Assembly (NCBI GenBank): GCA_947462765.1
Contig: CANHQK010000004.1
Location: forward strand, 11,206-75,205
Direction of reading: 5' to 3'
Length of the DNA: 64,000 nucleotides
From: Bdellovibrionales bacterium
GTDB taxonomy: Bacteria; Bdellovibrionota; UBA1018; CAIMNF01
In this document: positions 1-64,000 of the stretch, piece after piece
Layout of the letters: each line of letters opens with the position of its first letter
How positions within the stretch are numbered: position 1 is the first letter of the stretch
The notes under the pieces: generated by a model
Told to the model about the DNA's origin: nothing
What the model saw: only the letters and a program-made list of their open reading frames with translations
Database searches by the model: none
Translations under genes and position numbers: made by a program

Positions 1-1430
1 CTTCCCATTCTGTAAAGAACGCCAGAGACGCTGCCCTCGATTCCACGTCCCGGGAGCACCCGAATACCGCTGGCCCTCATCAAGGGTGCCGACGGGTCCG
101 CGTCACGCAAGATCGCACGTGCCAAGGGATGCTCGCTTCCCGACTGCAGGGCTCGAGCAATCAGGAGCACGCCTTCGGGATCTTTTGATTCGATCCGGGT
201 GAGCACCGGTTTCCCGGTGGTGAGGGTCCCGGTCTTGTCGAGCGCCAGGACCGTGATCCGGTTTGCAATCTCGAGCGCGTCCATGTCCCGGATGAAGATC
301 CCCTCTCTCGCAGCCCGACCGGTCCCCACCATGAGTGCGGTTGGAGTCGCGAGTCCGAGAGCACAAGGACACGCGATGACCAATACCGTCACCGCACGGA
401 TGATTGCGGTTTCGCCGAATCCGGAACTCAGGCTCAACCAGACCAGCACCCCCAAGGCGAGCAGGAGAACCGCCGGCACAAAAACCGCCGAAACCCGATC
501 GACCATTCGTTGGATCGGAGGTTTTTTATCCTGTGCATTCTCGATCAATGCAATGATCCTCGACAGCAGCGTTTCAGCACCGAGCGCGGTGACCTCGATC
601 TGAAGCGGACCGGTGACATTCAGGGCTCCGCCCCTGACCAAATCGCCCGGCACTTTCGAAAGCAGACGGCTCTCCCCGGTCAAAAAAGACTCATCGAGAT
701 CACTCTCGCCCTCGATGACCAAACCGTCTGTCGGAATCCGCTCACCGGGCAGCACCAAAACACGGTCGCCCCGCTTCACTCCCGAGATCGGAATTTCGAA
801 CGATTGAGCCCCCAAGCATACGCGGGCCGAGGCGGGCTGAAGCGTTTCAAGTGATCGAAGGGCCCGGGTGGTCCGGATCCTCGCCCGGAGTTCCAGCCAT
901 TTTCCCAAACGGACCAGCACAAGAATCATGGCTGAACTCTCGAACCAAGGATGATGCGAGAAAAAACTCAATCCGAAGGCCGCGGAGGTGCCGAGCACGA
1001 CCAGGACATCCATGTTCGCACTCCCTGAGAGGATCGCCTTCCACGCCCGGACGTAAAATTTCCGTCCGGATCCGAACTGGATGAAAGAGGCGATCAGCGC
1101 CTGCATCCAGAAGGGCATGGGGATCATCAACACGAGTGGAATGGCCAGGACCGCTGCGATCATCCATTCCCTGAACTCCGACCTGGCCTCGATCACAGGA
1201 TCGGTTGCACCTGTGAAGACCGCCTCATAACCCGCCGAAGATACGGCGTCGGTCACGCGATCTCTCGCACCCCCCCCGCTCGAGGGCAATACGATTCTCG
1301 CCCTGCCGGTGACCAGGTTGACCGTCACCCCTTCAGCACCCGGTATTTTAGCAAGAGCGGCCTCGATCTTCGCGACGCAAGCCGCGCAAGTCATCCCGCG
1401 GATGTGGAACTTCAACTCGGTCGGGCCCAT
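1..1430 (-). CDS. Heavy-metal translocating P1B-type ATPase, partial: the N-terminal ~476 aa are in the window and the C-terminus runs off the window start
   Basis: Minus-strand translation from ATG (complement of 1428-1430) gives MGPTELKFHIRGMTCAACVAKIEAALAKIPG, an HMA metal-binding domain with GMTCxxC. Downstream it gives ...VIACPCALGLATPTALMVGTGRAA (CPC transduction motif, ~pos 330-400) and ...VLALDKTGTLTTGKP (DKTGT phosphorylation motif, ~pos 230), then SEHPLA. No stop before position 1, so the ORF track missed it. Confidence 0.85.
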   Translation of the reverse strand, partial: MGPTELKFHIRGMTCAACVAKIEAALAKIPGAEGVTVNLVTGRARIVLPSSGGGARDRVTDAVSSAGYEAVFTGATDPVIEARSEFREWMIAAVLAIPLVLMIPMPFWMQALIASFIQFGSGRKFYVRAWKAILSGSANMDVLVVLGTSAAFGLSFFSHHPWFESSAMILVLVRLGKWLELRARIRTTRALRSLETLQPASARVCLGAQSFEIPISGVKRGDRVLVLPGERIPTDGLVIEGESDLDESFLTGESRLLSKVPGDLVRGGALNVTGPLQIEVTALGAETLLSRIIALIENAQDKKPPIQRMVDRVSAVFVPAVLLLALGVLVWLSLSSGFGETAIIRAVTVLVIACPCALGLATPTALMVGTGRAAREGIFIRDMDALEIANRITVLALDKTGTLTTGKPVLTRIESKDPEGVLLIARALQSGSEHPLARAILRDADPSAPLMRASGIRVLPGRGIEGSVSGVLYRMG

Positions 1431-1439
1431 GTTCCGATC

Positions 1440-2153
1440 TTACCCTCCTGTGCCTTCGATGGCTTCCGAAAAAACCTCGAATTCCTCGAACCGACCCGAG
1501 TGGGAGAGCACAAGCAGGCCTCCGGTCCCGGCTTTTTTGATCCGATGAATGAGTTCTATTGCCCGATTTTTTCCGTACCGGCGCACCCATCGATCGGGAT
1601 GCCAGCCGTGCAATTTAAATTGAATCATATCCGGCCGGACACTCATCTTCACCGGGTGAGAGTCCGGATCGATCACCCAGCCCGCCCGGGAAAAATCGGC
1701 AATCCACCTGCGGAACTGACGGTGCGAATCCCCTTCTCCCCATTCGAGCGCGACGGGAACTTTACACTCCCGAAGCACTCCTTGAATGGAGGGAATCCAC
1801 CGCTCCTCGGGCTCAAGCTCGAATACCCGTCGCCCACTCGAAATCGAGTGAAAACACACCAATCCCTGCAACTCCTCCTCCATGAGCATGAGCCTTTCGG
1901 CAAGGGTTTCTGGGTCCCGAATCGGTCTGAGGACCGTGCGGGCCACCACCGTACACTCACGATCGCGAAACCGTTTCCGGTATCGTGCCCGCTTGCCAGC
2001 CGACAACCCGAACCATAACCCCGTATCGAGCTCAAAGCATTTGAATGGATGATCCCACTGTTCTGATCGATCCGGATCGAACTTACCCAGGACCAGCCGG
2101 ATCGGGCTCGAGGGTTGCTTCGGTCCTGTTGGGGCGTTAAGGTCGGGGGACAT
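1440..2153 (-). CDS. Hypothetical protein (237 aa), function unknown
   Basis: Intact ORF in tandem upstream of the ATPase gene on the minus strand. No motif I can assign with confidence. Confidence 0.45.
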   Translation of the reverse strand: MSPDLNAPTGPKQPSSPIRLVLGKFDPDRSEQWDHPFKCFELDTGLWFGLSAGKRARYRKRFRDRECTVVARTVLRPIRDPETLAERLMLMEEELQGLVCFHSISSGRRVFELEPEERWIPSIQGVLRECKVPVALEWGEGDSHRQFRRWIADFSRAGWVIDPDSHPVKMSVRPDMIQFKLHGWHPDRWVRRYGKNRAIELIHRIKKAGTGGLLVLSHSGRFEEFEVFSEAIEGTGG

Positions 2154-3381
2154 GAAAGCGATCTTTGCACAAAAAGCGATCCGGGTCGCCGCCCTTGGCT
2201 ACTTTGTCGACCTTTACGACTTGGTACTTTATGGCGCAGTCCGGTTGGAAAGTTTGCGCGGGATCGGGATCACTGGAGAGGCGGCCTTCCATGAGGGAGC
2301 GAAACTCCTCAATTTACAGATGGCCGGGATGGTCGCAGGGGGGTTCCTGTTCGGAATCCTAGGCGACCGGATGGGGCGGAAGTCAGCCTTGTTCGGATCC
2401 ATCTTGCTCTATTCCACAGCCACATTTCTCAATGCCTGGGTCACCGACCTTCCAACCTATGGCGCACTCCGCTTTTTGGCGGGGTGTGGACTCGCCGGAG
2501 AGCTCGGGGTCGCCGTGACCCTGGCCAATGAGCTTTTGCCCGCCACCACACGGGGCATGGGGAGCGCATGGATTGCCACCATCGGGTTTTTCGGTGCGGC
2601 TTGCTCCAGCATGATTTCCTCGCAGCTTCCGTGGCGCACGGCCTATGCAATCGGGGGGCTCCTGGGATTCGCACTGCTCTTGGCGCGGGTGCGGATTTTC
2701 GATCCGGACCTGTTCCTTCGAGCAAAACAAGCCGGAACCCATGCGAACTGGGGCTCATTGCGCCTTTTATTCGGATCCCCTTCGCGAGTGCTTCGCCTCA
2801 TTCCCGCGATCCTGGCGGGAGTTCCAATCTGGTATGTGGCGGGAATTCTCTCTTACTTTGCTCCAGAGCTTGGAAAAGCGCTTGAGATCGAGGGGGATGT
2901 CTCGGCCGGAACCACGATCTTTTGCGGCTATGCGGGGGCCATGGCAGGAGACATCGCTTGTGGTCTGCTAAGCCAGCACTGGAAAAGCCGCAAACGAGCG
3001 GTTCTTGCATTCATGCTCCTCGGCGGCGCACTTGCGCTCGGACATCCGTGGATGCTGAGGGGTGCTCCTCCGTGGTTGTTTTACGCCGTTCAGGGTTTGA
3101 TCGGTTTCGGAAACGGGTACTTTGCCACCCTGGTAGCATGGGTATCAGAGAGCTTTGGCACCAACCTTCGAGTGACGGCCACCAGTGTGATTGCGAATTT
3201 GATTCGCGCCTCGGTGATCCCCCTGACGATGGGATTCAGGACCCTGATTCCGAGCCTCGGTTGGGTGGGAGCCAGCGTGGCGGTCGGGACCGCGTGCTTC
3301 GGGGTCGGCCTTTGGGGCACCCGAAAGATGGAAGAGGGCTTCAATAAGGATCTCAATTACTTAGAGCAGGATGCCGTTTAG
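2152..3381 (+). CDS. MFS family transporter
   Basis: 409-aa ORF with multiple hydrophobic helices. MFS signature after TM2: GILGDRMGRKSALFGS (G-x-L-a-D-r-x-G-r-k). Confidence 0.8.
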   Translation: MKAIFAQKAIRVAALGYFVDLYDLVLYGAVRLESLRGIGITGEAAFHEGAKLLNLQMAGMVAGGFLFGILGDRMGRKSALFGSILLYSTATFLNAWVTDLPTYGALRFLAGCGLAGELGVAVTLANELLPATTRGMGSAWIATIGFFGAACSSMISSQLPWRTAYAIGGLLGFALLLARVRIFDPDLFLRAKQAGTHANWGSLRLLFGSPSRVLRLIPAILAGVPIWYVAGILSYFAPELGKALEIEGDVSAGTTIFCGYAGAMAGDIACGLLSQHWKSRKRAVLAFMLLGGALALGHPWMLRGAPPWLFYAVQGLIGFGNGYFATLVAWVSESFGTNLRVTATSVIANLIRASVIPLTMGFRTLIPSLGWVGASVAVGTACFGVGLWGTRKMEEGFNKDLNYLEQDAV

Positions 3382-3438
3382 ACCTTCTTGAAAGAAAACC
3401 CTTCCCAAACCTGCGGTATTTGGCTATAAGCGTCACAA

Positions 3439-3867
3439 ATGAACCTCAAGGCTCTCACCTTTGCACTGCTGCTGTGTCCGCCCCTGGCTTCATCCACCCC
3501 CGTTTCCACGAATGCACGTCCGATCGACCCGCTCCAGATCCAGTGCAAACTCCGTAACGACCGCTTCTGGACCGAAATCAACTTCTCACTGGATGCCAGC
3601 GGTAAACTCTCCGGCATACTCGGCAACTACGTATTCACCACCGGCGGTAACCGCAAATTCATTTCCGGAAATGTTCTTTTCGACATCCTCACTTTCGAAA
3701 ACTCCATCATCGGCCATACCGGAGATCCACGCGGGGTGGTTTCCCGCTTCTCCTTGATGCGCGAGGAATCCAACTTTTCGCGTTGGGTCTACGAACAAAC
3801 CGATCCCCACGGCGAAAAAACGGTCGCCATCTTCAAGTGCTTCCAGAAAATGCCCCCGCGCAGGTGA
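3439..3867 (+). CDS. Secreted hypothetical protein
   Basis: 142-aa ORF with an N-terminal signal-peptide-like segment MNLKALTFALLLCPPLASS. No recognisable domain. Confidence 0.45.
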   Translation: MNLKALTFALLLCPPLASSTPVSTNARPIDPLQIQCKLRNDRFWTEINFSLDASGKLSGILGNYVFTTGGNRKFISGNVLFDILTFENSIIGHTGDPRGVVSRFSLMREESNFSRWVYEQTDPHGEKTVAIFKCFQKMPPRR

Positions 3868-4400
3868 GGAGTTTCCGGACGGGAGCTTACTGTGGAGCCT
3901 GGATCCCGCGCGAGGCGGACCGGTTGACAACGAGGGCCCGGATCGAGGCGACATTACGGGAAGTCCTGTGCGATCCGGATGGCAGTCTGGAAGTGAATGC
4001 ATCGGGCCCCCATTGGATCGGCACCCGGGCCATCGGTCTCTCTTATGCTCACGATGAGAACACGGTGTTCTTGGTCTGGACACCGGATGGTCGACCCGTT
4101 GGAGTGGACCTGGAGCCAGCCGACCGCCAGCTAAAACACTCCATCACAGCACTGGCCGAGCGGTTTTTTCACAGCTCCGAAGCCGCCACCCTGGCCCGCC
4201 TTTCCGAACCTGAACGAACCGTAGCCTTCCTCGATCTTTGGCTCAGGAAAGAGGCCGTGGCAAAACTCACCAGGCGAGGCTTGGTCTACAGTCTGGCAAT
4301 CAATCTCGATCAATTGGAAGAGATCGAATTCGAGGAACCCGCCCTGCTCCCACGAGGGAAGCGGGCGGTACTCGCGTTCTTTAAGTCTTCGACCCGGTGA
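3783..4400 (+). CDS. 4'-phosphopantetheinyl transferase (Sfp/EntD-type)
   Basis: Motifs GVDLE (G-I/V-D-I/L-E) and WLRKEAVAKLTRRGL (W-x-x-KEA-x-x-K-x-x-G). Length ~205 aa is typical. The ORF-track start at 3783 overlaps the upstream ORF by 85 nt, so the true start is uncertain; an in-frame GTG is near 3891. Confidence 0.7.
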   Translation: MGLRTNRSPRRKNGRHLQVLPENAPAQVRSFRTGAYCGAWIPREADRLTTRARIEATLREVLCDPDGSLEVNASGPHWIGTRAIGLSYAHDENTVFLVWTPDGRPVGVDLEPADRQLKHSITALAERFFHSSEAATLARLSEPERTVAFLDLWLRKEAVAKLTRRGLVYSLAINLDQLEEIEFEEPALLPRGKRAVLAFFKSSTR

Positions 4401-4402
4401 AC

Positions 4403-5209
4403 TCAGGCTCCGCCGTCGGCACTGCCCATGCCCGCACGGAAATCGGCGGCGAGGGCGGCCTTCAGGTATTCCTGCTTCATGATCGCGATGTTCTGGATCG
4501 AGATCTTCTTCGGACAAGCGGCTTCACACTCCTGCAAATTGGAGCAACTGCCGAATCCTTCCTTGTCCATCTGATCGACCATCCGGATCACGCGGCGCTT
4601 GCGGTCGGCCTGACCTTGCGGCAGGAGCGCGAGCTGAGTGATCTTCGCGGAGGTGAAGAGCGAAGCCGATGCGTTCGGACAAGCCGCCACACAGGCACCG
4701 CAGCCGATACAAGCCGCGGCGTCCATCGCCCGATCGGCCAGATCTTTCGGGATCAGGATCGCATTGGCATCGGCATGAGGACCCGTCTTAGCACCGGTGT
4801 AACCACCGGCCATCTGGATGCGGTCGAAAGCACGACGATCGGTCACGAGATCGCGGATCACCGGAAAGGCCTTGGCTCTCCAAGGCTCGATCGTGATGGT
4901 TTCCCCGTCGGTGAAAGCGCGCATGTAGAGCTGGCAAGTGGTGGCTCCGCGGACCGGACCGTGCGCCTGACCCTGGACCATCAAAGAGCAGGTACCGCAA
5001 ATCCCCTCGCGGCAGTCACTCTCGAACTCCAGCGGGCGCTTACCGCTCTTGATGATCTGCTCGTTCAGAACATCGAGCATCTCCAGGAAAGACATGTCGG
5101 TGAGCACGTTTTTCAACTCGTGCTCCTCGAAGAAGCCCTGGGCTTCACGGGATTCCTGTCTCCAAACACGCAAACGGACATTGATGGTTTTCGATTGGGA
5201 AGCGCTCAT
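4403..5209 (-). CDS. sdhB: Succinate dehydrogenase/fumarate reductase iron-sulfur subunit
   Basis: Cys clusters CREGICGTCS (2Fe-2S), CIGCGACVAACP and CxxxxECEAACP (4Fe-4S/3Fe-4S). Sits 3' of the flavoprotein gene; its first codon overlaps the sdhA stop. Confidence 0.9.
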   Translation of the reverse strand: MSASQSKTINVRLRVWRQESREAQGFFEEHELKNVLTDMSFLEMLDVLNEQIIKSGKRPLEFESDCREGICGTCSLMVQGQAHGPVRGATTCQLYMRAFTDGETITIEPWRAKAFPVIRDLVTDRRAFDRIQMAGGYTGAKTGPHADANAILIPKDLADRAMDAAACIGCGACVAACPNASASLFTSAKITQLALLPQGQADRKRRVIRMVDQMDKEGFGSCSNLQECEAACPKKISIQNIAIMKQEYLKAALAADFRAGMGSADGGA

Positions 5210-7143
5210 TATTTGTAGCTCCTCACTGAGAGTTTCACATTCTCGTACACGAGTTTCTCCTGGTGACGGACCGGGACTTGCCCCTTGCCCTTGTATTCCC
5301 AGGCGGCCACGTGGGCGTAGTTCTCGTCATCCCGCTGGGCTTCCCCATCAGGAGTCTGGCTTTCGACCCGGAAATGCCCCCCGCAGGATTCTTTGCGCTC
5401 CAGAGCATCGCGAGCCATGAGGGCTGCGAGCTCGAGGAGGTCGCGCAAGCGGCCCGCCATCTCGAGATTCTTGTTCAACTTCGAATCGCCGGTCAGAAGC
5501 AGATCCGTATCGAAATCCTTCTGGAGTTTTTCGATCTCCGCGAGCGCTTCCTTGAGACCTTGTTCCGACCGGGCCATCCCGATCTTGTCCCAAACGACTT
5601 TTCCGAGATCGCGGTAGATCTCGGTCACTGTGCGCTTGCCCTTTTTGCCGTTCTCGAGCATCCGGTCGATCTCGGAACGCACCTCTTTTTCGGCCGAATC
5701 GAAAGCGGCGTGCGACACATCCACCTTCTTCAACAAATCCTGGGCATGGGTGCCGAGGTAGTTGGTGACGGTATAAGGAAGAATGAAGTAACCGTCCGAA
5801 AGCCCCTGCATGAGCGCGGAGGCACCGAGGCGGTTCGCTCCGTGATCGGAGAAGTTCGCTTCGCCCGCCGCGAACAAACCGGGGAGTGTGGTCTGGAGCG
5901 AGTAATCGACCCAGAGCCCGCCCATGGTGTAGTGAACGGCGGGGTAAATACGCATCGGAGCCTGGTACGGGTTCTCGTTCGTGATCTCGTGATACATGTC
6001 GAAGAGGTTGCCGTAACGCTCTCGAATCGCCGCCTCTCCATCACGCTTGATGGCATCCCGGAAGTCGAGATAAACCGCCAACCCGCTCTCACCAACACCC
6101 CTGCCCTCATCGCATACTTCTTTGGCGGCACGGGAGGCGATGTCGCGAGGAGCGAGGTTCCCGAAACTCGGGTACTTGCGCTCGAGATAATAGTCACGAT
6201 CTTCGTCAGCGATCGTGCTCGGATCCTTTTTGCAATCCTCTTTCTTTTTCGGAACCCACACCCGCCCGTCGTTCCGGAGACTCTCGGACATCAGCGTGAG
6301 CTTGGCCTGGTAGCTTCCAGAGACCGGAATGCAGGTCGGATGGATCTGGACGTAGCACGGATTGCCGAAGAGAGCCCCGCGCCGGTGTGCGCGCCAAATC
6401 GCCGTGACATTGGAGTTCATCGCGTTGGTCGAGAGGAAGTAAACCCGACCGTACCCGCCGGTTGCGAGCACCACCGCATCGGCCGCATGTCTTTCGATCT
6501 CACCGTTCGTCACATTCCGGGTGATGATCCCGCGGGCTTTTCCGTCCACCATCACCACATCGAGCATTTCGCGATAAGGGAACAGGGTGACCTTGCCCTT
6601 GTCGACTTCCTTCATGAGCTGGCTGTAAGCACCGAGCAGCAATTGCTGACCGGTCTGACCGCGGGCGTAAAAGGTCCTCGAAACCTGAGCTCCACCGAAA
6701 GAACGGTTTGCGAGCTCCCCGCTGTATTCGCGGGCGAAGGGGACCCCCTGGGAGACACACTGATCGATGATCGAGGTCGAGTTCTGGGCCAGGCGGTACA
6801 CGTTTGCCTCACGGGCACGGTAATCGCCACCCTTGATAGTATCGTAAAACAGACGCCAGACGGAGTCGCCATCGTTCGGATAGCTCTTGGCCGCGTTGAT
6901 CCCGCCCTGGGCTGCGATCGAGTGGGCCCGGCGCGCGGAGTCGTGAGTGCAGAACGACTTCACCTGGTAGCCGAGCTCGGCGAGCGATGCCGCCGCCGAT
7001 GCTCCGGCGAGCCCCGTTCCGACCACGATCACGGAGTATTTCCGCTTGTTGGCCGGGTTCACGAGCTTCATGTTGGCCTTGTAAGTATCCCACTTCTGGG
7101 AGAGCGGTCCTTCCGGAATCCCCGGATTCAATTCGATACTCAT
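5209..7143 (-). CDS. sdhA: Succinate dehydrogenase/fumarate reductase flavoprotein subunit (644 aa, type-B enzyme size)
   Basis: N-terminal FAD Rossmann [14 protein letters not shown]. Covalent-FAD histidine context [14 protein letters not shown]. Length and order C-A-B resemble Bacillus/Wolinella-type SQR/QFR. Confidence 0.92.
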
Positions 7144-7847
7144 GAGTTACCTCCGCCGGACTGGGTTGCGTAAATGTAAATCGGGATGAACAGGAAACCG
7201 AATGCAAGTAACAGCGCGATCACCAGACCGAGCGCGTGGATCGGTTTCGACCAACGCGGATTGATGATCCCGAGGGACTGGAAGGCACTCCAGTACCCGT
7301 GACGGAGATGGAAGCCGAGGAACAGCATGGAGCCGACATAAAATGCCACCCACTTGAGCTGCGCAAAGGCCTCGACCACCACACGGTAAATGTCATGAAC
7401 CATGACTCCATCCACCGATGCGGTGTAGCCATCCTCCATGCTCGGCCCGAAACGGAACTGGGCCACATGAACAATCAGAAACACCCCGAGCACCACACCG
7501 GTCCAGATCATGTTCCGGGAGCTGACCGAATTCTTCGATGGTCCGCCCTTGGTTTTCGCGTTCTCATAGTCGACCGGGCGTGCCGCCTTGGCGGAATAAG
7601 TCACCTGAAATGCAGTGACGATGTGAAGCAGAATGGTGAGCGCCAACCCCACCTCGAGTGCGATCAAAGCGGGACCCAGTGCATGCAAGCGGGCCGCATA
7701 GGTGTTCATGGGATCTCCGCTTCCCGCGTAGAGAGTCAGATTGCCCAGGAGATGCACCACCAGGAACAGGACCAGCGCCAGACCCGAGGCGCCCATGAGA
7801 TACTTTCTTCCCAGGGTCGATGAAAACAGCCGCGATAAAGGTACCAT
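7140..7847 (-). CDS. sdhC: Succinate dehydrogenase cytochrome b subunit (type-B, 5-TM dihaem anchor)
   Basis: Hydrophobic protein with conserved His in the helices (HLLGN, HIVTAF, HVAQF). Start moved from the ORF-track 8072 to the ATG at 7847 (MVPLSRLF), which has a GGAG SD 10 nt upstream; the 8072 start would collide with the divergent LysR gene. Confidence 0.8.
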
Positions 7848-7940
7848 TGCTCGGTTCGCTCCTTTTTGGATTTGAATGTCTTCTTGTTTTATCGCAAAAA
7901 TGCTCCCTTCTCCACTTGATTTCAACAGGATGCGCCCCGT

Positions 7941-8861
7941 ATGCTGAGCCCGATGCTCATCGACCAGATCAACCTGAACCAGCTTCGTGTTTTCGAGTCG
8001 GTGTACCGCACCAAAAGCATGACACGGGCCGCAAAAGAGCTGCATCTCACCCAATCGGGCGTTAGTCAGCACATCAAGGCACTCGAGGAGGTCCTCGAGC
8101 TGAAGCTCTTCGATCGGATCAAACAGAAGTTAGTCGCGACTCCGGCCGCCCGGGAACTCTACCAGCACACCTCGAAAAGCTTCGAATACATCGAAACCAC
8201 GCTGAACCGCCTGAAGAACACGGACAAGGAATTGGCCGGTCTGGTGTCGATCGGGGTTCCGATTGAATTCGGGAACAACGTGATCATTCCGATGCTCGCG
8301 GAGTTCCAGAAGAAGAATCCCAAAGTCCGGTTCAAAATCCGTCAAGGATTCGCCTTCGAAATGAACCACCACTTGATGAGCGGAGAACTGGACTTCGCCT
8401 TCGTCGATTCGTTTTCTCTCGACAAAGGCATCAAGACCGAGGCGGTTTACGACGAAGTCCTCGAGCTCTGCATCTCCAAAAAGACCCAACTCCCGCAGAA
8501 GCCCCAAGCGGACTATGCCTTCTTCGAAAAACTGTCCTATGTGGATTACCAGGAGGATCAATCCGTCCTGAGCCTCTGGATGAGACACCACTTCGACGTT
8601 CGTAATCCCGAACTTGATGTGCGGGTGTACATCACCGACGCCCAAGCGGTGTCGAAGCTCATCCTGAACCAAGTCGGAGCCGGAATCCTCCCGGGTCACC
8701 TGGCTCAAAAGCTCCTGAACCGCGGTGAAGATCTTTTGGTCCTGAAAGGCGGGTCTTCGCCACTCCTGAACACCATCAGCATCGCACACCTCGAGGATAA
8801 AACCCTCACCACCGCCGGAAAAGCCATCCTGAACCATTTACGAAGCCAACTGAAGCGCTGA
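7941..8861 (+). CDS. LysR-family transcriptional regulator
   Basis: N-terminal LysR HTH: NLNQLRVFESVYRTKSMTRAAKELHLTQSGVSQHIKALEEVLELKLFDR. Divergent from sdhCAB. Confidence 0.9.
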   Translation: MLSPMLIDQINLNQLRVFESVYRTKSMTRAAKELHLTQSGVSQHIKALEEVLELKLFDRIKQKLVATPAARELYQHTSKSFEYIETTLNRLKNTDKELAGLVSIGVPIEFGNNVIIPMLAEFQKKNPKVRFKIRQGFAFEMNHHLMSGELDFAFVDSFSLDKGIKTEAVYDEVLELCISKKTQLPQKPQADYAFFEKLSYVDYQEDQSVLSLWMRHHFDVRNPELDVRVYITDAQAVSKLILNQVGAGILPGHLAQKLLNRGEDLLVLKGGSSPLLNTISIAHLEDKTLTTAGKAILNHLRSQLKR

Positions 8862-8867
8862 ACGGGA

Positions 8868-10100
8868 TTAGTCTTCGAATTCGTAACGGGAGAGATTCTT
8901 CATTCCGGCCTTGTATCCGGCTTTCACGATTTCGGTGAGCTTCCTGGGGTTCAGCGTGAAGTGCTCGGCCATGATCGTGCGTGTGTCAGATGGATCCGGG
9001 TGAATCGGAATGATGTCGAGTGAGCGACTCTGGTTCAGCTCTTTTTCGAGAATTTGAAGGATCTTCTCCGCCTGCTCGTCCCCGAGACCCGAATCCTTGC
9101 AATAACGGTACACCTCGTTCATCGCAGACTTTTTGGAACGGTACGACTCGTAAGTGCTGTTGATCTTCTGCTCAATGAGAATGTAAATGCCTTGAACCAC
9201 AATCGCCGGGAGCCCGAGCGAGGTCAGGGAACCGACCTCCTTCACGTACCGGTAGGGTTGGTGCGTGTAGCTGGTGAACACCAGATCCGCACCGGAATCC
9301 ACCGCGATATGGGTCGAAAGCGTCTCACGGATCTCACCATCGATGTAATAGTGGGAACGTCCGTTTTCATCAGGAATATGGTAGGGAGCGTACACCACCG
9401 GAAGCGAGGCACTCGCCGCCACAGCATCCGAAATCCGCGCATGAGTCTGGTACTCACAACGGGGATCATGGGGGGGCGGCGCATAGGAACTCTTCCCGAA
9501 AACGACTTTTTGAGAATCATTCAGCTTGGTGCTGACAATGAACAATTCCGGCTTGTAATCGGAAAAGCGGTTCGAAGGGATCACTTCCTCCCGGATGAAC
9601 TGCTCGAGCCCGGATGTACTGAAAAGCCCCGTCATTTTCAGCCACTTGAACTGCAACAGCGAGGGAAAACGCCCGTCCATGAGTGAACCCATGATGTCCC
9701 GGACGGCAGCGAACTGGGTGACCTGCTCCTTGGCGATCTCGGGACGGATCTTGAACATTTTCGAGTACTGGAGCCTCGGCAAAGGACGCGGAAAGAACTG
9801 CGACCCCTCGGAGGAGACCTGGTTCAGAAAAGAGGCGGAGATATTCTCGAGCGAATAACCCGCGGCAAGGACAGTAGTAATGAACGCACCACCGCTCGAG
9901 CCGACATAAGTCTGGATCGTTCTCGATCCGGGGACAGGCTCGGGCTGGTCGGTTTTGAGACCGCACTGAAAATCGAAACCGCACTCCCGGAGCGCATAGG
10001 CTACCCCGATATGGAACGCAGCCGCCTTGGTTCCGCCACCGGACAACACGAGGGCGAGCTTCTTCTTCCTCGAAATCCTTTTTTTCGGTGTCGCAACCAT
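8868..10100 (-). CDS. Patatin-like phospholipase with a long C-terminal extension
   Basis: Oxyanion motif LVLSGGGTKAAAFHIGV, nucleophile elbow GSSGG (G-x-S-x-G), and DGE in the catalytic Asp region. Start reassigned to the ATG at 10100 (MVATPKKRISRKKKLALVLSGGG) with an upstream GGAGAG SD. Confidence 0.75.
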   Translation of the reverse strand: MVATPKKRISRKKKLALVLSGGGTKAAAFHIGVAYALRECGFDFQCGLKTDQPEPVPGSRTIQTYVGSSGGAFITTVLAAGYSLENISASFLNQVSSEGSQFFPRPLPRLQYSKMFKIRPEIAKEQVTQFAAVRDIMGSLMDGRFPSLLQFKWLKMTGLFSTSGLEQFIREEVIPSNRFSDYKPELFIVSTKLNDSQKVVFGKSSYAPPPHDPRCEYQTHARISDAVAASASLPVVYAPYHIPDENGRSHYYIDGEIRETLSTHIAVDSGADLVFTSYTHQPYRYVKEVGSLTSLGLPAIVVQGIYILIEQKINSTYESYRSKKSAMNEVYRYCKDSGLGDEQAEKILQILEKELNQSRSLDIIPIHPDPSDTRTIMAEHFTLNPRKLTEIVKAGYKAGMKNLSRYEFED

Positions 10101-10161
10101 AATTCCGTCTCTCCGTCCCGAGAATACTTGAATTTTCCACTTAGGGAAATAGAATGATGAA

Positions 10162-10506
10162 ATGACGAGCGATTTGGACAGCGAGAAGTGGGTTCCCCTG
10201 GTGGAGTTCTCCGTCCAGAAAGGGATCAGCCTTTCCACCCTCCGTCGCTACATCAAGTCGAACAAGATCCCTTGGAAACTTCTCGAAGGCCGTTACCTCG
10301 TGATGGATGATGGGACCTTCTCCGCTCCACGCAATCAAGAAGTTCGATCCCCCCCTGCGCCCATCACCGAAGCTGTGGCACCCGAACAGGAGGGGCGCCT
10401 CCGCGAACTCCAGACCGCACTGAATGCGGCACACGAAGAAATCGCCGAACTCAAAACCCTTTTGGCATTCTACGAGGAAAAATGGGCACTACTGTCAAAA
10501 AAGTGA
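10162..10506 (+). CDS. Small HTH (excisionase/MerR-like HTH_17) protein with a C-terminal coiled coil
   Basis: GISLSTLRRYIKSNKIPWKLLEGRYLV resembles an HTH_17 DNA-binding helix-turn-helix. The C-terminal heptad-like segment is RLRELQTALNAAHEEIAELKTLLAFYEE. Confidence 0.5.
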   Translation: MTSDLDSEKWVPLVEFSVQKGISLSTLRRYIKSNKIPWKLLEGRYLVMDDGTFSAPRNQEVRSPPAPITEAVAPEQEGRLRELQTALNAAHEEIAELKTLLAFYEEKWALLSKK

Positions 10507-12002
10507 AGCAGCTGATCTTCATTCTCACCCTAGCCCTCCTGCCGATCCGGGCATCGGCAAGTCCCGAAAACGACCGGGTCTACCAACTCGAGACAGTGGC
10601 CTGGCTCGGGGCAAGCGACAACATGGATGGCGTCTTCTCCGAGTTCGTCGAAGAGCAATTCCAGCGGTACTTCTCCGGCCAGACACGCTTCACCCCGAAG
10701 ACACTGAAGGGCGTGGCCGAAATTCTCGGGAAGTCGGGCACCCGCTACCGCGAACTCATTCGCGAACCGGACCTCCTGAAAAAAATATCCCGTAAATTCG
10801 AAGTCGAAAGCCTGATCCGCACTCAGGTCTTCAAGGAAGGCGAGACTTACCGCTTCCTGATCGAGTGGATTTACGGACCGCGCGCGGAAGTGATCACCCA
10901 GCACGAGTTCCGCTATGTGGACGAGCACAAAGAGACGGGGTTGGCGGGAAGCAGTCTTCCCGGCCAGTTTCAACGAGCCCTCGAAACCCTCGTCTCGAAG
11001 CTTCCTTTCCTCGGTCAAGTGACCGGCGTCGAGGGCGACACCCTCACCGCCAGCCTCGGACGGAATGCAGGGATCAAACCGGGCGATCTGCTCGTGATCT
11101 CAACCCTTCAAAGCGTGAGACGACACCCGGTTCTGGGAACGATCGAGGAGTGGCGCTGGCAAGCGATCGGACGCGCACGGGTCGAACAAGTGGAAGAATC
11201 CCTTTGCTTCGCCAAAGTGGTGGAGACCGAGAGCAATCAGAACGTGATCCGGAACCACAAGATCCGTGAGATCGTGTCTGCGCCCCCGCCACAGAGGGTC
11301 CGCGAGAGCGAAGAAGTCTTCATTGCCCGGTCGGGCTGGGTTGCCGGAAACGCTGGGGCGGGGATCTATGCCCGCGAAACCTCGGATGGAACGGGCGGGA
11401 AAACCCGCGGGGGATCGGGCCTCCTCGGGGCATTCGAGCTCGACACACAAATCTGGCTGAACTCACGTTACCTCGTGCAAGGGTCATACGAAACCTCGCT
11501 CTTCAAGTACGCACCGACCGATCTCGCAACAGGATCCGCGATCGGCACGAGCGTGAGCGGCAGTCACTCCAGACTCCGAGGCGCACTCGGTGCCTCACTG
11601 CTGCCGATGAAAAGCCTATTCGATCCGGTGGCCTGGATCCATGCGGGATACAAATCCGCAACCCACACCCTGCCCACCACGAACGACCTGACCTCGAAGA
11701 GCTCACTCGATAGCGTGTTCGTGGGAGTCGGAGGCAGCTTCCCCGTCACACCCGAGCTCCTCGCCCAACTCGACCTCGATCTCGGCATCTTGAGAACCGC
11801 CGATGCCGCAGACCTCGGATTCGGAGATGCCAGCGCTTCGAGCGATCTGAACTTCCGGCTTTCTGGAATTTACCGGATCAATACCCACTTTTTCTTCCGC
11901 GTCATGCTCAACATCGCATCGCAGAGCATGGATTTCACGGAAGGACAGAGTCTGTCCCAAAAAACGTTCTCCCTCTCCCCGTCCCTCATGTATTATTTTT
12001 GA
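10482..12002 (+). CDS. Putative outer-membrane beta-barrel protein
   Basis: Signal peptide MGTTVKKVKQLIFILTLALLPIRASA. The C-terminal half has alternating hydrophobic strands and ends in ...SLMYYF with a terminal Phe, the classical OMP C-terminal signature. Confidence 0.55.
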   Translation: MGTTVKKVKQLIFILTLALLPIRASASPENDRVYQLETVAWLGASDNMDGVFSEFVEEQFQRYFSGQTRFTPKTLKGVAEILGKSGTRYRELIREPDLLKKISRKFEVESLIRTQVFKEGETYRFLIEWIYGPRAEVITQHEFRYVDEHKETGLAGSSLPGQFQRALETLVSKLPFLGQVTGVEGDTLTASLGRNAGIKPGDLLVISTLQSVRRHPVLGTIEEWRWQAIGRARVEQVEESLCFAKVVETESNQNVIRNHKIREIVSAPPPQRVRESEEVFIARSGWVAGNAGAGIYARETSDGTGGKTRGGSGLLGAFELDTQIWLNSRYLVQGSYETSLFKYAPTDLATGSAIGTSVSGSHSRLRGALGASLLPMKSLFDPVAWIHAGYKSATHTLPTTNDLTSKSSLDSVFVGVGGSFPVTPELLAQLDLDLGILRTADAADLGFGDASASSDLNFRLSGIYRINTHFFFRVMLNIASQSMDFTEGQSLSQKTFSLSPSLMYYF

Positions 12003-14027
<2,025 letters not shown>

Positions 14028-14033
14028 GAAACC

Positions 14034-14396
14034 TCACTTCCGCTCGCGTTCGCGCAGCTTCCGGTCCCAGAGCTCTTTCATCTGGCTGTATTGCGACAGA
14101 AACTGGCTGATCCGGAATTTGGCGGAGGTGAGATTGCTCCCCATTCTCTGAAGTTCCTGGATCTTCGTTTCGAGGAGCTTCACCTTCTCGATAGGAGTCC
14201 GCTTCTCTACTCCATTGAAATATTGGAGATAAAGCTGGTGGGTCTGCTCCATCAATGTCCGGGCCTCGTGGATCTTCCGGTCGATCTCGCCGGAATCACC
14301 GGCCGATGCAGGCGCAGTCTGGCCCGATCTGCCCGCCGGGATCTCGTCTTCCTCGTCATCCCAAAAATTTTTGCGTCTTTGATCGTCATTTGCCAT
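14034..14396 (-). CDS. Hypothetical coiled-coil protein
   Basis: ORF convergent with ligA. Charged, heptad-rich sequence. Start assigned to the internal ATG (MANDDQRRK). Confidence 0.4.
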   Translation of the reverse strand: MANDDQRRKNFWDDEEDEIPAGRSGQTAPASAGDSGEIDRKIHEARTLMEQTHQLYLQYFNGVEKRTPIEKVKLLETKIQELQRMGSNLTSAKFRISQFLSQYSQMKELWDRKLRERERK

Positions 14397-14410
14397 ACCT
14401 GAAAGGGTAC

Positions 14411-15805
14411 ATGAAAACAAAAACCCAGTACACCTGTCAAAGTTGCGGACACATGAACCCGAAGTGGCTGGGGCGCTGCCCAGAATGCGGGGCGTGGAAC
14501 TCCTACGTCGAAGAGAAAATCACCGCCACCAAGGAGTCCTCGATTTCGGCGGTGCGGGAAAGCTTCCAACCCGCTCAGCCGGGGGGATCTTCTTGGGTCA
14601 AGCTGGGTGAGGAACCGGCAGGCTCGGGGGCGACCCGGCACCGCAGAAGCTCCGGCTCTGCCGAACTCGACCGTGTGCTCGGAGGCGGAATGGTCCGGGA
14701 CGGTTTTGTGCTGATCGGGGGGGATCCCGGGATCGGAAAAAGCACCCTCTTGCTCCAGGTCGCAGACGGCCTCCTGAGAGTGGAGTCCGGGGCTCGCGTC
14801 CTCTATGTCAGTGGAGAGGAATCAATCGAGCAAATCCAAGCCCGTGCGAAGCGCCTGAAGATCGGACACACCGATCGCATCTACCTTGCTGCAGAAACGC
14901 AATTCGAAAAGGCCCTCGGCATCGTGAAGGAGCTCAAGCCGGATCTCCTGATCATGGATTCGCTCCAGACCTTTTCCACCGGATATGTGGAGTCAGCACC
15001 CGGAACCGTGAGCCAGGTCCGGGAAGTCACCTCCCGACTCATGAATCTCGCCAAATCGGCAGGTATCGCCGTTTGGCTCGTCGGTCATGTCACGAAGGAC
15101 GGAGCGATCGCGGGACCGAAAATCGTCGAACACCTGGTCGATACCGTGCTTTATTTCGAAGGAGATTCCGGCCAAACCATGCGCCTGCTCCGGACTGTCA
15201 AAAACCGCTTCGGGAATACCAACGAACTCGGCGTGTTCGAGATGACCTCCGACGGACTCGTCGATGTTGCCAATCCATCCTCCCTCTTTCTGTCCGAGCG
15301 GAGCGAAGAAGCCATGGGCACCGCTATTGTTGCGACGATGGAGGGCTCACGCCCCTTACTGGTCGAGCTTCAGGCTCTTTGCGTTCCCTCGCCCTTCGCA
15401 ACCCCCAGACGGACTGCGGTCGGGCTCGACTCGCAAAAGCTGGCCATTCTGACAGCCGTGCTCGAAAAACACGTGAGCGCCCCGCTCATGAATCAAGATC
15501 TCTTCTTCAATGTGGCTGGCGGACTCCGGCTCACCGAGCCCGCTTGCGACCTCGCCTCCATGGCGGCCATTCACGCTGCCATCCGTGAGCGTCCGGTTCC
15601 CGCTTCGCGCGTATTTCTCGGCGAGGTAGGACTGACCGGAGAGGTGCGAAAGGTTTCACAGATCGAGATCCGGGTGGAAGAAGCCAAGAAGCTCGGCTTC
15701 AAAGAAGTCGTGATGCCCGCCTCGCAGATGGACCGGGTCAAGAAGATCCGCGGAATCGAGCTGATTCCGGTGACCCATGTTCAGGCACTGAGGGACCTTG
15801 CCTGA
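14411..15805 (+). CDS. radA: DNA repair protein RadA/Sms
   Basis: N-terminal C4 zinc finger CQSCGHMNPKWLGRCPECGAWN, Walker A GGDPGIGKST, the RadA motif KNRFG, and a Lon-like C-terminal domain. Start moved to the ATG at 14411 (MKTKTQY). Confidence 0.95.
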   Translation: MKTKTQYTCQSCGHMNPKWLGRCPECGAWNSYVEEKITATKESSISAVRESFQPAQPGGSSWVKLGEEPAGSGATRHRRSSGSAELDRVLGGGMVRDGFVLIGGDPGIGKSTLLLQVADGLLRVESGARVLYVSGEESIEQIQARAKRLKIGHTDRIYLAAETQFEKALGIVKELKPDLLIMDSLQTFSTGYVESAPGTVSQVREVTSRLMNLAKSAGIAVWLVGHVTKDGAIAGPKIVEHLVDTVLYFEGDSGQTMRLLRTVKNRFGNTNELGVFEMTSDGLVDVANPSSLFLSERSEEAMGTAIVATMEGSRPLLVELQALCVPSPFATPRRTAVGLDSQKLAILTAVLEKHVSAPLMNQDLFFNVAGGLRLTEPACDLASMAAIHAAIRERPVPASRVFLGEVGLTGEVRKVSQIEIRVEEAKKLGFKEVVMPASQMDRVKKIRGIELIPVTHVQALRDLA

Positions 15806-15808
15806 GAT

Positions 15809-17293
15809 TCACACCATCCGTGCTCGAGCAACAGCCCGGTTCCAATCGAGCAATCGACGGGATCGCTCCTCGAGACTGATTACGGGCGAAAACTCCCGAT
15901 CCAAACGCCAGACCTTTTCAAGCTCTTCGAAGCCATTCCAGATTCCGGCACCCAAACCCGCCGAAAACACGGCTCCAATGGCCGTCGTCTCGGTCAGCTC
16001 CGGGCGGAGCAGCCGCCGTCCGAGCAAATCCGCTTGGATCTGCATGAGTAGATTGTTGCGACACGCCCCTCCGTCGACGGATAAATCCCGGATTTCGCTT
16101 CCGAGATCCTTTTCCATGGCATTCAGAATATCGACATTCTGGAATGCAACGCCCTCGAGTGCCGCGCGCGCGATGTGAGCCTTGGTCGATCCGCGAGTCA
16201 GTCCTGAGATCACCGCACGGGCCGAAGGATCCCAATGGGGGGCGCCAAGACCGGTGAAGGCAGGCACCAGCATCACGCCCTCGCTGGATTCCACCGAAGC
16301 AGCCAGACCCTCGACCTCGGCAGCGCTCTGGATGATGCCGAGACCGTCTCTCAGCCACTGAATGGTCGCTCCCGCCATGAATGCGCTACCTTCGAGCGCA
16401 AAGCAGGTTTTTCCGGACCGATCGCGCCAGGCTACCGTCGTCAACAGGCGGGAGGTGCTCCGCTTTCTTTCTGATCCCGTGTTCATCAACAAGAAAGCCC
16501 CGGTGCCATAGGTGCACTTGGCGTTGCCCGGCTCGAAACAAGCCTGTCCGAGCAAGGCGGATTGCTGATCTCCGATCATCCCCGTGATCGGAATTCCGTC
16601 CGGAAGGTTCTTCACACCCTTCGTTTTACCGAACTCACCGAACGTGTTCCGCACCTCGGGTAGGATTCTCGCATCCACACCAAAAAGCTGGAGCAACTCA
16701 GGATCCCAATCCCCCTTCTCGAGCGAATACAAAAGGGTGCGGGACGCATTGGAACTCTCGGTTGCATGAGAAACTCCCGCCGTCAGCTTCGCCAGCAAAA
16801 ACGAATCGATCGTTCCGACGGCAAGCGTTCCCGATTTCAACGCTGCGGCAACTCCGGGATCATTCTTGAGCGCCCACTCGAGTTTTGTGGCGGAAAAATA
16901 AGGGTCAAGCAAGAGTCCTGTCTTTTCCTGGACCTTGGCTTCCAAACCGAGTGCCCTCAACTCCGCACATCGCGCACTGGTGCGACGGTCTTGCCACACC
17001 AATGCCCGGCGCAGCGGACGGACACTCTCACGATCCCAAAAGCACAGGGTCTCACGCTGGTTCGTGATGCCGATGGCTACAATCTGCTTCGGATCCACAC
17101 GCGCGATCACGGCATCGATTCCAGCCTGCACACTCGCCCAGATCTCACCGAGATCGTGCTCGACTTCACCGGGGGCGGGGAAGTGCTGCGCAAAGGGCGT
17201 GGACTTCTCCGCGACAACATTCAGCGCGGAGTCCATGATGAGGACCTTGGTCCCGGTGGTTCCCTGGTCGATGGCAAGCAAAAGTGGATTCAT
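15809..17293 (-). CDS. glpK: Glycerol kinase
   Basis: MNPLLLAIDQGTTGTKV (FGGY N-terminal phosphate-1 motif), ...GITNQRET..., 494 aa, FGGY kinase family throughout. Confidence 0.93.
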   Translation of the reverse strand: MNPLLLAIDQGTTGTKVLIMDSALNVVAEKSTPFAQHFPAPGEVEHDLGEIWASVQAGIDAVIARVDPKQIVAIGITNQRETLCFWDRESVRPLRRALVWQDRRTSARCAELRALGLEAKVQEKTGLLLDPYFSATKLEWALKNDPGVAAALKSGTLAVGTIDSFLLAKLTAGVSHATESSNASRTLLYSLEKGDWDPELLQLFGVDARILPEVRNTFGEFGKTKGVKNLPDGIPITGMIGDQQSALLGQACFEPGNAKCTYGTGAFLLMNTGSERKRSTSRLLTTVAWRDRSGKTCFALEGSAFMAGATIQWLRDGLGIIQSAAEVEGLAASVESSEGVMLVPAFTGLGAPHWDPSARAVISGLTRGSTKAHIARAALEGVAFQNVDILNAMEKDLGSEIRDLSVDGGACRNNLLMQIQADLLGRRLLRPELTETTAIGAVFSAGLGAGIWNGFEELEKVWRLDREFSPVISLEERSRRLLDWNRAVARARMV

Positions 17294-17308
17294 GATGACC
17301 GCAGGATA

Positions 17309-18187
17309 TCATTGAATCCGGGCGTTCAGAAAGTGCCACGCTGCCTGTGCAGCCAAGCGGGAAGTCAGGTCCTGCACATCGAGCGGTGGCGCCAACTCGA
17401 AAATACCGAGAGATGCCACCTTTTTGTCACTCCCGGCGATTTCGAGCATCTGGAACACCTCGGATGCGGTGAATCCTTCCGCCTGGGGGGCCGAGACCCC
17501 CGGAGCATAAGCGAAACTGAGCGCATCGAGATCGAGTGAAATCAAAACATGGTCGGCATGATCGGACAAGAAAGCGAGCGTCTCACGAAAGGCATCAACG
17601 GCTTTCCCTCCCCGAAGCGACTCCATCGGGATCACACTCATCCCGCGATCTTCCGCATACTGGAACAACTCTCCCGAGTTGCAATGAGATTGGATTCCGA
17701 ACTCAGCAAACAATCCGGGTTGCAGCACACCTTCTTCGATCAGGCGCCGGAAGGGTGAGCCGCTGGTCATCACCGGTTCAAACGGCCTGAGATCGAAATG
17801 AGCATCCACGTTGAGACAAGCCAGTTTGGCCCCCTCGGGCAAAGATTGCTGGAATGCGCGGAACCAAGGATAGGCATAGTCGTGCCCCCCCCCTACGGCC
17901 AGTAGCACATCACGCTCGAGATCGAGACGACCCAGTGCCTCACGCGTGGTTGCGGCGGCGAACTCATGGTTCTGCTCCAGATTCTCCCCCACATCCACCC
18001 GGGATTCGACGACACACGCGCCAAGGAGATCGGTCTGCCCCTTCAATCGCTTAAAAAACTCGAGGAACCGGGCGGGCCCTTCGGCAGCACCGGGACGGCC
18101 ATTCACGTTTTTGATCCCGAGGTCGTCCGGATAACCCACCCAGGCGAAACGACCCCTGCAAAAATTGCCTATCGCTTCCTTTTCCAT
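17309..18187 (-). CDS. Arginase-family metallohydrolase (agmatinase / formimidoylglutamase-like)
   Basis: Mn-binding motifs GGGHDYAYP, LNVDAHFDLR and ISLDLDALSFAYAPGVS (ureohydrolase signatures). Start placed at the internal ATG (MEKEAIG); the ORF track extends to 18226. Confidence 0.8.
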   Translation of the reverse strand: MEKEAIGNFCRGRFAWVGYPDDLGIKNVNGRPGAAEGPARFLEFFKRLKGQTDLLGACVVESRVDVGENLEQNHEFAAATTREALGRLDLERDVLLAVGGGHDYAYPWFRAFQQSLPEGAKLACLNVDAHFDLRPFEPVMTSGSPFRRLIEEGVLQPGLFAEFGIQSHCNSGELFQYAEDRGMSVIPMESLRGGKAVDAFRETLAFLSDHADHVLISLDLDALSFAYAPGVSAPQAEGFTASEVFQMLEIAGSDKKVASLGIFELAPPLDVQDLTSRLAAQAAWHFLNARIQ

Positions 18188-18218
18188 TAGACTCAGGTTG
18201 AACGGAAACGGGCTAAAA

Positions 18219-19658
18219 ATGAACATGGAAATCGAAAAAAAGTGGTTTGTTTACGTCGGAGATCATCACGAGGGGCCATTCAGCATTCCTGAAATGGTCG
18301 CACGAAAAGAATCGGGCGCCGTCACACCGGACAGCTACGTCTGGTGCGAGGGAATGGCCGACTGGCTCATGCTCTCGCAAGTGAGCGAACTCGAACAAGG
18401 GCTTAGGGAATACACGGAGGCCTCACGCCCCGTCTCAGCTCCGGTGGAGACCAGAGAAACAGGAAGCGTGCGCGTCGCAAGCGCACCCGCCCCGAAAGCC
18501 GTACGCAAAAAGAGCGGAAAGACCCCTCTGATCCTGACCGTAACCCTCCTACTTTTTGTTCTTGGCGGTTTCGGTGCCTTGATCGGAATCAGCCACTCTT
18601 CGAACGAGGAACTCCACGCCTCCATCCGGCCACTCCTCAGTCGACTGGTCCAGGGCGTTCCAGCACTGGGAAGTTTATTCCAGCTCATTCCGACCCTCCC
18701 CGACGTCAAAGAAGACGAGTTCTTCGAGCTGCAAGCGGCAAAAACCGGAGCCTTGGCCGGCGGAGCCCGTCTGGCGCTGGCTCTCTCCAATCAGGATGCC
18801 AATCGGCCGTTTTTCTACGTTTCGACCAACCTTCCTCACGGGACGAAATTCGAAATCCATCTTGTCGGTCAAACAGAAACCCTTCTCAATCGCCTGCAAT
18901 TCTCCACCCAAGGCACACTGTCAACCAGCCAGGGGTTCGGGAAGTCAGAAGTCTTTCTCGCCGAAGGCGGACAACCTGTTCCGAAGGGAAGGTACATGGC
19001 CTATGTGGTCGAGTCCTCCGATCAGGACGCATCGATCAAGGAACAACTTTCGGTCGTTGAAGCCCTGAAAACCCAGGTAAAAATGCCATCATCCATCCCG
19101 GCCACCGCCAAGTTCGTGGTCGCGAAGAGTGTCTTTCTGGGCGGAGAACGGGACGAAACCTACCTCACCCGCCTGAAGGCGTTCCACGAAAAGATCCGGG
19201 CGACCTCAGAGAAAGAGCTCCAGGAGCTGGTCCAGTATTCGAACACCCTCGACACCCAGTTCCAGAACCTCACGACTGACTTCCAGAGACTGTTCACAGC
19301 AAAAAAAGCAACCGCGTCGATGCGAAACTCATGGAAGAAAAACCTCGAGCTCTGGACCCGGATCAGTACGCAACTCGACGGGAGCATTCAGACGTGGAGT
19401 CCGGAGACACTCAAGAACGAGTTCTTCTATGGAAAAGTATATGAGCTCGTCAAGACAGCCTTCCAATCCCTGAAAACACTGGTGCAGCTTGAGTCGGATT
19501 ACCTCGAAAAACCGGGAGATAAAGCCGCCTTCGAGATCCAGCACGGAAAAATGCTGAGTGATGCCCGCCTGGCCATGGAAACCATGAAGCAGAAAGTCGA
19601 CCTGGTCGTCAAAAGCCCGAAGAGCCCGGGTGGACTTCCGAGCCGGGAGGGTCTCTGA
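18219..19658 (+). CDS. Membrane protein with an N-terminal DUF4339 (GYF-like) domain
   Basis: KKWFVYVGDHHEGPFSIPEMV...VWCEGMADWLMLSQV matches the DUF4339/GYF_2 pattern. It is followed by a TM helix (PLILTVTLLLFVLGGFGALIGI) and a ~330-aa extracytoplasmic region. Start at ATG 18219 (MNMEIEKK). Confidence 0.6.
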   Translation: MNMEIEKKWFVYVGDHHEGPFSIPEMVARKESGAVTPDSYVWCEGMADWLMLSQVSELEQGLREYTEASRPVSAPVETRETGSVRVASAPAPKAVRKKSGKTPLILTVTLLLFVLGGFGALIGISHSSNEELHASIRPLLSRLVQGVPALGSLFQLIPTLPDVKEDEFFELQAAKTGALAGGARLALALSNQDANRPFFYVSTNLPHGTKFEIHLVGQTETLLNRLQFSTQGTLSTSQGFGKSEVFLAEGGQPVPKGRYMAYVVESSDQDASIKEQLSVVEALKTQVKMPSSIPATAKFVVAKSVFLGGERDETYLTRLKAFHEKIRATSEKELQELVQYSNTLDTQFQNLTTDFQRLFTAKKATASMRNSWKKNLELWTRISTQLDGSIQTWSPETLKNEFFYGKVYELVKTAFQSLKTLVQLESDYLEKPGDKAAFEIQHGKMLSDARLAMETMKQKVDLVVKSPKSPGGLPSREGL

Positions 19659-20045
19659 TTGAAACCTGCAAATTGGACCGAGAAACGCCGGCACAAAAGG
19701 CGTGAAATCCTCGAGCGGTTTTCTTTTTTCGTGTGCATCCCGAAGCTGGGCATGGCGCGGCACCGCGTTCATGACGTGAGCGAAGCCGGGATCGGATTCA
19801 CCCTCGATACACTCGGAGAGTTCAAACTCCAAGCCGGAGAGGAATGTGAACTGCACTTCTACATGAATCCCTCGCTCTACCTACCTGCCACGATCCGGGT
19901 GGTGAGAGAGGACGACTCCGCCGAGGAACAGACGATCGGAGCCCAGTTCACCGGCCCTCACGCAGGCAGCGAAGCATGGGCCACTTTTGTCAAACTGATC
20001 GATCAGCTGAGCGAATCCGACGGGATCAGATTGAACCCACACTGA
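19659..20045 (+). CDS. Single-domain PilZ protein (putative c-di-GMP receptor)
   Basis: PilZ motifs RRHKRR (RxxxR) and DVSEAGIG (DxSxxG) ~28 aa apart. 128 aa. Confidence 0.7.
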   Translation: MKPANWTEKRRHKRREILERFSFFVCIPKLGMARHRVHDVSEAGIGFTLDTLGEFKLQAGEECELHFYMNPSLYLPATIRVVREDDSAEEQTIGAQFTGPHAGSEAWATFVKLIDQLSESDGIRLNPH

Positions 20046-20481
20046 TATTTCCGTTGTCTTTTTCGGAGACCTCCGAAAACGCCCTCAGAAAATTCACGAA
20101 GCTCCTCCAGGCACCATAGGCCCGCTGGTCTTCGCGCACAGCACAGCCGAACCGGGTGTAACGATAACCTCCATCGATCATCGGACGTGAGTTTTTCACA
20201 TCCACAGTGACCTCCATGAAGCTATCCGCACTGAAATAGAGTCGGATGGGGAGATTCTCAGTCATCGTGGGCCAGACCGCCGCCGAATCATAGGGAACGA
20301 GGATCCCGAGGCCCTCATCGCTCACATCCGCGATTTCGACCGGCACCATCTTTCCCGGCTGCGTGACACCGTATACGCCCACCAGATTGTGAAAGAAGAT
20401 GCGTTCCGTCTTCCTCTTCTTCTCTTCCTGCTTGCGATTACGGAACTGGTTCAGGCTGATGATGTCGTTGTTGTCCTTCAT
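20026..20481 (-). CDS. Single-domain PilZ protein (second copy, convergent)
   Basis: RKQEEKKRKTER (RxxxR) followed ~30 aa later by ADVSDEGLG (DxSxxG). Start placed at the internal ATG (MKDNNDIISL), 152 aa. The 3' end overlaps the neighbouring PilZ gene by 20 nt. Confidence 0.6.
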   Translation of the reverse strand: MKDNNDIISLNQFRNRKQEEKKRKTERIFFHNLVGVYGVTQPGKMVPVEIADVSDEGLGILVPYDSAAVWPTMTENLPIRLYFSADSFMEVTVDVKNSRPMIDGGYRYTRFGCAVREDQRAYGAWRSFVNFLRAFSEVSEKDNGNISVGSI

Positions 20482-20639
20482 GGATCGTCTCCTCTTGAGA
20501 CTCTTTCGGACGTTCCCCTGTTTTTCTTGAATGGGCAAAAGTTCACCATTCAGGTTTGCGGACCCCTTCCGAAGAGTGTGATGTGCGGACCGGAAGACGG
20601 CGCATAGAACCAACCGAACCGTTTGACCAGGAGGATTAC

Positions 20640-20840
20640 ATGAACCGGAACTCAAACAATTCGAATGCTCAAGAGATGGATGTCGAAGTTCTCTATCAAA
20701 GACTTGGCGATCGTTGGTTCGCCTTCTCCATTATCGGAGACGAGGTTTTCATGGCCCCGATCTCTGAAGATCAGATCGATTCGATCCGCAAAGAAGAAAT
20801 GAATTCCCCACGCAATTTCGACCACCATGAAGCAGCTTAA
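20640..20840 (+). CDS. Small hypothetical protein (66 aa)
   Basis: ATG at 20640 preceded by a strong SD (caggagg N5 ATG). The ORF-track start at 20556 lacks an SD. Confidence 0.4.
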   Translation: MNRNSNNSNAQEMDVEVLYQRLGDRWFAFSIIGDEVFMAPISEDQIDSIRKEEMNSPRNFDHHEAA

Positions 20841-21030
20841 GTTAGCCCATCCCGAAGGCAAGACCGGGAACGCAAAGTCCACTCCCTCCACAACCACACG
20901 GCAGGAAATTGACGCATGCGTAAAAGACCTTGCCCGCCTGATCGAGCGGGACCCCAAGAAAGCCTCCAAGGTTTTCGAGTCCTGGCTCGAAGGAAAGGCT
21001 CCACCTCAACGTAAGAAGAGGGCAGCATAA
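20827..21030 (+). CDS. Small basic hypothetical protein (67 aa)
   Basis: ORF ending 5 nt before a strong intrinsic terminator, which supports it being expressed as the last gene of a small transcript. Confidence 0.4.
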   Translation: MKQLKLAHPEGKTGNAKSTPSTTTRQEIDACVKDLARLIERDPKKASKVFESWLEGKAPPQRKKRAA

Positions 21031-21034
21031 ATGG

Positions 21035-21072
21035 ATCCGGTTGAGTCTGACTCAACCGGATCTTTTTGTTTG
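21035..21072 (+). terminator. Rho-independent terminator
   Basis: Perfect 12-bp stem ATCCGGTTGAGT / ACTCAACCGGAT with a short loop, followed by CTTTTTGTTTG. Confidence 0.75.
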
Positions 21073-21141
21073 CAGCCCTTGGATGCGCCGGATAAAATCG
21101 AAGAACCCCGGGAGTTCTCCGGGGGAAGGAACGCGGCACGT

Positions 21142-21333
21142 ATGAGATTCCTGGTTTTTTTCCTGGCCCTGACCGGATCAGTCACTGTAATGGCGAACGT
21201 CACCGAGAGCGATTCGGTGAACGGCAATCTGATCCGTCAACCCGAGTTGCGTGATTACCACCAAGCGGAACGAACTCCCGGCTTTTCTCCGATCACCGAT
21301 GTGATCGACTCCGAGGGCCGCCCGGCAAGTTAA
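21142..21333 (+). CDS. Small secreted hypothetical protein
   Basis: MRFLVFFLALTGSVTVMA is signal-peptide-like. The start is placed here because the ORF-track start at 21031 would run through the terminator hairpin. Confidence 0.35.
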   Translation: MRFLVFFLALTGSVTVMANVTESDSVNGNLIRQPELRDYHQAERTPGFSPITDVIDSEGRPAS

Positions 21334-21334
21334 T

Positions 21335-21751
21335 TCATTTCCTGTCGATCTGAATCGCGAACCGGGTCAGCCCGGCCCCCTTCAGGATATCCATCACTTT
21401 GACTACGTCACCGTGACGGGATTCTTCATCCGCGCTGATCACGGCTTGTGCATCAGGACTCTCTGCCAGGAGCCTTTTGATTTCTTCGCCGAGTGACTCC
21501 ATCGGAACCGGCTTTTCCATCAGGAGCACCGTTCCAGCCTTGTCGATGACGATCGACACGGATTTGGCAGCTGATTTTTCTCCCGAGCTGGCTTTGGGAA
21601 GATTCACATTCATCTGCTCCCGCACCAGCATCGGTGCGGTCACCATGAATATCACCAGAAGCACCAACACCACATCCACGAACGGCGTGACGTTGATTTC
21701 CGAAATGGCTGGCATTTCTTCCTGGCCGGAGCCTTGGATTCCTCCGGCCAT
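21335..21751 (-). CDS. ExbD/TolR-family biopolymer transport protein
   Basis: Single N-terminal TM (VTPFVDVVLVLLVIFMV) plus a periplasmic domain, 138 aa. Immediately 3' of the TolQ/ExbB gene. Confidence 0.88.
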   Translation of the reverse strand: MAGGIQGSGQEEMPAISEINVTPFVDVVLVLLVIFMVTAPMLVREQMNVNLPKASSGEKSAAKSVSIVIDKAGTVLLMEKPVPMESLGEEIKRLLAESPDAQAVISADEESRHGDVVKVMDILKGAGLTRFAIQIDRK

Positions 21752-22354
21752 TCAGCGTCCCGCCCTGGAGAGCAACCAGTCCCGAACCGCACCGGCCTCC
21801 AGTGTGGCGTTGCGGAGTTTTTGCGAATAGTGGTTGTAAGCAATGGCTGCGGGGACCGCGACAAAAATCCCGATCGCGGTCGTGACCAGGGCCTCGGCTA
21901 ACCCGAACATCACCGCGTTCATGGCCGACCCCTGCTGGGAAGAAAGAATTCCGAAACTCTGGATGATTCCCATCACAGTTCCGAGCAGACCGATGAAGGC
22001 CGAGTTCGCTGCGAAAGTGGCCAACAGACTGAGGCCTCGCTCAAGCATGAGTTTCCGCTCAGTAAGATAGGCCTGAACCGCCCGATCCACAGACTCACCC
22101 CCCGAACCGGCACCGAGCGCCACACGCACCACTCCGGCCAGGAATGAAGGATTCTTGTCTGCCCATTCTTTCAGGCTGGAACCGTTCGAACTCTCGATTC
22201 GCATCTTGAGTTCATCGAGCGTGGCACCCGCCAACTCAGCACGGAATACTTTTTTGCGGTCGAGCATGATTGCCACCGACCAGACCGACAAGACGAGCAG
22301 GATCAACATGATCGCCCGCGCTCCCCATCCCATCAACTGAATCCAGTTCGCCAT
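21752..22354 (-). CDS. MotA/TolQ/ExbB-family proton channel
   Basis: Three TM helices. Conserved C-terminal region [25 protein letters not shown]...[26 protein letters not shown]. Confidence 0.88.
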
Positions 22355-22392
22355 ATAAAATCAGTCTAGATGATGGTACGGTGGTCGTACAT

Positions 22393-24399
22393 ATGGAAAA
22401 TGATTTTCAAAAAATTGACTGGCTGTGTATCAACACGATCAGAACGCTCTCGATCGACGCGATTCAAAAAGCGAACTCGGGTCATCCCGGTCTACCTCTT
22501 GGCGCGGCGCCCTTTTCCTATGTACTGTTCCAACGACATCTCAAGTTCAGTTCCGGCAACCCCGGATTCTTCGACCGTGATCGTTTTGTGCTCTCCGCCG
22601 GACACGGGAGCATGCTCGCTTACAGCTTGCTGCACCTTTACGGCTACCCGCTCCCACTCGATGACATCAAAAACTTCCGACAACTCGGTAGCCTGACCCC
22701 CGGCCATCCCGAATTTCACCACACTCCCGGCATTGAAGCCACGACGGGTCCCTTGGGACAAGGCGCGGCCAACGCAGTAGGCATGGCCATTGCCGAGCGA
22801 AGGCTCGCCGCCCTCTTGAACACTCCCGGCCACGAAATCGTCGACCACCACACTTACTGCCTGGTGGGAGATGGCGATCTGATGGAGGGCGTCTCGACCG
22901 AAGCCGCCTCCCTTGCCGGACACCTGAAGCTCGGCAAGCTCATTTACCTGTACGACTCGAACGACATCTCTCTGGATGGCCCCACCTCGTTGACTTTCAC
23001 TGAGAACGTTGCTCAGCGCTACGAGAGCTACGGGTGGCAAGTCATCACCGTGAAAAATGCGGATACTGATCTGACCGCAATCGACCGGGCCATCCGGGAT
23101 GCGAAGGCTGAAGCCACACGGCCCTCACTGATCATCTTCAAAACCACTATCGGATACGGATCTCCGAACAAGGCAGGCAAGAGTGCCGCGCACGGATCAC
23201 CCCTCGGGCCGGATGAAGTCGCTCTCACCAAAAAAACTCTCGGTTGGGAAAGCTCTGATCCCTTCACCTTGCCCGCCGAGGCCCTCCGACACTTTGAATC
23301 CGCCTCGAAACGTGGCGCATCGGCCGAACAACAGTGGAATCTCAAACTCCAGGCCTGGAAGGCATCCTGCCCAGACCGGGCGCCCCTCCTCGATCTCGTG
23401 CTTGATGGCGGACTTCCGGCCGGTTTCGACTCCTCCCTCCCTGTTTTCAAACCGGGCGAGGATTTCGCCTCCCGCGAATCCGCGGGCAAGGTCCTCAATG
23501 CAATCGCCAAGATCCATCCGCTGTTTTTCGGTGGAGATGCGGATCTCTCTTGTTCGACAAACACCCTCATCCGCGAGGGCGGGTCTTTTGAGGGGACGAC
23601 TGGGGCCGGGCGTAACATCCATTATGGCGTTCGCGAGCACGCGATGGGAGCCATTGCAAACGGGATCGCTTATCATGGGGGCCTCAGGACTTTTACCGCG
23701 ACCTTTTTCTGTTTCGCTGACTACATGAAGCCCGCCGTTCGGCTGGCTGCGATGAACCGCCTCCCTGTGGTGTTCGTCTTCACACACGACTCGATCGGAC
23801 TCGGTGAGGACGGCCCCACCCATCAACCGGTGGAACACCTGATGAGCCTGCGGGGCATTCCGAATCTGATCACGCTCCGACCGGCTGATGCGAACGAGGC
23901 CAAGGAAGCCTGGGCCTTTGCAATGAAAAATAAAAACGGCCCAACCGCACTGGTTCTCAGCCGTCAAAAACTCAAGACCCTCGATCGAGCCGTTTATGCA
24001 TCCGAGACCGGCCTTGATCGCGGCGGTTACGTACTTTCGGACGCTCCCGGTTTTGACTGGATCCTGGTAGCCACCGGCTCGGAGGTCGGCCTGGCACTCG
24101 ACACGCGGGATGAATTGAAAAAGCGTGGCATTACAGCAAGGGTGGTGTCGATGCCCTCCATGGAGCTCTTTCTGAAGCAGGATCGCGCCTATCGCGATCA
24201 AGTGATTCCCCACAACTGCACCAAAGTCGCATCGATCGAGGCAGGAATCACACTCGGCTGGGCCCAGATTACCGGGCGGGATGGGTTACAGTTCGGGGTC
24301 GATGATTATGGCGCCTCCGCTCCGGCTCCGAAGATCTACGAAAAGTTCGGTCTGACCGCCACGCTGATCGCGAACAGGATAGCGGAACACCGGGCGTGA
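22393..24399 (+). CDS. tkt: Transketolase
   Basis: N-terminal TPP-binding region [24 protein letters not shown]. Ca/TPP motif GDGDLMEG, conserved HQPVEHL and RP(A)D. Start at ATG 22393 (MENDFQKID) chosen by alignment logic to the TktA N-terminus. Confidence 0.93.
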
Positions 24400-25244
24400 A
24401 GCCGGAGTTGCTCGAGACCTCCCGCGCCGCACTGGTTGACGAGCTGGTCACCCGCTCATTCGGCTATCCCGCGGGCAAGCGCTTTTTCGAGGACTTTCCG
24501 ATTTGGGCCTCTTCCTCGGTCTCCCGTCTGGCCTTGCTCGATGGCGGCAAACTGATCAGCCATGTCGGGATCCGGACTTGCGAGATGATCACAGCAAGAG
24601 GGACTGAGCCGGTCGCGATCATCGGAGCGGTGGCAACGGATGAACCATACCGTGGCCGGGGATTCAGCACTTTCCTGCTCCAAGAGGCTCTACGACGGAT
24701 CGATGCAAGCGGGTGCACCTGGACCCTCCTCTGGGGTTCGGAACATGAATTTTACGGCAGGCAGGGGTTTCACCTCGAGGGAACACAATGGCGATTCCTG
24801 ATCTCGGATCTTTCCATTCCTGTGAGCGGACTCCAATCCACCCCGCCCACCGAGGGCCTTCATGAGCGAATCTGGTCCGATTTGCTTTCAAGAAAATCGG
24901 GAATCCGATTCCGTTCCAGCGATCGCGACTGGGTCTTTTCACACCGGTCAGTGCGGTGGCTGTCATTCGCTGAACCATTCTCCTATGTGGCTTACGAAAG
25001 GGGCATGGATCTGAAGCACATCGTCCATGAATCCGGCGGGGACCCTGTCGGGATCCAGAAGCTTCTTTACTACCTTTATCTTGAATGCCCGATCGCACAG
25101 ATCATCGGAACCGAGTCCGAACTCTCGCGAATTGGATTCAAAATAAATGACGGGTACCGGGAGCACCTCTGCCTTGCGCGCCCCCGGGTGAAGGGAACCC
25201 CCTGGAATCCTGAATTCTGGGTCTCAGGGCTTTCCGCTGGTTGA
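24396..25244 (+). CDS. GNAT-family N-acetyltransferase
   Basis: Acetyl-CoA binding motif [27 protein letters not shown] (R-x-x-G-x-G/A). GTG start overlaps the tkt stop. Confidence 0.7.
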
Positions 25245-26894
25245 GCGGAAAATAAAGAAGACCCCCACAGCCAGGAAGGCGAGCCCCATGACGGGGTAGT
25301 CCTCCCACTGATAGGCCTTTTCGGACTGGAAGAGCATCGCTCCGGTGATCAACAGACCTGAGCCCGCCAGGGCTCGCGCCAGGCGCCGCGATCCGCGATC
25401 CACCTGCTGGGAGAGCTTCAAAACCTCGGGAGATCGGATCTCCAATGCATAATCGTTCTTCGCAAATCGCCTGATTGCCCATCGCAGATTGCGCGGCAAA
25501 ACCTCTAAAAGCGAGATCAGATCCTTGGAGATCTTCCAAGCCTCGCCTTTCAACCGTGTTGGAGAAAGCTGGATCTTGACCAGATCAACGATGAGCGACT
25601 CCCCCATTGCAATGAGGTCGAATTTCGGATCGAGCAAGCGCCCCATCCCCTCCATGGTGAGAATGGCCCTGAATACGAGCATCCAATCACCCGGAACCCG
25701 GATATTGTACTTAGCGGCGACCTTGGTCGCTTCGATCAACACCCTCCCGGAGTTCACATCATTCAGACTGAGTCCAAGGTAAGGCGAGAGCACATTGCGG
25801 ACCTCTCTCTGGAAGGCATCAAACTCGATCGAAGTGTCGGCGGACCCGAGCTCAGCATAGGTGTAACAAAGCGTCTCGTAGTCTTCCTGAATCAAAGCCC
25901 AGATCATGGTGACCAGCTGATCCCTGGACTTCTGGGAAAGTCTTCCGACAATTCCGAAATCAATCACTCCGAGACGGTCCCCCGGCAGGATGAATAGGTT
26001 ACCCCCGTGTAAATCTCCGTGGAAGAGTCCGTATTTCAATACGGAGACCAGGAAGGCGCGGGCACCCAAGGTGGCGATTTTTGAGCGATCGATCGGAGCG
26101 CCGAGAACCGCCTCACGGTCATTCAGCCGGATTCCCTCGAATCGCTCGAGAACCAACACCTCATGAGTAGAGAGCTCATGGTAAACCTTCGGAAAAATCA
26201 GATCAGGAAACTCGGTCGAGTTCTTGGCAATTTTTTCGATGTTGTTCGCCTCGATCTTGAAATCGAGCTCGTATTGTAGGGACTTGAAGAACTCCTCCAC
26301 GAACACCCGTGGATTCAACACACTCAGCTCGGGAAAGTATTTCTCGAACATCTCCGCAAGAAGGGTCAGCAGCGAGATGTCGGTTTCGATCGATTTCCGG
26401 ATATCAGGACGAAGAACCTTGATGACGACCTTTTCCCCGGTCGCCAATACCGCCTCATGCACCTGCCCGATACTGGCAGAACCGAGGGGTTGTTGGCCGA
26501 TCTCCTGAAACCGTGACTGGACCTTGAATCCGAGCTCGCGATTCAGAACTTCTTGAATGGTGCTGAAAGGCAAAGGCGAAACCTGGTCCTGCAACTTGAC
26601 CAGCTCCTCGACCACCGCCTCGGGTACCAGGTCGGGGCGCATCGACAGGACCTGACCGAGCTTCACGAAGGTGGGCCCCAGCTCCTGGAAGGCCAATCGC
26701 ATCCGCTCTCCGAGATTTTTCGTTTCCTCGGCATCCACCCACTTGGCCAAACCACTCGGAAGCATGCTCCCAAGCCCCAAACGCTGGATGACATCCCCGA
26801 AGCCGTGCTTCGATAGCACAGCCACGATCTGGCGGAGCCTTCCGGCGCCCTTCATAGCGCGGGAGAACTGGATGCTGCGTCTGACCAATCCCAT
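25224..26894 (-). CDS. ubiB: UbiB/ABC1-family atypical kinase (ubiquinone biosynthesis)
   Basis: ABC1 domain signatures FQELGPTFVKLGQVLSMRPDLVP, PLGSASIGQVHEAVL and HGDLHGGN. Two C-terminal TM helices. 556 aa. Confidence 0.88.
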   Translation of the reverse strand: MGLVRRSIQFSRAMKGAGRLRQIVAVLSKHGFGDVIQRLGLGSMLPSGLAKWVDAEETKNLGERMRLAFQELGPTFVKLGQVLSMRPDLVPEAVVEELVKLQDQVSPLPFSTIQEVLNRELGFKVQSRFQEIGQQPLGSASIGQVHEAVLATGEKVVIKVLRPDIRKSIETDISLLTLLAEMFEKYFPELSVLNPRVFVEEFFKSLQYELDFKIEANNIEKIAKNSTEFPDLIFPKVYHELSTHEVLVLERFEGIRLNDREAVLGAPIDRSKIATLGARAFLVSVLKYGLFHGDLHGGNLFILPGDRLGVIDFGIVGRLSQKSRDQLVTMIWALIQEDYETLCYTYAELGSADTSIEFDAFQREVRNVLSPYLGLSLNDVNSGRVLIEATKVAAKYNIRVPGDWMLVFRAILTMEGMGRLLDPKFDLIAMGESLIVDLVKIQLSPTRLKGEAWKISKDLISLLEVLPRNLRWAIRRFAKNDYALEIRSPEVLKLSQQVDRGSRRLARALAGSGLLITGAMLFQSEKAYQWEDYPVMGLAFLAVGVFFIFRSTSGKP

Positions 26895-26903
26895 GGTGAG
26901 AGC

Positions 26904-29276
26904 TTAACCCTTCCGAGGGGGCTTTGTCGAATCCTCGGGCCCGTCCAGAAGAGCGAACTCCACTCTCCGCTGGTCCAAGTCGACCGAAACCACCCGGATC
27001 ATCACTTTCATCCCGATGGTGAAGGTCCGCTTTTTCTTGCGGCCCGCCAGAATCATCCGCTCTTCGTTGAATTCGTACCAATCGTCTTTCATGCTGTCGA
27101 CCGGAACCATCCCCTCGCAGTAGGGGTGCCAGAGCTGGATGAACATGCCCTTGTCGGTCAATCCGTTCACCTTGCCCTCGAACTCTCCGCCGAGATTCTT
27201 TGCCATCATTCTCAGCTGCTTGAAACGAATCGATTCCCGCTCGGCATCGCTGGCAATCCGCTCCCGATAACTGCAGTGTTCGGCCATCTCCTCAAGGCGG
27301 TTCTGGGAGGCTTCAGCATCTTTACCTGTAGGATGACGTTGCTTCTGGTTTTCCCGGTGGAGGGTTGCCCGGAGCAGGCGATGAACAATCAAATCGGGAT
27401 ATCGACGGATCGGTGAGGTGAAGTGGGTGTAACCCTCGGAGGCCAATCCGTAATGCTCCCCATGGGACGCACTGTAAATGGCTTGGCGCATAGAACGCAA
27501 AAGCGCAGTTGCCAGAACCGGCTCTGCCGGGTGCTCGCGGAGGCCCCGGATGAAGGCTGCCAGGATGGGGGGTCTGGGGATCCCCTGATCCCGACCGCTC
27601 AAAGCGACTCCCATGTTCCGCGAAAGCTTTCTGAACTTTTCGATCGCCTCCATCGAGGGTTCTTCGTGAATCCGGTAAACAAAGGGGAGCTTCCGCTCCA
27701 TCATCCACTCCGTCACGGACTCGTTGGCCGCAATCATGAACTCCTCGATCAGGCGATGGGCGTCATTTCTCTCCCTGACCACGATATCACTCGGCTCTCC
27801 GGACTTCTCGTCGAGAATGATCTCGCTTTCCGGGAAGTCAAAATCAATCGAGCCCCGTTCATGCCGGGCCTTCTTCAGAATCCGGTACAGTTCGAACAGA
27901 TCTTTGTGCCGGGGGTCTTCTTTTTCGGCTTCAATCTCGGTGTAGGTCGACCTCCGCCTCGATTCGATGATGGCATCATAGAGCCGGATCTCGCCCTTCT
28001 CTCCCTCGCGCGTGTAGTCAATGGAACAAGCCATCGACAGGCGGGGAACGTGGGGCTTCAAGGAACAAAGCTCCTCCGACAAGGCCCGCGGAAGCATATG
28101 AAAGGCCCGCTCGGGGAAATACACCGAAGTCGCACGGGCATAGGCCTCGGCGTCGAGAGCGGTTCCCTCTTTCACATAATGGGAAACATCGGCAATCGCC
28201 ACCCATAGCCGGTAGCCATGGTGCTCGAGGCGCTCGACATAAACAGCGTCATCGAAATCCCGGGCCCGCTCTCCGTCAATGGTGAAGAAGGGAATGTGCC
28301 GGAGATCCGTCCGACCGATCTCGTCTTTCCCAGGAATCTCGAGCCGGAAACTCTCCGCTTCCTTGACCGCATCGAAGGTGTGGTGTTCCTTAAGATTGAA
28401 CTCCCCGGCCACCATCTGAATATCGTAACTTGCCGGAAGCGTGGGACCGATCCGCTCGAGAATCTTGGCAGTCGTCATGCCATTGTCCCCGAACACCATC
28501 TCAGCGCGGACCCAGTCGCCCTCTTGAACCTCGACCGGCACGGAGGGGAGGTAAACCTCCTCTTTTGCCTTCTTCCGCTCATAAACCAAGTGTCCGGTAC
28601 GGGCTTTCTGCTTGGTTTTCTTGAACTCTTTCCCGAATACGTGACCGTCTCCGAGGGCGACCTTTCCAAAAATCTCCTTGAACCGGTGCTCCAGTACTTT
28701 CAGGTCCTCGATCTCACCCTGCTCACTGACATACACCTCCACCCGATCCCCGTGAAAAAGCTGGTCAACATAGTACCGGGGAATGAACAGATCCTCGAGG
28801 TCGGCACGGTCAAAGACCAGGAAAGCCGATCCACGCTTGTTCTTATCCACGACTCCTTTGAGCCGCATCCAGGAGGGATCCGGCTCGGGACGGGACGGAC
28901 CACGCCCCTTTTTCTTCAATTCGTTACGTTCTTTACGACCCCACTCGCGATGGGGCCCACGACCGGGCTTACCTCCTGGTCTACCTCCTGGTCTACCTCC
29001 TGGCCTATCCCCCGACTTTCCTCCGAAGCGACCCTCGGGACGCTTGCCGGAGCGCTCGGTGAATTTACCTTCGGACCTACCCGCCGGTTTACCGCCCCAG
29101 GGCGACTCCTTCCTGGGTTCGATCCGGGTTCTTTGATCTCTCGGCTTCGAGTCTGCGGCTTTCTGGTCTCCGCCCTTCTTCACCGCTTTTTTGTCGTCTT
29201 TTTTGTCGGTCTTTTTATCGTCACGCTTGCCGACAACATGAGCCTTCCCGGAGCGGTCGTAGAAAACTTTTGACAT
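26904..29276 (-). CDS. rnr: Ribonuclease R with an N-terminal lysine/arginine-rich extension
   Basis: RNB catalytic motifs (DFDDAVYVERLE, ...SPIRRYPDLIVHR) and a C-terminal S1 domain. A ~130-aa basic, low-complexity N-terminus (KKTDKKDDKKAVKK...GRPGGRPGGRPGGKPG) is unusual. Confidence 0.9.
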   Translation of the reverse strand: MSKVFYDRSGKAHVVGKRDDKKTDKKDDKKAVKKGGDQKAADSKPRDQRTRIEPRKESPWGGKPAGRSEGKFTERSGKRPEGRFGGKSGDRPGGRPGGRPGGKPGRGPHREWGRKERNELKKKGRGPSRPEPDPSWMRLKGVVDKNKRGSAFLVFDRADLEDLFIPRYYVDQLFHGDRVEVYVSEQGEIEDLKVLEHRFKEIFGKVALGDGHVFGKEFKKTKQKARTGHLVYERKKAKEEVYLPSVPVEVQEGDWVRAEMVFGDNGMTTAKILERIGPTLPASYDIQMVAGEFNLKEHHTFDAVKEAESFRLEIPGKDEIGRTDLRHIPFFTIDGERARDFDDAVYVERLEHHGYRLWVAIADVSHYVKEGTALDAEAYARATSVYFPERAFHMLPRALSEELCSLKPHVPRLSMACSIDYTREGEKGEIRLYDAIIESRRRSTYTEIEAEKEDPRHKDLFELYRILKKARHERGSIDFDFPESEIILDEKSGEPSDIVVRERNDAHRLIEEFMIAANESVTEWMMERKLPFVYRIHEEPSMEAIEKFRKLSRNMGVALSGRDQGIPRPPILAAFIRGLREHPAEPVLATALLRSMRQAIYSASHGEHYGLASEGYTHFTSPIRRYPDLIVHRLLRATLHRENQKQRHPTGKDAEASQNRLEEMAEHCSYRERIASDAERESIRFKQLRMMAKNLGGEFEGKVNGLTDKGMFIQLWHPYCEGMVPVDSMKDDWYEFNEERMILAGRKKKRTFTIGMKVMIRVVSVDLDQRRVEFALLDGPEDSTKPPRKG
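28961..29010. repeat. Short in-frame tandem repeat (12-nt unit, ~3.5 copies) inside rnr
   Basis: Plus strand ACCTCCTGGTCT ACCTCCTGGTCT ACCTCCTGGCCT, encoding GRPGG RPGG RPGG on the minus strand. Confidence 0.8.
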
Positions 29277-29336
29277 GCACCCATCTTAGCCATCTTTTCA
29301 TCATGAAGCGAAGGTTTTCATGGTAGAAGGCTCCCC

Positions 29337-30299
29337 ATGTGGTCACTGGCCAGAGCGCTCCTTTTTTTGATTCCTGCAGAAGAAGCTCACGGAGTGGGCA
29401 AGGTGCTGATGCGCATGCTCGCCAGGTTCATTCCCGCCCCTCGAAAGATCCAAAACAACCCGATCGGGGTGGCGGCCGGGTTCGATAAGAACGCAGAGCT
29501 GCTCGATGTACTCCCCAAGTTCGGGTTCGGTCATGCAGAGATCGGAACCGTAACCCCGAAACCCCAGGGCGGAAATCCCCGCCCCCGCCTCTTTCGAAAC
29601 AAAGAGGACCGGACACTGTTCAACCGCATGGGTTTCAACAATCTCGGAGCAGGCATCATCTCGGATCGCGTCCGGAAAATCCGACCAAGACTCCCCGAGG
29701 GCTTCAAGGTCGGAATCAATCTCGGTAAAAACAAAGACACTCCGGATGCACTCGCCGCTGAGGACTACGCAAAAGCGGCCCACCCCTTTCTCGACACGGC
29801 CGACTACTTCGTCATCAACGTCAGCTCACCGAATACGCCGGGACTCCGGGCCCTTCAAACCCCCGAAGCCCTGCTTCCCATCCTGAACCGGGTCCGCTCA
29901 GAGATCCAAACCTCAGGAAGAACCATCCCACTTTGGGTCAAACTGGCACCCGAACTGACCGGTCCCGACCTTCGCCAACTGATCGAAACCCTCGACCGGG
30001 GAGGCGCATCCGGCTTTATCCTCACCAATACCCAGGGCGGCGTCTATATAGATGAGGGCCAGGAGCTGACCGGTGGGTGGAGTGGGCAAAATCTGACCAG
30101 CCTTTCCCGGCAACGGCTGGAAGAAGTGCGCACCTACACTTCACTTCCCCTGATTTCGGTCGGTGGGATCATGACACCCGAAGAAGCGGTCCGACGCCTC
30201 CGGGCGGGGGCTTCTGAGATCCAGCTCTATACCGGATTCGTCTATGGCGGGCCCTTTTTGATCCGGAACATCCTGAAAGCGGTCCGCAAACCGCACTGA
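29337..30299 (+). CDS. pyrD: Dihydroorotate dehydrogenase (quinone), class 2
   Basis: N-terminal membrane-association helix, then NPIGVAAGFDKNAE, GFGHAEIGTVTPKPQGGNPRPRLFR and NRMGFNN. Typical class-2 PyrD. Confidence 0.9.
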   Translation: MWSLARALLFLIPAEEAHGVGKVLMRMLARFIPAPRKIQNNPIGVAAGFDKNAELLDVLPKFGFGHAEIGTVTPKPQGGNPRPRLFRNKEDRTLFNRMGFNNLGAGIISDRVRKIRPRLPEGFKVGINLGKNKDTPDALAAEDYAKAAHPFLDTADYFVINVSSPNTPGLRALQTPEALLPILNRVRSEIQTSGRTIPLWVKLAPELTGPDLRQLIETLDRGGASGFILTNTQGGVYIDEGQELTGGWSGQNLTSLSRQRLEEVRTYTSLPLISVGGIMTPEEAVRRLRAGASEIQLYTGFVYGGPFLIRNILKAVRKPH

Positions 30300-30310
30300 G
30301 CGACAAAAAA

Positions 30311-30356
30311 AGGCAAAAAAAAACCCCGGACTCGCGTCCGGGGCTCTTTTGCTTTT
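30311..30356. terminator. Bidirectional rho-independent terminator
   Basis: A9 tract, then stem CCCCGGAC / GTCCGGGG with loop TCGC, then CTCTTTTGCTTTT. This gives a U-tract in both orientations. It terminates pyrD (+) and the mini-ORF (-). Confidence 0.8.
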
Positions 30357-30369
30357 CGCTTAGAAAAAG

Positions 30370-30441
30370 TTATTTCTTAGCTTTTTTCTTAGCAACTTTT
30401 TTCTTAGCAGTCTTCTTTTTCGCTACTTTTTTCTTAGCCAT
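30370..30441 (-). CDS. Mini-ORF encoding a 23-aa lysine-repeat peptide MAKKKVAKKKTAKKKVAKKKAKK
   Basis: Minus-strand ATG at 30441 with a textbook SD (GGAGGA, 8 nt spacer) and a TAA stop 11 nt before the bidirectional terminator. Below the 60-aa ORF-track cutoff. (A/V)KKK x5 periodicity. Confidence 0.5.
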   Translation of the reverse strand: MAKKKVAKKKTAKKKVAKKKAKK

Positions 30442-30466
30442 TTTAGTTTTCCTCCATTGTGAATTT

Positions 30467-30480
30467 ATTGCCTAGGCAAT
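30467..30480. promoter_or_regulatory. Perfect 14-bp palindrome ATTGCCTAGGCAAT upstream of the mini-ORF
   Basis: The sequence is its own reverse complement. It lies 26-39 nt upstream of the mini-ORF start codon, where an operator or promoter element would sit. Confidence 0.45.
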
Positions 30481-30674
30481 TACTTCTTAAATCCGATGTT
30501 ACAACGCTTCCTGATTACTTCAAGCGGATAATGAAATTTTTTTTGAAATTTTTTCTTAAGTCATGAGCGACACACTCCGAAGTGTGTAGTGAGCGCCTTA
30601 ATCGGGTCACGGATTGACCCTCAAACTCGGGTGCTCTGATGTGAAAAGTGAGTTTGACCTTCATGGAGGAAGGT

Positions 30675-31520
30675 ATGGGATTACGAATCAACACGAACGT
30701 GCCCTCTCTGGTTGCTCAACGCAACCTCCGCGGTAATCGGCAATTGCTCGACCGTACTCTTGAACGCCTGAGTTCAGGTTCGAGAATCAATCATGCCGGT
30801 GACGATGCTGCGGGACTCGCCATTTCAGAAACCCTCCGGGCGCAGATCCGCGGAATCTCCCAAGCGGAACGGAATGCCCAAGACGGCATCTCGCTCGTCC
30901 AAGTGGCCGAAGGCGGCCTGGTCGAGGTTTCGAACATCCTGATTCGGATGCGAGAGCTCGGCGTCCAAGCCTCTTCAGACACCGTCGGAACCCGCGAACG
31001 CGGCTTCCTCAACAATGAATTCCAGCAACTTTCCGAGGAAATCGACCGGATTGCAAACTCGATCGAGTTCAACGGCAACCCCCTCCTGAACGGGAACGGG
31101 AGCGCTTTCGAAGTCCAGATCGGGACCAAGAACAATCCACTCGTCGACCGGATCAAGCTCTTCGATCCGTACGCTTCGAACGTGAACCTGGTCTCCCTCG
31201 GGATCAACCTGTCCTCGGTCGCCGACAAAACGAGCGCCCAGAACAGTCTGGCCAGCATCGATCAGGCCCTGAACACCGTGACTTCGATCCGGGCGGGCTT
31301 CGGTTCCATGCAGAACCGACTCCAGTCGGTGATCAACAATTTAACTGTGAACAAAGAGAACATGATGGCGGCCAACAGCCGGATCCGGGATGCGGACCTC
31401 GCGGAGGAAACCTCCGAGATGACCAAAGCCCAGATCCTGAACCAAGCCGGCGTATCAGTCCTCGCCCAAGCCAACTCTTCCATCAAGAGTGCCCTCGGGC
31501 TCCTGGGAGGACAGGCATAG
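30675..31520 (+). CDS. fliC: Flagellin (short-form, ~281 aa), paralogue 1
   Basis: MGLRINTNVPSLVAQRNL...LSSGSRINHAGDDAAGLAISE (conserved D0/D1 N-terminus) and the C-terminal LAEETSEMTKAQILNQAGVSVLAQANS...LLG. SD GGAGGAAGG before ATG 30675. Confidence 0.95.
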   Translation: MGLRINTNVPSLVAQRNLRGNRQLLDRTLERLSSGSRINHAGDDAAGLAISETLRAQIRGISQAERNAQDGISLVQVAEGGLVEVSNILIRMRELGVQASSDTVGTRERGFLNNEFQQLSEEIDRIANSIEFNGNPLLNGNGSAFEVQIGTKNNPLVDRIKLFDPYASNVNLVSLGINLSSVADKTSAQNSLASIDQALNTVTSIRAGFGSMQNRLQSVINNLTVNKENMMAANSRIRDADLAEETSEMTKAQILNQAGVSVLAQANSSIKSALGLLGGQA

Positions 31521-31776
31521 GAGATGAAAGTTTAATCTAGACGGTGGCGTTGCCTCGTCTGTTTCCTGGATCGATCCACCCCCCAGCTCCTGATGAGAGG
31601 AACTCGGAGGGAACCGGGGGGGATCGAAAGGAAAGGTTCGAAAAACAAGTTTTAACCGTGAACTGTCCGGTTTGTGAGGACCGGGTGGGACACACCAGAA
31701 AATCGGCATGGATTGCCGGCCGCGGATTTGGTCGTCTGCGGGTGATCATGGAGGACGCTTTTTATGGATGGATAGT

Positions 31777-32610
31777 ATGGGACTTAGAGTCAACACGAAT
31801 ATTTCTTCGCTGGTCGCCCAGCGGAGCTTAAATGGAACCCGGGCCTCGCTCAGTAAGAACATGGAGAGGCTCGCCTCGGGAAGCCGGATCAACACAGCCG
31901 GCGATGATGCCGCAGGACTGGCGATCTCGGAAAACCTCAGGGCACAAGTCCGTGGCCTCAAGCAGGCCAAGCGGAACGCCCAAGACGGGGTCTCCTTGAT
32001 CCAGGTCTCCGAAGGGGGACTCAATGAAGTGACGAACATCCTGATCCGCCTCCGTGAATTGGCCATCCAATCGGCCTCGGACACGGTGGGCGACCGGGAA
32101 CGGAGCTTCACCGACCGCGAATTCCAGGCCTTGAAGTCTGAGGTGGACCGGATCGCGATGAGCACCAACTTCAACGGAACGCCTCTCCTGAACGGACGGG
32201 CGGGGATCTTCGAGATCCAGGTCGGTACCGGAAACAACCCCCTGACGGACAGAATCGTGTACGACGGTCAGAACGCAGACATCTCACTTGAGGCGCTGCG
32301 GATGACTGGTGAGAGTGTGGCCACGAAACAAGGGTCCCAACTCACTCTGTCGGTGATCGACGATGCGATCTCACAGGTCAGCAAGGTTCGCTCCGATCTC
32401 GGCGCAATGCAAAACAGGCTTCAATCTACGATCAACAACCTCGCCGTAAACGAGGAAAACATGACGGCTGCCAACAGCCGGATCCGGGACGCTGATCTTG
32501 CCGAAGAGGTCTCGGAAATGACGAAGAACAACATTCTCATGCAAGCGGGGATCTCGGTCTTGGGTCAGGCGAACAGCGCAGCCCAGTCCGCATTGAAACT
32601 CCTCGGTTGA
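31777..32610 (+). CDS. fliC: Flagellin, paralogue 2 (277 aa)
   Basis: MGLRVNTNISSLVAQRSL...GSRINTAGDDAAGLAISENLRAQVRGL...EVSEMTKNNILMQAGISVLGQANS. Start placed at the MGLRVNTN ATG rather than the upstream ORF-track start. Confidence 0.95.
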   Translation: MGLRVNTNISSLVAQRSLNGTRASLSKNMERLASGSRINTAGDDAAGLAISENLRAQVRGLKQAKRNAQDGVSLIQVSEGGLNEVTNILIRLRELAIQSASDTVGDRERSFTDREFQALKSEVDRIAMSTNFNGTPLLNGRAGIFEIQVGTGNNPLTDRIVYDGQNADISLEALRMTGESVATKQGSQLTLSVIDDAISQVSKVRSDLGAMQNRLQSTINNLAVNEENMTAANSRIRDADLAEEVSEMTKNNILMQAGISVLGQANSAAQSALKLLG

Positions 32611-32622
32611 TGAAAAAGAAAC

Positions 32623-32650
32623 TCCCCGGGGTGGCACTGCCCCCCGGGGA
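32623..32650 (+). terminator. GC-rich stem-loop after flagellin 2 (no U-tract)
   Basis: TCCCCGGGG (10-nt loop) CCCCGGGGA, a 9-bp perfect stem. It is followed by CTAAACC, not a T-run, so it is a hairpin of uncertain terminator function. Confidence 0.4.
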
Positions 32651-32736
32651 CTAAACCAAAACGGCAAGGATGCTGTCTGCACATCAAGGAACGTGTGCGG
32701 ATCTTAGGGAGAAGAAGAATATGAACGGAGGCTGAT

Positions 32737-33570
32737 ATGGGTTTAAGAATCAATACCAATCTCTCGGCGCTGGCGTCGATGAGGACCTTGTCGAATACGA
32801 AACACGCCCTGGATGGGTCGCTTGAGCGACTCGCTAGCGGCAACCGGATCAACCGCGCCGGAGACGACGCGGCCGGATTGGCGATCTCGGAGAACCTGCG
32901 GGCACAAATCCGCGGACTCAGGCAGGCCAAGCGGAATGCCCAGGACGGGGTCTCCTTGATCCAGGTCACCGAAGGCGGCCTGAACGAGATCTCGAACATG
33001 ATCGTCCGGCTCCGCGAACTGGCGATCCAGGCGGCATCGGATACGATCGGCGACAAGGAGCGGTCCTTCACTGACCGCGAATTCCAGGCGCTGAAATCCG
33101 AGATCCAACGGGTGGCCGATTCGACGAACTTCAACGGGAACCCCCTGTTGAACGGCCGGGCGGGAATCTTCGAGTTCCAGGTAGGAATCCACAACAATCC
33201 GGTTTCGGACCGGATCGTTTACAATGCCGAAAACGCGAACGTCTCACTCGAATCGCTCGGCATGGTGGGAGAGAGTGTCTCCACGAAGATCGGAGCGCAG
33301 ACCACGCTCGCGGTCCTGGACGACGCCCTCATGCGGGTCAACTCGGTCCGCGCCGACCTCGGAGCCGTTCAAAACCGGATGCAATCGACCATCAACTCGC
33401 TCGCCATCAGCGACGAGAACCTCTCGGCCGCCAACAGCCGGATTCGGGATGCGGATCTCGCACAAGAGGTGTCCGAGATGACCAAAAACAACATCCTGAT
33501 GCAGGCCGGTGTTTCCGTCCTGGGTCAAGCGAACCAGACCTCACAGTCTGCACTGAAACTCCTGAGCTAG
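32737..33570 (+). CDS. fliC: Flagellin, paralogue 3 (277 aa)
   Basis: MGLRINTNLSALASMRTL...GNRINRAGDDAAGLAISENLRAQIRGL. Closer to paralogue 2 than to paralogue 1, with long identical blocks such as RNAQDGVSLIQV.EGGLNE and RDADLA.EVSEMTKNNILMQAG.SVLGQAN. Confidence 0.95.
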   Translation: MGLRINTNLSALASMRTLSNTKHALDGSLERLASGNRINRAGDDAAGLAISENLRAQIRGLRQAKRNAQDGVSLIQVTEGGLNEISNMIVRLRELAIQAASDTIGDKERSFTDREFQALKSEIQRVADSTNFNGNPLLNGRAGIFEFQVGIHNNPVSDRIVYNAENANVSLESLGMVGESVSTKIGAQTTLAVLDDALMRVNSVRADLGAVQNRMQSTINSLAISDENLSAANSRIRDADLAQEVSEMTKNNILMQAGVSVLGQANQTSQSALKLLS

Positions 33571-33578
33571 ACCAACTG

Positions 33579-33633
33579 AAAGGCGGGATCGACCTAAGAC
33601 CAAAGGCACGATCCCGCCTTTCGCCGTTTTCTT
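33579..33633 (+). terminator. Rho-independent terminator after the flagellin array
   Basis: 13-bp perfect stem AAAGGCGGGATCG / CGATCCCGCCTTT (17-nt loop) followed by CGCCGTTTTCTT. Confidence 0.7.
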
Positions 33634-33644
33634 GGAGACACAAG

Positions 33645-34514
33645 ATGAGTGAAAAGAGAATCCTGATCGTCGGCGGCAGCGGGTTTGTCGGATGGAACCT
33701 CGCCTCCCTGCTCTCGAGAACCTATCCGGTGACCTTGACCTGGAATCGATCTCTCACCCCCCATCCCCGGGCGGCAACCGTTCAGTTTGGCGGCCTGCAC
33801 GACAAGGATGCTTGCGTATCTTTGGTTCAACAACTCAATCCGACCGTGGTGATCTATACCACCGGGATTTCCGACCCGGTTCGCGCCGAAAAAGACCCGG
33901 CCACTATGATGCTCACTCACACCAACGGTGCGAATCACATGCTGATCGCCGCCGACTACATCAAGGCCAAGTCCATCTTCATCTCTTCCGACTATGTGTT
34001 TGCCGGCATCGAAGGCAATTACCGCGAGTCCGACACGACCATTCCCTTCAATGCCCTCGGAAAAGCCAAACTCTCCGCGGAGAATTTCATCCGCAGCCGC
34101 TCACTCAATCATGTGGTGATCCGCTGCGCTCCACTTCTAGGTCGAGGCACCCTCGATCACCCGTCCTGGCTCGACCGACTCAGGGATCCCGCTCTTCCGG
34201 CAAAAAAAATCACCCTCTCCAGAAAGCAGGTTCACAATCCGGTTCACATCCGCGAGCTTGCAACCGCCATTGACCGGATCCTTCAGTATGACATCCGGAA
34301 CAAAGTCATCCACCTCGGAGGACTCACCCGGATTTCAGAATATGATCTCGCCATGAAATTCCTGGAGCGCTTCGGCCTCACCCGAGAGCACGTGGCCCCG
34401 TTCGACTCGGTCCTCGAATACCAGTACCAGGATTACTCGCTGAACTTCACCCAGAGCCTGAGATTACTCAAGACTGAGGCCTTGCTCCTGGAGCAAAGCT
34501 TTGATCTGCTCTAG
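33645..34514 (+). CDS. NAD(P)-dependent epimerase/reductase of the SDR superfamily (RmlD-like)
   Basis: Rossmann motif ILIVGGSGFVGWNL. ~289 aa, with RmlD/extended-SDR-like organisation. Sits immediately downstream of the flagellin array. Confidence 0.65.
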   Translation: MSEKRILIVGGSGFVGWNLASLLSRTYPVTLTWNRSLTPHPRAATVQFGGLHDKDACVSLVQQLNPTVVIYTTGISDPVRAEKDPATMMLTHTNGANHMLIAADYIKAKSIFISSDYVFAGIEGNYRESDTTIPFNALGKAKLSAENFIRSRSLNHVVIRCAPLLGRGTLDHPSWLDRLRDPALPAKKITLSRKQVHNPVHIRELATAIDRILQYDIRNKVIHLGGLTRISEYDLAMKFLERFGLTREHVAPFDSVLEYQYQDYSLNFTQSLRLLKTEALLLEQSFDLL

Positions 34515-35039
34515 CAGCACTTTCTGGTTCGGCCGCACTTTTTTCTGTTCCCGGGTCATCCGCGTGAACTCAGTGAAGAAGTGCTTCGAAACCTGTTCAC
34601 ATTCCACCTTTTCAGAGCGGTAGGTCCAGCAAACCGTACCGAAGGGCCCGGTCCGCGCCAGGAGCTCGTCCGGTTGCGGAACCGTCTGGCCTTGAATTCC
34701 CGCCGGCCCGTGACGGTCATACGAAACCTGGATCACGCCGTGTGTGGTGTTGGCCACAATGAGCTTGATTCCGTTCCGGTACAGCATGAAATCGGCCGCA
34801 CCCTGGGTCATATTGAAGATCTTGATTTCGGCGAACTTTTTTCCACCGTCGGAGAGCGCATTGAACACCCGGACATACTCCTGGAAGTCGGCACGGAGAT
34901 CGGTCAGGAAATCAACCGTGCTCTCCTCGATCGCCTGCTCGGGCCCAGCGCCCTGGGTCATATTATAGAGAGCCTCCGCCTCTGGGGAGGTCTCGACCTT
35001 GGCGATTTCATGGATCCATCCGTGGTGGGAAATATTCAT
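34464..35039 (-). CDS. Hypothetical protein with an internal duplicated YNMTQGA / FNMTQGA motif
   Basis: 191-aa ORF convergent with the SDR gene (51-nt 3' overlap). The repeat is visible at the DNA level (aatatgacccagggcgc... twice). Confidence 0.45.
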   Translation of the reverse strand: MNISHHGWIHEIAKVETSPEAEALYNMTQGAGPEQAIEESTVDFLTDLRADFQEYVRVFNALSDGGKKFAEIKIFNMTQGAADFMLYRNGIKLIVANTTHGVIQVSYDRHGPAGIQGQTVPQPDELLARTGPFGTVCWTYRSEKVECEQVSKHFFTEFTRMTREQKKVRPNQKVLLEQIKALLQEQGLSLE

Positions 35040-35369
35040 AGCTTCAGACAGTTTAGGAAGCCTTTTCGTGGGATGTCAAGAAAATGAAGGGCTTGGGGGA
35101 GGCCAGCAAGACATTGGAGCCCCAGAAGTTCACGTGGGCGCCGTATGCTCACTTTAGGCTTCCTACTCGAGGTAGGCATGCTCACCATGAGACAGGCACA
35201 GCCCCCTGGGTCAATGACTGTCGGGTCCAGATGTTTATTGTACTGGTCCCCCAAGCTGAGATCAGTATAGCAATTCAAACTGCGCGAGAAAAGCGCTTTT
35301 TCTATGTGCGGAATGTAAAAATATTTTTAATTTACAGAGCGTTAAATTACTGACAACATTCCTTTACGC

Positions 35370-36299
35370 ATGGCAGGCAAAAAAATCCTCGTCGCAGATG
35401 ACAGTCTTACCATCCAGAAGGTGATTCGACTCGCGCTCTCTGGAGACGGCTACGAAATCCAGACTGTTTCGGACGGAAAAGAGGCCCTGGAGCAAGCTTC
35501 CCTCTTTCGTCCCGACATTTGCATCATCGATGTCTCCCTGCCCCAGCTTGACGCCTACCAGCTTCGCGAAAAATTCATCGAAAAACCGGACTTAAAGCAC
35601 ATTCCCGTAGTGCTGATGTCTTCGACCTTCGAAAAAGTGGACGAAGAGCGCATGCATCGCTTGGGGTTCTCGGGTCACCTGGTGAAACCCTTCGATCCGT
35701 CTCATCTTCGTTCCACCCTTCTGGCCGTGAGTACCCAACCGCCGAAGCCGGATCCGATCACAGCAGCGGTGATCGACCCGATCCTGGAACCGATTCCTGA
35801 AAACCCTTTCCGCTTCGAGCCGCCGAAATCGGCCATCTCTTTTGATGAATTCCCCCCTCTCGGATCCGATCTGCAAGGTGGCCTGGATGACATCCAGACT
35901 CTTGCACGCAACACCTTCGAGATGAGCGGCTTGGATCAACAAGACTGGGGCATGGTGGAGCCGGGTCGAGTGGAGTCGCTGGATCTCGATTCTCCTTCCC
36001 CGCTTGCGCCCCCTCCAACTCCCGGACAACGGGAAGTCACCTCGATGGACTTCATGGACCTTCCCCCGCCTCCGGGATCGGCGCCGATCCGCCCTTCTAG
36101 CGAGCAGATGTTCTCGGCCATCGAGGTCGAATCCATGGTGAAGGCCGAAGTCGCCAGGATCCTAGAAGAGATGCACTTTCAGGTCCAGGACCGGATCAAC
36201 CACGAGATGAAACAATTCACCGAGGAATTCATGCCCCACCTCGCTGAGAAGATCATCAAGGAAGAGATCCACAAGCTCCTGTCGAACCCCCCTCTATGA
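35370..36299 (+). CDS. Response-regulator receiver (CheY-like REC) domain protein with a proline-rich/acidic C-terminal extension
   Basis: KILVADDSLTIQKVIRLAL...PDICIIDVSLPQLDAY...PVVLMSS...GHLVKPF gives the phospho-acceptor Asp, T/S and K of REC. The C-terminal 180 aa are P-rich and then helical (EEMHFQVQDRINHEMKQFTEEF). No DNA-binding domain. Confidence 0.75.
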   Translation: MAGKKILVADDSLTIQKVIRLALSGDGYEIQTVSDGKEALEQASLFRPDICIIDVSLPQLDAYQLREKFIEKPDLKHIPVVLMSSTFEKVDEERMHRLGFSGHLVKPFDPSHLRSTLLAVSTQPPKPDPITAAVIDPILEPIPENPFRFEPPKSAISFDEFPPLGSDLQGGLDDIQTLARNTFEMSGLDQQDWGMVEPGRVESLDLDSPSPLAPPPTPGQREVTSMDFMDLPPPPGSAPIRPSSEQMFSAIEVESMVKAEVARILEEMHFQVQDRINHEMKQFTEEFMPHLAEKIIKEEIHKLLSNPPL

Positions 36300-37018
36300 G
36301 AACCGACCGCTCCACCCTCGACTCCCGACCTTGCAAAATCGAAGTGGGGGTTTCCCGCTACGCCGAAGGCTCCTGCATCATCGAAACCGGACTCACCCGG
36401 GTGTTTTGTACCGCCAGCATCGAAGAGAGTGTCCCGTCTTGGCTGAAAGGCAAAGGCCAGGGCTGGATCACCGCTGAATACGCCATGCTTCCGCGAGCCA
36501 CCCACACCCGCTCGAAGCGGGATCGTGAGAAAGTCTCGGGTCGTACCCAGGAAATTCAGCGACTGATCGGCCGCGCTCTGCGGGCCATGGTCGATCTTTC
36601 CAAACTTGGCGAACGACAAATCATCGTGGATTGCGACGTCCTCCAAGCCGACGGCGGCACCCGGACAGCGGCCATCACCGGAGCCTGTGTCGCGGTGGGC
36701 GTGGCCCTTTCAAAACTGGTTCGCGAAAACAAGTGCGACCGCAGTGTGTTCATCGACACCGTCCAGGCCGTGAGCGTCGGCATGCACGGGGGTATCGTCC
36801 ATGTCGATCTCGATTACGAGGAAGACTCCTCGGGCGATGTCGACATGAACTTTGTCCGGACCGGATCCGGGCTTTTCGTCGAGATCCAGGGCACGGCAGA
36901 AAAGCGCGCATTCTCCGAGGAAGACCTGAAACTCATGATGGATGGCGCCAAACGGGGCCTGGATCGCCTGAAAGAGATCCAGCTCGAAACCCTGAGACCC
37001 TTCGGGATCCTCCCTTGA
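36296..37018 (+). CDS. rph: Ribonuclease PH
   Basis: RNase PH family: ...AEGSCIIETG.TRVFCTAS..., TAEYAMLPRATHTRSKRD, and QADGGTRTAAITGACVA. 240 aa. ATGA overlap with the upstream REC gene. Confidence 0.93.
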   Translation: MRTDRSTLDSRPCKIEVGVSRYAEGSCIIETGLTRVFCTASIEESVPSWLKGKGQGWITAEYAMLPRATHTRSKRDREKVSGRTQEIQRLIGRALRAMVDLSKLGERQIIVDCDVLQADGGTRTAAITGACVAVGVALSKLVRENKCDRSVFIDTVQAVSVGMHGGIVHVDLDYEEDSSGDVDMNFVRTGSGLFVEIQGTAEKRAFSEEDLKLMMDGAKRGLDRLKEIQLETLRPFGILP

Positions 37019-37887
37019 GTGCGCTGATTCCCTCCTGGAAAAAGTGGCTGCTCACGGGGCTCGAAGAAGACGGGGCCGCTTTCGACTGGACTGCACGGTC
37101 GCTTGCCAAACTCCGACCCGACACCCAAGCCACCCAAGCAAGATTGGTAGCAAAGGCAAACGGAATCTGGGCTGCAGCCACAGGACTCCGGGCGCTCGAA
37201 CTGCTCAGTCGCGAGCTCGGATCCCCGCTCGAGATCGAGTCCTCGATCGAAGACGGGGCACGAATCCTCCCCGGCCAGACTCTTTGCACCTGGAAGGGCT
37301 CGGCCAGATCGATCGTGATCTTCGAACGGAGCTTCATCAACCTCGCCTCCTACACCTCGGGGATCGCCACCCAAACTCGGACCACTGTCGATCGAGTGAT
37401 GGCATCCGGAATGAAAAACCCCGTTCGCATCACGGCCACCCGCAAGACTCTTCCCGGCTATCGGGATCTCGCCGTCGAATCGACCCTGATCGGTGGCGCC
37501 CACCCCCACCGGTTCAATCTGAGCGGTGGTCTCTTGCTGAAAGAGAACCACATCGCCGCAGCTGGTGGAATCACCGCCGCAATCAGAAGCGCGCGGAGCA
37601 CCATTCCCCACCTGCTCAAGATCGAGATCGAGGTCCGCAATCTCGAAGAGCTCAAAGAAGCGATCTCAGCCGGTGCAGAAGTCATCATGCTCGATAATTT
37701 CAGTCCAGAACAGATCCGGACTGCCGTTCCGCTCAAGACGGAGGGCGTTTGTTTCGAGGCCTCGGGCGGCATCTCTCTTTCCAATCTGGATTCCTACCTG
37801 ATCGAAGGCCTCGATGTCATCTCGATCGGTGCCCTCACCCATTCAGTGAAGGCTCTCGACTTGTCCCTGCTCATGAGCGGGACTTGA
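37015..37887 (+). CDS. nadC: Nicotinate-nucleotide pyrophosphorylase (quinolinate phosphoribosyltransferase)
   Basis: QPRTase signatures TRKTLPGYRDLAVESTLIGGAHPHRFNLSGGLLLKENH and IMLDNFSPEQI...EASGGISLSNL. Proposed TTG start at 37015 overlaps the rph stop (TTGA); no in-frame ATG is nearby. The ORF-track version begins inside rph in another frame. Confidence 0.8.
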   Translation: MSALIPSWKKWLLTGLEEDGAAFDWTARSLAKLRPDTQATQARLVAKANGIWAAATGLRALELLSRELGSPLEIESSIEDGARILPGQTLCTWKGSARSIVIFERSFINLASYTSGIATQTRTTVDRVMASGMKNPVRITATRKTLPGYRDLAVESTLIGGAHPHRFNLSGGLLLKENHIAAAGGITAAIRSARSTIPHLLKIEIEVRNLEELKEAISAGAEVIMLDNFSPEQIRTAVPLKTEGVCFEASGGISLSNLDSYLIEGLDVISIGALTHSVKALDLSLLMSGT

Positions 37888-38587
37888 GATGCACTTCCTC
37901 GCTTAAGAGTCTGCGCTCTCCGGTCGCAGTCGAAAGGATCATTTCACCGAACTCTCCATATCCGATCACCCTGCCATGACCCTCCTCGCGGGTGATGGCA
38001 TCTTCGAATCGAACTGAGTCTCCCGGGCGGAACCAGGCCCAGTCTTCATAGGTTTTTTTCAGGACCCGTAAATAGGGTTCAAACTTCAGCTCCGCCAGCA
38101 AGCGGTCAAGAAAATCATCGGGGATTTCGGGAGGAAGAGCAAGACCGGTGAGGTCAGCCAAAGAGGTCGTGATGCGTCCTTGAACCTGGGGAGCCGACCT
38201 CAAATTCACTCCCACTCCGGCAATGACAATCCTTTGCACCTTCTCGCATAAAACCCCTGCGATTTTGGCCCCTGAGCCGGCATCAACCACGTCATTCGGC
38301 CACTTGATCCGGACCTGCTCGCGCGTGACCCCGTACTCCAACATCACGCGGGCCACCGAAACGCCGATCCATAAAGGAATCCACGTGAGCGGCAGCTGTC
38401 CGGGATGAAGGTACAGCGAAGCATGCAGGTTTCCGCTTTCGGCGATCCACGGCCTTCCCTGCCGGCCCAAACCCGCCGTCTGCACCGGAGACACCACGCA
38501 ATCGAGATGCTGGAACACTCCACCTTCGAGGACCTTCTCCTTCAGAAAGGCTTGCGTGCTCTCCACACTTTTCAATTGGATCTTCAT
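37871..38587 (-). CDS. birA: Biotin--[acetyl-CoA-carboxylase] ligase
   Basis: BirA signature GRQGRPW (GRGRRGRxW-type) and KWPNDV. 238 aa with no N-terminal HTH domain, so a group-I ligase. Start codon is 1 nt after the VWA gene stop. Confidence 0.88.
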   Translation of the reverse strand: MKIQLKSVESTQAFLKEKVLEGGVFQHLDCVVSPVQTAGLGRQGRPWIAESGNLHASLYLHPGQLPLTWIPLWIGVSVARVMLEYGVTREQVRIKWPNDVVDAGSGAKIAGVLCEKVQRIVIAGVGVNLRSAPQVQGRITTSLADLTGLALPPEIPDDFLDRLLAELKFEPYLRVLKKTYEDWAWFRPGDSVRFEDAITREEGHGRVIGYGEFGEMILSTATGERRLLSEEVHLKSRS

Positions 38588-38588
38588 A

Positions 38589-39989
38589 TTATTTTTTAGG
38601 AGGTAGGCACTGGAGCACCTGGATCGACTTCTCGTTCCGAACCGTGATCCCTTCGATATTGCATTTGTCGTTCACAAAAAACCGGTAGGCCCCGGTCTTC
38701 AAAACGAAGGGGAAGTTGGTGATATAATTTCCCAGCTCCTTCTCTCCCCCATCAAAAACATGAAAACCGACATTGGTCGGATAATTCACCTGAACGACTC
38801 CAATTCCATCAATAGTGATTTCATGTTTACCGCCCGGAACAATCTTGAATTTCTGCTCGATCTTCTCAAAAAAAGGATCCCCTGATATCCGGACATCATA
38901 AACACCCGACTTCACAATGGCCGGTTCGTCGCTAGAAAAACTTTGCACAACTTTTTTATCCTTGTTCAGGATCTCGACATCCAGGAGGCCCTTGAAAAAA
39001 TGCACGGTCATCTGCCCCGAGCCCGCCACACGGAGGGTCACTCGCTTTCCGGGCGGGATCTTGAACTCCTTGAATGAGTAGACCGGTTCCAACAGCACCT
39101 CGGCACTGTAAGTCCCGGGGGGTAGGCGGACTCCATACGATGAAATAAAATCCCGAACGTAGACTCGCTCGCCATTCTTGATTTCAAACAGCCTCACCGT
39201 GGCTTTCGGATCCGGACTCTCGACAAACAAGTTATTGCCGACCCGTTTACCCTGGGCATTGGTTGCCCCTCCCATCATATTGCTAATGTCGTCGAGGGAC
39301 TGCTGGAGCTGCTCCGGGGACTTCGCACCGAAGGTCTTTCCAAGACATCGCAACTTATCGAGATCTTTGGATTTTTCATCAAGTCCGATCCCCGTAACGA
39401 ACATCTCGAGATCGACGATCTTCTCTTGAATCGCCTTCTCGAGAATCTTGCAACTGTCCCCGCCGCAGGTCTCCTCTCCATCCGTATAAATCATCACCCG
39501 TTTGGGACCCGGGTAATTCTTCAGCTGTTCGATCGCCAGTTCAAGCGAGTCCGCGATCGGAGTCATCCCGAGTGGCGACAGTTGCTTCACAGTACTGTCT
39601 ATCTTAGTCAGATTTCGCTCTCCAACCTTGATAGCAAGATAAGTGTCACCACAATCCTGCTTCCGGCGGCTGCCGTAAACCACCATCCCGACCTCGGCCT
39701 TTTCACGCCACTGATAACGAAGGTATTCATTAAACAACTTCTTGGCATAAAACATCTTTGATTTGCGTCTATCGAGCAACTGTCCCATCGATCCGGAGCT
39801 GTCCAAAAGGATCACCACTCGCGGCTTTAACGCCTGTTCGAGATCCTCATCTGAGTATTCGATGCTCGTCTGGAGGTCCTTCAAATCCGGGATCTCGAGC
39901 TTGAATGGCGTCGGGGTAGGGCTGCTCCGCGCATCAGCCCTTTGAGCAAAAAGAAGCAGGAACATAAAGCCAACCAGAATCAGCCTCAT
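38589..39989 (-). CDS. Secreted von Willebrand factor A (VWA) domain protein with a C-terminal beta-rich region
   Basis: Signal peptide MRLILVGFMFLLLFAQRADA. MIDAS motif VVILLDSSGSMG (DxSxS) with downstream ...T.IADSL... and YTDGEE. The C-terminal ~230 aa have repeated beta-strand-like segments. Confidence 0.8.
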   Translation of the reverse strand: MRLILVGFMFLLLFAQRADARSSPTPTPFKLEIPDLKDLQTSIEYSDEDLEQALKPRVVILLDSSGSMGQLLDRRKSKMFYAKKLFNEYLRYQWREKAEVGMVVYGSRRKQDCGDTYLAIKVGERNLTKIDSTVKQLSPLGMTPIADSLELAIEQLKNYPGPKRVMIYTDGEETCGGDSCKILEKAIQEKIVDLEMFVTGIGLDEKSKDLDKLRCLGKTFGAKSPEQLQQSLDDISNMMGGATNAQGKRVGNNLFVESPDPKATVRLFEIKNGERVYVRDFISSYGVRLPPGTYSAEVLLEPVYSFKEFKIPPGKRVTLRVAGSGQMTVHFFKGLLDVEILNKDKKVVQSFSSDEPAIVKSGVYDVRISGDPFFEKIEQKFKIVPGGKHEITIDGIGVVQVNYPTNVGFHVFDGGEKELGNYITNFPFVLKTGAYRFFVNDKCNIEGITVRNEKSIQVLQCLPPKK

Positions 39990-41305
39990 TTCTTCTTCTT
40001 TCCGCCTGAAAACAGGCTTCTGATCGGATCTTCAATTCTGACTCCAACCACAAAACGGAAATCCCCCTCGCGCTCGGTCGCCCGCGTACCTTCCGGAAAA
40101 GATATCGGAACCGGGACCGACTCCAGGGTCACAGGTCCGGAAAAACGCAAATCATAACTCCGGAAACCATAAGACCCTTCGATGAACCAGCGCTTGAGCA
40201 AGGGAATAAAATCAATCCACGCGAGAGCTGTGGCACTCACGCGCACAGCCATTCCCGTAGACCCCGGAGAACTGGTTCCTCGTGATACGCCCTGGTCGGC
40301 AGCTGTGAGGATCGGAAAGTAGCTCGCATCCAGGGTCAGTCCCTGAAACGCGAACGCAAAAAGGGATTTTTTCTCCGGCTTCCAAATCAGCGGCACAAAT
40401 GAATACCTGGCTCGGATACCCAACCCCATTCCGCTCACCTCGGTAGTGAGCAGGTTCTCGTCGGCATTGTCGGTCGAAAAACGATCACTCAAAGAATCGA
40501 TACGCCCCGAAATCTCGAGCTTTTTACCAAGTATTGGCGGGAATCGGTAATGGAAGCCGAGCACTGAAACCGCCTCCTCGGAGGTCACCACATTTGAATA
40601 ATAGGTTGAGGTCGGAAAGCGTCCCCCGTGGGAATCGGAAGTGATTCCAATTGGATAAAAATCAGAAAAATACGCCCAATGCTGATTTGAAAATCGGTAC
40701 TGGGTCGTGCGCTTCTCTAGATTTGCAACAGTGGTGCTCGTAGTGTCCAAGTCGCCCAAAAGGAGGCCCATGCCAAATTCAGCATATCCGGGACGGTCAT
40801 TGACACGATCTGAGGACTCCTCTTCAGGTAATAAAAAGTCATTCTGACCCTTCACATCCCCGTTTGCGAGCGAATTGGGGTCCGCCAAGGGAGCGCCAAA
40901 ATCGCCCTCGATCGGGTATTTGATGACCGTGTCTCTATCCAAATCGACTTGCAGCTCCAAGACTCCTGACTTGGGATTTCGCGTCTCCGAAATGACACGC
41001 CCGGTTGCAATCACCTCAATTCTTTGGCCCTTCTTTCGAAAAAACATAACGGGAGCACCGTCAACAAAAGAGTGAGCTCCAGGAAGCGTCAACGATACGA
41101 CCCCCTCTTCCTCACGAACTACTCGCATGGCCGACTTCATGAGCTCTTGCAGTTTGGGCGCCAAAAAAGAAACCCCCTGGGGCTTCGGCGAAGGGGATGG
41201 TTCAACCTCAGCAGCCCTCGCCATTAAGGATGAGCCGAGCCCCGTGGCTAAGCCACCAAAGAGAACAAGCCCGGCAAGGAGGAGCATTTTTTTGACTGAT
41301 TCCAT
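39986..41305 (-). CDS. Putative outer-membrane beta-barrel protein (first gene of the OMP-VWA-birA operon)
   Basis: Signal peptide MESVKKMLLLAGLVLFGGLATG. The C-terminal 250 aa show many amphipathic beta-strand-like segments ending in aromatics (VSVLGFHYRF, GLGIRARYSF, LFAFAFQGLTLDASYF, FIEGSYGFRSYDLRF, DFRFVVGVRIE). ATGA overlap with the VWA gene. Confidence 0.55.
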   Translation of the reverse strand: MESVKKMLLLAGLVLFGGLATGLGSSLMARAAEVEPSPSPKPQGVSFLAPKLQELMKSAMRVVREEEGVVSLTLPGAHSFVDGAPVMFFRKKGQRIEVIATGRVISETRNPKSGVLELQVDLDRDTVIKYPIEGDFGAPLADPNSLANGDVKGQNDFLLPEEESSDRVNDRPGYAEFGMGLLLGDLDTTSTTVANLEKRTTQYRFSNQHWAYFSDFYPIGITSDSHGGRFPTSTYYSNVVTSEEAVSVLGFHYRFPPILGKKLEISGRIDSLSDRFSTDNADENLLTTEVSGMGLGIRARYSFVPLIWKPEKKSLFAFAFQGLTLDASYFPILTAADQGVSRGTSSPGSTGMAVRVSATALAWIDFIPLLKRWFIEGSYGFRSYDLRFSGPVTLESVPVPISFPEGTRATEREGDFRFVVGVRIEDPIRSLFSGGKKKK

Positions 41306-41533
41306 TCAAGTAATTTTCAATTATTATTATTGAAAACAGTGTATCTCCCGGTACTTGGGTTTGCACTGATTTAATTGATAAAGCACGAACCGCATGGCCA
41401 ACGTATCGCATGAAACTCAAGTGTTCTTGAACTTATTCCGATCCCACTCTAAGCCTACGTCTTTCGCAGGCAGGGTCCGAAGGGACACATTGACGCTACC
41501 CACGCAGGTTTTTACACTGATGATTGGGGTTGC
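41306..41533. promoter_or_regulatory. Divergent intergenic control region between the OMP-VWA-birA operon (-) and the giant-lipoprotein operon (+)
   Basis: 228 bp that are AT-rich relative to the genome. They contain the inverted repeat TTTTCAAT-N7-ATTGAAAA at 41314-41336 and a lone TTGCAC / TTGATT cluster. No CDS. Confidence 0.5.
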
Positions 41534-44500
41534 GTGAAAGTTTGGGGGAATCCAGTGCCATTTCGCGGCGTAGGAAAATCACTATTACAGCTTTCGCTCA
41601 GGGGATTCCTCACGGGGATTCTTTTGGCAGGATGCTCGGACCTTGGGTTCCAAGGTGGCGTGATTCCGACGAACTTCAATGGCATCAAGGTGATTGAAGC
41701 CGTATCGCCCGAGGCTTTTCAGATGACCTGGGATCCTTATCCTGGGGCTACTCAGTACCGCGTCTACATGCCAGAACTCAATGAACCCATCGCTCGCCCC
41801 GGGTTCACCACACTCATCACCCGGCCTCCGGGAGGAGTGAACAGTAACGATGGAACCTATTCTTTCTCCGTTACGGCCGTAGATCCGACCACAGGATTGG
41901 AGCAGGGAACGCGTAGCAATTATGTTTCCGCCAAGCTCCTGCCTCGCTTCAACTTCAAGGAAGACGGTGACATTCGCGCACTAGACATGATTCCTTCCAC
42001 CCGTCACGCCGTTCGCGTGGCCTGGACCGCTTACCCTAAGGTGAACTACCAAGTTTACATCGGTGAGCGCTCCCCTTCTGGCCTTGTTGCTTACAACCTG
42101 GATGCTTCGTCCGGCTCGGTACTCGGTGACGGTTCGATCGAGATCGAGAACCTAAAAGAAGGTCGGGAATACTGCGCATTCGTGATCGCGACCTATGCGG
42201 ACTCCACCCGGGATGGCCCGAACGGTCAGCCCTTTACCGGCCCGGTAGCGTCTTTGGTCGGAACACCGTCTACCTTCAACACCAGCGTGGTAGGCACCTC
42301 TCAGAAGTGTGTGCGCACCAAGTCGGACCCTGCCTTTACGAGCACGGTAGAGCAAAGCAAGGTTTACGCTTCCAAGGCCACCCTTTCTAACAAACCCTCC
42401 TTTTTTGCCGACGTCGCAGGGGATACGACCTCGGATGGACAGGGATCTGTTCGGGTTTCCATTTACCGCATGGATGTCGCAACGGGCAATGGAACCTACA
42501 TAGGTGCGTTCAATGGTACTGGTAAGATTGATGCGGCCGAACCCCTTCCTCCCGGCCGTCACACCTTCAAAGCGATCTTTGAAAAACTCGGTGGCAATTC
42601 AACCGCTCAGAAAGAAAAGGGCGTGATTGTAGGTCCGACCGGGATTGAGCCCTCCGAACCCGTGGGAAATCCAGCAGACCGCCCATTTGTTTACGTCCGC
42701 GGCCTGGGCGCAGCTCCCACAGACGAAGGATATTACCCCGAGAAACAGCAAGGGGGGCTCGGGTCACAGCGCATCGGTGCTGCCGTTGCCATGGGTGATT
42801 TCAATTGTGACGGTCGATATGATGTGGCGGTCGGAATGCCCGAATACGTGATCACCTTGCCCGCGCCGGACAACCGCCCGGCAAACTTGGGTAAAGTCAT
42901 GGTCTATTACAACATCGCCTCGAGTGCCTCTTCCACGGCCCAGGGGGTTCGTTCGCAAGAGATTATTTTCAATCTTTCCGACAGAACCACCACCTTCCCA
43001 GGTGGCCGTGATCTGAGGCTTGGAACGCGGCTCCATGTCGGGAACTACAATAGCGACAATCAGGCAACGCACAATCCGCCAGGATACAACGATCCGACAC
43101 TGAATAAACAGTTCCAGTGCGACGACCTTGTAATCGGCTCGGGTTATGGACCCAGTATCTTGATGTATGGCTCTCGCGACACGAGTGGATCCAACGGAGG
43201 CTTGGTCTACAGTGGTCCCAAAGTGTTCATGGAGAACACCCAGTCGTGTAACCCGATTGATAATCGCTGTGACCCGACAATTTACTTCTACTCCAACCCC
43301 GCAGTCTCGCTCTGCCGCAGTTATACAAATGGCGACTTTAACGGGGATGGGTTTGAGGACTTGGCCATCGGAAGTGGTTCCGGTGCCGGGATTTGGGTGC
43401 TCCGTGGGAGTGAGTATGGGCTCATTCCGCCGAAAGCCCGTCGATTCTCCTCTGACCAAACTGCCTATACCTTTACTGGGGGAGATACTTTTTCAACCGA
43501 CGATGGGCCGGGTGGACGGATTAACTTCCCGTATGTTCACTCGAACACGAGCAGATTCTTCGCCCCATCGAGTTTCAGCAATGGATTCGCACCCTCTGCC
43601 ACTGGCTGGAGCAACACCAATAATTTCGGAGCCTCACTCGGGGCAATCCGTAATGCATTTTACGACCCGGACAACAACAGGTCTAAATCGATTCTGCTAA
43701 TCGGGAGTCCAGACACTCCCAGCACAGGCGCCGCCGGGACGACCCAAAGCAGAGGCCGCGTGTTCGCTTGCGTCCTCAGATCATTGACCGGGGATCGTCC
43801 TTCACCCCTGACCGGAACTTTCAGCAACTCGTTCAACAATGATTCAATGGAAAATCAGGCGTGGGATTGCAATCATGCGATCAATCCTCCCATTCGCTCA
43901 GGAGTCCAGCCCTTCACATCAATCGCCTCGGCCTCAGGGTTCGGCTCAGCAATGGCGACCCTCGATAACCCTCTGAGATACCGTGTCGCGCCTTTTTGGG
44001 AAGGAGGCTCCCAAGAATCGTGTCCTGCGATTGCTGGGGGTGTGGAAGCTCCTCGAGCTCACGGAAACTGCTCCTCTAGCTCGTTGAACTTGGGGATCCC
44101 CGGGGGAGTCGCCATTGGGGCCCCGGGTAGCAATCAAGTTTTCGTTTACTACGGTGTGGCCGTACCCGGAGCGATGGGGACTCGAAACACCCAAGGCTCG
44201 GCCCGCAATGCCTACATCGGCCAGTACTTCGATCGGCTACTGGATGGTTCCACCAATACAGTTCACAATACGACCTCAGGAAGCACCAGTGCCCCGGCCT
44301 ATGCATCAGAAGTAACAACCTCTGATCCATGCACCGCCACCAACTCAAACACGGAAGCATGCTACATCCAATTGATCACCCAACCCTCGACACCATCCGG
44401 GTCTTTCGGCCTGACCTTGTCCAGCCTTAGAGGAAACATCATCTCAAACGAAGGAGACAGTCCCCAGGACTCAACCCTCGGGGTATCCGCACCCTACCGC

Positions 44501-46924
44501 TCAGTCAACATCGGCGGGCTTTCTTATTCTGAAGTGGGAACTGTTTACCTTTACAGACAAGCTTCGAGATTCTCAAGCGATCCGATCATCATTGGGCCCA
44601 CCGCGAATACGGCCCAACAGCGCCCCCGACAGTCGACTGGGTTCTCAATGACCCAAGTCTCGCCAATCGACTACAGTGGCCCCCCCAACAACATGATTCG
44701 GTTCGGACTGGGTGGAATCGCGGCAGGACCCCTGGAAGCACCGATTCCAGGATCTGGGTACTCTTCGAATTCTGATCTGATTATCGGAGTCCCTGGGCAC
44801 GTTAAGGTCACCGATACGAACGGGGCTCCAATCCCTCCCGTTTTTGATAATGGTGCCTTTACGACTCTTTTTTCTCACGCCGGAACGTACAATCGGTTTC
44901 GAGTTGGACAGTCTGGGATCTCCGGATGGAACCTCACTGACACCATTTTTGAACCATCGGGATCCATCTCAGGTCAAGAATCTAACCTGCGCTTCCATCA
45001 AGCGGTTTCAGTGGGAGACATTCTCGATCTTGATGGCCTCTCTGACGTGGCTGTCCGCATAGCCCGTGGGAGCACCCGCAGTCGCGTGAGGATTTATAGG
45101 GGCAATCCTTGTGCGGACTGGCGCGGCCAATCGTGTCGAGTGACCCTCAAGCGTTCTACCAATCAATTCGTAGAGTTGAATGTCAGCAGCGATGACACCG
45201 CTGGTTTCCGGATCATTCCTACCGGCGTGGTGTCCGGCTCACTTGGTTCATTGTTTCTGGTGGGAGAGTCAGCCTCTTATCTTTTCTTCGCAGGGGCTGG
45301 TGGAATCAACCAAGGCGTTCCATCGGAGGTTTCCAACCCAGGGAGCCCCAGAAAGTTCACCACCACAAACCTTCCGAACTACCTGCCCTTTTCGAACTCC
45401 TCATTTTATAACGCAGAAACAACTGATGTAACCACATCTCTCGATCCGGGACGGAGTTTTGCTGTCGCGGACTTTAATGGTGACGGCAAGATGGACTTGG
45501 CCTTCGGCCAAACCGTTACAACTCTTGAAAATAACGGGATTTCTGACAACCGCCAAAGCCCGAACTGCCCGGGGGCGGGGAACTCGTGCCTCTCATCCTC
45601 CACCAACACCAATGCGGCGTCCCGCGTGGGGCAGGGACGAGTTTACGTGATGTACGGAGGCGGGGCAAACGGTTTTTATCCACAAGCTGATTCGAACTTC
45701 GGATACCCGATTCGGGCCGAGTACACTGGGCAAGACTTCGGAACCTACGGCTTCACAGGCTTCTCATCCACCCGCGCGGACAACAACACACTGGGAGCCC
45801 CCTGCACCACTCAAGGACTGTGTCCCAAGATTCAAGTGTTTGCCGAGGCAGACACCACCACTTTTGGCAGTGTCTTGAGCGCCATTCCTATGGGCACCTG
45901 CGCAGGGAAGCCGGTATCCGCCCTCGCGGTTCGAGCCCAGTATTCAGACCGGGCCTCAGTCTTCATTTACAAACCAAGGTGCATTCTTGATGAAACCAAC
46001 CTTTCGGGGCTGGGTAATTACGGGGTCACGAATGATCTGAATACGATCGAGATCAAATCCAACGACGTCGGACTGAACGCCGCCGTGAGCACCGGTTTCG
46101 GAACCTCCTTTGCCGGTTTTTCGAAACTCATGGAGCGTCCCGCCAATGATTCGCCCCTCATGGGGCATATTGTGATCACAGACCAGGGCTCTCGCCGCTT
46201 GTTCATCCTGCCTATGGTGTCGAGTGGGGCGGAAAAGGGCAAGGTTCTCCTGAGCGACAATCGAATGTACCCCCCTGTCACGAGCGGGGGACAAGGCACA
46301 TTTCTCCCCACTGCCTCCGGCACCTACGAAAGCTTTGGCGGCAAAACAATCGACTACAGCTCCTCTGACTTTTTATCGGGTCACTCGACCGGGTTGGACT
46401 CTGGGTTCGGCAGCTCCCTCGTCAATCTCGGGGACTTAAACGGTGACGATTACGAAGACCTTGGCATGAACCTCTTCCGAATGAACAAGAAAGAAACCAG
46501 CAGGAGCTACCTCTACCAGGGAGGGGTTTTGGTTATTTTTGGCGGTAGAATGGGAGCACAAACCCACCAGACCGAATCGGGCGTCACCACACAACTCGAA
46601 CCGAAGGCAGACGCGGAATGCTTCTTGAGGCAGGAAGTGATCGACGGGCAGCCTCGCCGGATCACCCGCTGTAATCCAACCCTGGTTTTCGCGCCCCAGC
46701 CGGCCGGCTCGACCCGGATGGGCCAGTACGAATATTCCTCTTTAACCAAGTTTTCGGTTTTGGAAACGGGGGTCCGCGACAGCACGACTCGAGTGTGTCA
46801 GCCGGGCTCGTCCAATGAATGTCTCGGGTCTTGGATTTTCGGAGTGCCCGGCCGGGACTCCACCGAGACCACTCCGGGAGCAAAGCCCATTCTTCAAGGG
46901 GGAGCCTTTTATGTTCTACCGTAA
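41534..46924 (+). CDS. Giant surface lipoprotein 1 (~1796 aa) with FG-GAP / integrin-alpha-like Ca-binding repeats
   Basis: Lipobox GILLAGCSD. Repeated motifs GDFNCDGRYDVAVG, GDFNGDGFEDLAIG, DLDGLSDVAVR, ADFNGDGKMDLAFG and GDLNGDDYEDLGMN (the D-x-N/D-x-D-G-x-x-D loops of FG-GAP/VCBS repeats). G/S/T/N/D-rich with few Lys. GTG start. Confidence 0.8.
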   Translation: MKVWGNPVPFRGVGKSLLQLSLRGFLTGILLAGCSDLGFQGGVIPTNFNGIKVIEAVSPEAFQMTWDPYPGATQYRVYMPELNEPIARPGFTTLITRPPGGVNSNDGTYSFSVTAVDPTTGLEQGTRSNYVSAKLLPRFNFKEDGDIRALDMIPSTRHAVRVAWTAYPKVNYQVYIGERSPSGLVAYNLDASSGSVLGDGSIEIENLKEGREYCAFVIATYADSTRDGPNGQPFTGPVASLVGTPSTFNTSVVGTSQKCVRTKSDPAFTSTVEQSKVYASKATLSNKPSFFADVAGDTTSDGQGSVRVSIYRMDVATGNGTYIGAFNGTGKIDAAEPLPPGRHTFKAIFEKLGGNSTAQKEKGVIVGPTGIEPSEPVGNPADRPFVYVRGLGAAPTDEGYYPEKQQGGLGSQRIGAAVAMGDFNCDGRYDVAVGMPEYVITLPAPDNRPANLGKVMVYYNIASSASSTAQGVRSQEIIFNLSDRTTTFPGGRDLRLGTRLHVGNYNSDNQATHNPPGYNDPTLNKQFQCDDLVIGSGYGPSILMYGSRDTSGSNGGLVYSGPKVFMENTQSCNPIDNRCDPTIYFYSNPAVSLCRSYTNGDFNGDGFEDLAIGSGSGAGIWVLRGSEYGLIPPKARRFSSDQTAYTFTGGDTFSTDDGPGGRINFPYVHSNTSRFFAPSSFSNGFAPSATGWSNTNNFGASLGAIRNAFYDPDNNRSKSILLIGSPDTPSTGAAGTTQSRGRVFACVLRSLTGDRPSPLTGTFSNSFNNDSMENQAWDCNHAINPPIRSGVQPFTSIASASGFGSAMATLDNPLRYRVAPFWEGGSQESCPAIAGGVEAPRAHGNCSSSSLNLGIPGGVAIGAPGSNQVFVYYGVAVPGAMGTRNTQGSARNAYIGQYFDRLLDGSTNTVHNTTSGSTSAPAYASEVTTSDPCTATNSNTEACYIQLITQPSTPSGSFGLTLSSLRGNIISNEGDSPQDSTLGVSAPYRSVNIGGLSYSEVGTVYLYRQASRFSSDPIIIGPTANTAQQRPRQSTGFSMTQVSPIDYSGPPNNMIRFGLGGIAAGPLEAPIPGSGYSSNSDLIIGVPGHVKVTDTNGAPIPPVFDNGAFTTLFSHAGTYNRFRVGQSGISGWNLTDTIFEPSGSISGQESNLRFHQAVSVGDILDLDGLSDVAVRIARGSTRSRVRIYRGNPCADWRGQSCRVTLKRSTNQFVELNVSSDDTAGFRIIPTGVVSGSLGSLFLVGESASYLFFAGAGGINQGVPSEVSNPGSPRKFTTTNLPNYLPFSNSSFYNAETTDVTTSLDPGRSFAVADFNGDGKMDLAFGQTVTTLENNGISDNRQSPNCPGAGNSCLSSSTNTNAASRVGQGRVYVMYGGGANGFYPQADSNFGYPIRAEYTGQDFGTYGFTGFSSTRADNNTLGAPCTTQGLCPKIQVFAEADTTTFGSVLSAIPMGTCAGKPVSALAVRAQYSDRASVFIYKPRCILDETNLSGLGNYGVTNDLNTIEIKSNDVGLNAAVSTGFGTSFAGFSKLMERPANDSPLMGHIVITDQGSRRLFILPMVSSGAEKGKVLLSDNRMYPPVTSGGQGTFLPTASGTYESFGGKTIDYSSSDFLSGHSTGLDSGFGSSLVNLGDLNGDDYEDLGMNLFRMNKKETSRSYLYQGGVLVIFGGRMGAQTHQTESGVTTQLEPKADAECFLRQEVIDGQPRRITRCNPTLVFAPQPAGSTRMGQYEYSSLTKFSVLETGVRDSTTRVCQPGSSNECLGSWIFGVPGRDSTETTPGAKPILQGGAFYVLP

Positions 46925-49900
46925 AACCTCTGCTCGAAGGCTAACCATTCTTTTGCTGCCGCTACTTGCCTCCTGTTCAGACGGCCTCCTCGGAGGAAAC
47001 ATCACCGCCCAATTCGCGGGGATCAATAAGGCTACCGTAATGGGGCCTACCTCCGTAAGCATCGACTGGAAACTTGACTCTAAGTGCTCGAGCTATGAGA
47101 TTTATGCTTTGACCGCAAGCACCACCAGTAGGCTACGTCTTGCGTCGGTTCCACCCGTGATCTTGAACGCACAAGAAGATCAGATTCAGAGCGAAACTTC
47201 TTATAGTTTTGCCGTAGGCTGCAACCGCGAAGGAAAACTCACCGGGCTTGATGTGAGCACAAACGTCAGCACCTGGAGGGAGTTCGACGGGGTCATCAGC
47301 AATCCCGAATCCTTGGAAGGCGGGGCTTTCCGCTTCACCTGGGATTACCCGCAGGACCAGGGCACGCGCTACCTCGTGTATGCCATAGAATCACTCATTC
47401 CAGGAGCTCCCACTCAGCTGACTCGGAAAAACTCCTCAAACTTCCGCATCGGATATCAAGACGAACCGATTTGCACCACCTTCAATAACCGGATCACACT
47501 CGGGCCAGGTGGGGAGTGCAATCCGGGGCCTTCGAAACTTAAACCAGGTAGCCTCTATCAGTTTCATGTAGTAGCCCAGTACCCCGACAACAACTACTCA
47601 AACAATTTAGCGTCCAACGCCAAGAGTAAACTGATCGATCCGAGTTTCGAAGCGCCGAATTGCAACCTGACCCAACTGGGTCTAGGGCCTGAGGCTGGAA
47701 GCACCTACCTTTATTTGCGATGTTCCGACAACGGGGCCGCAAACTCCTGTGGATTTAACAATATTACGGCCCGAGCCTATCAAGGCATAGGGGGAGTCAG
47801 AAACCCCATCTCTGGTGAACTTACTCTCAATTCATCACAAAGCAACATTCTGCAGATCCAAGCCACCCCCGGCCTTGACCCAACAAACGAGCGCTTGGTC
47901 AAGAACCTCGAGGTGGAATACACCTGCCGACGCCCCGGACAGCCGATCGAGAGAATGGTGGTACGGTACGACAATTCCAATGGCCGCCGTGAGCCACTCA
48001 TGAAATATGGCAATTCCGGCCCAGGTCGGAACTACGAAACCGCGCCTGAGCAATCGGTTTGGTCCGACCCACGATCAGCCAACCCTACCCTGCTTTCTCC
48101 GAGTCGAATGGGAGAAAGTCTGGCTGTTGGAGACTTCGATTGTGATGGAAATCCGGATCTCGCTGTGGGCTTGCCAAATATCACCTACAACCAAGCTCCC
48201 TACTTCAATGAGAACCCGTCATCCGGCGCGGTCAAGATCTACTATAATTATTCGACATCCGCAAACGGCACCATTACCGCTGCTAACGGGATCCAAATGC
48301 TCACCTTTGGCGATCTGTTAACAGGATCTCGTTTCGGTGCGAGCCTTTCAGCTGGAAATATCAATAAAGACGTTGCCAAGTCAGTAGTCGACAACTTTGA
48401 GAGCTACTATTCTTGTGACGATCTGATTATCGGCGCACCGGGCAACGCGAATGAAAGCCTCGGTCGAGCTTTCATTTTTTACGGGCAACGCCAACGCTTT
48501 CCGAATTATCCAGTGAAAGCGGCCGATCTTCCTAAAAACAGCCCGACCTGCAGCAGCTCTTCTTTGATCCAGCAAAACTGCACTCCCGTTGAGCTCATCA
48601 CGAGTGATTATGCAGAAAAATTTAGAGTTCACCCCGACACTCACAACATCAACAATACGACCTGGTGGGGGAACAGGGGTTACTTCGGACATAGCGTTGC
48701 TTACCTTCGAGACTTTAATGCTGATGGATATGGAGACGTGGCCGTTTCAGACCCGAACTGCTCCTGGGATGGCTATGAGACTTACAATGGCTTCGGATTT
48801 ACCAACAACGGGGGGAATTCAATTTTGGATGTAGGCTGTGTCTACGTCTATTTTGGTGGAAAAGAGGGGATACAAACGGTCGACGTGGGTGTTCCCGTCC
48901 ACCCGAATCTGGAACAGTTCTTCCCGGGAAACATGGTGTCCTCGCCCTACATCAAAGTCTATCCACCTTTCATCCAGGCCGGCATGCATTTCGGGACGAG
49001 TATCGCGGCCGGGGGAGATATCGATGGGAGACTGCCTGTACCCATCCCTGTTTCTCAGTCACAAATAGCACTGGCCAATGGCTATGATTTTGTCGTGGGT
49101 GCGCCGGATTTTTCCTATGCCTCGCCAGTGTCAAACAGCGGGGGTCAGCTGCCCGCTACGCAATCAATGAATTATTTGGCCTTGAATGTTGAAGACCCAT
49201 ATGTCAGGCAAGCTGACGCAAACTATTCGACCACGACTACTTCCAGAAAAAACACACCTCCGATCAATGGAGCTTGGACTAACCAACAATGGTCGGCTGG
49301 GGCGGCCCCCCTGCCTCCCGCAGGAGACAATGCCACATCGGGCCTACGGAATTCCACAGGCATCGTATTCGCTTATTTCGGAAGAAGCGCTCTGCAGGAC
49401 TACAACGTAACGGTCAACGCGGGGGCGAATTGGTTTCCAGAGGGCAATGGCGCTGGCACAATCAGCTTACCCGGCGGGAACAACTTCAAGAGTCTTTTAG
49501 ACCTTTTTTCAGGGAGCATCCGTGATCGCCAGGGACATCGGGGTCACTTGGCGCTCGCCAGCTACGGGGCTTCCGACCTTGCTCAAATCAGGCCAACACG
49601 CTCATTTTTCAATTGCGGAACCCGGGGCGCGCCGACGCTTCCTGCAAATCACCCCACGCACGGCCAAAGGATTCATCACTATTCCTGTCTCGCAGGCCGG
49701 AATAATTTTTCAGCCATCTTCCCGCACATCAAGCACTCTGACCCTGCTGTGTCGGGATTCGGTTCGAGCTTGAGCATTGCAGGAACCGAAGACTCAAATC
49801 TGATTGCTCAGTACCACTTGAGTGAATTTCTCGGAAGCTCTAGTTTTGCAGAGACTTCTGCCGAGAACGGCGTGCTTCAATTAATCTACAATGCCCAAGG

Positions 49901-52900
49901 ACAGGTGCATCAACGTATCAGGGGCCACAACATGTGGGAGGTGGCTGTCAGGAATTTCAGCGGTGATAGCACCATCGCAAATCTGGCTTCAAACAATTTG
50001 TCATCTGGTTTGACGATCGGATCCCCCGTGAATGCGGCGAAGGTCCGCCGGTCGGCACTAAATGAGTTCATTTCCATGGATGGGGCAACCGCTCCAACGG
50101 GTGGCTCTCGGCCTCAAATGGACCTGAATCGAGATGGATACGGAGACGTAGTCGTCGGCAGCAGACTCAGTCCCAATACTTCCATCGGACGATCAACCCT
50201 GTCCATTCATTACGGGAATTTCGCCGGTGACTTCTCCTACGCCTATGGCCGTTACCTCAATGACCCGTCTTCCTCACCCTCGACAAGCAACTCCTCGTGC
50301 TTGGCGCAACGTGGCTCATCCATCACCACGCCCGGTCCTTCAGCGAACAATGCCTCGCTCACTAACGCTGCAACTGCCTTCTCCACCTTCCAAGCCCAAT
50401 CCAAAGTGGTTTTTGACTCGAAGACCATGACGGTTTCGGCCGAGTTCCCGAACCTACGGCTACCGAGCAATGCCGGCATCGTTTATTTTGTTGATGGAAC
50501 AGACGCAACGACCTCCGTCACAAGCCGTAACGGCGCCTCAACGGCAGGTTCATCTTGTAAACCGCAGATTAGGACTTTGTTGGGGTATCAGCCATCATCC
50601 CTGGCATCGGCGGACGTCAATGGTGATGGGATGTCCGACATGGTTGCTGGCTATGCCGAATCGAACGGTCGCCAAGGCTCAACCTCCGTCCTTTACGGAA
50701 ACCCCTTCAATGGTGTAGGCGCCGAGGGTGTGATCAACACCTCTTCTCCGCAAGCACTCTTCGGCTCATCCGTAGCCGCTTCCTCATGGAAGTTCCTTCT
50801 GGGCACAAACGAAAGACGTAATCACGAGCACCTGCGCCGGGACGTCTGGGTGGGTGCCCGTGGGCGTAATTCCGGTGAAGGGGCTGTATTCGCCCATTCT
50901 TCTTCAAGCACCATTACTGCTGATGTCCCACTCAACACAGCCGTGGCGGGCTCGGAAAATCCATTTACCGACAGTTCCAACTCACCCAATCGTCTTTATG
51001 CGGAAACTTCCCGCATCATTGGTGACATCAATGGGGATGGATTTGACGAAATCTTGGTTCCAGTCAAAAGAGTGGATCTGAATGGTGCCGAATATTTTGA
51101 CGGAATGATCTATTTCGGCTCATCCATGGGTCCTGTCACCAACTCCTTTTGCAGAGCTAGAATATCCGAAATGAGGACCCAACCCACGAATGGCCAGACT
51201 CTTTCTGCAAGTGAGTGTTTTGGTTCAGTCGGTGGCTCAATCTCGGCGTATATAAATGGGACTCTACTGCGTCTGCCACAGTATTTGGAAAGGCCTACCG
51301 GGGTTGGCCCGAATTGGATTCGTCACAGCTTCCGGGCTGGTGATGTCAACAAAGACGGCCGTGAGGATCTGGTATTGTACGACCAAGGCACCTCATACAA
51401 CCAACTCTACCTGTTCTTCGGGTCGGAGTCCGGCATTATCAACGGCGAACCATTGTGGGGAGTCAGTGCCAACCGAAATCCCCAAAAGGTTGCTACCAAT
51501 GTTGCCAGGCCACAATCGGATTATGAGCTCACGACCAATATGGATTGGCAGGATCGTCACTCTAAGGCTGTAGCCTACGGTGATTTCAATGCTGATGGTT
51601 ATGCGGACTTTGCACTCGGGCAGCCCTCAGCTAGCAGTCCAGCCCTTAGTGCGACATCGGCTGACGGTAACGGCAGATGGGACTGCTCGAATACCTACTA
51701 TGATAATAACCTAACCTACACTGGTCTTTGTGAAGGGACCGGGAACGGGTCGGCACTGGATGATTCTGGTCATGTGGTGGTATTTTACGGGAGTAGTGGC
51801 GGTTACCAGACCCCCTCCCGCTTGGCGACGCCGATTGACGCCCAGGCCCCAGCGACCTGTGGCGATTATCTCACGGGCTGCACAAGTGCTGCAAACTCTC
51901 CGTTTCGTGAGGTTTACGGAAGCTTGTATTTCAGTAACTCGACCTATCGCCTCCGATGGAGCGAGACCGGCACACCCGCTGCCGACGAGGGCGAGGCAAC
52001 ATGTAATCCAGACGCTGAGTTGAACAATGGACCAAGAAACTGTGGTAGCAGAGCCACCGTAATCCGTAGTCCGTTTTTTCACAACTTCGCCGGGGGCGCG
52101 CTCTACCTGAGGGACCAGTTCTTTGGTACCAGCCTCGCGGCAGGGGATTTCAATGGAGATGGCATCACAGATCTTGCCGTCGGAGCCCCTCGCCACCAGC
52201 TGGATCGGTTCGACCTCCCAGGATGGGCGAACGAGATATCGCTGTATGGATTGACCTCCGGCGGTGGACAAGACACCTCTCAACGGGGTTCTGTATTCTT
52301 GTACTACGGATCAAGAGGGGGTGTGGTAGCTCCCCGCGCCCAGGACTACTATGGTGATACCGGAATGGGACTGAGTGGTGCCAACCTGACTCCGGTAGGA
52401 TCCCGTGGCCTGTTTGCACTTTCTCCCGAGCCTTGGAATTCTTCCAGCGGAGTCACCCAGCCCACGCTTGATGGTACTGGGTCAGGGCGCAAATTCGGCA
52501 TGAACATGGCTGTAGGTGATTTCAACGGGGACTCACTCCACGACCTGGTGGTGAATTCATCGCGCGGCCAACTCTATGTGTACTACGGTCCTCTGTGCAA
52601 TGTGGACAACTCGCGCGCCTATGTCCGAGCCATGTATGCAAATGCGGGCCTCAGTATGCCAGCATTCAACGAGCCTGGGACTCCCGTATTGTCTGATCCG
52701 GGGCCGTGCCCAACCTTTAACCTAAACAACTACACCAATCGGGCATCGATAGCCGTAGAGAATCGTACCAAAAGACAAATTCCACAGACGATCGCCCTTC
52801 CTGGCATTAACCCCAACCTCGATATGAAATTCGGAAGTGTCTTGTTAGCAAGTCTTCCATCCAAGGGGGGCAATATAAACGGAGATCCGGGAATTCAGCC

Positions 52901-53324
52901 TGGTGATGCAGTGTCAGGCACCTCGGACCTGATCGTGGGTGGCGGTGGGCCCGATGCTCATGACACAAAAATCCCTCGAGTGGGGGGACGCCGGAGCGGC
53001 ATCGGGTTCATTTTATTCGGACACTCCTCGGGAGGGGCACTCAACTCAAGACCGGGGCTTTTTGCATCAGCTCCGGCCGACTACAACTCGACAATCTTCT
53101 CGTCCACTTCCGGAAACCAGACCCGGCTTCATTTTTCTCCTTTGGCTCTCAGGCCCTATGAGGCGAATGGATCGGTGGGTATCTTTTTCTTGAACAATGT
53201 CAGTTTAGGGGATTTGAACGGGGATAAAACCGGGGACCTGCTGATGCCGACTGTCGATATCGATTATTCGGGACATCAAGCCACACCGGTCATCTCCGGA
53301 GGCGGATTTAAACTGATGTACTGA
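46911..53324 (+). CDS. Giant surface lipoprotein 2 (~2137 aa) with ten or more FG-GAP-like repeats
   Basis: Lipobox LLPLLASCSDG. Motifs GDFDCDGNPDLAVG, RDFNADGYGDVAVS, LNRDGYGDVVVG, ADVNGDGMSDMVAG, GDINGDGFDEILVP, GDVNKDGREDLVLY, GDFNADGYADFALG, GDFNGDGITDLAVG, GDFNGDSLHDLVVN and GDLNGDKTGDLLMP. ATG at 46911 with SD AGGGGGAG, overlapping the end of gene 1 by 14 nt. Ends ...KLMY. Confidence 0.8.
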   Translation: MFYRKTSARRLTILLLPLLASCSDGLLGGNITAQFAGINKATVMGPTSVSIDWKLDSKCSSYEIYALTASTTSRLRLASVPPVILNAQEDQIQSETSYSFAVGCNREGKLTGLDVSTNVSTWREFDGVISNPESLEGGAFRFTWDYPQDQGTRYLVYAIESLIPGAPTQLTRKNSSNFRIGYQDEPICTTFNNRITLGPGGECNPGPSKLKPGSLYQFHVVAQYPDNNYSNNLASNAKSKLIDPSFEAPNCNLTQLGLGPEAGSTYLYLRCSDNGAANSCGFNNITARAYQGIGGVRNPISGELTLNSSQSNILQIQATPGLDPTNERLVKNLEVEYTCRRPGQPIERMVVRYDNSNGRREPLMKYGNSGPGRNYETAPEQSVWSDPRSANPTLLSPSRMGESLAVGDFDCDGNPDLAVGLPNITYNQAPYFNENPSSGAVKIYYNYSTSANGTITAANGIQMLTFGDLLTGSRFGASLSAGNINKDVAKSVVDNFESYYSCDDLIIGAPGNANESLGRAFIFYGQRQRFPNYPVKAADLPKNSPTCSSSSLIQQNCTPVELITSDYAEKFRVHPDTHNINNTTWWGNRGYFGHSVAYLRDFNADGYGDVAVSDPNCSWDGYETYNGFGFTNNGGNSILDVGCVYVYFGGKEGIQTVDVGVPVHPNLEQFFPGNMVSSPYIKVYPPFIQAGMHFGTSIAAGGDIDGRLPVPIPVSQSQIALANGYDFVVGAPDFSYASPVSNSGGQLPATQSMNYLALNVEDPYVRQADANYSTTTTSRKNTPPINGAWTNQQWSAGAAPLPPAGDNATSGLRNSTGIVFAYFGRSALQDYNVTVNAGANWFPEGNGAGTISLPGGNNFKSLLDLFSGSIRDRQGHRGHLALASYGASDLAQIRPTRSFFNCGTRGAPTLPANHPTHGQRIHHYSCLAGRNNFSAIFPHIKHSDPAVSGFGSSLSIAGTEDSNLIAQYHLSEFLGSSSFAETSAENGVLQLIYNAQGQVHQRIRGHNMWEVAVRNFSGDSTIANLASNNLSSGLTIGSPVNAAKVRRSALNEFISMDGATAPTGGSRPQMDLNRDGYGDVVVGSRLSPNTSIGRSTLSIHYGNFAGDFSYAYGRYLNDPSSSPSTSNSSCLAQRGSSITTPGPSANNASLTNAATAFSTFQAQSKVVFDSKTMTVSAEFPNLRLPSNAGIVYFVDGTDATTSVTSRNGASTAGSSCKPQIRTLLGYQPSSLASADVNGDGMSDMVAGYAESNGRQGSTSVLYGNPFNGVGAEGVINTSSPQALFGSSVAASSWKFLLGTNERRNHEHLRRDVWVGARGRNSGEGAVFAHSSSSTITADVPLNTAVAGSENPFTDSSNSPNRLYAETSRIIGDINGDGFDEILVPVKRVDLNGAEYFDGMIYFGSSMGPVTNSFCRARISEMRTQPTNGQTLSASECFGSVGGSISAYINGTLLRLPQYLERPTGVGPNWIRHSFRAGDVNKDGREDLVLYDQGTSYNQLYLFFGSESGIINGEPLWGVSANRNPQKVATNVARPQSDYELTTNMDWQDRHSKAVAYGDFNADGYADFALGQPSASSPALSATSADGNGRWDCSNTYYDNNLTYTGLCEGTGNGSALDDSGHVVVFYGSSGGYQTPSRLATPIDAQAPATCGDYLTGCTSAANSPFREVYGSLYFSNSTYRLRWSETGTPAADEGEATCNPDAELNNGPRNCGSRATVIRSPFFHNFAGGALYLRDQFFGTSLAAGDFNGDGITDLAVGAPRHQLDRFDLPGWANEISLYGLTSGGGQDTSQRGSVFLYYGSRGGVVAPRAQDYYGDTGMGLSGANLTPVGSRGLFALSPEPWNSSSGVTQPTLDGTGSGRKFGMNMAVGDFNGDSLHDLVVNSSRGQLYVYYGPLCNVDNSRAYVRAMYANAGLSMPAFNEPGTPVLSDPGPCPTFNLNNYTNRASIAVENRTKRQIPQTIALPGINPNLDMKFGSVLLASLPSKGGNINGDPGIQPGDAVSGTSDLIVGGGGPDAHDTKIPRVGGRRSGIGFILFGHSSGGALNSRPGLFASAPADYNSTIFSSTSGNQTRLHFSPLALRPYEANGSVGIFFLNNVSLGDLNGDKTGDLLMPTVDIDYSGHQATPVISGGGFKLMY

Positions 53325-53353
53325 CTGAATCAGGACGAAAGGGAAGAGGGGGG

Positions 53354-56300
53354 GTGAAACGCTTGAAGATGTCGTGGCTATCTGCACTGCGCGTGGGCGC
53401 GATCTCACTTCTTCTGGGTTCGTGTACCGGGGGCGAAAACGCTCTTCCCAATCGGGCCGGGGGAATTCGGATCGCTCCGGGGGAACGCGTACACGTGGAC
53501 CTCCAGGACATTGTCGCCCTGAACCCGCGTCGATACAATGTCGTACTGAAAACCGTAGGCCCGGACTATCTTCCTAAAGGGGACATTTTGGATCTAACCG
53601 CCGCAGCCAAGGCGGCACTGGCAAGTGGATCCACCCGATTTACTTTCACGCTCCCCAAAAACACCACGACTCCTAAACCCTTCCTTCTGGCCGTTGATAT
53701 CCCCGACCTCAACATCAATGACTCTCTTGTTGATGTGGTTTTTTCGGGTAACTCATTCGTAAGGCCCGGAATTGCTTCGCGTTTGGCTTTTGATCTGCTG
53801 GATTCTTACAACACGACACAGAATCCAAAACCAATTCAGGCCTACAGTGAAGCGGAATTCACTGCCATTCGGGGAATTATTCAATCCCGCATCGATGCTT
53901 TGATGTCTCAATCTGAAAAGCTCAGCTTTTCAGTTCTTCCTTATCTCAAACTCATGACTTTTTTTCGGAACGGACTGGCCTACAACCCCTGGGTGTTGAG
54001 CGCTGTCCGCGATTTCGGAGTCAATTTCACCTTCACGGAATCCACCTACCCGGGGATTGTCGCCGAAGACACCATCGAAAACTCGCTGAATACCTGCACA
54101 CGCGAAATTTGCTTCAAACTTGCCCGCGACTTTAAAATCAATTCTGAGAATGCACCGGTTGCGCCCTTCAAAGCCCGAGCCAATGTGGCCACTGAGGTCC
54201 CGGTCGGCCAGGCCATACCGATGCCCGGCAAGAACATTGCCGTGAGCGAAGGCATGTGTGGCATCTCCGGATGCTCTCCCCGTTTGAGCGTCGTCGTTAA
54301 GCCTTTCGACCCCGAAGGAGACCATATAGAAAAGCTCCTCTGGGTAAAATATCGACCCAGGCAACTTCCTCCGTCCATGAGGAACCGCCCGACCTTCGAC
54401 CCACTTAAGGAGCCGATTGAAAAATCCACGGCTCTCAAGTCCGACTCGTTTGGAAAATACCTGCCCGTTACGGACATCAGCCTTGATGAGCCGGACCGTT
54501 ATGAGCTATATGAAATCAGCCATGATGAAGCCCTCTTGAAGCGCAACTATCCCGATAGCGTTTGTGCAGAGAGCGGCGCCCCAGTATTCAACGACCAGTG
54601 TCACACGGCCTATCGCGATGTTTTTGCCATGTACACCGACGGCATGGTCTGGGTCCCCTACCGGTGGAACTTTGTATACAATGACACCAACCGCAAACCG
54701 GAATTCATCAGGAACGCACAAAACGAGATCAACAGTACCCTGTACGACGAGGCCATCCAGTCGGGCTTCCCCAACCCCGAGTCCGATGTTCCGGGTGTTC
54801 CGGGGTGGAAACTCCACAATTCCCATTGCGAAAACAACCCGAACGCCACCCCCACTCCAGCCGCTCCTCCATCTGCACAGCCGAGCGGGACCCCGATCAT
54901 CAACTACTACACCCGGATCCAGGATAAGAAGGACGGCCCTTGGAGCTGTGCTTTTTTGGCTTTCGATCCCGACATTGATCAAGACCCCAACGGTGCCCCG
55001 GACCAGTTCTACTTCAAAGTGACCGGCAGAACCATGCAGACCAAGATCCGTTTGGGTGGGCAGATCACGGCTTCGAGCCCGGGGGTGCCGTCAACATTTA
55101 CTCAGATGCCGATGCCCTTTTGGCCTCCACCACCGCCCCCAGCCACACCTCGCCCTCCCCAGCAGGCGCCCATGGAGTTGCTGAGCTGCCCCGCTGGCCA
55201 CACCCGATGCGGTGCTGCGATTGCCCAAGTCACCGTCGATAATGCCGTGAAAGAACAGACCCCGGAGGTTTCGTTCGACATAGAAGTGTTTGATCGCGCC
55301 GAAAACGGGATGTTTTCAATGGCTACCGCACAGAGAGGGGTGATGTTTTCCCCCAAACCGCCACTGTTGATCAACTTCTCAGACCCGCCAACGACCCGCG
55401 AATCATTCAATACGATCACCAATTATTTCCCTGAACCCAATGGTCAGGCTGAGCCGATGCGCCTCAGGTTCGACGCTTACCTGGATGAGATTTTAGCTCA
55501 GGCATTGCCCGTTAACAATTCTTACGAAGCCATCGGTTTTGATACGAGCATGCTTGGGAATACCAACCGAGCGAACTTTAGAATTCAGTCACTAGAGCCT
55601 GGCTTAATTGACTTCAACATGAGTCCTTATCTGACCCAACCTAGATCACTCTGTTCGAGCGCTAGCCCGACAGACAACGGCACCCAATGTCGCGGAACCT
55701 TTAATGTGGGGACAGCGACCATCAATGGGGAATTGCGAGTGATCCAAGGTTCGCCAGGAACCTCCGTGAGGATGGGCAACTCCCTGCGCTTTGCAGACTC
55801 CGGAAACTATTCATTTCCCCGTGAGTATGACTTTTCTTGCTTCACCAACTCCGGACCGGGGTGGAATCAGACTCCCGTGTCAACCGCTACAGGTCGGAAT
55901 ACCTCAGGGGGCTGGGCATTCGAGATCAACTTCATTGACTTTGACAACGTCAACTTAAATCCTGACGAACCGCCTGAAGTCATGTACCTGAGTCCCCAAA
56001 ACAATGTCCGTCATTCGGACTCGTTATTCTACTGTAATGCGCCTGCCCCGAATATGGACTCTCCCATTTTGGGGCATGTTTACACTGCAACCAATGCTGC
56101 GGGCACCAACGCCAAAGACCCGGATCAGTGCCTATCTCTTGCCCCCCTTCAGGGCAAGATCACCCTTCAACCCGTACCTGTTCTTTATGAAGGCACAGAA
56201 ACCCTTGGCGCTGCCCCATCGATCAGAAAATTAGTGTATCACCGGATCCGTGGCATCTGGAGGCCCAAGGATCAAGGCCTAGAGGGCAAAACGGACAACC

Positions 56301-59300
56301 AAGATCCCCGAGGACTGATCCAGAATGCATTGACACGCTTCAAGGTTTTCGGGCGCTTACATGACCTCGGTCTTGAGAACAAAGACTTTGACCGCTCCGA
56401 GCCAATTGTTTTTCAGTACGGGCGAAACATCCCTCGCCCCCTCCAATTTCTGGCTCAAAAGCGCGAGATGGCGCCCTGCTTGGCCGGAAACGCGATCAGT
56501 AACTCGACCCAACAACTGAGCAGCAGCAACCCAAACGGAACGGAGATCCGTTTTGCAATCCAGGACGAGAACAAGACCAACTCGACTGTACAAACCTTTG
56601 CGGGTTCAGTGAGAGGATACGATGAGGCCCAACTGGAAGTCCTCGGAAGCCGAACGCTCGGGGACTCCGAGTTGCTGAAGTTCATTCCCTACCTCTCCAA
56701 CTGCACAGTTTCCGAACCCGCACCACCATCAATGACTGTGAATGTGACCCATCGGTGGACTGCCGTGCCGGGAGCGAATGGATACATCGTTGATGTGGTT
56801 TACCCCGGTGGGAGCCAGATGGGGAACATCGTGGCTTCAACGAGCCATACTGCAACCAATCTGCCAGCTTTTCGGGATGTGGACTTTATCGTTCATCCCA
56901 CATTTCCAAATCCAACTCCTCCACTCCCATCTCAAACTCCGACTCCGAATCCAATTCAAACCACTTACCAGACATACGCTTTGGCTCCGGCAACCAGCAC
57001 AACCACTCCCACCTTGCCCCGTCCGGCGGTGTGGAGCGTTTCCAATCCGGACTTGGTTTCAAGTCCATTTATTCGCCTGAGAGCCGCATACGATGCCCCG
57101 ATCTCGGCCAATCCGTTTTGCTTGAAATCCAACACCTTGCCCTTGACCGGGGCTGGGGGCGCTGCATTCGACGGGGTTTGGCGCGTGGCTCGAACCGATA
57201 CGACGACAACTGACCGACTGAAATTGGCTTCTATCATCTTTTCAAACTGCACAGATCAACCCAACGTTCTGTTGCATGCTGACGCAAAAGCGCTTTACTT
57301 TGCCGTGAAAAGATCGGCCAACCCGGCCTGTAATGTCCCGGTTGGGCAACAGGTATTGGACCAGAACCTGGATTGGAGGAACCCAGACAATAGCCCGGCT
57401 ACACCAGGCCGACTGATGGTGCACTCGGTCTGGGCTCTTGATCCAACCTCCGCGGAGTTCGGATCACTGAGCCTTCCTGTGGCATTGACCTCCGCCAACT
57501 ACTTTTTCGACCTCTTCCCGTCTCTCTTTGGTCGAACCACTGGATTACCAAATTTTGTCACCGCCGCACACTACAACGAGCAAAATCGGCTGTTGTTTTT
57601 CGTGCGCCCGTTGAATCAATTCATTTATAACAATGTTTTTCAGTCCATCTCCGGCTACGGTCGCAACACTTACGCCGGCGCCTGGAACCCCACTGAAATC
57701 GGGGCCACCGCGATCAGTAATCAGCTATTAGCCGGCCCTCCCGATCTCGAGAGCCGCTTGCCCCTCACTAATAACACGGAATACGCTGCCTTCTCCCGCA
57801 TGCCTCACCTACCGATCAATGCCGGAGGAACTTACGATGTATCCATTTCCTACGGGGATGTAGACGCGCAGATCAACAAGTTGGTCACCCCCGGTACCTT
57901 GAACTCAGGAAGCCTGGTTTCCGGCGATCCCGATACCTACTTCCGGATGGAGAGCTCAAACCAGGTCCTGGCGATCTACGCTAAGCCGCTTCCCTCCTCT
58001 TCTTCCTCGCCGAGAACCATATCGATTCCCGTGCAGGCCCTCGACCAATACGATGAAGCCAACCCGAAGGTCGAGGACGATCCCTACGATGTGATCACGT
58101 ACGGAATTTCGACAATCGGCCCATCGAGTTCACCCGTTCCCCAAGAAATACCTAGTTTGTCTGGCTTCGGCACACGGGGAGCGAACTGCAGTTCAGGACC
58201 CAGCACCTATCCGACAACGATCTCGACCCGCAATTTGGTCAGCCTGCAGGACTTCAAGCGTTGCATTCTCCAGTGGCGGATTTTTCCACAGGATGCGGGT
58301 AAGGAGTTTTCATTTAATCTGGTCGCTCAAGACAACCTCGGGGCGACTCCTAGTGTTCCCGGGGTCGGCGGGTCTGGAAACCAGAACGGCCCCAGCAGAA
58401 ATTTCACAGTTAGAATCTTTAGCCTGGAACAAAATCAGAAGCCGTTTTTCACATCGACACCGGGATCCACAACCGCCCTTTCCTCCGCCAGCTACAATGG
58501 TGGGACCTCGGTCAGCTCCTGGAATCAGGTCTTCACCACCGCCGGCGGGGCGAGCCAGGCCGGAGTACAGCCGACGTGCATTCCCGGATCCACCTCTCTT
58601 CCTTACTCTTGCGTTCTGTCGCCACCCGCGTCAGCGACGCTTGCGGTTGGGACCGGAGATGTGTTGATTAACTCGACTCCCATTGAATTCGATGAATCCG
58701 CCCTGGTCGGGCAAGTATCGCCCGAGTACGAGATCCAGGTCCACGCCAAGGACACTGCATCCCTCGATCCGCTCAAGAATATCATCGTAGACTCCAGCCG
58801 GCCCACCAGGGGTGTGTTAATTGCGGGGGGGGCCAACAAAGGGGCGACCTACTTGATGCCTTCTTGGACGAGCCTGAGCGTCACAGAAAGTGGCGCTTCG
58901 GATTATGACGTTAATTCGGACGGAACGAACGATACTCGAGGAAAGACCTTTACGATCAGGTGGCGCCCGAGAGACGAGGAGGCGAGATTTCTTTCAAACT
59001 CCGAGGGGTTCCTGATTCCATTCAACCTCACGGACAGTCCTTATGTTCCGGGCGGGAGCGGAGCCCCGGCAGGGTTCCAGATCAGCGCCGAACGCGTCAC
59101 GGCTTGGGTTTGGGTCAGGCTGAGAGTGAGGAATCATGCGCCTCTTGTATCTTATTTTGTCAACCCCGGTGCCAATCCCAATGCCTCCGACTGGAAGTCG
59201 CTGAACTCGGGTGAAACCATCGAGGTGGTCGCCGGCAAGTCCGCAACCGTGAGGGTTCGTGTCGTGGATGCTGACCATGCCCGGGTCTGGGCACCCAATG

Positions 59301-62278
59301 GTGGCGTCAACAGCACGGAACTTGCGTCTTCTTATCTGCGCCCGGCAGACACTTATCCGCATCCTTATTTTCAGCCCATTGACCAAATTGCGAGCTTTTC
59401 GACCGCAGCCAACCCCTCTGCACCATCTAGCGTCACTGCCGACACCTTCATGGGGCTGAACGACTCGAACGGAAGGAGAGTGATTCAACAGACTTTCGAC
59501 TTTACCGTTTCACCTCCTGCTGGCGAATCCGCCGTTAAAAAACACGAAATCAAAATCCATGTCCGAGACCCGGGCGATCCGACACTCGACCTCGCACTCA
59601 ACGGATCAACCGTGGACAGTAGCGGCAGCCCGAAGCGCGTGGTGTCGCCCCCCATCGAGCTGAAACTCAATGTGAACGTCACAGGCAAGGCCGGGTTTCT
59701 GGCACCGAAGACGCAGTCCAATCCGATTCTGATCACCTCTCCCCGTTCCACCATCACGCGGATGAACTTTCGTTTGGCCCTGAAAGTCACGAATGCCTCC
59801 GACCTTGCTCCGACAAATGCGAACAAGAACTTCTTCATGGGGATCTTGGTGAGGGGAGCCACCTCGACTTCACCTAATACAGTTCCAACGGCCACCCCAT
59901 CCTCTGGCCAGATTCCGAACAATTCAGGGTTTTATGTGGATCAGAACTATTCTCTTTTCCTGACCCAGGGTTCATTTGCCTCCAGCTCAAATGAGGGCCA
60001 GATCAGGCGGTTTGAATTGGGAGCGGTGAATAACAGCCATTGCCCGAGTAGTTTGATGTCCACAGCCCCAACCGCGACCAACCCCTCGCCTGTCACTTAC
60101 CCGATTGTTCTCGCCCGGATCAACACCTCTGGTACACCTGCCATACAGTATTGCTACCTCACCCCCACCGCAATAGCCGATGGCTTGGCCCAAACGGTGG
60201 TGGATCACCAAGTTACCGCTGAGCTTCAGTATCCAGCGGTTCCCTCATCGCTTTACCGGGCAGAAATTGAACGACTGAGTCGACCCCTGGTGACCTCGAG
60301 TCAACCCGAACTGAATGCGGAGTTTCAAGATTTCTTCAATCGTTGTCGGTCTTTTACCGGCGGGGCAGGATACTGTTCATCTTACGATAGCGGCACTCTG
60401 TCACTCATCGGAGGCAACCTGACCACCGGTGGCGCCCCCGGTAATCAGCTGGTTTATAATTCCGGCAATAATCAGCAAGCTATTTTTAGTGTCTCAGCAA
60501 CCGATCGAGTGACCAAAATCGTGAGGGACCTGGCACCGAGCAATTCACGGAGCTTGGAAGCCTACGCATTAAAAGGGGAGACACTGAAGTTTACCGCTGA
60601 AATCGATCCTGCTTTCGGACTGGATGCGGCTCGACCCATTTTTGCCCGCTGGTACGTAAATGGCTGCCTCAACCAGGTGGATACGATCACGAGTGCATCC
60701 CTTCCCCCATTTGAAATCAAAGCAAGCGACCGGGGAGCGGGACCGCAAAATGACTGCAGCGGAAAGTTCGAGAGGACCAACGAGCCCTTGGCAGGTGATC
60801 TCGGCCTCTACCTTGTACGCTTGGTGTTGGTGAATGGCGGAGAGGCGACCAACACATCGAATGCCTCACTGGACCACCCGGCCAGCAGCACCTCGGCAAC
60901 CTACCTTTACCGCGTGCGGGTCGTGAATACCCGCCCCGAGGTGATGACGAACTCGAGCGGGAGAGGTGCCGTTTCAGTGGCGCTTTCTCAGGCTACCGTT
61001 CCTCTTGCTATCCCATTCAAGGAATATTCCAGAAACCTGATTGCCTTCGTGGCAAAAGATACGACCTCACAAACGGCGAACTTCATCCGGATCCGTGAAT
61101 TGACCTCAACAGGAGATCTTTTGACTTCGAGTGCGACCGTGAATTGCGCAGTTTCAGAGACGCCTCGATGGCTCGGAGTGCATCCAGTCGGCTCTAACCT
61201 GAATGTGGCCCTTCTAGGGAACTCGAGCCGATGGTCACCAGGATTGGACCTTGCCTCTGCGTATCCGAGTTCAGACTCTTTATACGGTTCCAATTCGTTT
61301 GGTTGCTACAGATCCTTTGCCTCCAGCGCAATCAGCGGTGTGGTTCAGCCTGGGGCAGCCGGATCCAGCATGGTGGCTTCGACGGCAGCCCTTTCCAAGT
61401 ACACTGCCTCCTCAAGAGTCACCGCGAATTGGGGCGGAAGTTATCTCTTTGACTCCGAACTGCCCTCGGACACGAATGCCTCACGGACCGTTTCAAGCCG
61501 AGAATTCTGGAGCTCCACTACGCTTTTACAATCCAATCCCGCTTGCCCCAACGGCTCAGGATCCTTCTTGCCGAACCTCTTCGGCTGCAACCCGAACCCG
61601 TACACTGCATTTCCAAAAAATCGCGTATACAAAATGTTCACCTCAGGAAATACGCTGTTTCAACTCATGGGTCCCGGCCCAGGGATTGGTGATCAATCCC
61701 AAGGCCAGATTTTGGTCCACAGCCTGTCGGCGAGCGCTTCCTGGAGCGGGAACACTGCGGTCTCGTCGAACCTCAGAACCCTTACATTCGGCCCATCGAC
61801 CGGGGGGGGCACCACCTGCGTTATTCCGAATACGGTTCTGCCATTTCCGGTGGATGCCACCTACCACAGCCAAAGCGACACCCTGTATGTCATCACAACC
61901 GATACCGGCTCATCAGCTCTAGGTGATTTCATGATCATTCGAGGGGCTACGACGAGCTCACCTTCTTGTTCGTCGGTCGGGAAGGTCGCAAAACCTTCGA
62001 CGGACCCATTGGTGAACAATACCAACCTCACGAAAATGGTCGTGGATGCGAACCGGGGACTGGTCTATGCATTGATCACCCTGGACTCCTCGGGAGAGCT
62101 GATCGTATACGACACGATCACAGGCCTTCCGCCCGAGAGACAAACTCTTGGCTTTTCGCCCCTGACCCTCCTTTTGTACGATACCGGTCAGGGCGAAACC
62201 CATAACAATCTAGCTCTCATCATGAGTCGGCAGTACGTCACTTCATCGAATGCTCCGGCCCTTTACAGACTTTACTGA
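53354..62278 (+). CDS. Giant secreted/lipo-protein 3 (~2974 aa), compositionally distinct (S/T/N/G/P/A-rich), no FG-GAP motifs seen
   Basis: Signal plus a probable lipobox ISLLLGSCTGG. Proline tracts (PMPFWPPPPPPATPRPPQQAP, PTPTPNPIQTTYQTY). Very low Lys/Arg/Glu content. Ends ...ALYRLY with a terminal aromatic. 30-nt gap after gene 2 with SD GGGAAGAGGGGGGG. Confidence 0.75.
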   Translation: MKRLKMSWLSALRVGAISLLLGSCTGGENALPNRAGGIRIAPGERVHVDLQDIVALNPRRYNVVLKTVGPDYLPKGDILDLTAAAKAALASGSTRFTFTLPKNTTTPKPFLLAVDIPDLNINDSLVDVVFSGNSFVRPGIASRLAFDLLDSYNTTQNPKPIQAYSEAEFTAIRGIIQSRIDALMSQSEKLSFSVLPYLKLMTFFRNGLAYNPWVLSAVRDFGVNFTFTESTYPGIVAEDTIENSLNTCTREICFKLARDFKINSENAPVAPFKARANVATEVPVGQAIPMPGKNIAVSEGMCGISGCSPRLSVVVKPFDPEGDHIEKLLWVKYRPRQLPPSMRNRPTFDPLKEPIEKSTALKSDSFGKYLPVTDISLDEPDRYELYEISHDEALLKRNYPDSVCAESGAPVFNDQCHTAYRDVFAMYTDGMVWVPYRWNFVYNDTNRKPEFIRNAQNEINSTLYDEAIQSGFPNPESDVPGVPGWKLHNSHCENNPNATPTPAAPPSAQPSGTPIINYYTRIQDKKDGPWSCAFLAFDPDIDQDPNGAPDQFYFKVTGRTMQTKIRLGGQITASSPGVPSTFTQMPMPFWPPPPPPATPRPPQQAPMELLSCPAGHTRCGAAIAQVTVDNAVKEQTPEVSFDIEVFDRAENGMFSMATAQRGVMFSPKPPLLINFSDPPTTRESFNTITNYFPEPNGQAEPMRLRFDAYLDEILAQALPVNNSYEAIGFDTSMLGNTNRANFRIQSLEPGLIDFNMSPYLTQPRSLCSSASPTDNGTQCRGTFNVGTATINGELRVIQGSPGTSVRMGNSLRFADSGNYSFPREYDFSCFTNSGPGWNQTPVSTATGRNTSGGWAFEINFIDFDNVNLNPDEPPEVMYLSPQNNVRHSDSLFYCNAPAPNMDSPILGHVYTATNAAGTNAKDPDQCLSLAPLQGKITLQPVPVLYEGTETLGAAPSIRKLVYHRIRGIWRPKDQGLEGKTDNQDPRGLIQNALTRFKVFGRLHDLGLENKDFDRSEPIVFQYGRNIPRPLQFLAQKREMAPCLAGNAISNSTQQLSSSNPNGTEIRFAIQDENKTNSTVQTFAGSVRGYDEAQLEVLGSRTLGDSELLKFIPYLSNCTVSEPAPPSMTVNVTHRWTAVPGANGYIVDVVYPGGSQMGNIVASTSHTATNLPAFRDVDFIVHPTFPNPTPPLPSQTPTPNPIQTTYQTYALAPATSTTTPTLPRPAVWSVSNPDLVSSPFIRLRAAYDAPISANPFCLKSNTLPLTGAGGAAFDGVWRVARTDTTTTDRLKLASIIFSNCTDQPNVLLHADAKALYFAVKRSANPACNVPVGQQVLDQNLDWRNPDNSPATPGRLMVHSVWALDPTSAEFGSLSLPVALTSANYFFDLFPSLFGRTTGLPNFVTAAHYNEQNRLLFFVRPLNQFIYNNVFQSISGYGRNTYAGAWNPTEIGATAISNQLLAGPPDLESRLPLTNNTEYAAFSRMPHLPINAGGTYDVSISYGDVDAQINKLVTPGTLNSGSLVSGDPDTYFRMESSNQVLAIYAKPLPSSSSSPRTISIPVQALDQYDEANPKVEDDPYDVITYGISTIGPSSSPVPQEIPSLSGFGTRGANCSSGPSTYPTTISTRNLVSLQDFKRCILQWRIFPQDAGKEFSFNLVAQDNLGATPSVPGVGGSGNQNGPSRNFTVRIFSLEQNQKPFFTSTPGSTTALSSASYNGGTSVSSWNQVFTTAGGASQAGVQPTCIPGSTSLPYSCVLSPPASATLAVGTGDVLINSTPIEFDESALVGQVSPEYEIQVHAKDTASLDPLKNIIVDSSRPTRGVLIAGGANKGATYLMPSWTSLSVTESGASDYDVNSDGTNDTRGKTFTIRWRPRDEEARFLSNSEGFLIPFNLTDSPYVPGGSGAPAGFQISAERVTAWVWVRLRVRNHAPLVSYFVNPGANPNASDWKSLNSGETIEVVAGKSATVRVRVVDADHARVWAPNGGVNSTELASSYLRPADTYPHPYFQPIDQIASFSTAANPSAPSSVTADTFMGLNDSNGRRVIQQTFDFTVSPPAGESAVKKHEIKIHVRDPGDPTLDLALNGSTVDSSGSPKRVVSPPIELKLNVNVTGKAGFLAPKTQSNPILITSPRSTITRMNFRLALKVTNASDLAPTNANKNFFMGILVRGATSTSPNTVPTATPSSGQIPNNSGFYVDQNYSLFLTQGSFASSSNEGQIRRFELGAVNNSHCPSSLMSTAPTATNPSPVTYPIVLARINTSGTPAIQYCYLTPTAIADGLAQTVVDHQVTAELQYPAVPSSLYRAEIERLSRPLVTSSQPELNAEFQDFFNRCRSFTGGAGYCSSYDSGTLSLIGGNLTTGGAPGNQLVYNSGNNQQAIFSVSATDRVTKIVRDLAPSNSRSLEAYALKGETLKFTAEIDPAFGLDAARPIFARWYVNGCLNQVDTITSASLPPFEIKASDRGAGPQNDCSGKFERTNEPLAGDLGLYLVRLVLVNGGEATNTSNASLDHPASSTSATYLYRVRVVNTRPEVMTNSSGRGAVSVALSQATVPLAIPFKEYSRNLIAFVAKDTTSQTANFIRIRELTSTGDLLTSSATVNCAVSETPRWLGVHPVGSNLNVALLGNSSRWSPGLDLASAYPSSDSLYGSNSFGCYRSFASSAISGVVQPGAAGSSMVASTAALSKYTASSRVTANWGGSYLFDSELPSDTNASRTVSSREFWSSTTLLQSNPACPNGSGSFLPNLFGCNPNPYTAFPKNRVYKMFTSGNTLFQLMGPGPGIGDQSQGQILVHSLSASASWSGNTAVSSNLRTLTFGPSTGGGTTCVIPNTVLPFPVDATYHSQSDTLYVITTDTGSSALGDFMIIRGATTSSPSCSSVGKVAKPSTDPLVNNTNLTKMVVDANRGLVYALITLDSSGELIVYDTITGLPPERQTLGFSPLTLLLYDTGQGETHNNLALIMSRQYVTSSNAPALYRLY

Positions 62279-62298
62279 TTCGGCAGATACTGTTTGGC

Positions 62299-63252
62299 AT
62301 GGGCAAAAGAATGATCCGAGTTCTCGTCCTCACCTTGCTTACCGCACTGTCGGTCGTGGTTTTCTTCCGCCTCCGCACGCGCCCTGACACCCCACCCCCG
62401 CCCTCAGTGCAGAAAATTTTTCAAGACAGGCAAGCCCAAGCAAGGGCCATCCTCCTCACCCCGCTTGCAAACCTGGTTCAGACACGGGACTGGCCCGCAC
62501 TGAAGGCGCGGAGCGGTGAGCCCGGATTCGGACAGTCTCTTGCCGAAGTGGTCCGAGCCATGCATGTTGAACTCAAATTCCAGGAATGGACTCCGCAAGA
62601 CCACGCCCAACTCACTGAAATGCTTCTTGTCGGCCTTTCCGGAGCTTCAGAGCCAGAGCTATTGTCCATCATTCCTCAGATTGAACGCCTTCCCTCTCCA
62701 GTCAGCGACTCTCCCGCGGCATTGAGACTCAGAAGGTTTCTTGACCCGGGACAACCCGAGGTTCTGCGGGTGTTCGCCTTCAAGAAACTGGTCATTCACG
62801 AGTCCAAACCCGAAGCATCCGACATCGATCGTGGAATCCGGGCCCTCCTACCCGCGCCCAAAACAAAAGGTGGGATCAATCCGTTTTTGCTCGTAGACGA
62901 GACCAGGAATGACCAGGTCAAAAAGACTCTTCTTTCAAAGCTAGCGGCCAGCTGGGCAAAAATCGATCGCTCGAGGGCTCCTACCACCCTCTACCTTCTT
63001 TGTCGCAACATCCAGAGCATTCCCCAGTTCTACTCGAAAGGTTGGTCCCTCACGCTCCAGTCCTTACAATCCAAAGACTCACTTAGCATCGAATATGGGC
63101 TCAGGAGCTTGGTCTACCTCCATCAGTTTAAAAAACTGCCCCCTGCTGAGGTTGAACGGGTCGTCAGTATTTTGACATCGATTCCCACGCCACGACGCAG
63201 TCCGTTCATCCAAGAAAAATCCAATGAAATCATTGAGATGCTACAACGCTAA
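62299..63252 (+). CDS. Membrane-anchored hypothetical protein (317 aa)
   Basis: N-terminal signal-anchor IRVLVLTLLTALSVVVFF, then a soluble domain. Sits 21 nt downstream of giant gene 3 on the same strand. Confidence 0.5.
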   Translation: MGKRMIRVLVLTLLTALSVVVFFRLRTRPDTPPPPSVQKIFQDRQAQARAILLTPLANLVQTRDWPALKARSGEPGFGQSLAEVVRAMHVELKFQEWTPQDHAQLTEMLLVGLSGASEPELLSIIPQIERLPSPVSDSPAALRLRRFLDPGQPEVLRVFAFKKLVIHESKPEASDIDRGIRALLPAPKTKGGINPFLLVDETRNDQVKKTLLSKLAASWAKIDRSRAPTTLYLLCRNIQSIPQFYSKGWSLTLQSLQSKDSLSIEYGLRSLVYLHQFKKLPPAEVERVVSILTSIPTPRRSPFIQEKSNEIIEMLQR

Positions 63253-63295
63253 ATTTTTTTAAGCTGGCGTGTGTCTTTTCCGAAGAGTGTCTAGG

Positions 63296-64000
63296 ATGGA
63301 AACACTCTATCGAAATTTAAGAATCTCTCTGGCGATGATGGCGGTCTTCGGCCCCCTCCTCACTGATGCTTCACAGGCAAACGAGGTCATATCGGCGGCT
63401 GAAATCCAGCACTTCGAACAAACCTACGAAGACCTGGCGGCAAAGGTCATCCGGAGCCTACAGCCAAAGCTAGAATTCACCATTCTGGCCCGGGTCGAAC
63501 TCAGCGCCCACCCTGAAAAACTGGCCGCCTACGAAGAGACCAGAGCCACCCACCACCTTCCCGGACTTCCAGAGGTCACCGATCCGAACTACACTCATCC
63601 GTTCGAGAGCCCGTTACTTCCTTTACTCGAAAAGAAAACCATCAAGATTTTTTTCCGTTCCGCACTTTCACGGGATCAGGACCGCGTCATCCGTGAAGTG
63701 ATCCAAGCCAAGTTGAAACTCACCGCCTCAGACCACCTCGTTTTCGAGTCAACCGGTGGACCCACCAGCAGTGTTGCAGAGCCTCGCCCATCAAACAGAA
63801 AGATTGCCACAATCGGCCTGATTACCGGCATTGTCATGCTTGGATTCGGGCTCCTCGGCCGCAAGGCGAAGCAACAGGGATCGAACCTCGCCACAGATAG
63901 TACCGGTGCCGCTTCGGCCACGACCCTACCCGCCACTCACCAGATCGCAAACGCCAATGCGGCGACTCTACGGGAAGCTCTAGCACAAGAGCGAGTCGAT
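63296..64000 (+). CDS. Hypothetical secreted/membrane protein, partial (continues past the window end)
   Basis: Hand translation from ATG 63296: METLYRNLRISLAMMAVFGPLLTDASQANE... (signal peptide), a ~150-aa domain, then a TM helix IATIGLITGIVMLGFGLLG and a Ser/Thr/Ala-rich tail. No stop before 64000, so it is absent from the ORF track. Confidence 0.4.
   Translation, partial: METLYRNLRISLAMMAVFGPLLTDASQANEVISAAEIQHFEQTYEDLAAKVIRSLQPKLEFTILARVELSAHPEKLAAYEETRATHHLPGLPEVTDPNYTHPFESPLLPLLEKKTIKIFFRSALSRDQDRVIREVIQAKLKLTASDHLVFESTGGPTSSVAEPRPSNRKIATIGLITGIVMLGFGLLGRKAKQQGSNLATDSTGAASATTLPATHQIANANAATLREALAQERVD

Follow-up and report, generated by a model that had tools for sequence, protein, structure and literature searches.

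Can a reading frame of 23 codons, composed of lysine-rich repeats, be a gene, and, if so, what would its product do? This question is raised by a 64-kb stretch of Bdellovibrionales DNA (64,000 nucleotides of contig CANHQK010000004.1, hereafter the window), in which such an ORF lies on the minus strand, convergent to pyrD.

The lysine-repeat ORF and its conservation

The ORF extends from an ATG at position 30441 to a TAA that ends at 30370 (minus strand, stop codon included) and encodes the 23-residue peptide MAKKKVAKKKTAKKKVAKKKAKK. Fourteen of the 23 residues are lysine (61%), and the computed pI and charge are 11.1 and about +13.5 to +14, respectively. The pentamer AKKK[V/T/A] occurs four times, Ala, Val and Thr are the only non-Lys residues, and the peptide consists of repeats throughout, without hydrophobic residues other than Ala and Val. 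A Shine-Dalgarno (SD) sequence, GGAGGA, is located at 30450-30455 on the same strand, 8 nt ahead of the ATG; both the lysine-repeat ORF and this SD are present as claimed in the original prediction for this DNA. When ORFs no shorter than 15 aa and with a Lys content of 45% or more were sought, this ORF was the sole case in the window, and none was found in 39 pyrD loci of other taxa (261 kb). Because the control loci contain no such ORF and the window contains one, the polylysine ORF is well past chance expectation.

Relatives were located by a PyrD scan at one genome per species, which recovered uncultured Bdellovibrionales, Oligoflexia and Bacteriovoracaceae with identities from 87% down to ~43%; PyrD matches more remote than these Bdellovibrionota relatives belong to other phyla. 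An equivalent ORF of 15-33 aa, built from AKKK[T/V/A] pentamers and convergent to pyrD, is found in 27 related Bdellovibrionota loci, a count that comprises the loci of the PyrD scan plus L084 and leaves out identical copies of the window's own scaffold. Examples downstream of pyrD are MAKKKAAKKKTAKKKTAKKKAKK, MATKKKATKKKATKKKTAKKKK and MAKRKKKKATKKKATKKRKTKKKTKKKTKRRKK. In L084, which derives from "Bdellovibrionota bacterium FG-1" (a name of the kind given to cultured isolates), the peptide is MATKKKATKKKATKKKATKKKTAKK and the ORF lies one gene farther from pyrD. A further 14 Bdellovibrionota-like loci have no mini-ORF within the available flank, and several of these end at a contig edge. One additional observation concerns L016 (JAGTJX010000001.1, 909 kb), which is publicly labelled Lysobacteraceae/Xanthomonadaceae and contains a Bdellovibrionota-type mini-gene, MAKKKAKKKTAKKKK, together with the family promoter described below. 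The PyrD of L016 is 52% identical to that of the window, and its taxonomic label may be mistaken.

The ATG, SD spacing, frame and stop codon are retained in 27 of the 27 loci, with GGAGG or a near variant 8-10 nt ahead of the ATG in all lineages. Across 22 peptide variants, the conserved positions are M1, A2 (Met-Ala start in 21 of the 22) and the Lys residues, which recur with a period of five; insertions and deletions comprise repeat units, and the lengths among relatives differ by whole pentamers. In 24 distinct coding sequences, the Lys codons are AAA (167) and AAG (163), AGA occurs once, and GAA, GAG, AAC and AAT do not occur. Apart from the single AGA, G is confined to codon position 3, and a pyrimidine is never present at position 3, hence the lack of Asn. 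Because the third position is purine-only and G is kept out of positions 1 and 2, the codon pattern indicates that lysine itself is under selection. Such a pattern fits lysine selection; neither an RNA motif of the ARN type nor a terminator flank rich in A would predict it.

These observations bear directly on the possibility that the locus has no peptide function, in which case the A/T runs would do no more than flank a terminator, or the transcript would function as RNA, for example as an (ARN)n Hfq-binding sRNA. The A-rich repeats do look like ARN motifs, the transcript would be small with a strong terminator, and Rfam returned sRNA and leader look-alikes; all of these are sub-threshold, and on this region they are terminator-driven only (the best reaches 23 bits, where the gathering score is 440). 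An RNA of the ARN or A-tract type does not, however, require a purine-only third position or the exclusion of G from positions 1 and 2, and the start, SD spacing, frame and stop codon preserved in every locus likewise argue against it. In addition, analogous mini-genes elsewhere share a polylysine product despite very different flanking composition. An explanation that dispenses with the peptide is consequently held to be very improbable. A hairpin conserved in relatives without the ORF had been proposed at the outset as the sign of mere terminator flanks; what is conserved, throughout the phylum, is instead the ORF along with its ATG, SD and lysine codons, in keeping with the original view of a genuine small gene. 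Judged by its sequence, the polylysine ORF is a real, conserved gene.

Transcription signals and genomic context

Alignment of 23 upstream regions revealed a predicted promoter ahead of the ORF. The −35 hexamer, TTGAAG (30518-30523, minus strand), has a TTG that is invariant in the 23 aligned lineages, and the −10 hexamer, TAACAT (30496-30501, minus strand), is preceded by a conserved G, GTAACAT being near-invariant. The spacer between the hexamers is exactly 16 nt in 25 of 25 loci with enough upstream flank, and the family pattern, TTGAnn-16 nt-TAACAT, is sigma-70-type. A generic promoter scan missed this element, which scores 8/12 against the E. coli consensus; it is called here, from sequence, because it is conserved across loci. 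The transcription start site (TSS) is predicted near 30489, which would give a 48-nt leader. Ahead of the −35 hexamer lies an A/T-rich tract (30528-30560, minus strand) that is A-rich at the same spot in nearly all 23 aligned regions; its composition is conserved and its sequence is not, and it may represent an UP element. This promoter type occurs once in the window.

The −35 region also tends to be repeated, in inverted form, toward the spacer's 3′ end (30497-30527, minus strand). Equivalent spacer inverted repeats are observed in L019, L021, L031 and L028. Across the window and these loci the sequences differ by lineage, the examples being CGCTT/AAGCG, TTGATCT/AGATCAA, TTGATT/AATCAA and, twice, ATCGAT. 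The inverted repeat is weakly enriched over shuffles, with a mean z of +1.1 across lineages that are related.

Between promoter and ORF lies the perfect 14-bp palindrome ATTGCCTAGGCAAT, which was originally proposed to be a promoter or repressor site. Its perfection, its length and its distance of 26-39 nt upstream of the ATG are as first described, and only the end coordinate requires correction, since the palindrome occupies 30467-30480 and the earlier value of 30481 is one base over. A 14-bp palindrome alone is nothing unusual; eight perfect examples are present in the window versus about four expected. The assignment to a promoter or repressor site does not hold, as the promoter seen in 25 of 25 loci lies upstream of the palindrome, which the predicted TSS precedes by about 10-23 nt. 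Because of this arrangement, the palindrome is predicted to be transcribed as a 5′UTR hairpin. In the fold of the predicted transcript, it supplies the inner stem and loop of a stem-loop at 30461-30486 (minus strand).

A leader hairpin whose first nucleotide falls between +1 and +9 and whose last lies 3-7 nt ahead of the SD is predicted in nearly all of 25 loci, two of which have little or no leader hairpin. The mean z against dinucleotide shuffles is −2.8, with 17 of the 25 loci below −2; the corresponding t-test gives a p of about 7e-9, although the lineages are related and this value therefore overstates independence. The stems themselves are unrelated in sequence: ATTGC/GCAAT, GTGTCAGG/CTGACAC with a UUCG loop, GGCGCC/GGCGCC, GGGAATTG/AGTTCCC and GTGACC/GGTCAC. 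Between the stems of L010 and L011, two double compensatory changes and two wobble-compatible changes are found, with zero disruptive ones. L006 has G in place of the palindrome's first A, a change that keeps a G·U pair in the RNA and breaks the symmetry of the DNA. The palindrome sequence is retained in close relatives only, and other lineages have unrelated hairpins in the same place. Alignment of ten 5′UTRs with MAFFT followed by RNAalifold gave no consensus structure, the hairpin sequences being unalignable; conservation of the hairpin is thus judged from per-sequence folding against shuffles and from the pairwise comparison of L010 and L011.

A role for the palindrome as a repressor operator was rejected based on its location downstream of the promoter, its lack of sequence conservation beyond close relatives and the asymmetry in L006. 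The data indicate that the palindrome is a structural 5′UTR stem-loop. Folding of the predicted transcript (178 nt) gives this 5′ hairpin, an SD and AUG that are both left unpaired, and a terminator (z of −3.7). Like 5′-terminal stem-loops that stabilise mRNA, the hairpin of the mini-gene would fall in the first few nucleotides of the transcript and leave the SD free. It differs from them in that its putative stabilising role is deduced from position, relative to a predicted TSS.

The intrinsic terminator is located at 30315-30350 (minus strand), with an extended stem from 30350 to 30317, a G+C core at 30324-30343 and then U9. The core hairpin, CCCCGGAC-TCGC-GTCCGGGG (30324-30343), is situated between A9 (30315-30323) and CTCTTTTGCTTTT. 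A consensus scan scores this hairpin as terminator-like on both strands, in agreement with the proposal that it serves pyrD as well as the mini-gene, and the minus strand scores far better (15 pairs plus the T run). The stop codon had been placed 11 nt from the terminator; the distance is actually 19 nt to the extended stem and 26 nt to the G+C core. Downstream of the stop codon, 25 of 25 loci have a strong hairpin, with a mean z of −4.2.

A run of codons for a single amino acid followed by a terminator is also the classic layout of an attenuator, and weak Rfam look-alikes of Thr and His leaders, far under threshold, were returned. The ORF could then be a cis-regulatory leader peptide in which attenuation or stalling at Lys codons controls a downstream gene, or pyrD by interference. 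Against this explanation, no co-directional gene comes next: read-through would cross 1 kb antisense to pyrD and then reach rnr on the minus strand. The downstream context also varies by lineage, as exemplified by the extra gene in L084 and L016. In the MFE and centroid structures of the predicted transcript, the two structures inspected, there is no helix that competes with the terminator. Regulation by a leader peptide is considered the least probable of all the alternatives weighed here.

The convergent neighbour, pyrD (29337-30299, plus strand; Pfam DHO_dh), encodes a quinone-dependent dihydroorotate dehydrogenase and is the sole broadly conserved synteny partner of the mini-gene. An identical pyrD sequence is present on a 301-kb freshwater metagenome scaffold, where the order is rnr, pyrD and flagellin array. 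Flagellin genes upstream of the mini-gene are restricted to the subclade whose PyrD identity is about 53% or more; in deeper lineages the mini-gene is flanked by unrelated neighbours, and no functional theme emerges among the neighbours across lineages. The earlier suggestion of a link to the flagellin leader region therefore describes an incidental adjacency, limited to the closest subclade. Membership in a flagellar regulon was likewise rejected, given this restricted adjacency and the absence of a sigma-28-like consensus near the mini-gene promoter.

Several other features of the window were observed. Four tandem flagellin genes of 277-300 aa each (30648-34514, plus strand) lie directly upstream of, and divergent from, the mini-gene. 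The RNase R homologue (26904-29276, minus strand) has an N-terminal extension of low complexity, about 130 aa long and rich in Lys, Arg and Gly (DKKTDKKDDKKAVKK..., GGRPGGRPGGKPG), which one gene caller trimmed to give 654 aa versus the 790-aa ORF. Three successive giant ORFs of 1796, 2169 and 2974 aa occupy 41534-62278 on the plus strand.

Similar mini-genes in other lineages

When metagenome and viral collections were scanned with degenerate DNA encoding M-A-(x)-KKK-x(1,2)-KKK, at least 240 matches were obtained. Among the 240 matches listed are 73 complete ORFs that do not exceed 45 aa and have a Lys content of 40% or higher; 45 of these 73 have an SD-like tetramer, compared with a rough chance estimate of about 13%. 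The Bdellovibrionota promoter is absent from all of these. Several form conserved families of their own in which the layout recurs, a poly-K/R ORF being preceded by a promoter, leader hairpin and SD and followed by a terminator.

The first such family is found on five soil metagenome contigs (L089, L093, L100, L184 and L201) and has a conserved TTGACT-N17-TATACA promoter. Its peptides are 12-14 aa long (MATKKKAKKKAKKK, MAAKKKAKKKKK, MATKKKAKKKKKH and others) and are encoded on the plus strand at L089:2492-2536, L093:1475-1513, L100:3472-3516 and L201:1404-1445, and on the minus strand in L184. Each locus combines a GGGAG SD and a strong terminator with two leader hairpins, the first of which varies in sequence from locus to locus. 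The neighbours of this family have N-termini that, on inspection by eye, resemble those of thiolase, RmuC and a UvrD-type helicase. A second, AT-rich family (L113 and L188, minus strand; MAKRRKAKKKGKKKAKKRRRR and MAKRKKAKKKTKAKKRKKARRR, with starts at reverse-complement offsets 1370 and 4340) repeats this arrangement, with a TTGACA-type promoter and a terminator as well as a leader hairpin, in a genome of unrelated type. In a G+C-rich lineage, tandem polybasic mini-ORFs are present at L085:~4920-5042 and L152:~8570-8688, where MPKRKKAVKKGGKKKATKKGKRK is followed about 50 nt on by MAKKKKAAKKKKK behind its own AGGAGG. Collectively, these families suggest repeated origins of stand-alone polylysine mini-genes, which annotation systematically misses.

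Finally, three phage-like viral contigs (L273, L304 and L318) encode 21-aa peptides, MAKKKKAKKKNKKKNKKKKKR and MAKKKKAKKKKRKLKKKKKSR, with good SDs at the end of the preceding ORF. These peptides may be DNA-condensing or packaging polycations.

The product and its candidate roles

The product is without a folded domain or hydrophobic core and cannot fold alone; it would have to bind a polyanion electrostatically. Six peptide variants had no match in Pfam, NCBIfam or PDB sequences at E values up to 10, and ten exact variant sequences, upstream-extended forms included, were absent from a collection of 15 billion proteins. The Pfam HC2 and Hc1 models were also unmatched by the six variants at E values up to 10, a test that is weakened by HMMER composition filters; low-complexity filters generally blunt homology tests on a lysine-repeat peptide. 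Literature searches on the peptide motif, on lysine-rich small Bdellovibrio proteins and on bacterial protamine-like proteins found nothing equivalent, and the polylysine mini-gene is previously unannotated. A computed trypsin digest of the des-Met peptide yields AK, K, VAK and TAK. With fragments of one to three residues, the peptide is therefore invisible to standard tryptic proteomics.

The reading ranked first, to which an even chance of being correct is assigned, is that of an abundant, domain-less polycation that binds nucleic acids as a minimal counterpart of Hc2 and BpH1. The histone-H1/Hc-like polycation proposed in the original prediction is thereby kept, by analogy, as the best functional guess. 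Hc2 and BpH1 are histone-H1-like proteins made of lysine-rich pentamers whose repeat number varies between relatives, and Hc2 condenses the nucleoid in the biphasic chlamydial cycle (PMC2848022). As in Hc2 (HctB) and BpH1, the polylysine peptide has consecutive five-residue units that combine basic residues with Ala, Val or Thr, a number of units that varies among relatives (15-33 aa) and repeats without acidic residues. A further parallel is that Hc2 works in a bacterium whose biphasic life cycle includes a stage with a condensed nucleoid (PMC2848022). In contrast, Hc2 is 165-237 aa long with a non-repeat terminal domain and two basic residues per pentamer, whereas the polylysine peptide is 15-33 aa long and consists of repeats only, with three Lys per pentamer. 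There is no detectable homology between the peptide and Hc2 or BpH1, and the DNA binding of the peptide is putative.

A second comparison can be drawn with protamines and protamine-like viral core proteins such as baculovirus P6.9, which are likewise short, near-purely basic and domain-less, and act by charge neutralisation and DNA condensation (PMC12159748, PMC6163548). They differ in being Arg-rich, eukaryotic or viral, and often regulated by phosphorylation, whereas the polylysine peptide is Lys-only and bacterial. No bacterial chromosomal equivalent of protamines was found in the literature searches.

For such a polycation, the gene would be monocistronic and probably strongly expressed. 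The sigma-70-type promoter and A-rich upstream tract would drive transcription of an RNA of ~175-178 nt, spanning roughly 30489 to 30315 (minus strand), in which the 5′ hairpin would be protective or structural and the strong SD would be left unpaired. Translation would yield the 23-aa peptide of AKKK[V/T/A] pentamers, and the transcript would end at the terminator held in common with pyrD. The peptide is proposed to diffuse and bind polyanions non-specifically, chiefly DNA and/or RNA, which would neutralise charge and promote condensation. The expression level, the nucleic-acid binding and a role in the compact nucleoid of predatory Bdellovibrionota are thus all putative, and a sigma-70-type promoter is a housekeeping promoter that says nothing on attack-phase induction. 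The polycation reading suits binding to the ribosome or RNA equally well as binding to DNA.

The reading ranked second, which is possible although doubtful, is that the peptide belongs to the ribosome, or associates with it, as a tiny, lineage-specific polybasic protein that fills an rRNA crevice or bridges rRNA helices. Precedent is provided by bL37, a 24-aa unannotated protein that was discovered only by cryo-EM (PMC5876184). Together with bS22, Thx and eL41, bL37 resembles the product described here in being 20-35 aa long, extremely basic, lineage-restricted, missed by annotation and proteomically elusive (PMC5876184), and size and charge therefore match. The strong promoter with its A-rich tract, the strong SD and the monocistronic layout are like those of highly expressed translation genes, and independent polybasic mini-genes occur in other lineages, one of them AT-rich. 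However, the established peptides have a fixed length, are non-repetitive and fit defined rRNA pockets, whereas the polylysine peptide is a pentamer repeat that varies from 15 to 33 aa by whole units, a periodic, low-complexity design that would be unusual in a fixed rRNA pocket. It also matches no ribosomal family or PDB ribosome chain, and linkage to ribosomal genes is absent in every lineage examined. Coating of a polyanion is favoured over a fixed rRNA pocket because of the variable length, the strict periodicity and the lack of position-specific residues.

Polylysine, protamine and similar polycations are said to disorganise LPS. In a predatory phylum, a cationic peptide could act on membranes or prey envelopes as an outer-membrane-permeabilising polycation during predation, and a membrane-active peptide was among the functions first suggested for this ORF. 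This idea finds no support in the peptide or its surroundings: no signal peptide, hydrophobic or amphipathic face, or adjacent transporter or processing genes are present in any lineage, and similar mini-genes occur in lineages not known as predatory. A role on membranes is judged to be quite improbable.

The nucleic-acid-binding polycation remains the preferred reading and connects to a known feature of the cell biology of Bdellovibrio. The attack-phase nucleoid is exceptionally compact, independent of transcription and translation, and further factors have been invoked (bioRxiv 10.1101/2025.09.24.678257, PMC8445325). Provided that B. bacteriovorus carries the gene, the peptide is a plausible candidate for a contributor to this compaction; searches with PyrD homologues toward cultured B. 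bacteriovorus returned uncultured relatives only. A broader and bolder proposal, which is considered unlikely, is that polylysine mini-genes constitute a widespread, overlooked class of bacterial protamine-like genes and that the Bdellovibrionota peptide is the missing attack-phase nucleoid factor, accounting for a density that, under this proposal, is explained by neither transcription and translation nor the histone Bd0055. Such a class would be overlooked because gene callers skip ORFs this short and trypsin leaves fragments of one to three residues.

If the peptide is made at the level implied by its signals, it would be an abundant polycation of about +14 that is unrecorded by annotation, protein databases and tryptic proteomes. 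The independently evolved mini-genes of this architecture, from soil and marine as well as viral metagenomic contigs, suggest that the phenomenon is general, and such generality would reveal a systematic blind spot in pipelines for small-ORF discovery. For Bdellovibrionota, an abundant polycation would have to enter accounts of nucleoid compaction, ribosome composition and polyanion balance, and, provided that the model species carries the gene, it would offer a concrete candidate for what compacts the attack-phase nucleoid.

Follow-up and report, generated by a model that had tools for sequence, protein, structure and literature searches.

Giant lipoprotein genes linked to a flagellar-type stator module in an uncultured Bdellovibrio-like lineage

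Main finding

The three giant lipoprotein genes and the divergent gene pair beside them are best read as the variable, outward half of a single conserved system that spans the envelope, comprises at least 16 genes over about 35 kb and is carried by an uncultured freshwater Bdellovibrio-like lineage. The cluster is rare and undescribed: no published description was found in the literature searched, and the first-pass annotation's statement that the locus matches no characterised operon holds. With moderate confidence, we propose a new machine that spans the envelope, is driven by ion flow and moves, tensions or displays hypervariable giant adhesins, likely for gliding or prey contact; a motility-associated role was one of several guesses in that annotation.

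Gene layout in the window and beyond its edge

The window (the whole stretch of DNA analysed, 64,000 nucleotides) carries the following features:

VWA gene, 38589..39989, minus strand: 466-aa secreted VWA/MIDAS protein
OMP gene, 39986..41305, minus strand: 439-aa outer-membrane (OM) protein; 4-nt overlap with the VWA gene
Divergent control region, 41306..41554, no strand assigned: sigma-70-like site on the plus strand, upstream of G1
G1, 41534..46924, plus strand: giant lipoprotein, 1796 aa from GTG 41534
G2, 46911..53324, plus strand: giant lipoprotein, 2137 aa
G3, 53354..62278, plus strand: giant lipoprotein, 2974 aa
S1, 62299..63252, plus strand: 317 aa, N-terminal transmembrane (TM) anchor and periplasmic body
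S2, 63296..64000, plus strand: first 235 of 334 aa; the window end cuts the gene

All open reading frames annotated at first pass were recovered, with the three giants (6907 aa in total) intact. Over its 2974 aa, G3 matches the copy in an independent Logan assembly with 100% identity, which speaks against an assembly artefact, and the copy in an NCBI MAG with 99% identity; the NCBI annotation places the G2 start identically (2137 aa). The description of an envelope or cell-surface locus with tightly stacked giant lipoprotein genes is borne out: the end of G1 overlaps the start of G2 by 14 nt and contains the GGGGGAG Shine-Dalgarno of G2, and G2 and G3 are tightly spaced, although their gap, preceded by GGGAAGAGGGGGG, measures 29 nt rather than the 30 nt first given. 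The divergent spacer is 228 bp and AT-rich (44% GC vs about 55% nearby), as described. A promoter scan of the control region returned one site against 0.4 expected, a sigma-70-like TTGACG-17-TACACT at 41490-41518 on the plus strand, and the block GACACATTGACGC is conserved in a related locus (L013). GTG 41555 (1789 aa) is the more likely G1 start, because it comes with a GGGGGA Shine-Dalgarno and lines up with the start of the orthologue, and the predicted promoter leaves too short a leader for 41534.

The window tail is contained in three contigs of the same species (L003, L004 and L009), on which the gene order continues as S2, S3, MotA, MotB, b220 (minus strand), TPR, b206, X1082 and S8. 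Here b220 and b206 are small OM barrels, TPR is a lipoprotein with PEGA/TPR, X1082 is a 1082-aa secreted protein and S8 is a subtilase protease. The earlier reading of a passive structural assembly with no energiser is therefore a window-edge artefact, as the window stops inside S2 and MotAB lies beyond it; likewise, the claim that the locus holds no enzyme or transporter is correct inside the window and fails past its edge. Two small membrane proteins do follow the giants, but S2 is no generic anchor, being a paralogue of S3 with a FliF-like periplasmic fold. Since S2, S3, MotA and MotB continue on the same strand and no intergenic gap between G1 and MotB exceeds 43 nt, gene spacing indicates that G1 to MotB is probably one transcript (about 26.6 kb, eight genes).

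A flagellar-type stator with rotor-like partners

The best PDB match of MotA was PomA (5.6e-32), the PDB search returned no ExbB or TolQ match, and NCBIfam likewise gave PomA (1.8e-46) vs TolQ (1e-5). MotB matched MotB_plug (1.3e-17) and OmpA (1.3e-15). The MotA position equivalent to PomA R88 is invariant in 8/8 sequences and that equivalent to E96 is acidic in 6/8, and the channel prolines and the MotB Asp are retained. Judged by these homologies, MotAB is a flagellar-type stator of the MotA5B2 class, in which MotB has a plug and a predicted peptidoglycan-binding OmpA domain.

S3 combines a periplasmic ring-building (RBM) domain, one TM helix and the middle and C-terminal domains of FliG, both above their Pfam cut-offs (FliG_M, 27.8 vs 25; FliG_C, 28.8 vs 23.3), and its profile matched Aquifex FliG residues 122-319 at 1.2e-11. 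Torque-helix charges are conserved: the position of E. coli FliG D289 is Asp in 18/18 S3-like sequences, and that of R281 is K or R in 16/18. In S2, a signal peptide is followed by a periplasmic domain resembling FliF RBM3 (about residues 30-155); beyond the TM helix (168-190) lies a helical domain in the cytoplasm, in which no FliG signal was found in the window's species. The FliF-like fold of the S2 periplasmic domain is accompanied by FliF RBM3 structures among the Foldseek matches. The best sequence match of the N-domain profile is SpoIIIAG (E 0.025); beyond the N-domain the S2 model is of poor quality (mean pLDDT 55.8). Both proteins have a positive-inside patch after the TM helix. The stator (of the flagellar, FIT, type), the FliG domains and the RBM3 fold are thus shared with the flagellar motor core, whereas the cluster fuses a single RBM and the FliG-like part in one single-pass polypeptide and has giants, a VWA protein and OM barrels as partners. 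Engineered FliF-FliG fusions form MS-rings (PMC11481574), and S2 and S3 may, by homology, assemble into a ring and rotate.

Zorya (ZorAB) is likewise a MotAB-like, peptidoglycan-anchored 5:2 motor outside the flagellum, and MotB of the cluster matches ZorB models, which reflects generic MotB/OmpA similarity; by contrast, MotA has no ZorA match and no long ZorA tail, and the cluster lacks ZorC, ZorD and ZorE.

Proposed outer-membrane platform and giant lipoproteins

The OMP proved to be a barrel, as first proposed: behind a signal peptide come a small beta domain in the periplasm (about residues 60-140) and a disordered linker, followed by an OpcA/OmpT-like barrel (about residues 174-425) with 10 strands in an OpcA-like arrangement. 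The VWA protein is secreted and carries a MIDAS (DSSGS, matching DxSxS), again in line with the earlier annotation, and passes the Pfam cut-off (VWA_2, 36.2 vs 27; VWA, 2.2e-7). Its signal peptide is cleavable and lacks a lipobox; the VWA domain (residues 58-230) is followed by a Cys-containing C-terminal half without a known family.

All three giants have the lipoboxes reported for them (LAGC in G1, LASC in G2 and LGSC in G3), which are kept in their orthologues. The motif GG[VINS]I after the lipobox is likewise kept in each giant family despite about 30-50% overall identity, and so are the C-terminal motifs LQGGAFYVLP (G1), GGGFKLMY (G2) and P[TA]LYR[VIL][WY] (G3). Two giants had been described as packed with FG-GAP repeats; this is fair for G2 and generous for G1, because an iterated repeat HMM found 12 units in G2 and five in G1 (none in G3), and Pfam FG-GAP gave 7.8e-45 for G2, 1.4e-13 for G1 and no match for G3. 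The units lie 100-190 aa from one another and have large inserts; in G2 they group into two propeller regions, at about 390-750 and 1060-2137. G1 has Fn3-like modules at its N-terminus and is distantly paralogous to G2 (27% identity over 233 aa, E 1e-12). The propellers of G1/G2 resemble integrin-type adhesion modules in their FG-GAP Ca-loops, in weak PDB matches of G2 to integrin-alpha (alpha-V and alpha-5 propellers) and in the MIDAS-bearing VWA gene next to them, but here propeller and VWA are separate bacterial proteins and the repeats are widely spaced.

Searches of G3 against Pfam, NCBIfam and PDB sequences gave no match even at E<=10, and a search for internal repeats found none. It contains 37 Cys, many as closely spaced pairs. 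Its low-charge S/T/N/P-rich composition was confirmed, but the S/T/N/P/G-rich low-charge composition is 0.41-0.44 across the three giants and therefore not special to G3. Members of the G3 family were found in this cluster alone (the homologue search returned four proteins), every G3-like gene with readable flanks adjoins genes of the cluster, and 10 loci have an orthologue at the same position. S1, which has no match to any known family, always lies directly after G3 and evolves at the same speed; it may be a G3-specific partner.

Proposed mechanism and comparison with known machines

In the proposed machine, the inner-membrane (IM) engine would be the MotAB stator, partnered by S2 and S3 instead of a flagellar rotor, with each of the two contributing a periplasmic ring-building domain and S3 adding the cytoplasmic FliG-like part. 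Ion flow via MotAB would push the FliG-like domain of S3, turning or dragging the S2/S3 ring; S1, the 1082-aa protein and the TPR lipoprotein may relay the motion through the periplasm, although no candidate for a periplasm-spanning shaft was identified among the parts. The putative OM platform (the 10-strand barrel with its periplasmic N-domain, the two small barrels, the PEGA/TPR lipoprotein and the VWA/MIDAS protein) would then move, tension or expose the payload, comprising the two FG-GAP propeller proteins and the orphan G3, along with the anchor S1. If the giants and the VWA protein are displayed at the surface, their movement would likely serve surface translocation (gliding) or attachment to prey.

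The Agl-Glt/CglB system of Myxococcus xanthus has a similar plan, with a PMF motor in the inner membrane, single-pass IM adaptors, an OM platform of three integral beta-barrels and further OM (lipo)proteins, and a VWA/MIDAS protein as the adhesive end (PMC9946355); both systems occur in predatory organisms formerly classed as deltaproteobacteria. The parts differ, however: the Agl-Glt motor is the TolQR-like AglRQS of the GIT clade (PMC12505986), its adaptors GltG/J are TolA-like rather than RBM plus FliG-like, and Glt lacks FG-GAP or G3-like giants. By sequence, the cluster is not a member: its barrels have no NCBIfam match, and the VWA protein, unlike CglB, is not a lipoprotein and reached only 15.7 bits against the NCBIfam CglB model (cut-off 200). 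Bacteroidota gliding and type IX secretion (GldLM, GldKN, SprB) share the concept of a PMF-driven 5:2 IM motor, a periplasmic/OM ring and a giant surface adhesin that is both moved and exported (PMC13104615, PMC8986121), but the cluster has no Gld, Por or Spr homologue or T9SS C-terminal domain, its giants are lipoproteins and its stator is MotAB-type with a FliG-like partner.

The logic of GldLM/PorLM and of the TonB/Tol systems also underlies an alternative that we consider rather unlikely, in which MotAB and S2/S3 power the transport or maturation of the giants and the VWA protein, so that the giants (1800-3000 aa) are cargo across the periplasm and OM and not moving parts. In its favour, all payload proteins carry a signal peptide or lipobox, the neighbourhood encodes no other dedicated secretion system, the conserved post-lipobox and C-terminal motifs could be sorting signals, proteolytic maturation is suggested by the S8 subtilase and by a serpin present in some lineages, and three OM barrels could form a conduit. 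However, a FliG-like torque interface with a peptidoglycan-anchored flagellar-type stator is known only from torque generation and not from secretion, the barrels (about 10 strands or fewer) are too narrow for folded propellers, and Pfam and NCBIfam revealed no T9SS CTD or Por/Gld homologue. Export is compatible with the motor-driven surface machine, as the T9SS performs both jobs.

Linkage and divergence across genomes

On about 20 independent contigs S3 lies beside MotA, and 10 of these contigs have the order G3-S1-S2-S3. Across these contigs, three gene orders keep the giants, the OMP-VWA pair and the motor module adjacent:

Arrangement 1 (window type): VWA-OMP / G1-G2-G3-S1-S2-S3-MotAB...
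Arrangement 2 (L015/L016 type): G2-G1 / OMP-serpin-VWA / ...TPR-MotB-MotA-S3-S2
Arrangement 3 (single contig Ga0206918_1042; L026 + L001): S2-S3-MotAB-TPR-b206-VWA-OMP / G1-G2-G3

The VWA gene adjoins the motor module in L015, L016, L025 and L026. A distant variant (L017) has VWA, TPR, MotAB and S3-like genes and no giant gene within 10 kb on either side of the S3-like gene, so the giants may be accessory rather than integral. Another contig (L023) has a lone S3-like gene without MotAB.

Bdellovibrio bacteriovorus has three flagellar stator sets, and periplasmic TPR scaffolds and OM-lipoprotein disks occur in other flagellar motors. The cluster could be a flagellar accessory, with MotAB as one of several stator sets, the giants decorating the flagellar sheath or pole, and S2/S3, the TPR lipoprotein and the barrels forming an extra scaffold or stator-parking ring. 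We judge this improbable. The greatest similarity of MotA and MotB is indeed to flagellar stators, the FliF- and FliG-like folds are flagellar hallmarks, and three flagellin genes are found about 5 kb from the window's VWA gene, as also in L013. That proximity is lineage-specific, since the cluster has no linked flagellar gene in L015-L019, L022 or L029, and FliM/N, type III export gate, rod, hook, filament and L/P-ring genes are absent from the cluster in every lineage. All three motor proteins fall far below the NCBIfam flagellar equivalog cut-offs (MotA, 158 vs 341; MotB, 154 vs 283; S3, 37 vs 226.7), no FliG_N domain or FliM-binding EHPQ motif was detected in S3, and the S2/S3 family has 39 representatives among 1.84e9 proteins, whereas flagellated Bdellovibrionota are far commoner; moreover, the constant partners (giants, VWA protein, OM barrels) are not known in flagella. 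A passive structural coat or adhesin array beside an unrelated MotAB operon, suggested by the window's lack of an energiser and by the adhesin- or S-layer-like size and composition of the giants, is very improbable given the tight G1-through-MotB spacing, a G3 family seen only beside this motor, and modules that stay adjacent in three gene orders with G3 identity down to 25-30%.

We then compared the window genes with genome E1_MAG_00048 for evolutionary rate. The motor core and its neighbours (MotA, 97%; TPR, 96%; S3, 93%; MotB, 91%; VWA, 89%) were more conserved than the housekeeping protein BirA (85%), in contrast to the outer parts (OMP, 69%; G2, about 50%; G1, 45%; G3, 31%), with S2 at 64% and S1 at 32%. 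Overall, the motor core is 91-98% identical between genomes in which the giants are 31-52% identical (48-52% for G2 orthologues), and G3 is only 30-31% identical to its counterparts in genomes whose MotA is 97-98% identical. A conserved engine whose exposed outer parts diversify would be expected to show such a pattern.

Extension of the giant-lipoprotein locus into motor genes

The first-pass annotation had described three giant lipoprotein genes (G1, G2, and G3) divergently paired with genes for an outer-membrane barrel (OMP) and a secreted VWA/MIDAS protein (VWA). The ORF map agreed with this arrangement and its coordinates, and the true object is larger and more interesting than that block: the observation is confirmed, and its interpretation as a structural surface assembly is partly supported, the system extending past the window edge into motor genes. 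On contig L002, which carries the first distant G3 homologue that we checked, two proteins with FliG_C matches, followed by MotA and MotB, were found downstream of G3. The last 300 bp of the window were recovered in same-species contigs that run on past the edge, and the S2 protein of the window was 100% identical to sequence P0005.

Genes and motifs of the cluster (window coordinates from the ORF map; giant C-terminal motifs from orthologue comparison; genes past the window edge from same-species contigs)
38589-39989, minus strand: VWA
39986-41305, minus strand: OMP
41534-46924, plus strand: G1, start more likely at GTG 41555
46895-46924, plus strand: C-terminal motif of G1
46911-53324, plus strand: G2
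53295-53324, plus strand: C-terminal motif of G2
53354-62278, plus strand: G3
62255-62278, plus strand: C-terminal motif of G3
62299-63252, plus strand: S1, small membrane-anchored protein
63296 to beyond the window end, plus strand: S2, small membrane-anchored protein
Past the edge: S2 (334 aa), then S3 (628 aa)
After S3: MotA (270 aa), MotB (382 aa)
After MotB, opposite strand: b220, 220-aa gene
After b220: PEGA/TPR lipoprotein (300 aa), then b206 (206 aa)
After b206: X1082, secreted 1082-aa protein, then S8 subtilase

From G1 to MotB, eight genes lie on one strand with all gaps ≤43 nt, spanning ~26.6 kb (window-equivalent 41534 to ~68172). The 14-nt overlap between G1 and G2 stood as annotated and is accompanied by a GGGGGAG Shine-Dalgarno, while the G2/G3 gap, given as 30 nt, measured 29 nt; a strong Shine-Dalgarno lies upstream of G3. 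G1 probably starts at GTG 41555, 7 codons downstream of 41534, because this start is favoured by its Shine-Dalgarno, by the alignment of orthologous spacers and starts, and by the position of a promoter-like site (TTGACG-17-TACACT, 41490-41518). Scans for terminators and promoters within the operon returned site counts no higher than those of shuffled controls. A perfect palindrome (TTTTCAAT-N7-ATTGAAAA, 41314-41336) abuts the OMP start codon and is not kept in the orthologous spacer of contig L013. A sigma-54-like GG-N10-GC element in the divergent spacer was discarded on by-eye inspection, its spacing being off by one.

Assembly artefacts or frameshifts in the giants were rejected, as identical or 99% identical full-length ORFs are present in independent NCBI, ENA, and Logan assemblies; G3 was recovered at full length with 100% identity in the Logan assembly and 99% in the NCBI MAG, with agreeing gene calls. 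The contig that carries the extension (CAMCGZ010000001.1) is labelled 'MAG: Bdellovibrio sp. ZAP7' (Pseudobdellovibrionaceae), a name also borne by a cultured isolate whose complete genome is NZ_CP030082 (PMC11656739). No contig >1 Mb contained the exact S2 sequence.

Conservation of the cluster across gene orders

S3 adjoins MotA on ~20 independent contigs, and the run G3-S1-S2-S3 is unbroken on ten. Contigs L015 and L016 read G2<-G1<- / ->OMP->serpin->VWA / <-b206<-TPR->b220<-MotB<-MotA<-S3<-S2, and the 32-kb JGI contig Ga0206918_1042, of which L026 and L001 are parts, reads S2-S3-MotA-MotB-b220-TPR-b206-(VWA)-(OMP) / G1-G2-G3. Because three gene orders hold the same families together, synteny provides strong evidence that the giants, the OMP-VWA pair, and the motor module act as a single functional unit. 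In L017, a distant variant, VWA, TPR, MotA, MotB, and an S3-like gene occur together with a small barrel-like gene and, at the place of X1082, a gene for a 1073-aa protein; tblastn detected no similarity between the 1073-aa protein and X1082, and no giant gene was found within 10 kb on either side of the S3-like gene.

A serpin gene lies between OMP and VWA in some lineages (L015 12377-13264; L016 1885-2868), and a large S8 subtilase, whose best NCBIfam match is mycosin-like and under the cut-off, ends the cluster in the window lineage (L004 13064-13603 / L012 20362-22780). The two may act as a protease/inhibitor pair that processes the giants or the VWA protein. We also observed an orphan S3-like gene (L023 9983-11923; 646 aa; FliG_C 5.8e-10) without MotAB among housekeeping genes, adjoined by a SpoIIE/PP2C phosphatase, and, in L017 (14077-16077), a HAMP-SpoIIE gene beside the S3-like gene. 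This neighbour may be a regulatory partner.

S2 and S3 resemble natural fusions of FliF- and FliG-like parts

S3 passed both Pfam gathering scores for FliG, with FliG_M at 27.8 (cut-off 25) and FliG_C at 28.8 (cut-off 23.3), and its profile matched the FliG middle and C domains of Aquifex/Thermotoga (3hjl, 1.2e-11; 1lkv, 1e-10). Against the full-length FliG model TIGR00207 it scored 37 bits (cut-off 226.7). In place of FliG_N, the N-terminus holds a signal peptide, a ring-building motif (RBM) domain of ~130 aa, a single TM helix whose flank is positive-inside, and a charged linker that leads into the FliG-like part. Metagenomes were scanned for S3 relatives with 8 S3 sequences as seeds. Across 18 S3-like sequences, the torque-helix position of E. 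coli D289 is D in 18 of 18, that of R281 is K/R in 16 of 18, and that of D288 is variable; the FliM-binding EHPQ is not kept in these sequences, which show E-x-x-x without conservation instead.

S2 and S3 share the N-terminal domain and TM helix (hhalign probability 96.8), and a profile comparison of their cytoplasmic domains gave no match outside the RBM and TM. The periplasmic domain of both has the RBM alpha/beta fold next to the TM helix. Confidence in the AF2 model of S2 is limited to this N-terminal domain (pLDDT 70-88), for which Foldseek returned FliF structures at the weaker significance of E 6e-3, none reaching ≤1e-3. The top match of the N-domain profile among PDB sequences was SpoIIIAG, a weak one (E 0.025), and neither Pfam nor NCBIfam placed S2 or S3 in the YscJ/FliF family. 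On the basis of the shared N-domain and TM helix, the FliF-like model fold, and the SpoIIIAG match, S2/S3 appear to be natural fusions in which a ring-building motif and a TM helix are joined to a FliG-like domain. Fusing the C-terminal part of FliF to FliG would give the same topology, and FliF-FliG fusions made by engineering do assemble (PMC11481574).

The stator is of flagellar type

MotA matched PomA in the PDB (8brd, 5.6e-32), followed by MotA entries only, and in NCBIfam it matched PomA at 1.8e-46 and TolQ at 1e-5, which ranks flagellar stators ahead of ExbB, TolQ, and AglR as its nearest relatives. Both stator proteins stayed under the flagellar equivalog cut-offs of NCBIfam (best 158.5 vs 341 for MotA and 153.9 vs 283 for MotB). 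All 8 MotA sequences have the rotor-facing Arg (PomA R88 equivalent), 6 of the 8 have an acidic residue at the E96 equivalent, and the channel prolines are retained. MotB carries MotB_plug (1.3e-17) and an OmpA-type peptidoglycan-binding domain (1.3e-15) by Pfam, and its SYADMMTLL segment with the conserved TM Asp is invariant.

Giant lipoproteins

The Cys lipoboxes noted in the giants (LAGC, LASC, and LGSC) are present and recur in their orthologues, and in each of the predicted lipoproteins G1-G3 the signal peptide closes with such a box and its invariant Cys, as is typical of SPII substrates. The FG-GAP repeats noted in two giants were recovered by Pfam (G2, 7.8e-45; G1, 1.4e-13), and an iterated repeat HMM counted 12 units in G2, 5 in G1, and 0 in G3. 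These repeats, with their Dx[DN]xDGxxD Ca loops, occur in G1 and G2 and not in G3. G1 is distantly paralogous to G2 (27% identity over 233 aa), and G3 is related to neither. G3 carries 37 Cys, many of them closely paired; self-BLAST showed no internal repeats, which rejects a repeat protein, and a search of PDB sequences gave zero matches even at E≤10. G3, OMP, and S1 had no Pfam match, and NCBIfam added nothing decisive.

The annotation had assigned the giants to no characterised operon, and our check for a known giant adhesin or toxin family with cognate secretion found neither a family match nor secretion genes. T9SS cargo, RTX-T1SS adhesins, and RHS toxins were rejected, with no Pfam/NCBIfam match at E≤0.01 in G1-G3, and T1SS/T9SS genes are absent from all loci examined.

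Although the bodies of the giants are just 30-50% identical, each has retained a GG[VINS]I motif shortly after the lipobox Cys, and each family has its own C-terminal motif (G1, LQGGAFYV[LVH]P; G2, GGGFK[LIM]xY; G3, P[TA]LYR[VIL][WY]). These motifs could be sorting or docking signals, or merely structural strands. BAM beta-signals were considered for G1 and G2, in which the same G-x-hydrophobic-x-hydrophobic pattern recurs internally, and their C-termini are more probably just the last FG-GAP strand. Separately, a G3-like gene on L019 (701-8970) is broken into ORFs of 157, 1026, and 1462 aa, which may reflect a pseudogene, a frameshift, or an assembly error.

Outer-membrane components

Pfam found the VWA domain in the 466-aa protein, which has a signal peptide and a DxSxS motif and lacks a lipobox. 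The proteins b220 and b206 end in typical OMP terminal signals (...NFY and ...TTF/ASF, respectively), and in the TPR protein the lipobox lies in a conserved Cys-Ala-Thr context and PEGA matches weakly. PDB sequence searches with X1082 and the VWA protein gave no useful match. The GYF domain occurs in the Myxococcus gliding protein GltJ, and a 497-aa protein with an N-terminal GYF_2 domain (8.1e-16) is encoded 20 kb from the cluster (18165-19658, plus strand). The Myxococcus Glt outer-membrane platform comprises the barrels GltA, GltB, and GltH, then GltC, the lipoprotein GltK, and the VWA adhesin CglB (PMC9946355). The outer-membrane parts list of our cluster runs parallel to it, but does not extend to membership by sequence.

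Evolutionary rates and rarity

We compared the window genome with E1_MAG_00048 and found identities of 97% for MotA, 96% for TPR, 93% for S3, 91% for MotB, 89% for VWA, and 86% for X1082, against 85% for the housekeeping protein BirA. The other identities were lower, with OMP at 69%, S2 at 64%, G2 at ~50%, G1 at 45%, S1 at 32%, and G3 at 31%; D4_MAG_00031 gave the same pattern. Judged by sequence identity, the engine is more constrained than a housekeeping enzyme, and the giants and S1 diverge very fast, the pattern that an arms race would produce in exposed proteins. G3 and S1 fall to ~30-32% identity where the adjacent S3, MotA, and TPR stand at 93-98%. S1 lies directly 3' of G3 in 10 loci, and the two appear to co-evolve.

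This is a rare system. The S2 profile, searched exhaustively with HMMER, yielded 39 representatives among 1.84e9 proteins (22 S2-like and ~15 S3-like), only 19 of 5.8e9 proteins belong to the OMP family, and 4 species of the GTDB species set carry the system. Ten S2/S3 representatives that we looked up all came from MAGs or metagenomes (10/10); seven were unnamed, two were called 'hypothetical protein', and one had been auto-named FliG.

Candidate function and alternatives

We infer the function of the cluster from sequence, predicted folds, and synteny in carriers that are uncultured MAGs. In the proposed mechanism, ion flow through the peptidoglycan-anchored MotAB would act on the FliG-like domain of S3, and a putative S2/S3 ring would be rotated, or dragged sideways. 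The motion would be relayed through periplasmic components to the outer-membrane platform and on to the giants and the VWA protein. Most likely, its output would be to move adhesins or put them under tension, for gliding or prey contact. Tentatively, and with somewhat less than an even chance, the cluster may represent a hitherto unrecognized class of non-flagellar nanomachine: a flagellar-type MotAB that turns or drags a minimal rotor of natural FliF(RBM3)-TM-FliG fusions, without type III export apparatus, rod, or filament, and acts via the outer-membrane platform on hypervariable giant integrin-like lipoproteins.

The main alternative is that the motor energises export or maturation of the giants, and here the S8 protease and the serpin hint at processing. 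A flagellar accessory is less likely. At ~5 kb from VWA lie three tandem flagellin-sized genes (290, 300, and 277 aa; 30648-33570, plus strand), the first of which was checked with Pfam Flagellin_N/C; 3 of 3 orthologues in L013 carry precomputed flagellin matches, and the organism is therefore flagellated. This proximity favours an accessory role, but flagellin adjacency to the cluster is restricted to the window lineage, outside which the cluster is unlinked to flagellar genes: no flagellar structural gene occurs within 10 kb of it in L015-L019, L022, or L029. Against the same role, S3 is without FliG_N and EHPQ, and the S2/S3 family is far rarer than flagellated Bdellovibrionota. Membership of the Agl-Glt gliding system was rejected: the CglB model scored 15.7 bits against a cut-off of 200, covering just 26 residues around the MIDAS motif, the motor is flagellar-type and not the TolQR-type AglRQS, and OMP, b220, b206, S1, S2, and X1082 gave no NCBIfam match. 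Zorya was dismissed, since PADLOC gave generic ZorB~MotB matches only and none for MotA, S2, S3, VWA, OMP, S1, or X1082, and the cluster lacks the tested set of ZorA with a long tail, ZorB, and ZorC/D/E.

If the non-flagellar motor reading is true, Bdellovibrio-like predators would have in this cluster a new engine for gliding or for grappling prey, which would be either a flagellar motor stripped down and exapted or a living analogue of a rotor-stator stage that came before the flagellum. The FliG-MotA interface is regarded as a feature of the flagellum alone. A conserved cluster in which a flagellar-type stator is paired with a membrane-anchored FliF/FliG-like fusion, but with no further flagellar components, would mean that the torque interface was reused or is pre-flagellar, and either outcome bears directly on the evolution of the flagellar motor. 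The literature that we searched held no description of a natural membrane-anchored RBM-FliG protein or of a non-flagellar FliF-FliG or FliG-MotAB system, and for this reason we rate the architecture as categorically new. A recent stator phylogeny treats the flagellar-type stators as a single clade tied to the flagellum and separate from the generic Exb, Tol, and Agl types (PMC12505986). According to a 2026 review, the machinery by which Bdellovibrio glides "remains unidentified", and finding its motor, adhesins, and force-transmission path is a major open challenge (PMC13104615); the cluster offers a concrete candidate for all three together, in one lineage. The conservation of its motor core (91-98%) as against the giants (31-52%) points to an arms-race surface, shaped by prey or substrate recognition or by phage pressure, which would be relevant to predator host range.

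Remainder of the window

Four sizeable ORFs, at 7140-8072 (minus), 8130-8837 (minus), 10482-12002 (plus), and 1440-2153 (minus), were without a Pfam match at 1e-5. The rest is ordinary housekeeping, with sdhAB and genes for patatin, LigA, RadA, GlpK, transketolase, RNase R, PyrD, and BirA.

What the first reader, a model, noticed from the sequence alone, without database searches (positions are those of the whole stretch)
38589..46924. Integrin-like logic? A secreted VWA/MIDAS protein encoded back-to-back with FG-GAP propeller giants
In metazoan integrins the alpha subunit contributes an FG-GAP beta-propeller and the beta subunit contributes a VWA-like (betaI) MIDAS domain that docks onto the propeller. 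Here a signal-peptide VWA protein (MIDAS DSSGS intact) and a beta-barrel-like OMP are encoded divergently from the FG-GAP giants, and both share one control region. This could be coincidence. Alternatively it could be a bacterial propeller/MIDAS surface complex anchored by the OMP. birA at the end of the operon looks like a passenger.
Basis: inference. Interest (0 to 1): 0.6.

Follow-up and report, generated by a model that had tools for sequence, protein, structure and literature searches.

The report
Conserved stator-linked surface adhesin gene cluster
The secreted metal-binding (VWA) protein, its outer-membrane barrel partner and the giant FG-GAP lipoproteins are real and stay together across predatory Bdellovibrio-type bacteria, as part of a larger uncharacterised cluster that also encodes a flagellar-type MotA/MotB proton motor and a membrane-anchored FliG-like protein.

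Summary
The region holds a signal-peptide VWA protein with an invariant MIDAS, a 439-aa protein modelled as a 10-stranded outer-membrane barrel, birA, and, 228 bp away on the other strand, giant FG-GAP lipoproteins.

The barrel, VWA protein and giants stay clustered across about 20 Bdellovibrionota genomes in at least six gene orders. These include B. bacteriovorus HD100, where Bd3027 is the anchored gene number and the neighbouring numbers are inferred. There is no Bat-type context.

The integrin analogy is only partly supported. The VWA domain is a generic extracellular A-domain, not a betaI type. The FG-GAP repeats are irregularly spaced, and docking could not be tested.

The main new result is that the module is larger. 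An identical public contig shows that the giants' same-strand gene run continues past the window end into a membrane-anchored FliG-like protein and MotA/MotB. A TPR lipoprotein and two small secreted beta-rich proteins follow. All of these co-cluster with the barrel and VWA genes in Bdellovibrio, where the stator pair is motA2B2.

My best reading is an uncharacterised, lineage-specific, envelope-spanning adhesion or motility-type complex linked to a stator. I found no literature on it. birA is a clade-specific passenger.

The parts
37871..38587 (-). birA, a group-I biotin-protein ligase (238 aa, no HTH domain). It is the last gene of the barrel-VWA-birA unit and a clade-specific passenger.
   Evidence: TIGR00121 scores 90.9 bits against a cutoff of 83.1, with Pfam BPL_LplA_LipB. 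It follows the VWA gene in all window-clade loci where the sequence extends past it, and it is absent from that position in Bdellovibrio.
38589..39989 (-). Secreted VWA/MIDAS protein of 466 aa: signal peptide, VWA domain (about residues 55-238), then a beta-strand-rich C-terminal region (about 250-462) that looks like a series of beta-sandwich units.
39986..41305 (-). Outer-membrane protein of 439 aa: signal peptide, small periplasmic beta domain (48-140), disordered linker, 10-strand barrel (174-425) and a Lys-rich tail.
41306..41533 (.). Divergent intergenic region between the barrel operon and the giants' operon.
   Evidence: The equivalent gaps in seven relatives measure 119-235 bp.
41484..41496 (+). 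Conserved 13-mer GACACATTGACGC, which contains a -35-like TTGACG. A -10-like TACACT lies at 41513-41518.
   Evidence: The exact 13-mer is present in 5 of 8 window-clade intergenic regions. The promoter-like site was found. The function of the motif is not tested.
41534..46924 (+). G1, a giant lipoprotein (1796 aa; lipobox LLAGC) with fibronectin-type-III-like N-terminal stretches (by eye) and 4 FG-GAP calcium-loop repeats.
   Evidence: Pfam FG-GAP E 1.4e-13. Repeats lie at residues 422, 601, 1313 and 1634. Orthologues are 30-50% identical in the window clade, and G1-like genes occur in L087 and L088. The true start may be the GTG at 41555.
46911..53324 (+). G2, a giant lipoprotein (2137 aa from the start at 46911; lipobox LLASC) with 10 FG-GAP calcium-loop repeats. 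It is orthologous to HD100 Bd3027.
   Evidence: Pfam FG-GAP E 9e-45. All 17 strong homologues that carry a source name or a fetched locus are Bdellovibrionota. It matches the Bd3027 C-terminal half at 28% identity, E 1e-55. It overlaps G1 by 14 nt.
53369..62278 (+). G3, a giant lipoprotein (2969-2974 aa; lipobox LLGSC) with no Pfam domain. It is a distant homologue of the HD100 2058-aa protein (Bd3026, number inferred).
   Evidence: No Pfam family was found. The N-terminal 200 aa are collinear with Bd3026 at E 5e-5 and match the L087 G3-like gene at E 4e-8.
62299..63252 (+). P317, a 317-aa protein with an N-terminal transmembrane segment and no known family.
   Evidence: No similarity to the HD100 407-aa protein (Bd3023, number inferred) was found.
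63296..64000 (+). 5' part of a 334-aa bitopic protein (signal peptide, periplasmic domain, TM 169-187). Its N-terminal domain resembles that of the FliG-like protein encoded next.
   Evidence: L091 is 1702/1702 identical to the window tail. Beyond the window end it shows the 334-aa gene, a FliG-like gene (628 aa), MotA, MotB, a 220-aa gene (-), a TPR lipoprotein, a 206-aa gene and a gene of more than 910 aa. tblastn against the HD100 FliG-like N-terminus gives E 7e-7.

Best explanation
The VWA/MIDAS protein, its dedicated outer-membrane barrel and the three giant lipoproteins (two with FG-GAP repeats) are components of one conserved gene cluster that I found only in Bdellovibrionota. In B. bacteriovorus HD100 it spans roughly Bd3015 to Bd3027.

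The cluster also encodes:
- a flagellar-type MotA/MotB stator pair (motA2B2 in HD100);
- a bitopic inner-membrane protein with cytoplasmic FliG middle and C-terminal domains;
- a paralogous 334-aa bitopic protein;
- a TPR lipoprotein;
- two small secreted beta-rich proteins.

**Most likely mechanism (inferred, not shown).** The products form an envelope-spanning surface adhesion or motility-type assembly.
- The giants are calcium-binding, disulfide-rich lipoproteins at the outer membrane or cell surface.
- The barrel anchors or organises them through its periplasmic N-terminal domain.
- The VWA protein uses its MIDAS to bind an acidic residue of a partner. That partner could be a giant's propeller, as in integrins, or an external ligand such as the prey surface.
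- The MotAB and FliG-like pair couples the assembly to proton-motive force.

**Shown here.** Domain content, predicted localisation signals, predicted folds of the VWA protein and the barrel, and conserved clustering despite rearrangement.

**Inferred.** Physical association, surface exposure, energy coupling and biological role.
For: - **Clustering across rearrangements.** At least six different gene orders keep the same gene families together:
  - window clade: G2<G1< | >barrel>VWA>birA;
  - HD100, L017, L019, L020, L024: G2>G3>barrel>VWA>Bd3023 ... MotA>MotB <o220 >TPR>o206>334>FliG-like;
  - L018, L021: barrel>VWA>TPR>MotA>MotB;
  - L015: <FliG-like | >barrel>VWA ... MotA>MotB;
  - L088: <VWA<o220 | >FliG-like>G1>G2>G3>barrel;
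  - L087: FliG-like>G1>G2>G3 ... <MotB<MotA.
- **Operon-like run in the window genome.** G1 to MotB is one same-strand run with gaps of -14 to +44 nt.
- **Narrow families with matching distribution.** The VWA orthologue set drops sharply from E 2e-90 to E 3e-23. The barrel family has 59 representatives in 1.84e9 proteins. The named strong G2 homologues are all Bdellovibrionota.
- **Localisation signals cover every envelope layer**.
- **Folds.** MIDAS VWA and a 10-strand barrel.
- **FliG-like protein.** FliG_M (27.8 bits) and FliG_C (28.8 bits) are above the Pfam cutoffs. The match to T. maritima FliG MC has E 1.4e-7.
- **MotA and MotB.** Both match flagellar stator models, and MotB has the plug and OmpA-like domains.
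- **Literature.** motA2 does not complement loss of motA3 even when upregulated (PMC11323537). Epibiotic predators lack motAB2 but keep motAB3 (PMC11870529).
Against: - There is no direct evidence of physical interaction, co-expression or function.
- All examples lie in one phylum, so shared ancestry contributes to the linkage.
- There are two exceptions. L015 has barrel, VWA, FliG-like and MotAB genes but no FG-GAP giant in 16 kb. L087 has the giants, FliG-like and MotAB genes but no barrel or VWA gene in 25 kb.
- By my own reading of the alignment against remembered E. coli FliG numbering, the charged torque-helix positions are only partly kept in the FliG-like protein.
- The title of Morehouse et al. 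2011 (cited in PMC10225642; full text not held) states that all three MotAB pairs contribute to the flagellum.
- The giants were not structurally modelled.
Confidence: 0.55

Rival explanations
1. Strict integrin analogy. The VWA domain docks through its MIDAS face onto an FG-GAP propeller of G1 or G2. The result is a bacterial propeller/A-domain head held at the surface by the barrel.
For: - An intact, invariant MIDAS.
- FG-GAP calcium-loop repeats in G1 and G2.
- Conserved clustering.
- A weak sequence match of one G2 repeat to the integrin alphaV propeller, E 4e-4.
Against: - Repeat spacing of 80-712 aa does not fit a compact 7-blade propeller.
- L015 keeps the barrel and VWA genes without an adjacent FG-GAP giant.
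- The interface was never tested.
Confidence: 0.17
2. Flagellum-associated module. MotAB, the FliG-like protein, the TPR lipoprotein and the small secreted beta-rich proteins would be lineage-specific flagellar motor or stator-scaffold parts. The giants, VWA protein and barrel would be components of the membrane sheath that, from my own knowledge, covers the Bdellovibrio flagellum, or of its base.
For: - MotA and MotB match flagellar stator models, and FliG domains are present.
- Three flagellin genes lie 5-10 kb upstream in the window clade.
- The Morehouse 2011 title assigns all three stator pairs to the flagellum (reference list).
Against: - The FliG-like protein lacks the N-terminal domain that binds the MS ring. 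It is instead membrane-anchored with a periplasmic domain.
- motA2 cannot replace motA3.
- Flagellated epibiotic predators lack motAB2.
- From my own knowledge, no flagellar system is known to use 2000-3000-aa FG-GAP lipoproteins.
Confidence: 0.18
3. Independent neighbours. The barrel-VWA pair and the giants would be separate surface proteins kept adjacent only by shared ancestry, with no joint function.
For: - All loci belong to one phylum.
- The exceptions L015 and L087 show that the parts can be separated.
Against: - The flanking genes differ completely between clades: birA, nadC and rph in one, Bd3023 and motAB in the other.
- The order and orientation of the core families change at least six times, yet they remain clustered.
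- Both families are extremely narrow and have matching distribution.
Confidence: 0.09
4. A BatA/BatB-type aerotolerance operon unrelated to the giants.
For: - A weak NCBIfam BatA hit, E 3.5e-4.
- BatB is among the structural neighbours of the VWA domain.
- A TPR protein is encoded in the wider cluster.
Against: - The BatA score is 19.7 bits against a cutoff of 380.
- The VWA protein has a cleavable signal peptide and no transmembrane anchor.
- No MoxR ATPase or DUF58 gene was found among the window ORFs scanned or in related loci.
Confidence: 0.01

Closest known systems
Metazoan integrin alpha/beta head (FG-GAP propeller plus betaI VWA domain)
   Same: - FG-GAP calcium-loop repeats (DxDxDGxxD) and a MIDAS-bearing VWA domain are encoded together.
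- Both products are extracytoplasmic and cysteine-rich.
   Different: - The VWA domain is generic or alphaI-like, not betaI.
- The repeats are irregularly spaced within 1800-2200-aa lipoproteins.
- There are no transmembrane or cytoplasmic tails.
- No interface has been shown.
- The genes are linked to a MotAB stator.
Myxococcus xanthus Agl-Glt gliding apparatus with the adhesins CglB (VWA) and CglD (beta-integrin-like) (PMC9946355; bioRxiv 10.1101/2023.10.19.562135)
   Same: Both combine a proton-channel motor, TPR and outer-membrane barrel proteins, a VWA/MIDAS adhesin and a large calcium-binding cysteine-rich lipoprotein. Both occur in predatory bacteria formerly grouped as deltaproteobacteria.
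   Different: - The parts are not homologous. NCBIfam CglB scores 15.7 bits against a cutoff of 200.
- The VWA protein is not a lipoprotein.
- The motor is a flagellar-type MotAB with a FliG-like partner, rather than the TolQR-type AglRQS motor (own knowledge).
- No Glt-type families turned up in the Pfam or NCBIfam scans of the cluster proteins.
B. bacteriovorus MIDAS adhesins Bd0875 and Bd1483 (PMC11003981)
   Same: - MIDAS proteins from the same phylum.
- A DxSxS motif that is needed for function in Bd0875.
- A role at the moving predator-prey junction.
   Different: [quoted passage not shown]
- The Bd3024 family has an N-terminal VWA domain followed by a beta-strand-rich C-terminal region, and no lipobox.
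- It is not among the four MIDAS proteins named in the part of that paper I read, and a text search for 'Bd302' found nothing.
PilY1 type IV pilus tip adhesins (own knowledge; PMC9109919 appeared in the literature search but was not read)
   Same: A VWA domain combined with a calcium-binding beta-propeller, in an adhesin mounted on a motor-driven surface apparatus.
   Different: - In PilY1 both domains lie in one polypeptide, and the propeller is not of the FG-GAP type.
- No pilus genes are present in this cluster.
Flagellar stator-rotor pair MotAB-FliG
   Same: - MotA_ExbB, MotB_plug and OmpA-like domains.
- FliG_M and FliG_C domains above the Pfam cutoffs.
   Different: - The FliG-like protein is a 577-628-aa bitopic membrane protein with a periplasmic domain. 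It scores 37 bits against the fliG equivalog cutoff of 226.7.
- The gene neighbours are giant lipoproteins, not flagellar genes.
Salmonella SPI-4 giant adhesin SiiE with the MotAB-like proteins SiiAB (own knowledge, not tested here)
   Same: A giant calcium-binding surface adhesin encoded with a MotAB-like proton channel.
   Different: - SiiE is exported by a type I secretion system, and no T1SS genes are present here.
- The giants here are lipoproteins.

Membership tests
Integrin-type propeller/A-domain pair | MIDAS motif DxSxS...T...D in the VWA domain | tested here: met
   D63, S65, S67, T143 and D170 are invariant in 46 orthologues.
Integrin-type propeller/A-domain pair | betaI-type VWA domain (specificity-determining loop, hybrid-domain insertion, ADMIDAS and SyMBS sites) | tested here: not met
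   - The domain is a plain VWA of about 185 aa.
- No integrin beta chain appears in the PDB profile search at E<=10.
- None appears in the Foldseek top 50.
Integrin-type propeller/A-domain pair | Seven-bladed FG-GAP beta-propeller | tested here: inconclusive
   - Pfam FG-GAP is significant.
- There are 4 (G1) and 10 (G2) calcium-loop repeats, but they lie 80-712 aa apart.
Integrin-type propeller/A-domain pair | Physical interface between the VWA domain and the propeller | not testable with these tools
   No multimer prediction is available. Only conserved gene clustering supports an association.
BatA/BatB aerotolerance operon | Membrane-anchored VWA proteins next to a MoxR ATPase and a DUF58 protein | tested here: not met
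   - NCBIfam BatA scores 19.7 bits against a cutoff of 380.
- The protein has a signal peptide only.
- No MoxR or DUF58 gene was found among the window ORFs scanned or in relatives.
CglB gliding adhesin / Glt complex | CglB equivalog score, lipobox, and Agl/Glt neighbours | tested here: not met
   - NCBIfam gliding_CglB scores 15.7 bits against a cutoff of 200.
- The protein has no lipobox.
- The neighbours are MotAB and a FliG-like gene, not Agl or Glt genes.
10-stranded outer-membrane barrels (OmpT/OpcA fold) | 10-strand transmembrane beta-barrel fold | tested here: met
10-stranded outer-membrane barrels (OmpT/OpcA fold) | Sequence membership of the omptin or OpcA families | tested here: not met
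Flagellar stator MotA/MotB (genes just beyond the window end) | MotA_ExbB channel, plus MotB plug and OmpA-like peptidoglycan-binding domain | tested here: met
   - Pfam gives 86.2, 63.5 and 58.0 bits, all above the cutoffs.
- The best NCBIfam matches are PomA/MotA and MotD/MotB, although both fall below the equivalog cutoffs.
FliG rotor protein | FliG_M and FliG_C domains | tested here: met
   - FliG_M scores 27.8 bits (cutoff 25) and FliG_C scores 28.8 bits (cutoff 23.3).
- The match to PDB 3ajc has E 1.4e-7 over 205 residues.
FliG rotor protein | Soluble protein of about 330 aa with an N-terminal domain that binds the MS ring; fliG equivalog score | tested here: not met
   - The protein is 628 aa with a signal peptide, a periplasmic domain and a transmembrane segment at 172-190.
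- TIGR00207 scores 37 bits against a cutoff of 226.7.
BirA biotin-protein ligase | birA_ligase domain above cutoff | tested here: met
   TIGR00121 scores 90.9 bits against a cutoff of 83.1.

The most novel reading that the evidence does not exclude
Bdellovibrionota carry a previously unrecognised, non-flagellar machine. In it, a MotA/MotB stator works on a membrane-tethered FliG paralogue to move or tension an outer-membrane assembly. That assembly consists of integrin-like giant FG-GAP lipoproteins, a dedicated barrel and a MIDAS VWA protein. It would be a new kind of envelope-spanning adhesion or traction device, possibly used for surface movement or prey entry.
Probability: 0.25. Interest if true: 0.85.

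Novelty: new variant of a known kind. Interest (0 to 1): 0.6.

Why it matters
From my own knowledge, how Bdellovibrio generates force and adhesion while entering prey, and what its extra stator pairs are for, are open questions. This cluster links one of those pairs (motA2B2) to a FliG-like membrane protein and to a set of giant, integrin-like surface proteins and a MIDAS protein. None of these has been studied, and all of them are present in the genetically tractable strain HD100, so the idea can be tested directly by deletion, tagging and cryo-ET.

It would also add a third independent case, after metazoan integrins and Myxococcus CglB/CglD, in which A-domains and calcium-binding repeat proteins are combined for force-bearing adhesion.

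Tried and rejected
- **Bat operon and CglB membership.** Both were rejected on family scores and gene context.
- **Literature on Bd3015-3028.** The searches found nothing on Bdellovibrio in main texts. A search for FliG-like or non-flagellar MotA systems found nothing relevant.
- **Karunker 2013 supplements.** None of the queried locus tags was found in the held text.
- **Morehouse 2011.** The full text is not held.
- **P317 against Bd3023.** No similarity was found.
- **G1 against PDB sequences.** There were no hits. G2 gave only a single-repeat match to integrin alphaV.
- **Exact look-up of the G2 product.** It failed. The look-up of P317 succeeded and extended the window.
- **afdb50 fold library.** It was unavailable.
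- **Sigma-70 and terminator scans.** The counts were not above chance. Only the site that coincides with the conserved 13-mer was kept.
- **FliG torque-helix residues.** I compared them by eye in the alignment, and the result was inconclusive.
Full report
**1. Observation**

- On the minus strand there are three tightly coupled genes. The first is a 439-aa secreted protein (39986-41305). The second is a 466-aa secreted VWA protein (38589-39989), which overlaps the first by 4 nt. The third is birA (37871-38587), which starts 1 nt after the VWA stop codon.
- The VWA protein passes the Pfam VWA_2 and VWA cutoffs. birA passes TIGR00121. The 439-aa protein matches no family.
- After a 228-bp gap, the plus strand carries G1 (1796 aa), G2 (2137 aa from its likely start at 46911) and G3 (about 2970 aa). 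A 317-aa protein follows.
- G1 and G2 have significant FG-GAP hits. G3 has no Pfam hit.
- All three giants have lipoboxes, so they are lipoproteins. With Ser or Thr at position +2, the E. coli sorting rule would send them to the outer membrane. That rule is my own knowledge and may not hold in this phylum.

**2. What the two small proteins are**

- An alignment of 46 orthologues shows that the whole MIDAS (D63, S65, S67, T143, D170) and six cysteines are invariant.
- The AlphaFold2 model (pLDDT 82) has a VWA domain at about residues 55-238. A beta-strand-rich C-terminal region that looks like a series of beta-sandwich units follows it.
- A profile search of PDB sequences finds ITIH4, alpha2delta and CMG2, but no integrin beta chain, even at E<=10.
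- The 439-aa protein was modelled at pLDDT 77. It has a small N-terminal beta domain, a disordered linker and a 10-strand barrel.
- A profile search of 1.84 billion representatives finds only 59 relatives. This is a dedicated, lineage-specific barrel and not a general porin.

**3. Taxonomy and co-occurrence**

- The VWA orthologues with source names are Bdellovibrionales MAGs or Bdellovibrio species, at 38-91% identity across the set. After them, E-values drop from 2e-90 to 3e-23, and the weaker hits share only the VWA domain.
- A scan of one genome per GTDB species gave 20 orthologous loci, all from Bdellovibrionota except one MAG labelled only "Proteobacteria".
- I mapped all cluster proteins onto these loci, and onto loci fetched through exact-protein look-ups, to build the order table.
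- The barrel gene lies directly upstream of the VWA gene in every locus with enough sequence, with one exception. In L088 the VWA gene sits at one end of the cluster and the barrel gene at the other.
- FG-GAP giants flank the pair in all 14 genomes that have several kb of upstream sequence.
- In the window's clade the giants are divergent, which gives the shared intergenic region of 119-235 bp.
- In Bdellovibrio the order is co-directional: G2-like, G3-like, barrel, VWA.
- There are two exceptions. L015 has no giant within 16 kb. L087 has no barrel or VWA gene within 25 kb.
- The HD100 genes could be numbered because the 1738-aa protein is listed as Bd3027 in a proteomics supplement. The numbers of the neighbouring genes (Bd3015-Bd3026) are my inference from gene order, anchored by motA2/motB2 = Bd3021/Bd3020.
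The third, a Bat operon, is excluded by scores and context.

**4. The cluster is larger than the finding**

- An exact look-up of P317 returned a 241-kb ENA contig that is identical to the window over the last 1702 bases.
- Beyond the window end the same strand continues with five genes:
  - a 334-aa bitopic protein, whose 5' part lies at 63296-64000;
  - a 628-aa protein with a signal peptide, a periplasmic domain, one transmembrane helix and cytoplasmic FliG_M and FliG_C domains, both above the Pfam cutoffs, with E 1.4e-7 to T. maritima FliG;
  - MotA;
  - MotB, with its plug and OmpA-like domains;
  - then a TPR lipoprotein and two small secreted beta-rich proteins.
- Gaps from G1 to MotB range from -14 to +44 nt, which suggests a single long operon.
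- Every one of these families is also clustered with the barrel and VWA genes in Bdellovibrio species, in several different orders.
- In HD100 the stator pair is motA2B2 (Bd3021/Bd3020).
- The literature treats that pair as a stand-alone flagellar stator. The same paper reports that motA2 does not compensate for loss of motA3, even when upregulated.
- A preprint reports that epibiotic predators lack motAB1 and motAB2 but keep motAB3.
- I found no paper that discusses Bd3015-Bd3028. In the parts I read, the study of Bdellovibrio MIDAS adhesins names Bd0875, Bd1483, Bd0767 and Bd3132, and a text search for 'Bd302' found nothing.

**5. Mechanism**

- Shown here: domain content, export signals for every envelope layer, the folds of two proteins, and clustering that survives repeated rearrangement.
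- Inferred: that the products assemble into an envelope-spanning complex of the following kind.
  - The giants form a calcium-binding surface layer or adhesin.
  - The barrel anchors them.
  - The VWA MIDAS binds a partner or an external ligand.
  - The MotAB and FliG-like pair supplies energy or mechanical coupling.
- The closest functional analogue is the Myxococcus Agl-Glt system with its CglB and CglD adhesins. The parts are not homologous, however.
- The strict integrin analogy stays possible but is weakened by two results. The VWA domain is generic, and the FG-GAP repeats (4 in G1, 10 in G2) are irregularly spaced.
- A flagellum or sheath-related role is the main rival.

**6. Control region**

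- Five of the eight window-clade intergenic regions share the exact 13-mer GACACATTGACGC (41484-41496).
- The 13-mer contains the -35-like hexamer of the only promoter-like site in front of G1.
- An AAATCAG element on the barrel side recurs in four regions.
- This fits a pair of conserved divergent promoters. It does not show co-regulation.

**7. Verdict**

The functional linkage looks real, the integrin-like docking is untested, and the VWA domain is not betaI-like.
- The locus belongs to an uncharacterised cluster that I found only in Bdellovibrionota. The cluster is linked to a stator and is present in a tractable model organism.
- I rate it as a new variant of a known kind, namely motor-linked envelope adhesin systems, with an interest score of 0.6.

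Noticed in passing
window 30648-33570 (+): Three tandem flagellin genes (290, 300 and 277 aa) lie 5-10 kb from the cluster. The same arrangement occurs in the related MAG loci L004 and L006.
   Followed up: partly
window 39986-41305 (-), C-terminus: The barrel protein ends with a short helix and a conserved Lys-rich tail (...SLFSGGKKKK). It lacks the aromatic C-terminal beta-signal that is usual for outer-membrane proteins.
   Followed up: no
window 41484-41518 (+): The conserved 13-mer GACACATTGACGC overlaps a TTGACG-N17-TACACT promoter-like site only about 15 nt before the annotated G1 start. The true G1 start may therefore be the GTG at 41555, preceded by GGGGG.
   Followed up: partly
window 37871-38587 (-): birA is a short group-I ligase without a repressor domain and is translationally coupled to the VWA gene. 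It holds this position in all window-clade loci that extend past the VWA gene, but not in Bdellovibrio.
   Followed up: yes
L091 7485-8147 (-) and 9155-9775 (+), just beyond the window end: Two small secreted beta-rich proteins (220 and 206 aa, no Pfam hit) are conserved throughout the cluster. They look like small outer-membrane barrels.
   Followed up: partly
L091 9826-12555 (+): A further large secreted protein of more than 910 aa, with no Pfam hit, follows the cluster in the window genome. No counterpart was seen in the Bdellovibrio loci.
   Followed up: no
window 20026-20655 (-) and 21752-22354 (-): A PilZ-domain protein and a separate 200-aa MotA/TolQ/ExbB-family protein lie about 20 kb upstream. 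They are probably unrelated to the cluster.
   Followed up: no
L015 6212-13020: In this Bdellovibrionales MAG, three other ORFs (507, 477 and 1187 aa) lie between the VWA gene and MotA. None matched the FG-GAP giants at the thresholds used, and no FG-GAP giant is adjacent. They might replace the giants.
   Followed up: no
window 18165-19658 (+): A 497-aa protein with an N-terminal GYF_2 domain and no other recognised domain.
   Followed up: no
HD100 Bd3027 (L003 1-2583): Bd3027 was detected with a single peptide in a proteomics supplement of the Bd0875 study (PMC11003981). This is weak evidence that the protein is expressed.
   Followed up: no

Follow-up and report, generated by a model that had tools for sequence, protein, structure and literature searches.

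Giant FG-GAP lipoproteins with predicted propeller folds, encoded by two paralogous genes in a probable envelope gene cluster of Bdellovibrio-type predatory bacteria

The window, i.e. the whole 64,000-nucleotide stretch of DNA that was analysed, contains two very large genes in tandem on the forward strand. Gene 1 (41534–46924, +) encodes a lipoprotein of 1796 aa with the lipobox LLAGC, as judged from the ORF, its translation, Pfam and the ortholog alignment. Its start codon is the GTG at 41534, an equally good alternative being a second GTG (41555) that has GGGGGA as its Shine-Dalgarno sequence. Gene 2 (46911–53324, +) encodes a lipoprotein of 2137 aa (MFYRK...LLASC) according to translation, Pfam, orthologs and structure models; the ORF containing it spans 46815–53324, and the real start is the ATG at 46911. 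At the junction (46898–46924, +) a Shine-Dalgarno sequence GGGGGAG (46898–46904) and the ATG of gene 2 are followed by the TAA of gene 1 (46922–46924). Read directly from the sequence, 14 nt are shared by both genes, which bears out the overlapping stop and start claimed in a preliminary description of this DNA. In orthologous loci the stop-to-stop frames of both genes, whose starts are unmapped, overlap at the junction as well, and from the conserved overlap a stoichiometric co-production can reasonably be inferred. A promoter-like site, TTGACG-17-TACACT (41490–41518, +), which is a consensus match only, lies ahead of gene 1, in the 228 nt between it and its divergently oriented neighbour. 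Both proteins are poor in Lys (2.2% in gene 1 and 1.8% in gene 2) and rich in Gly (12.2 and 11.3%), Ser (10.7 and 10.9%), Asn (6.0 and 7.8%) and Thr (8.1 and 6.4%), in agreement with the composition described earlier.

A third giant gene, gene 3 (53354–62278, +), starts 29 nt past the stop of gene 2 in the same operon and encodes an orphan lipoprotein of 2974 aa (lipobox LLGSC) without Pfam or PDB sequence match. Each of the three giants has a lipobox, 8 of 9 gene-1 and 6 of 7 gene-3 ortholog ORFs match a relaxed form of the pattern, and gene-2 orthologs have signal peptides with a visible Cys. The +2 Ser/Thr rule for lipoproteins derives from E. coli. Further downstream in the same direction lies the gene for a protein of 317 aa with a membrane helix at its N-terminus (u317; 62299–63252, +), which is conserved solely in the window's own clade. 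On the opposite strand, u439 (39986–41305, –) encodes a secreted orphan of 439 aa with a signal peptide, a putative outer-membrane beta-barrel as suggested by an amphipathic beta-strand pattern in its C-terminal half. It has no match in Pfam, NCBIfam or the PDB and no canonical C-terminal aromatic beta-signal, and its family counts 54 representatives among 1.84 billion proteins. The adjacent gene, VWA466 (38589–39989, –), encodes a secreted protein of 466 aa recognized by Pfam VWA_2 and VWA. Its MIDAS site (D63-x-S65-x-S67 ... T143 ... D170) is complete and invariant in the alignment and its C-terminal half is beta-rich; the VWA domain is a generic one, lacking the beta-I-specific ADMIDAS 'DD' after the DxSxS motif and any PDB sequence match. 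The VWA466 family is restricted to Bdellovibrionota.

The five-gene set consisting of genes 1–3, the VWA gene and u439 is syntenic in six MAG loci, and in Bdellovibrio sp. HCB288, CP020946.1 and HD100 (BX842601.2, at about 2.91–2.94 Mb) the five genes form one same-strand operon. Gene 3 keeps its position in all complete loci, whereas u439 is divergent from gene 1 in the window and lies within the operon in Bdellovibrio. The VWA pair runs divergently from the giants in the window's clade, and its co-regulation with them is assumed. The loci range from uncultured Bdellovibrionota to B. bacteriovorus HD100, across which the cluster is conserved, and this probable envelope gene cluster is limited to Bdellovibrio-type predatory bacteria. 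The lipid anchors of genes 1 and 2, the third giant in their operon and the link to a VWA/MIDAS protein had escaped the preliminary description.

Genes 1 and 2 are paralogs, as their description as a paralogous-looking pair had anticipated. Profile-profile comparison with hhalign aligned them collinearly in two regions, namely residues 18–631 of gene 1 with 6–655 of gene 2 (E 2.1e-51) and residues 1077–1393 with 1307–1644 (E 4.5e-21). B. bacteriovorus has one-to-one orthologs for gene 1 and for gene 2 separately, and the duplication is older than the genus Bdellovibrio. The gene 1 ortholog alignment (A3) has 7 members, 15 full-length orthologs were found for gene 2, and full-length orthologs share 31–68% identity. 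Identity to the closest relative is 33–46% for the giants, compared to 78–96% for the flanking housekeeping proteins and 89% for the VWA protein, a pattern that is typical of exposed surface proteins.

Both proteins belong to the FG-GAP family and carry D-x-N-x-D-G-x-x-D loops. The pattern D[FLVIM][ND].D[GSKR]..[DE][LIVFM] matches gene 1 at 3 positions (residues 422, 601 and 1313), gene 2 at 10 and gene 3 at none, where 0.00–0.02 loops are expected from 500 shuffled sequences. A small HMM made from these loops adds two in gene 1. This gives 5 loops for gene 1 and 10 for gene 2, as had been counted by eye (at least 5 and 10), although the sum is exactly 15 and not more than 15. A 14-residue formula proposed for these loops fits 3 of them in full and fails for the rest, and their spacing, given as 150–400 aa, actually ranges from 80 to 561 aa.

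In detail, the loops of gene 1 are DFNCDGRYD (residues 422–430; 42797–42823, +), DFNGDGFED (601–609; 43334–43360, +), the degenerate DILDLDGLSD (1162–1171; 45017–45046, +), DFNGDGKMD (1313–1321; 45470–45496, +) and DLNGDDYED (1634–1642; 46433–46459, +), the third and fifth being those found by the HMM. The degenerate loop has a one-residue insertion that is not found in orthologs, most of which are canonical there. The loops of gene 2, named by their first residue and all on the forward strand, are 408 DFDCDGNPD (48132–48158), 601 DFNADGYGD (48711–48737), 1071 DLNRDGYGD (50121–50147), 1235 DVNGDGMSD (50613–50639), 1372 DINGDGFDE (51024–51050), 1478 DVNKDGRED (51342–51368), 1558 DFNADGYAD (51582–51608), 1746 DFNGDGITD (52146–52172), 1870 DFNGDSLHD (52518–52544) and 2101 DLNGDKTGD (53211–53237), the latter in the last blade. 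Loop 1746, also detected by Pfam, is carried by the best FG...GAP blade of gene 2, FGTSLAAGDFNGDGITDLAVGAP. The Ca-ligand positions 1, 3, 5 and 9 are retained in 13–15 of 15 gene-2 orthologs (15 of 15 for loop 408) and in 7 of 7 gene-1 orthologs, e.g. in loop 422–430. As the mean column identity of the alignments is 43–49%, this retention argues that the loops are under selection and are no chance matches in low-complexity sequence; they presumably bind Ca2+. In a loop-by-loop correspondence drawn up between both genes, loops 1162–1171 and 1313–1321 of gene 1 pair with loops 1372 and 1558 of gene 2. The motif is gone at the other aligned positions, gene 1 having lost about half of its loops.

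A Pfam scan, which had been named beforehand as a possible refutation, placed both genes far over the FG-GAP cut-off of 22.1 bits, with 50.8 bits (E 1.4e-13) for gene 1 and 150.6 bits (E 7.8e-45, 7 stretches) for gene 2; FG-GAP_3 likewise exceeds its cut-off. Structure models of moderate confidence (pLDDT 66–72, low in the long insertions) predict two tandem propellers in gene 2, in line with the several propeller modules suggested before. The first (48093–50900, +; about residues 395–1330, loops 408, 601, 1071 and 1235) is predicted to have 7 or 8 blades, starting near residues 403, 478, 596, 697, possibly 948, 1079, 1230 and 1284, with large insertions at about 739–815, 837–924, 1018–1040 and 1105–1225. 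The second (50991–53321, +; residues 1361–2137; model mf99802fcd102, pTM 0.80, pLDDT 72) has seven blades in the model, six with Ca loops (1372, 1478, 1558, 1746, 1870 and 2101) and the remaining one with a loop (about 1985–2006) that is expanded and non-canonical. Integrin alpha heads are the best structural matches of both propellers, and for the second they account for all 50 of the 50 Foldseek matches listed against the PDB (best E 7.5e-8). By its collinear alignment with gene 2, gene 1 probably contains two tandem propellers as well.

The wide loop spacing had been attributed to Ig-like or beta-sandwich spacers, but it results from long insertions within and between blades (loops, a helical insert and beta-hairpins), the FN3-like beta-sandwiches being placed N-terminally and not among the blades. 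The N-terminal non-propeller region of gene 1 (41633–42733, +; about residues 34–400) is FN3-like or Ig-like and collinear with the N-terminus of gene 2, where an FN3-like region with conserved Cys pairs (46977–48062, +; about residues 23–384) shows invariant Cys and Trp columns in the ortholog alignment. The fn3 matches (E 0.0012 and 0.0027, respectively) remain under the cut-off. PF00041 is recorded in distant Bdellovibrio homologs retrieved with a gene-2-like query, several shorter ones of which match this query only partly and may be gene-1-type paralogs. Cys residues are almost all invariant in the gene-2 ortholog alignment, as expected of a location outside the cytoplasm.

As a kind of protein the giants are already known and fairly ordinary, and it is the genomic setting that is of interest. 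The gene 2 propeller superposes on the seven-bladed integrin alpha head (alpha-6 7CEC, alpha-4 3V4P, alpha-5 4WJK, alpha-V 4UM8), with which it shares FG-GAP repeats and D-x-[DN]-x-D-G-x-x-D Ca loops between strands 1 and 2, and there are weak direct sequence matches to integrin alpha-V and alpha-5. Unlike integrin alpha, gene 2 has two propellers per chain, an N-terminal lipid anchor and FN3-like modules ahead of the propellers, and it lacks the thigh/calf legs, the C-terminal transmembrane helix and the GFFKR motif. Ca loops occur in 4 of its 7–8 blades in the first and 6 of 7 in the second propeller, compared to 3–4 of 7 in integrin alpha, and huge inter-blade insertions space them by up to 470 aa, whereas integrin blades measure roughly 60 aa. 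Gene 2 is bacterial and does not belong to the integrin family of metazoans. Earlier work already described bacterial proteins that have 7 or 14 FG-GAP/Cage signatures and whose Ca motifs occupy more blades than those of integrins (Chouhan et al. 2011, PMC3192720). Genes 1 and 2 have the same kind of domain as these seven-bladed, sometimes tandem propellers; however, the proteins of that study have a compact, regular build and, as was argued there, no membrane anchors, whereas genes 1 and 2 are a paralogous pair of lipoproteins with strongly expanded, irregular blades in a lineage-specific operon. The CglB/CglD and Glt proteins of the predator Myxococcus xanthus resemble the cluster in their outer-membrane lipoproteins, MIDAS-VWA adhesin, Ca2+ dependence, Cys-rich disulfide-stabilised proteins and outer-membrane beta-barrel partners (PMC9946355; bioRxiv 10.1101/2023.10.19.562135). 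Their integrin-like parts are, however, VWA (alpha-I-/beta-I-like) domains and COMP-type Ca repeats without FG-GAP propellers, and the cluster has no glt genes and a VWA protein that is no lipoprotein and scores 15.7 bits with the CglB model, compared to a cut-off of 200.

We suggest, with a probability of about 0.55, that genes 1 and 2 encode ancient-paralog giant envelope lipoproteins of a Ca2+/Mg2+-dependent outer-membrane or surface contact complex, whose localisation, assembly and adhesive function we infer. Each protein would consist of a lipobox signal peptide, about 350 residues of FN3-like beta-sandwich and then the propellers, the loops of the blades being placed between the first and second strands. 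Most likely they bind Ca2+ in a structural role, stiffening blades that are broken by very long disulfide-rich insertions, and these insertions probably form the working, ligand-binding surfaces. Genes 1 and 2 would be translationally coupled via their overlap, and together with the unrelated third giant, the secreted MIDAS-VWA protein and the putative outer-membrane protein their products may assemble as one complex through which the predator contacts its prey, a substratum or its own envelope. In this scheme the propellers would serve as interaction platforms and the MIDAS protein as a metal-dependent binder, in a loose parallel to the integrin alpha-propeller/beta-I pair. Precedents are the MIDAS lipoprotein Bd0875, which works at the predator-prey junction (PMC11003981), and the integrin-like VWA adhesins CglB and CglD in Myxococcus gliding (PMC9946355; bioRxiv 10.1101/2023.10.19.562135).

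That the giants instead face the periplasm, as a structural scaffold or an outer-membrane component of a trans-envelope machine of the motility type rather than as surface adhesins, is conceivable but improbable. A membrane-anchored FliG-like protein is encoded a few genes away from the cluster in both distant lineages. In the window's lineage this protein has 628 aa, is encoded two genes past gene 3 and combines a membrane helix and a periplasmic domain with faint FliG_M and FliG_C matches. Its HD100 ortholog (32% identity over 295 aa, E 2e-43) is encoded 8 genes from the VWA gene beside MotA_ExbB and MotB_plug/OmpA genes, and there the cluster adjoins this MotA/MotB stator pair, by genome position possibly motA2/motB2, i.e. 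bd3021/bd3020 (PMC11323537). However, they are only loosely adjacent and different genes lie in between, namely u317 and a 334-aa gene in the window but 407-aa, MotAB, TPR, 194-aa and 325-aa genes in HD100. Moreover, the very fast divergence of the giants suits outside exposure better than a conserved internal scaffold, and NCBIfam, including the CglB model, detects no gliding (Glt/Agl) homologs in the cluster.

It is rather unlikely that, instead of being adhesion platforms, the propellers act on polymers of the prey or the matrix, as enzymes or as carbohydrate-binding modules, in the manner of FG-GAP-like propellers of the polysaccharide lyase or lectin type. Proteins of toxin-delivery or polymorphic-toxin shells, such as TcB of Tc or Rhs, also have FG-GAP-type propellers; residues 1852–1892 of gene 2 match TcdB_toxin_midN weakly (E 0.011, 15.5 bits) and PF12256 is recorded in a few orthologs. 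This match is nevertheless under the cut-off of 24.8 and spans a single blade, gene 2 has neither YD/Rhs repeats nor a C-terminal toxin domain, its last propeller strand being the protein end, an N-terminal lipid anchor is alien to Tc and Rhs proteins, and no PADLOC or other conflict-system matches were obtained, so that this very improbable explanation is largely refuted. Chance or low-complexity motifs in non-genic or mis-called ORFs, favoured solely by the Asn/Gly/Asp-rich composition, are refuted by the shuffles, the full-length orthologs, the conserved ligand positions, the Pfam scores and the confident propeller models.

The VWA protein of the cluster can also be compared with Bd0875 and its comparators Bd1483, Bd0767 and Bd3132 from the same organism group, which have a VWA domain with the DxSxS...T...D MIDAS and for which a part in dynamic predator-prey contact was proposed (PMC11003981). 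According to a 2025 review, B. bacteriovorus has four MIDAS proteins (PMC12428579). In strain CP020946.1 the equivalent locus gives no match to the primers published for deleting bd3132, bd0767 and bd1483, and the VWA protein of the cluster is therefore probably none of these three. Bd0875 was reported as a lipobox protein of 378 aa (PMC11003981), unlike the cluster protein, which measures 469 aa in HD100, bears an ordinary signal peptide and has a long C-terminal half rich in beta-structure.

Our analysis confirmed that the two tandem giants are real, and the interpretation offered in the preliminary description proved essentially right. FG-GAP propellers had been read there from the sequence, and a Pfam scan places both proteins well over the cut-offs for FG-GAP (PF01839; 50.8 bits for gene 1 and 150.6 bits for gene 2, cut-off 22.1) and for FG-GAP_3 (PF13517; 37.8 and 85.9 bits, cut-off 26.9). 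Gene 1 occupies 41534-46924 on the plus strand, an ORF of 1796 aa, and gene 2 (2137 aa) lies within the plus-strand ORF 46815-53324, its start being the ATG at 46911 with GGGGGAG just before it. Reading the sequence directly, the stop codon of gene 1 is found at 46922-46924 and the two genes overlap by 14 nt. A third giant, gene 3 (53354-62278, plus strand, an ORF of 2974 aa), was outside the original finding and begins 29 nt after the stop of gene 2. Within 41490-41560, gene 1 has two possible start codons. The GTG at 41534 lies only 15 nt past the end (41518) of a promoter-like site, whereas the alternative in-frame GTG at 41555 is preceded by the better of the two Shine-Dalgarno sequences (GGGGGA) and retains a normal lipoprotein signal peptide.

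The only sequence relatives in the PDB are the propellers of integrin alpha-V and alpha-5, and both are matched weakly. Structure models of gene 2 were generated in two pieces from alignments of 15 orthologs; one family alignment, A4 (residues 125-1290), was left out of use because it truncates the blade at 1284-1329. The model of residues 1272-2137 (pTM 0.80, pLDDT 72) resolves residues 1361-2137 into seven blades of four strands each, which form a closed propeller and carry six canonical loops and one expanded loop. When this model was compared with the PDB by Foldseek, all 50 of the 50 listed matches were integrin alpha heads, the best with an E of 7.5e-8. Modelled together with the second propeller, the unit at 1284-1329 was disordered; in the model of the first it reached moderate confidence. 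The models thus leave the first propeller with seven or eight blades, 1284-1329 being a possible eighth. The loops are widely spaced because the blades are interrupted and separated by long insertions, among them a helical insert at about 837-924, beta-hairpins and loops of low confidence, and not because of Ig-like spacer domains; the beta-sandwich modules that had been placed between the blades sit N-terminal instead. Matches to fn3 in these N-terminal regions stay below the cut-off, with an E of about 1e-3, and PF00041 is recorded for the Bdellovibrio orthologs.

Several named families were considered and rejected. Gene 2 reaches a whole-protein score of 39.1 against the cut-off of 35 for NF047539, an 89-position model of XAC2610-related proteins; no single stretch passes, however, and the best one covers model positions 2-23 only, that is the Ca-loop motif. 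The score is summed motif-level similarity and nothing else. A shell of the Tc TcB or Rhs type was discarded as well, with 15.5 bits against 24.8 for PF12256 (TcdB_toxin_midN) and neither YD/Rhs repeats nor a C-terminal toxin found by Pfam. PADLOC returned no match for any of the six proteins searched and thus gave no hint of a defence system, and the names of the protein clusters read only "hypothetical protein".

The nine-residue core of the calcium loop motif occurs three times in gene 1, ten times in gene 2 and not at all in gene 3, with 0.00-0.02 occurrences expected from 500 shuffles. An HMM built from the loops found in this way adds two weaker ones to gene 1 (residues 1162-1171 and 1634-1642), and the counts of five and ten loops in the preliminary description are thus correct. 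The total is 15 rather than more than 15, and the loops are 80-561 residues apart instead of the 150-400 suggested, while residue composition bears out that both proteins are poor in Lys and rich in Asn, Ser, Thr and Gly. The ligand positions 1, 3, 5 and 9 are retained in 13-15 of 15 orthologs for gene 2 and in 7 of 7 for gene 1, a near-invariance that contrasts with an overall column identity of 43-49% in the same alignments; in the window, the fifth loop of gene 1 shows a one-residue insertion relative to its orthologs. Loops of the form D-x-[DN]-x-D-G-x-x-D, which are putatively Ca2+-binding, are therefore present in the blades and conserved among the relatives.

The suggestion that genes 1 and 2 look paralogous also holds. 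BLASTP aligns them over 233 collinear residues at 27% identity, and profile-profile comparison matches gene 1 residues 18-631 with gene 2 residues 6-655 (E 2.1e-51) and residues 1077-1393 with 1307-1644 (E 4.5e-21). In a joint family alignment the gene 2 loops beginning at residues 408, 601, 1372 and 1558 fall onto the gene 1 loops at 422, 601, 1162 and 1313; the remaining six face positions in gene 1 where the motif has been lost. As the two genes find different best matches in B. bacteriovorus (separate proteins of 1596 aa and 1726 aa, each with about 25% identity), the duplication predates the split of Bdellovibrio and the window's lineage. Comparing the halves of gene 2 by hhalign gave a match only for the 90-residue overlap that both pieces have in common, and BLASTP detected no similarity between gene 2 and gene 3.

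All three giants carry a lipobox according to the pattern [LVI][ASTVI][GAS]C, namely LLAGC in gene 1, LLASC in gene 2 and LLGSC in gene 3. With a relaxed pattern a lipobox is found in 8 of 9 gene 1 and 6 of 7 gene 3 ortholog ORFs, and the N-termini of the gene 2 orthologs hold Cys-containing signal peptides. The residues at position +2 are Ser, Ser and Thr, none of them Asp; in E. coli a residue other than Asp at this position favours the outer membrane. In addition, nearly all Cys residues of the gene 2 family are invariant, which would fit disulfides formed outside the cytoplasm. From these signals we infer that the giants are probably placed at the outer membrane or the cell surface.

Two further genes lie divergently from gene 1 on the minus strand (38589-41305) and together with the three giants make up a cluster of five: VWA466 (38589-39989), a secreted VWA protein of 466 aa with a MIDAS site, and u439 (39986-41305), a secreted 439-aa orphan. 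The MIDAS residues D63, S65, S67, T143 and D170 of VWA466 are invariant; it has no PDB sequence match and no ADMIDAS DD motif, and its signal peptide is without Cys. An identity as CglB was rejected (NF033757, 15.7 bits against a cut-off of 200), as were BatA and cobaltochelatase, whose NCBIfam scores lie far under threshold. For u439, searches of PDB, Pfam and NCBIfam gave no match, even with distant family members included, and none of its 54 representatives among 1.84 billion proteins has a Pfam domain; we regard it as a putative outer-membrane protein. Gene 3 remains an orphan too: apart from PKD_4 at an E of 0.0024 no Pfam match was obtained for the whole protein, for four pieces of it or for 7 family members, the best hit of a PDB profile search was a designed FN3 at an E of 0.035, and NCBIfam and PADLOC yielded nothing. 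Boundaries of the form V-x-V-x-N-x-x-P recur near its residues 1690, 1925 and 2523, which suggests that it might consist of tandem Ig- or cadherin-like domains.

An exact-sequence look-up of gene 2 gave no genomic context, and the neighbourhoods were read from ortholog loci. The order u439-VWA / gene 1-gene 2-gene 3 repeats in six Bdellovibrionales/Oligoflexia MAG loci. In cultured Bdellovibrio (strain HCB288 and B. bacteriovorus CP020946.1) gene 1, gene 2, gene 3, a u439-like gene and the VWA gene follow each other on one strand, and the same single-strand order is seen in B. bacteriovorus HD100 (BX842601.2) for the four genes inside the stretch that was examined. Such a linkage, which has outlasted rearrangement, argues for a functional unit. 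The position of gene 3 is kept from the MAGs to B. bacteriovorus, where it encodes 2058-2063 aa. Full-length relatives of gene 2 are confined to this phylum, scores beyond it dropping to the motif level, and the VWA family is likewise phylum-confined; in public records the orthologs from MAGs carry the name "FG-GAP repeat protein" or "integrin alpha". Relative to the locus of the closest relative, identity is 96% for RNase PH, 85% for BPL and 78% for QRPTase, 89% for VWA466 and 69% for u439, and 45%, 46% and 33% for genes 1, 2 and 3, respectively. Divergence is thus very uneven, several-fold faster in the giants than in their neighbours, which suggests that the giants are under diversifying selection or undergo allelic replacement and would be in keeping with a part in the specificity of contact.

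The best-supported reading of the cluster is that of a Ca2+-stabilised envelope or surface complex. In such a complex the two double-propeller lipoproteins would act as interaction platforms, genes 1 and 2 would be made together via translational coupling, and the propeller pair would work with u439, the MIDAS protein and the giant encoded by gene 3. The role that seems most plausible for it is contact with prey or substratum. Its main rival holds that the giants form the periplasm-facing part of a motility-type machine; in favour of this, a membrane-anchored FliG-like protein is encoded near the cluster in each of the two distant lineages, and in HD100 a MotA/MotB pair is found near it as well. 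The FliG-like gene of the window's lineage and that of HD100 are orthologous (32% identity, E 2e-43), and the HD100 copy lies near the MotA/MotB pair, possibly motA2/motB2. Explanations that invoke an enzyme, a toxin or chance are weak.

Metazoan integrin alpha chains possess thigh, calf-1 and calf-2 legs, a C-terminal transmembrane helix and a GFFKR tail, whereas gene 2 has none of these, stops at its final propeller strand (GGGFKLMY) and contains a single hydrophobic segment, the N-terminal lipoprotein signal. Integrin alpha is further paired with an obligate beta subunit (beta-I VWA, hybrid, PSI, EGF); the cluster contains a linked VWA-MIDAS protein, for which, as said, neither an ADMIDAS DD motif nor a PDB sequence match was found. 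One could go beyond the envelope complex and imagine a Bdellovibrionota-specific "integrin-like" machine, in which the MIDAS-VWA protein would bind to the two double-propeller lipoproteins to give a metal-dependent head of the alpha/beta type, seated on the orphan outer-membrane protein. The third giant would be part of the machine too, which is maybe coupled to the neighbouring FliG-like protein and MotAB stator and would let the predator grip prey or surfaces or move along them. We consider this unlikely; if true, the fast-diverging giants would set contact specificity.

A paper of 2011 (PMC3192720) described bacterial integrin-type seven-bladed propellers, including tandem pairs and Ca motifs in the majority of blades, and this kind of protein is thus already known. 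Taken alone, genes 1 and 2 are further bacterial FG-GAP propeller proteins, and the added value lies in the cluster context: an uncharacterised, lineage-specific set that joins a MIDAS-VWA protein and a candidate outer-membrane orphan to two double-propeller lipoproteins and an orphan lipoprotein of 2000-3000 aa. The set is shared across Bdellovibrionota, the model predator HD100 included. Adhesion of Bdellovibrio is redundant and poorly understood, and the cluster provides a concrete candidate for contact with prey or surfaces, one that is accessible to genetics.

Four MIDAS proteins are counted for B. bacteriovorus in a 2025 review, with a phenotype for Bd0875 only (PMC11003981, PMC12428579). 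Primers published for deleting bd3132, bd0767 and bd1483 (PMC11003981) find no site in the equivalent locus of CP020946.1 with up to 3 mismatches allowed, so the VWA protein of the cluster is probably none of these. For Bd0875 the description is of a lipobox protein of 378 aa, whereas the cluster protein has 469 aa and an ordinary signal peptide. It probably lies outside the MIDAS proteins studied so far. The proteomics supplement of PMC11003981 holds nothing relevant at 1596, 1726 or 2063 aa, and limited keyword searching of the literature, which paired Bdellovibrio with FG-GAP, fibronectin and VWA, did not find a description of the cluster. Gliding in Myxococcus employs the integrin-like VWA lipoproteins CglB and CglD (PMC9946355; bioRxiv 10.1101/2023.10.19.562135) together with glt genes, which the cluster lacks.

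Several other features were noted around the cluster. A 334-aa protein starting at window position 63296 (plus strand, running past the window end at 64000) has a signal peptide, a periplasmic domain and a membrane helix. It is followed by a membrane-anchored protein of 577-628 aa in which a like periplasmic domain is fused to FliG_M and FliG_C (2599-4555 in L018 and 17199-19906 in L025, two loci of relatives); this FliG-like gene is an unusual FliF/FliG-like paralog adjoining the cluster. About 20 kb upstream of the cluster, proteins with a GYF_2 domain (18165-19658) and with a PilZ domain (20026-20655, minus strand) are encoded, as is a member of the MotA/ExbB family (21752-22354, minus strand). 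Three tandem flagellin genes of 290, 300 and 277 aa are located at 30648-33570 on the plus strand, which agrees with the presence of several flagellins in bacteria of the Bdellovibrio type. The GC content of the cluster, 0.52-0.55 (window 38001-54000), is slightly lower than that of the housekeeping genes on the left, mostly 0.54-0.59, a difference too small to argue for recent transfer.
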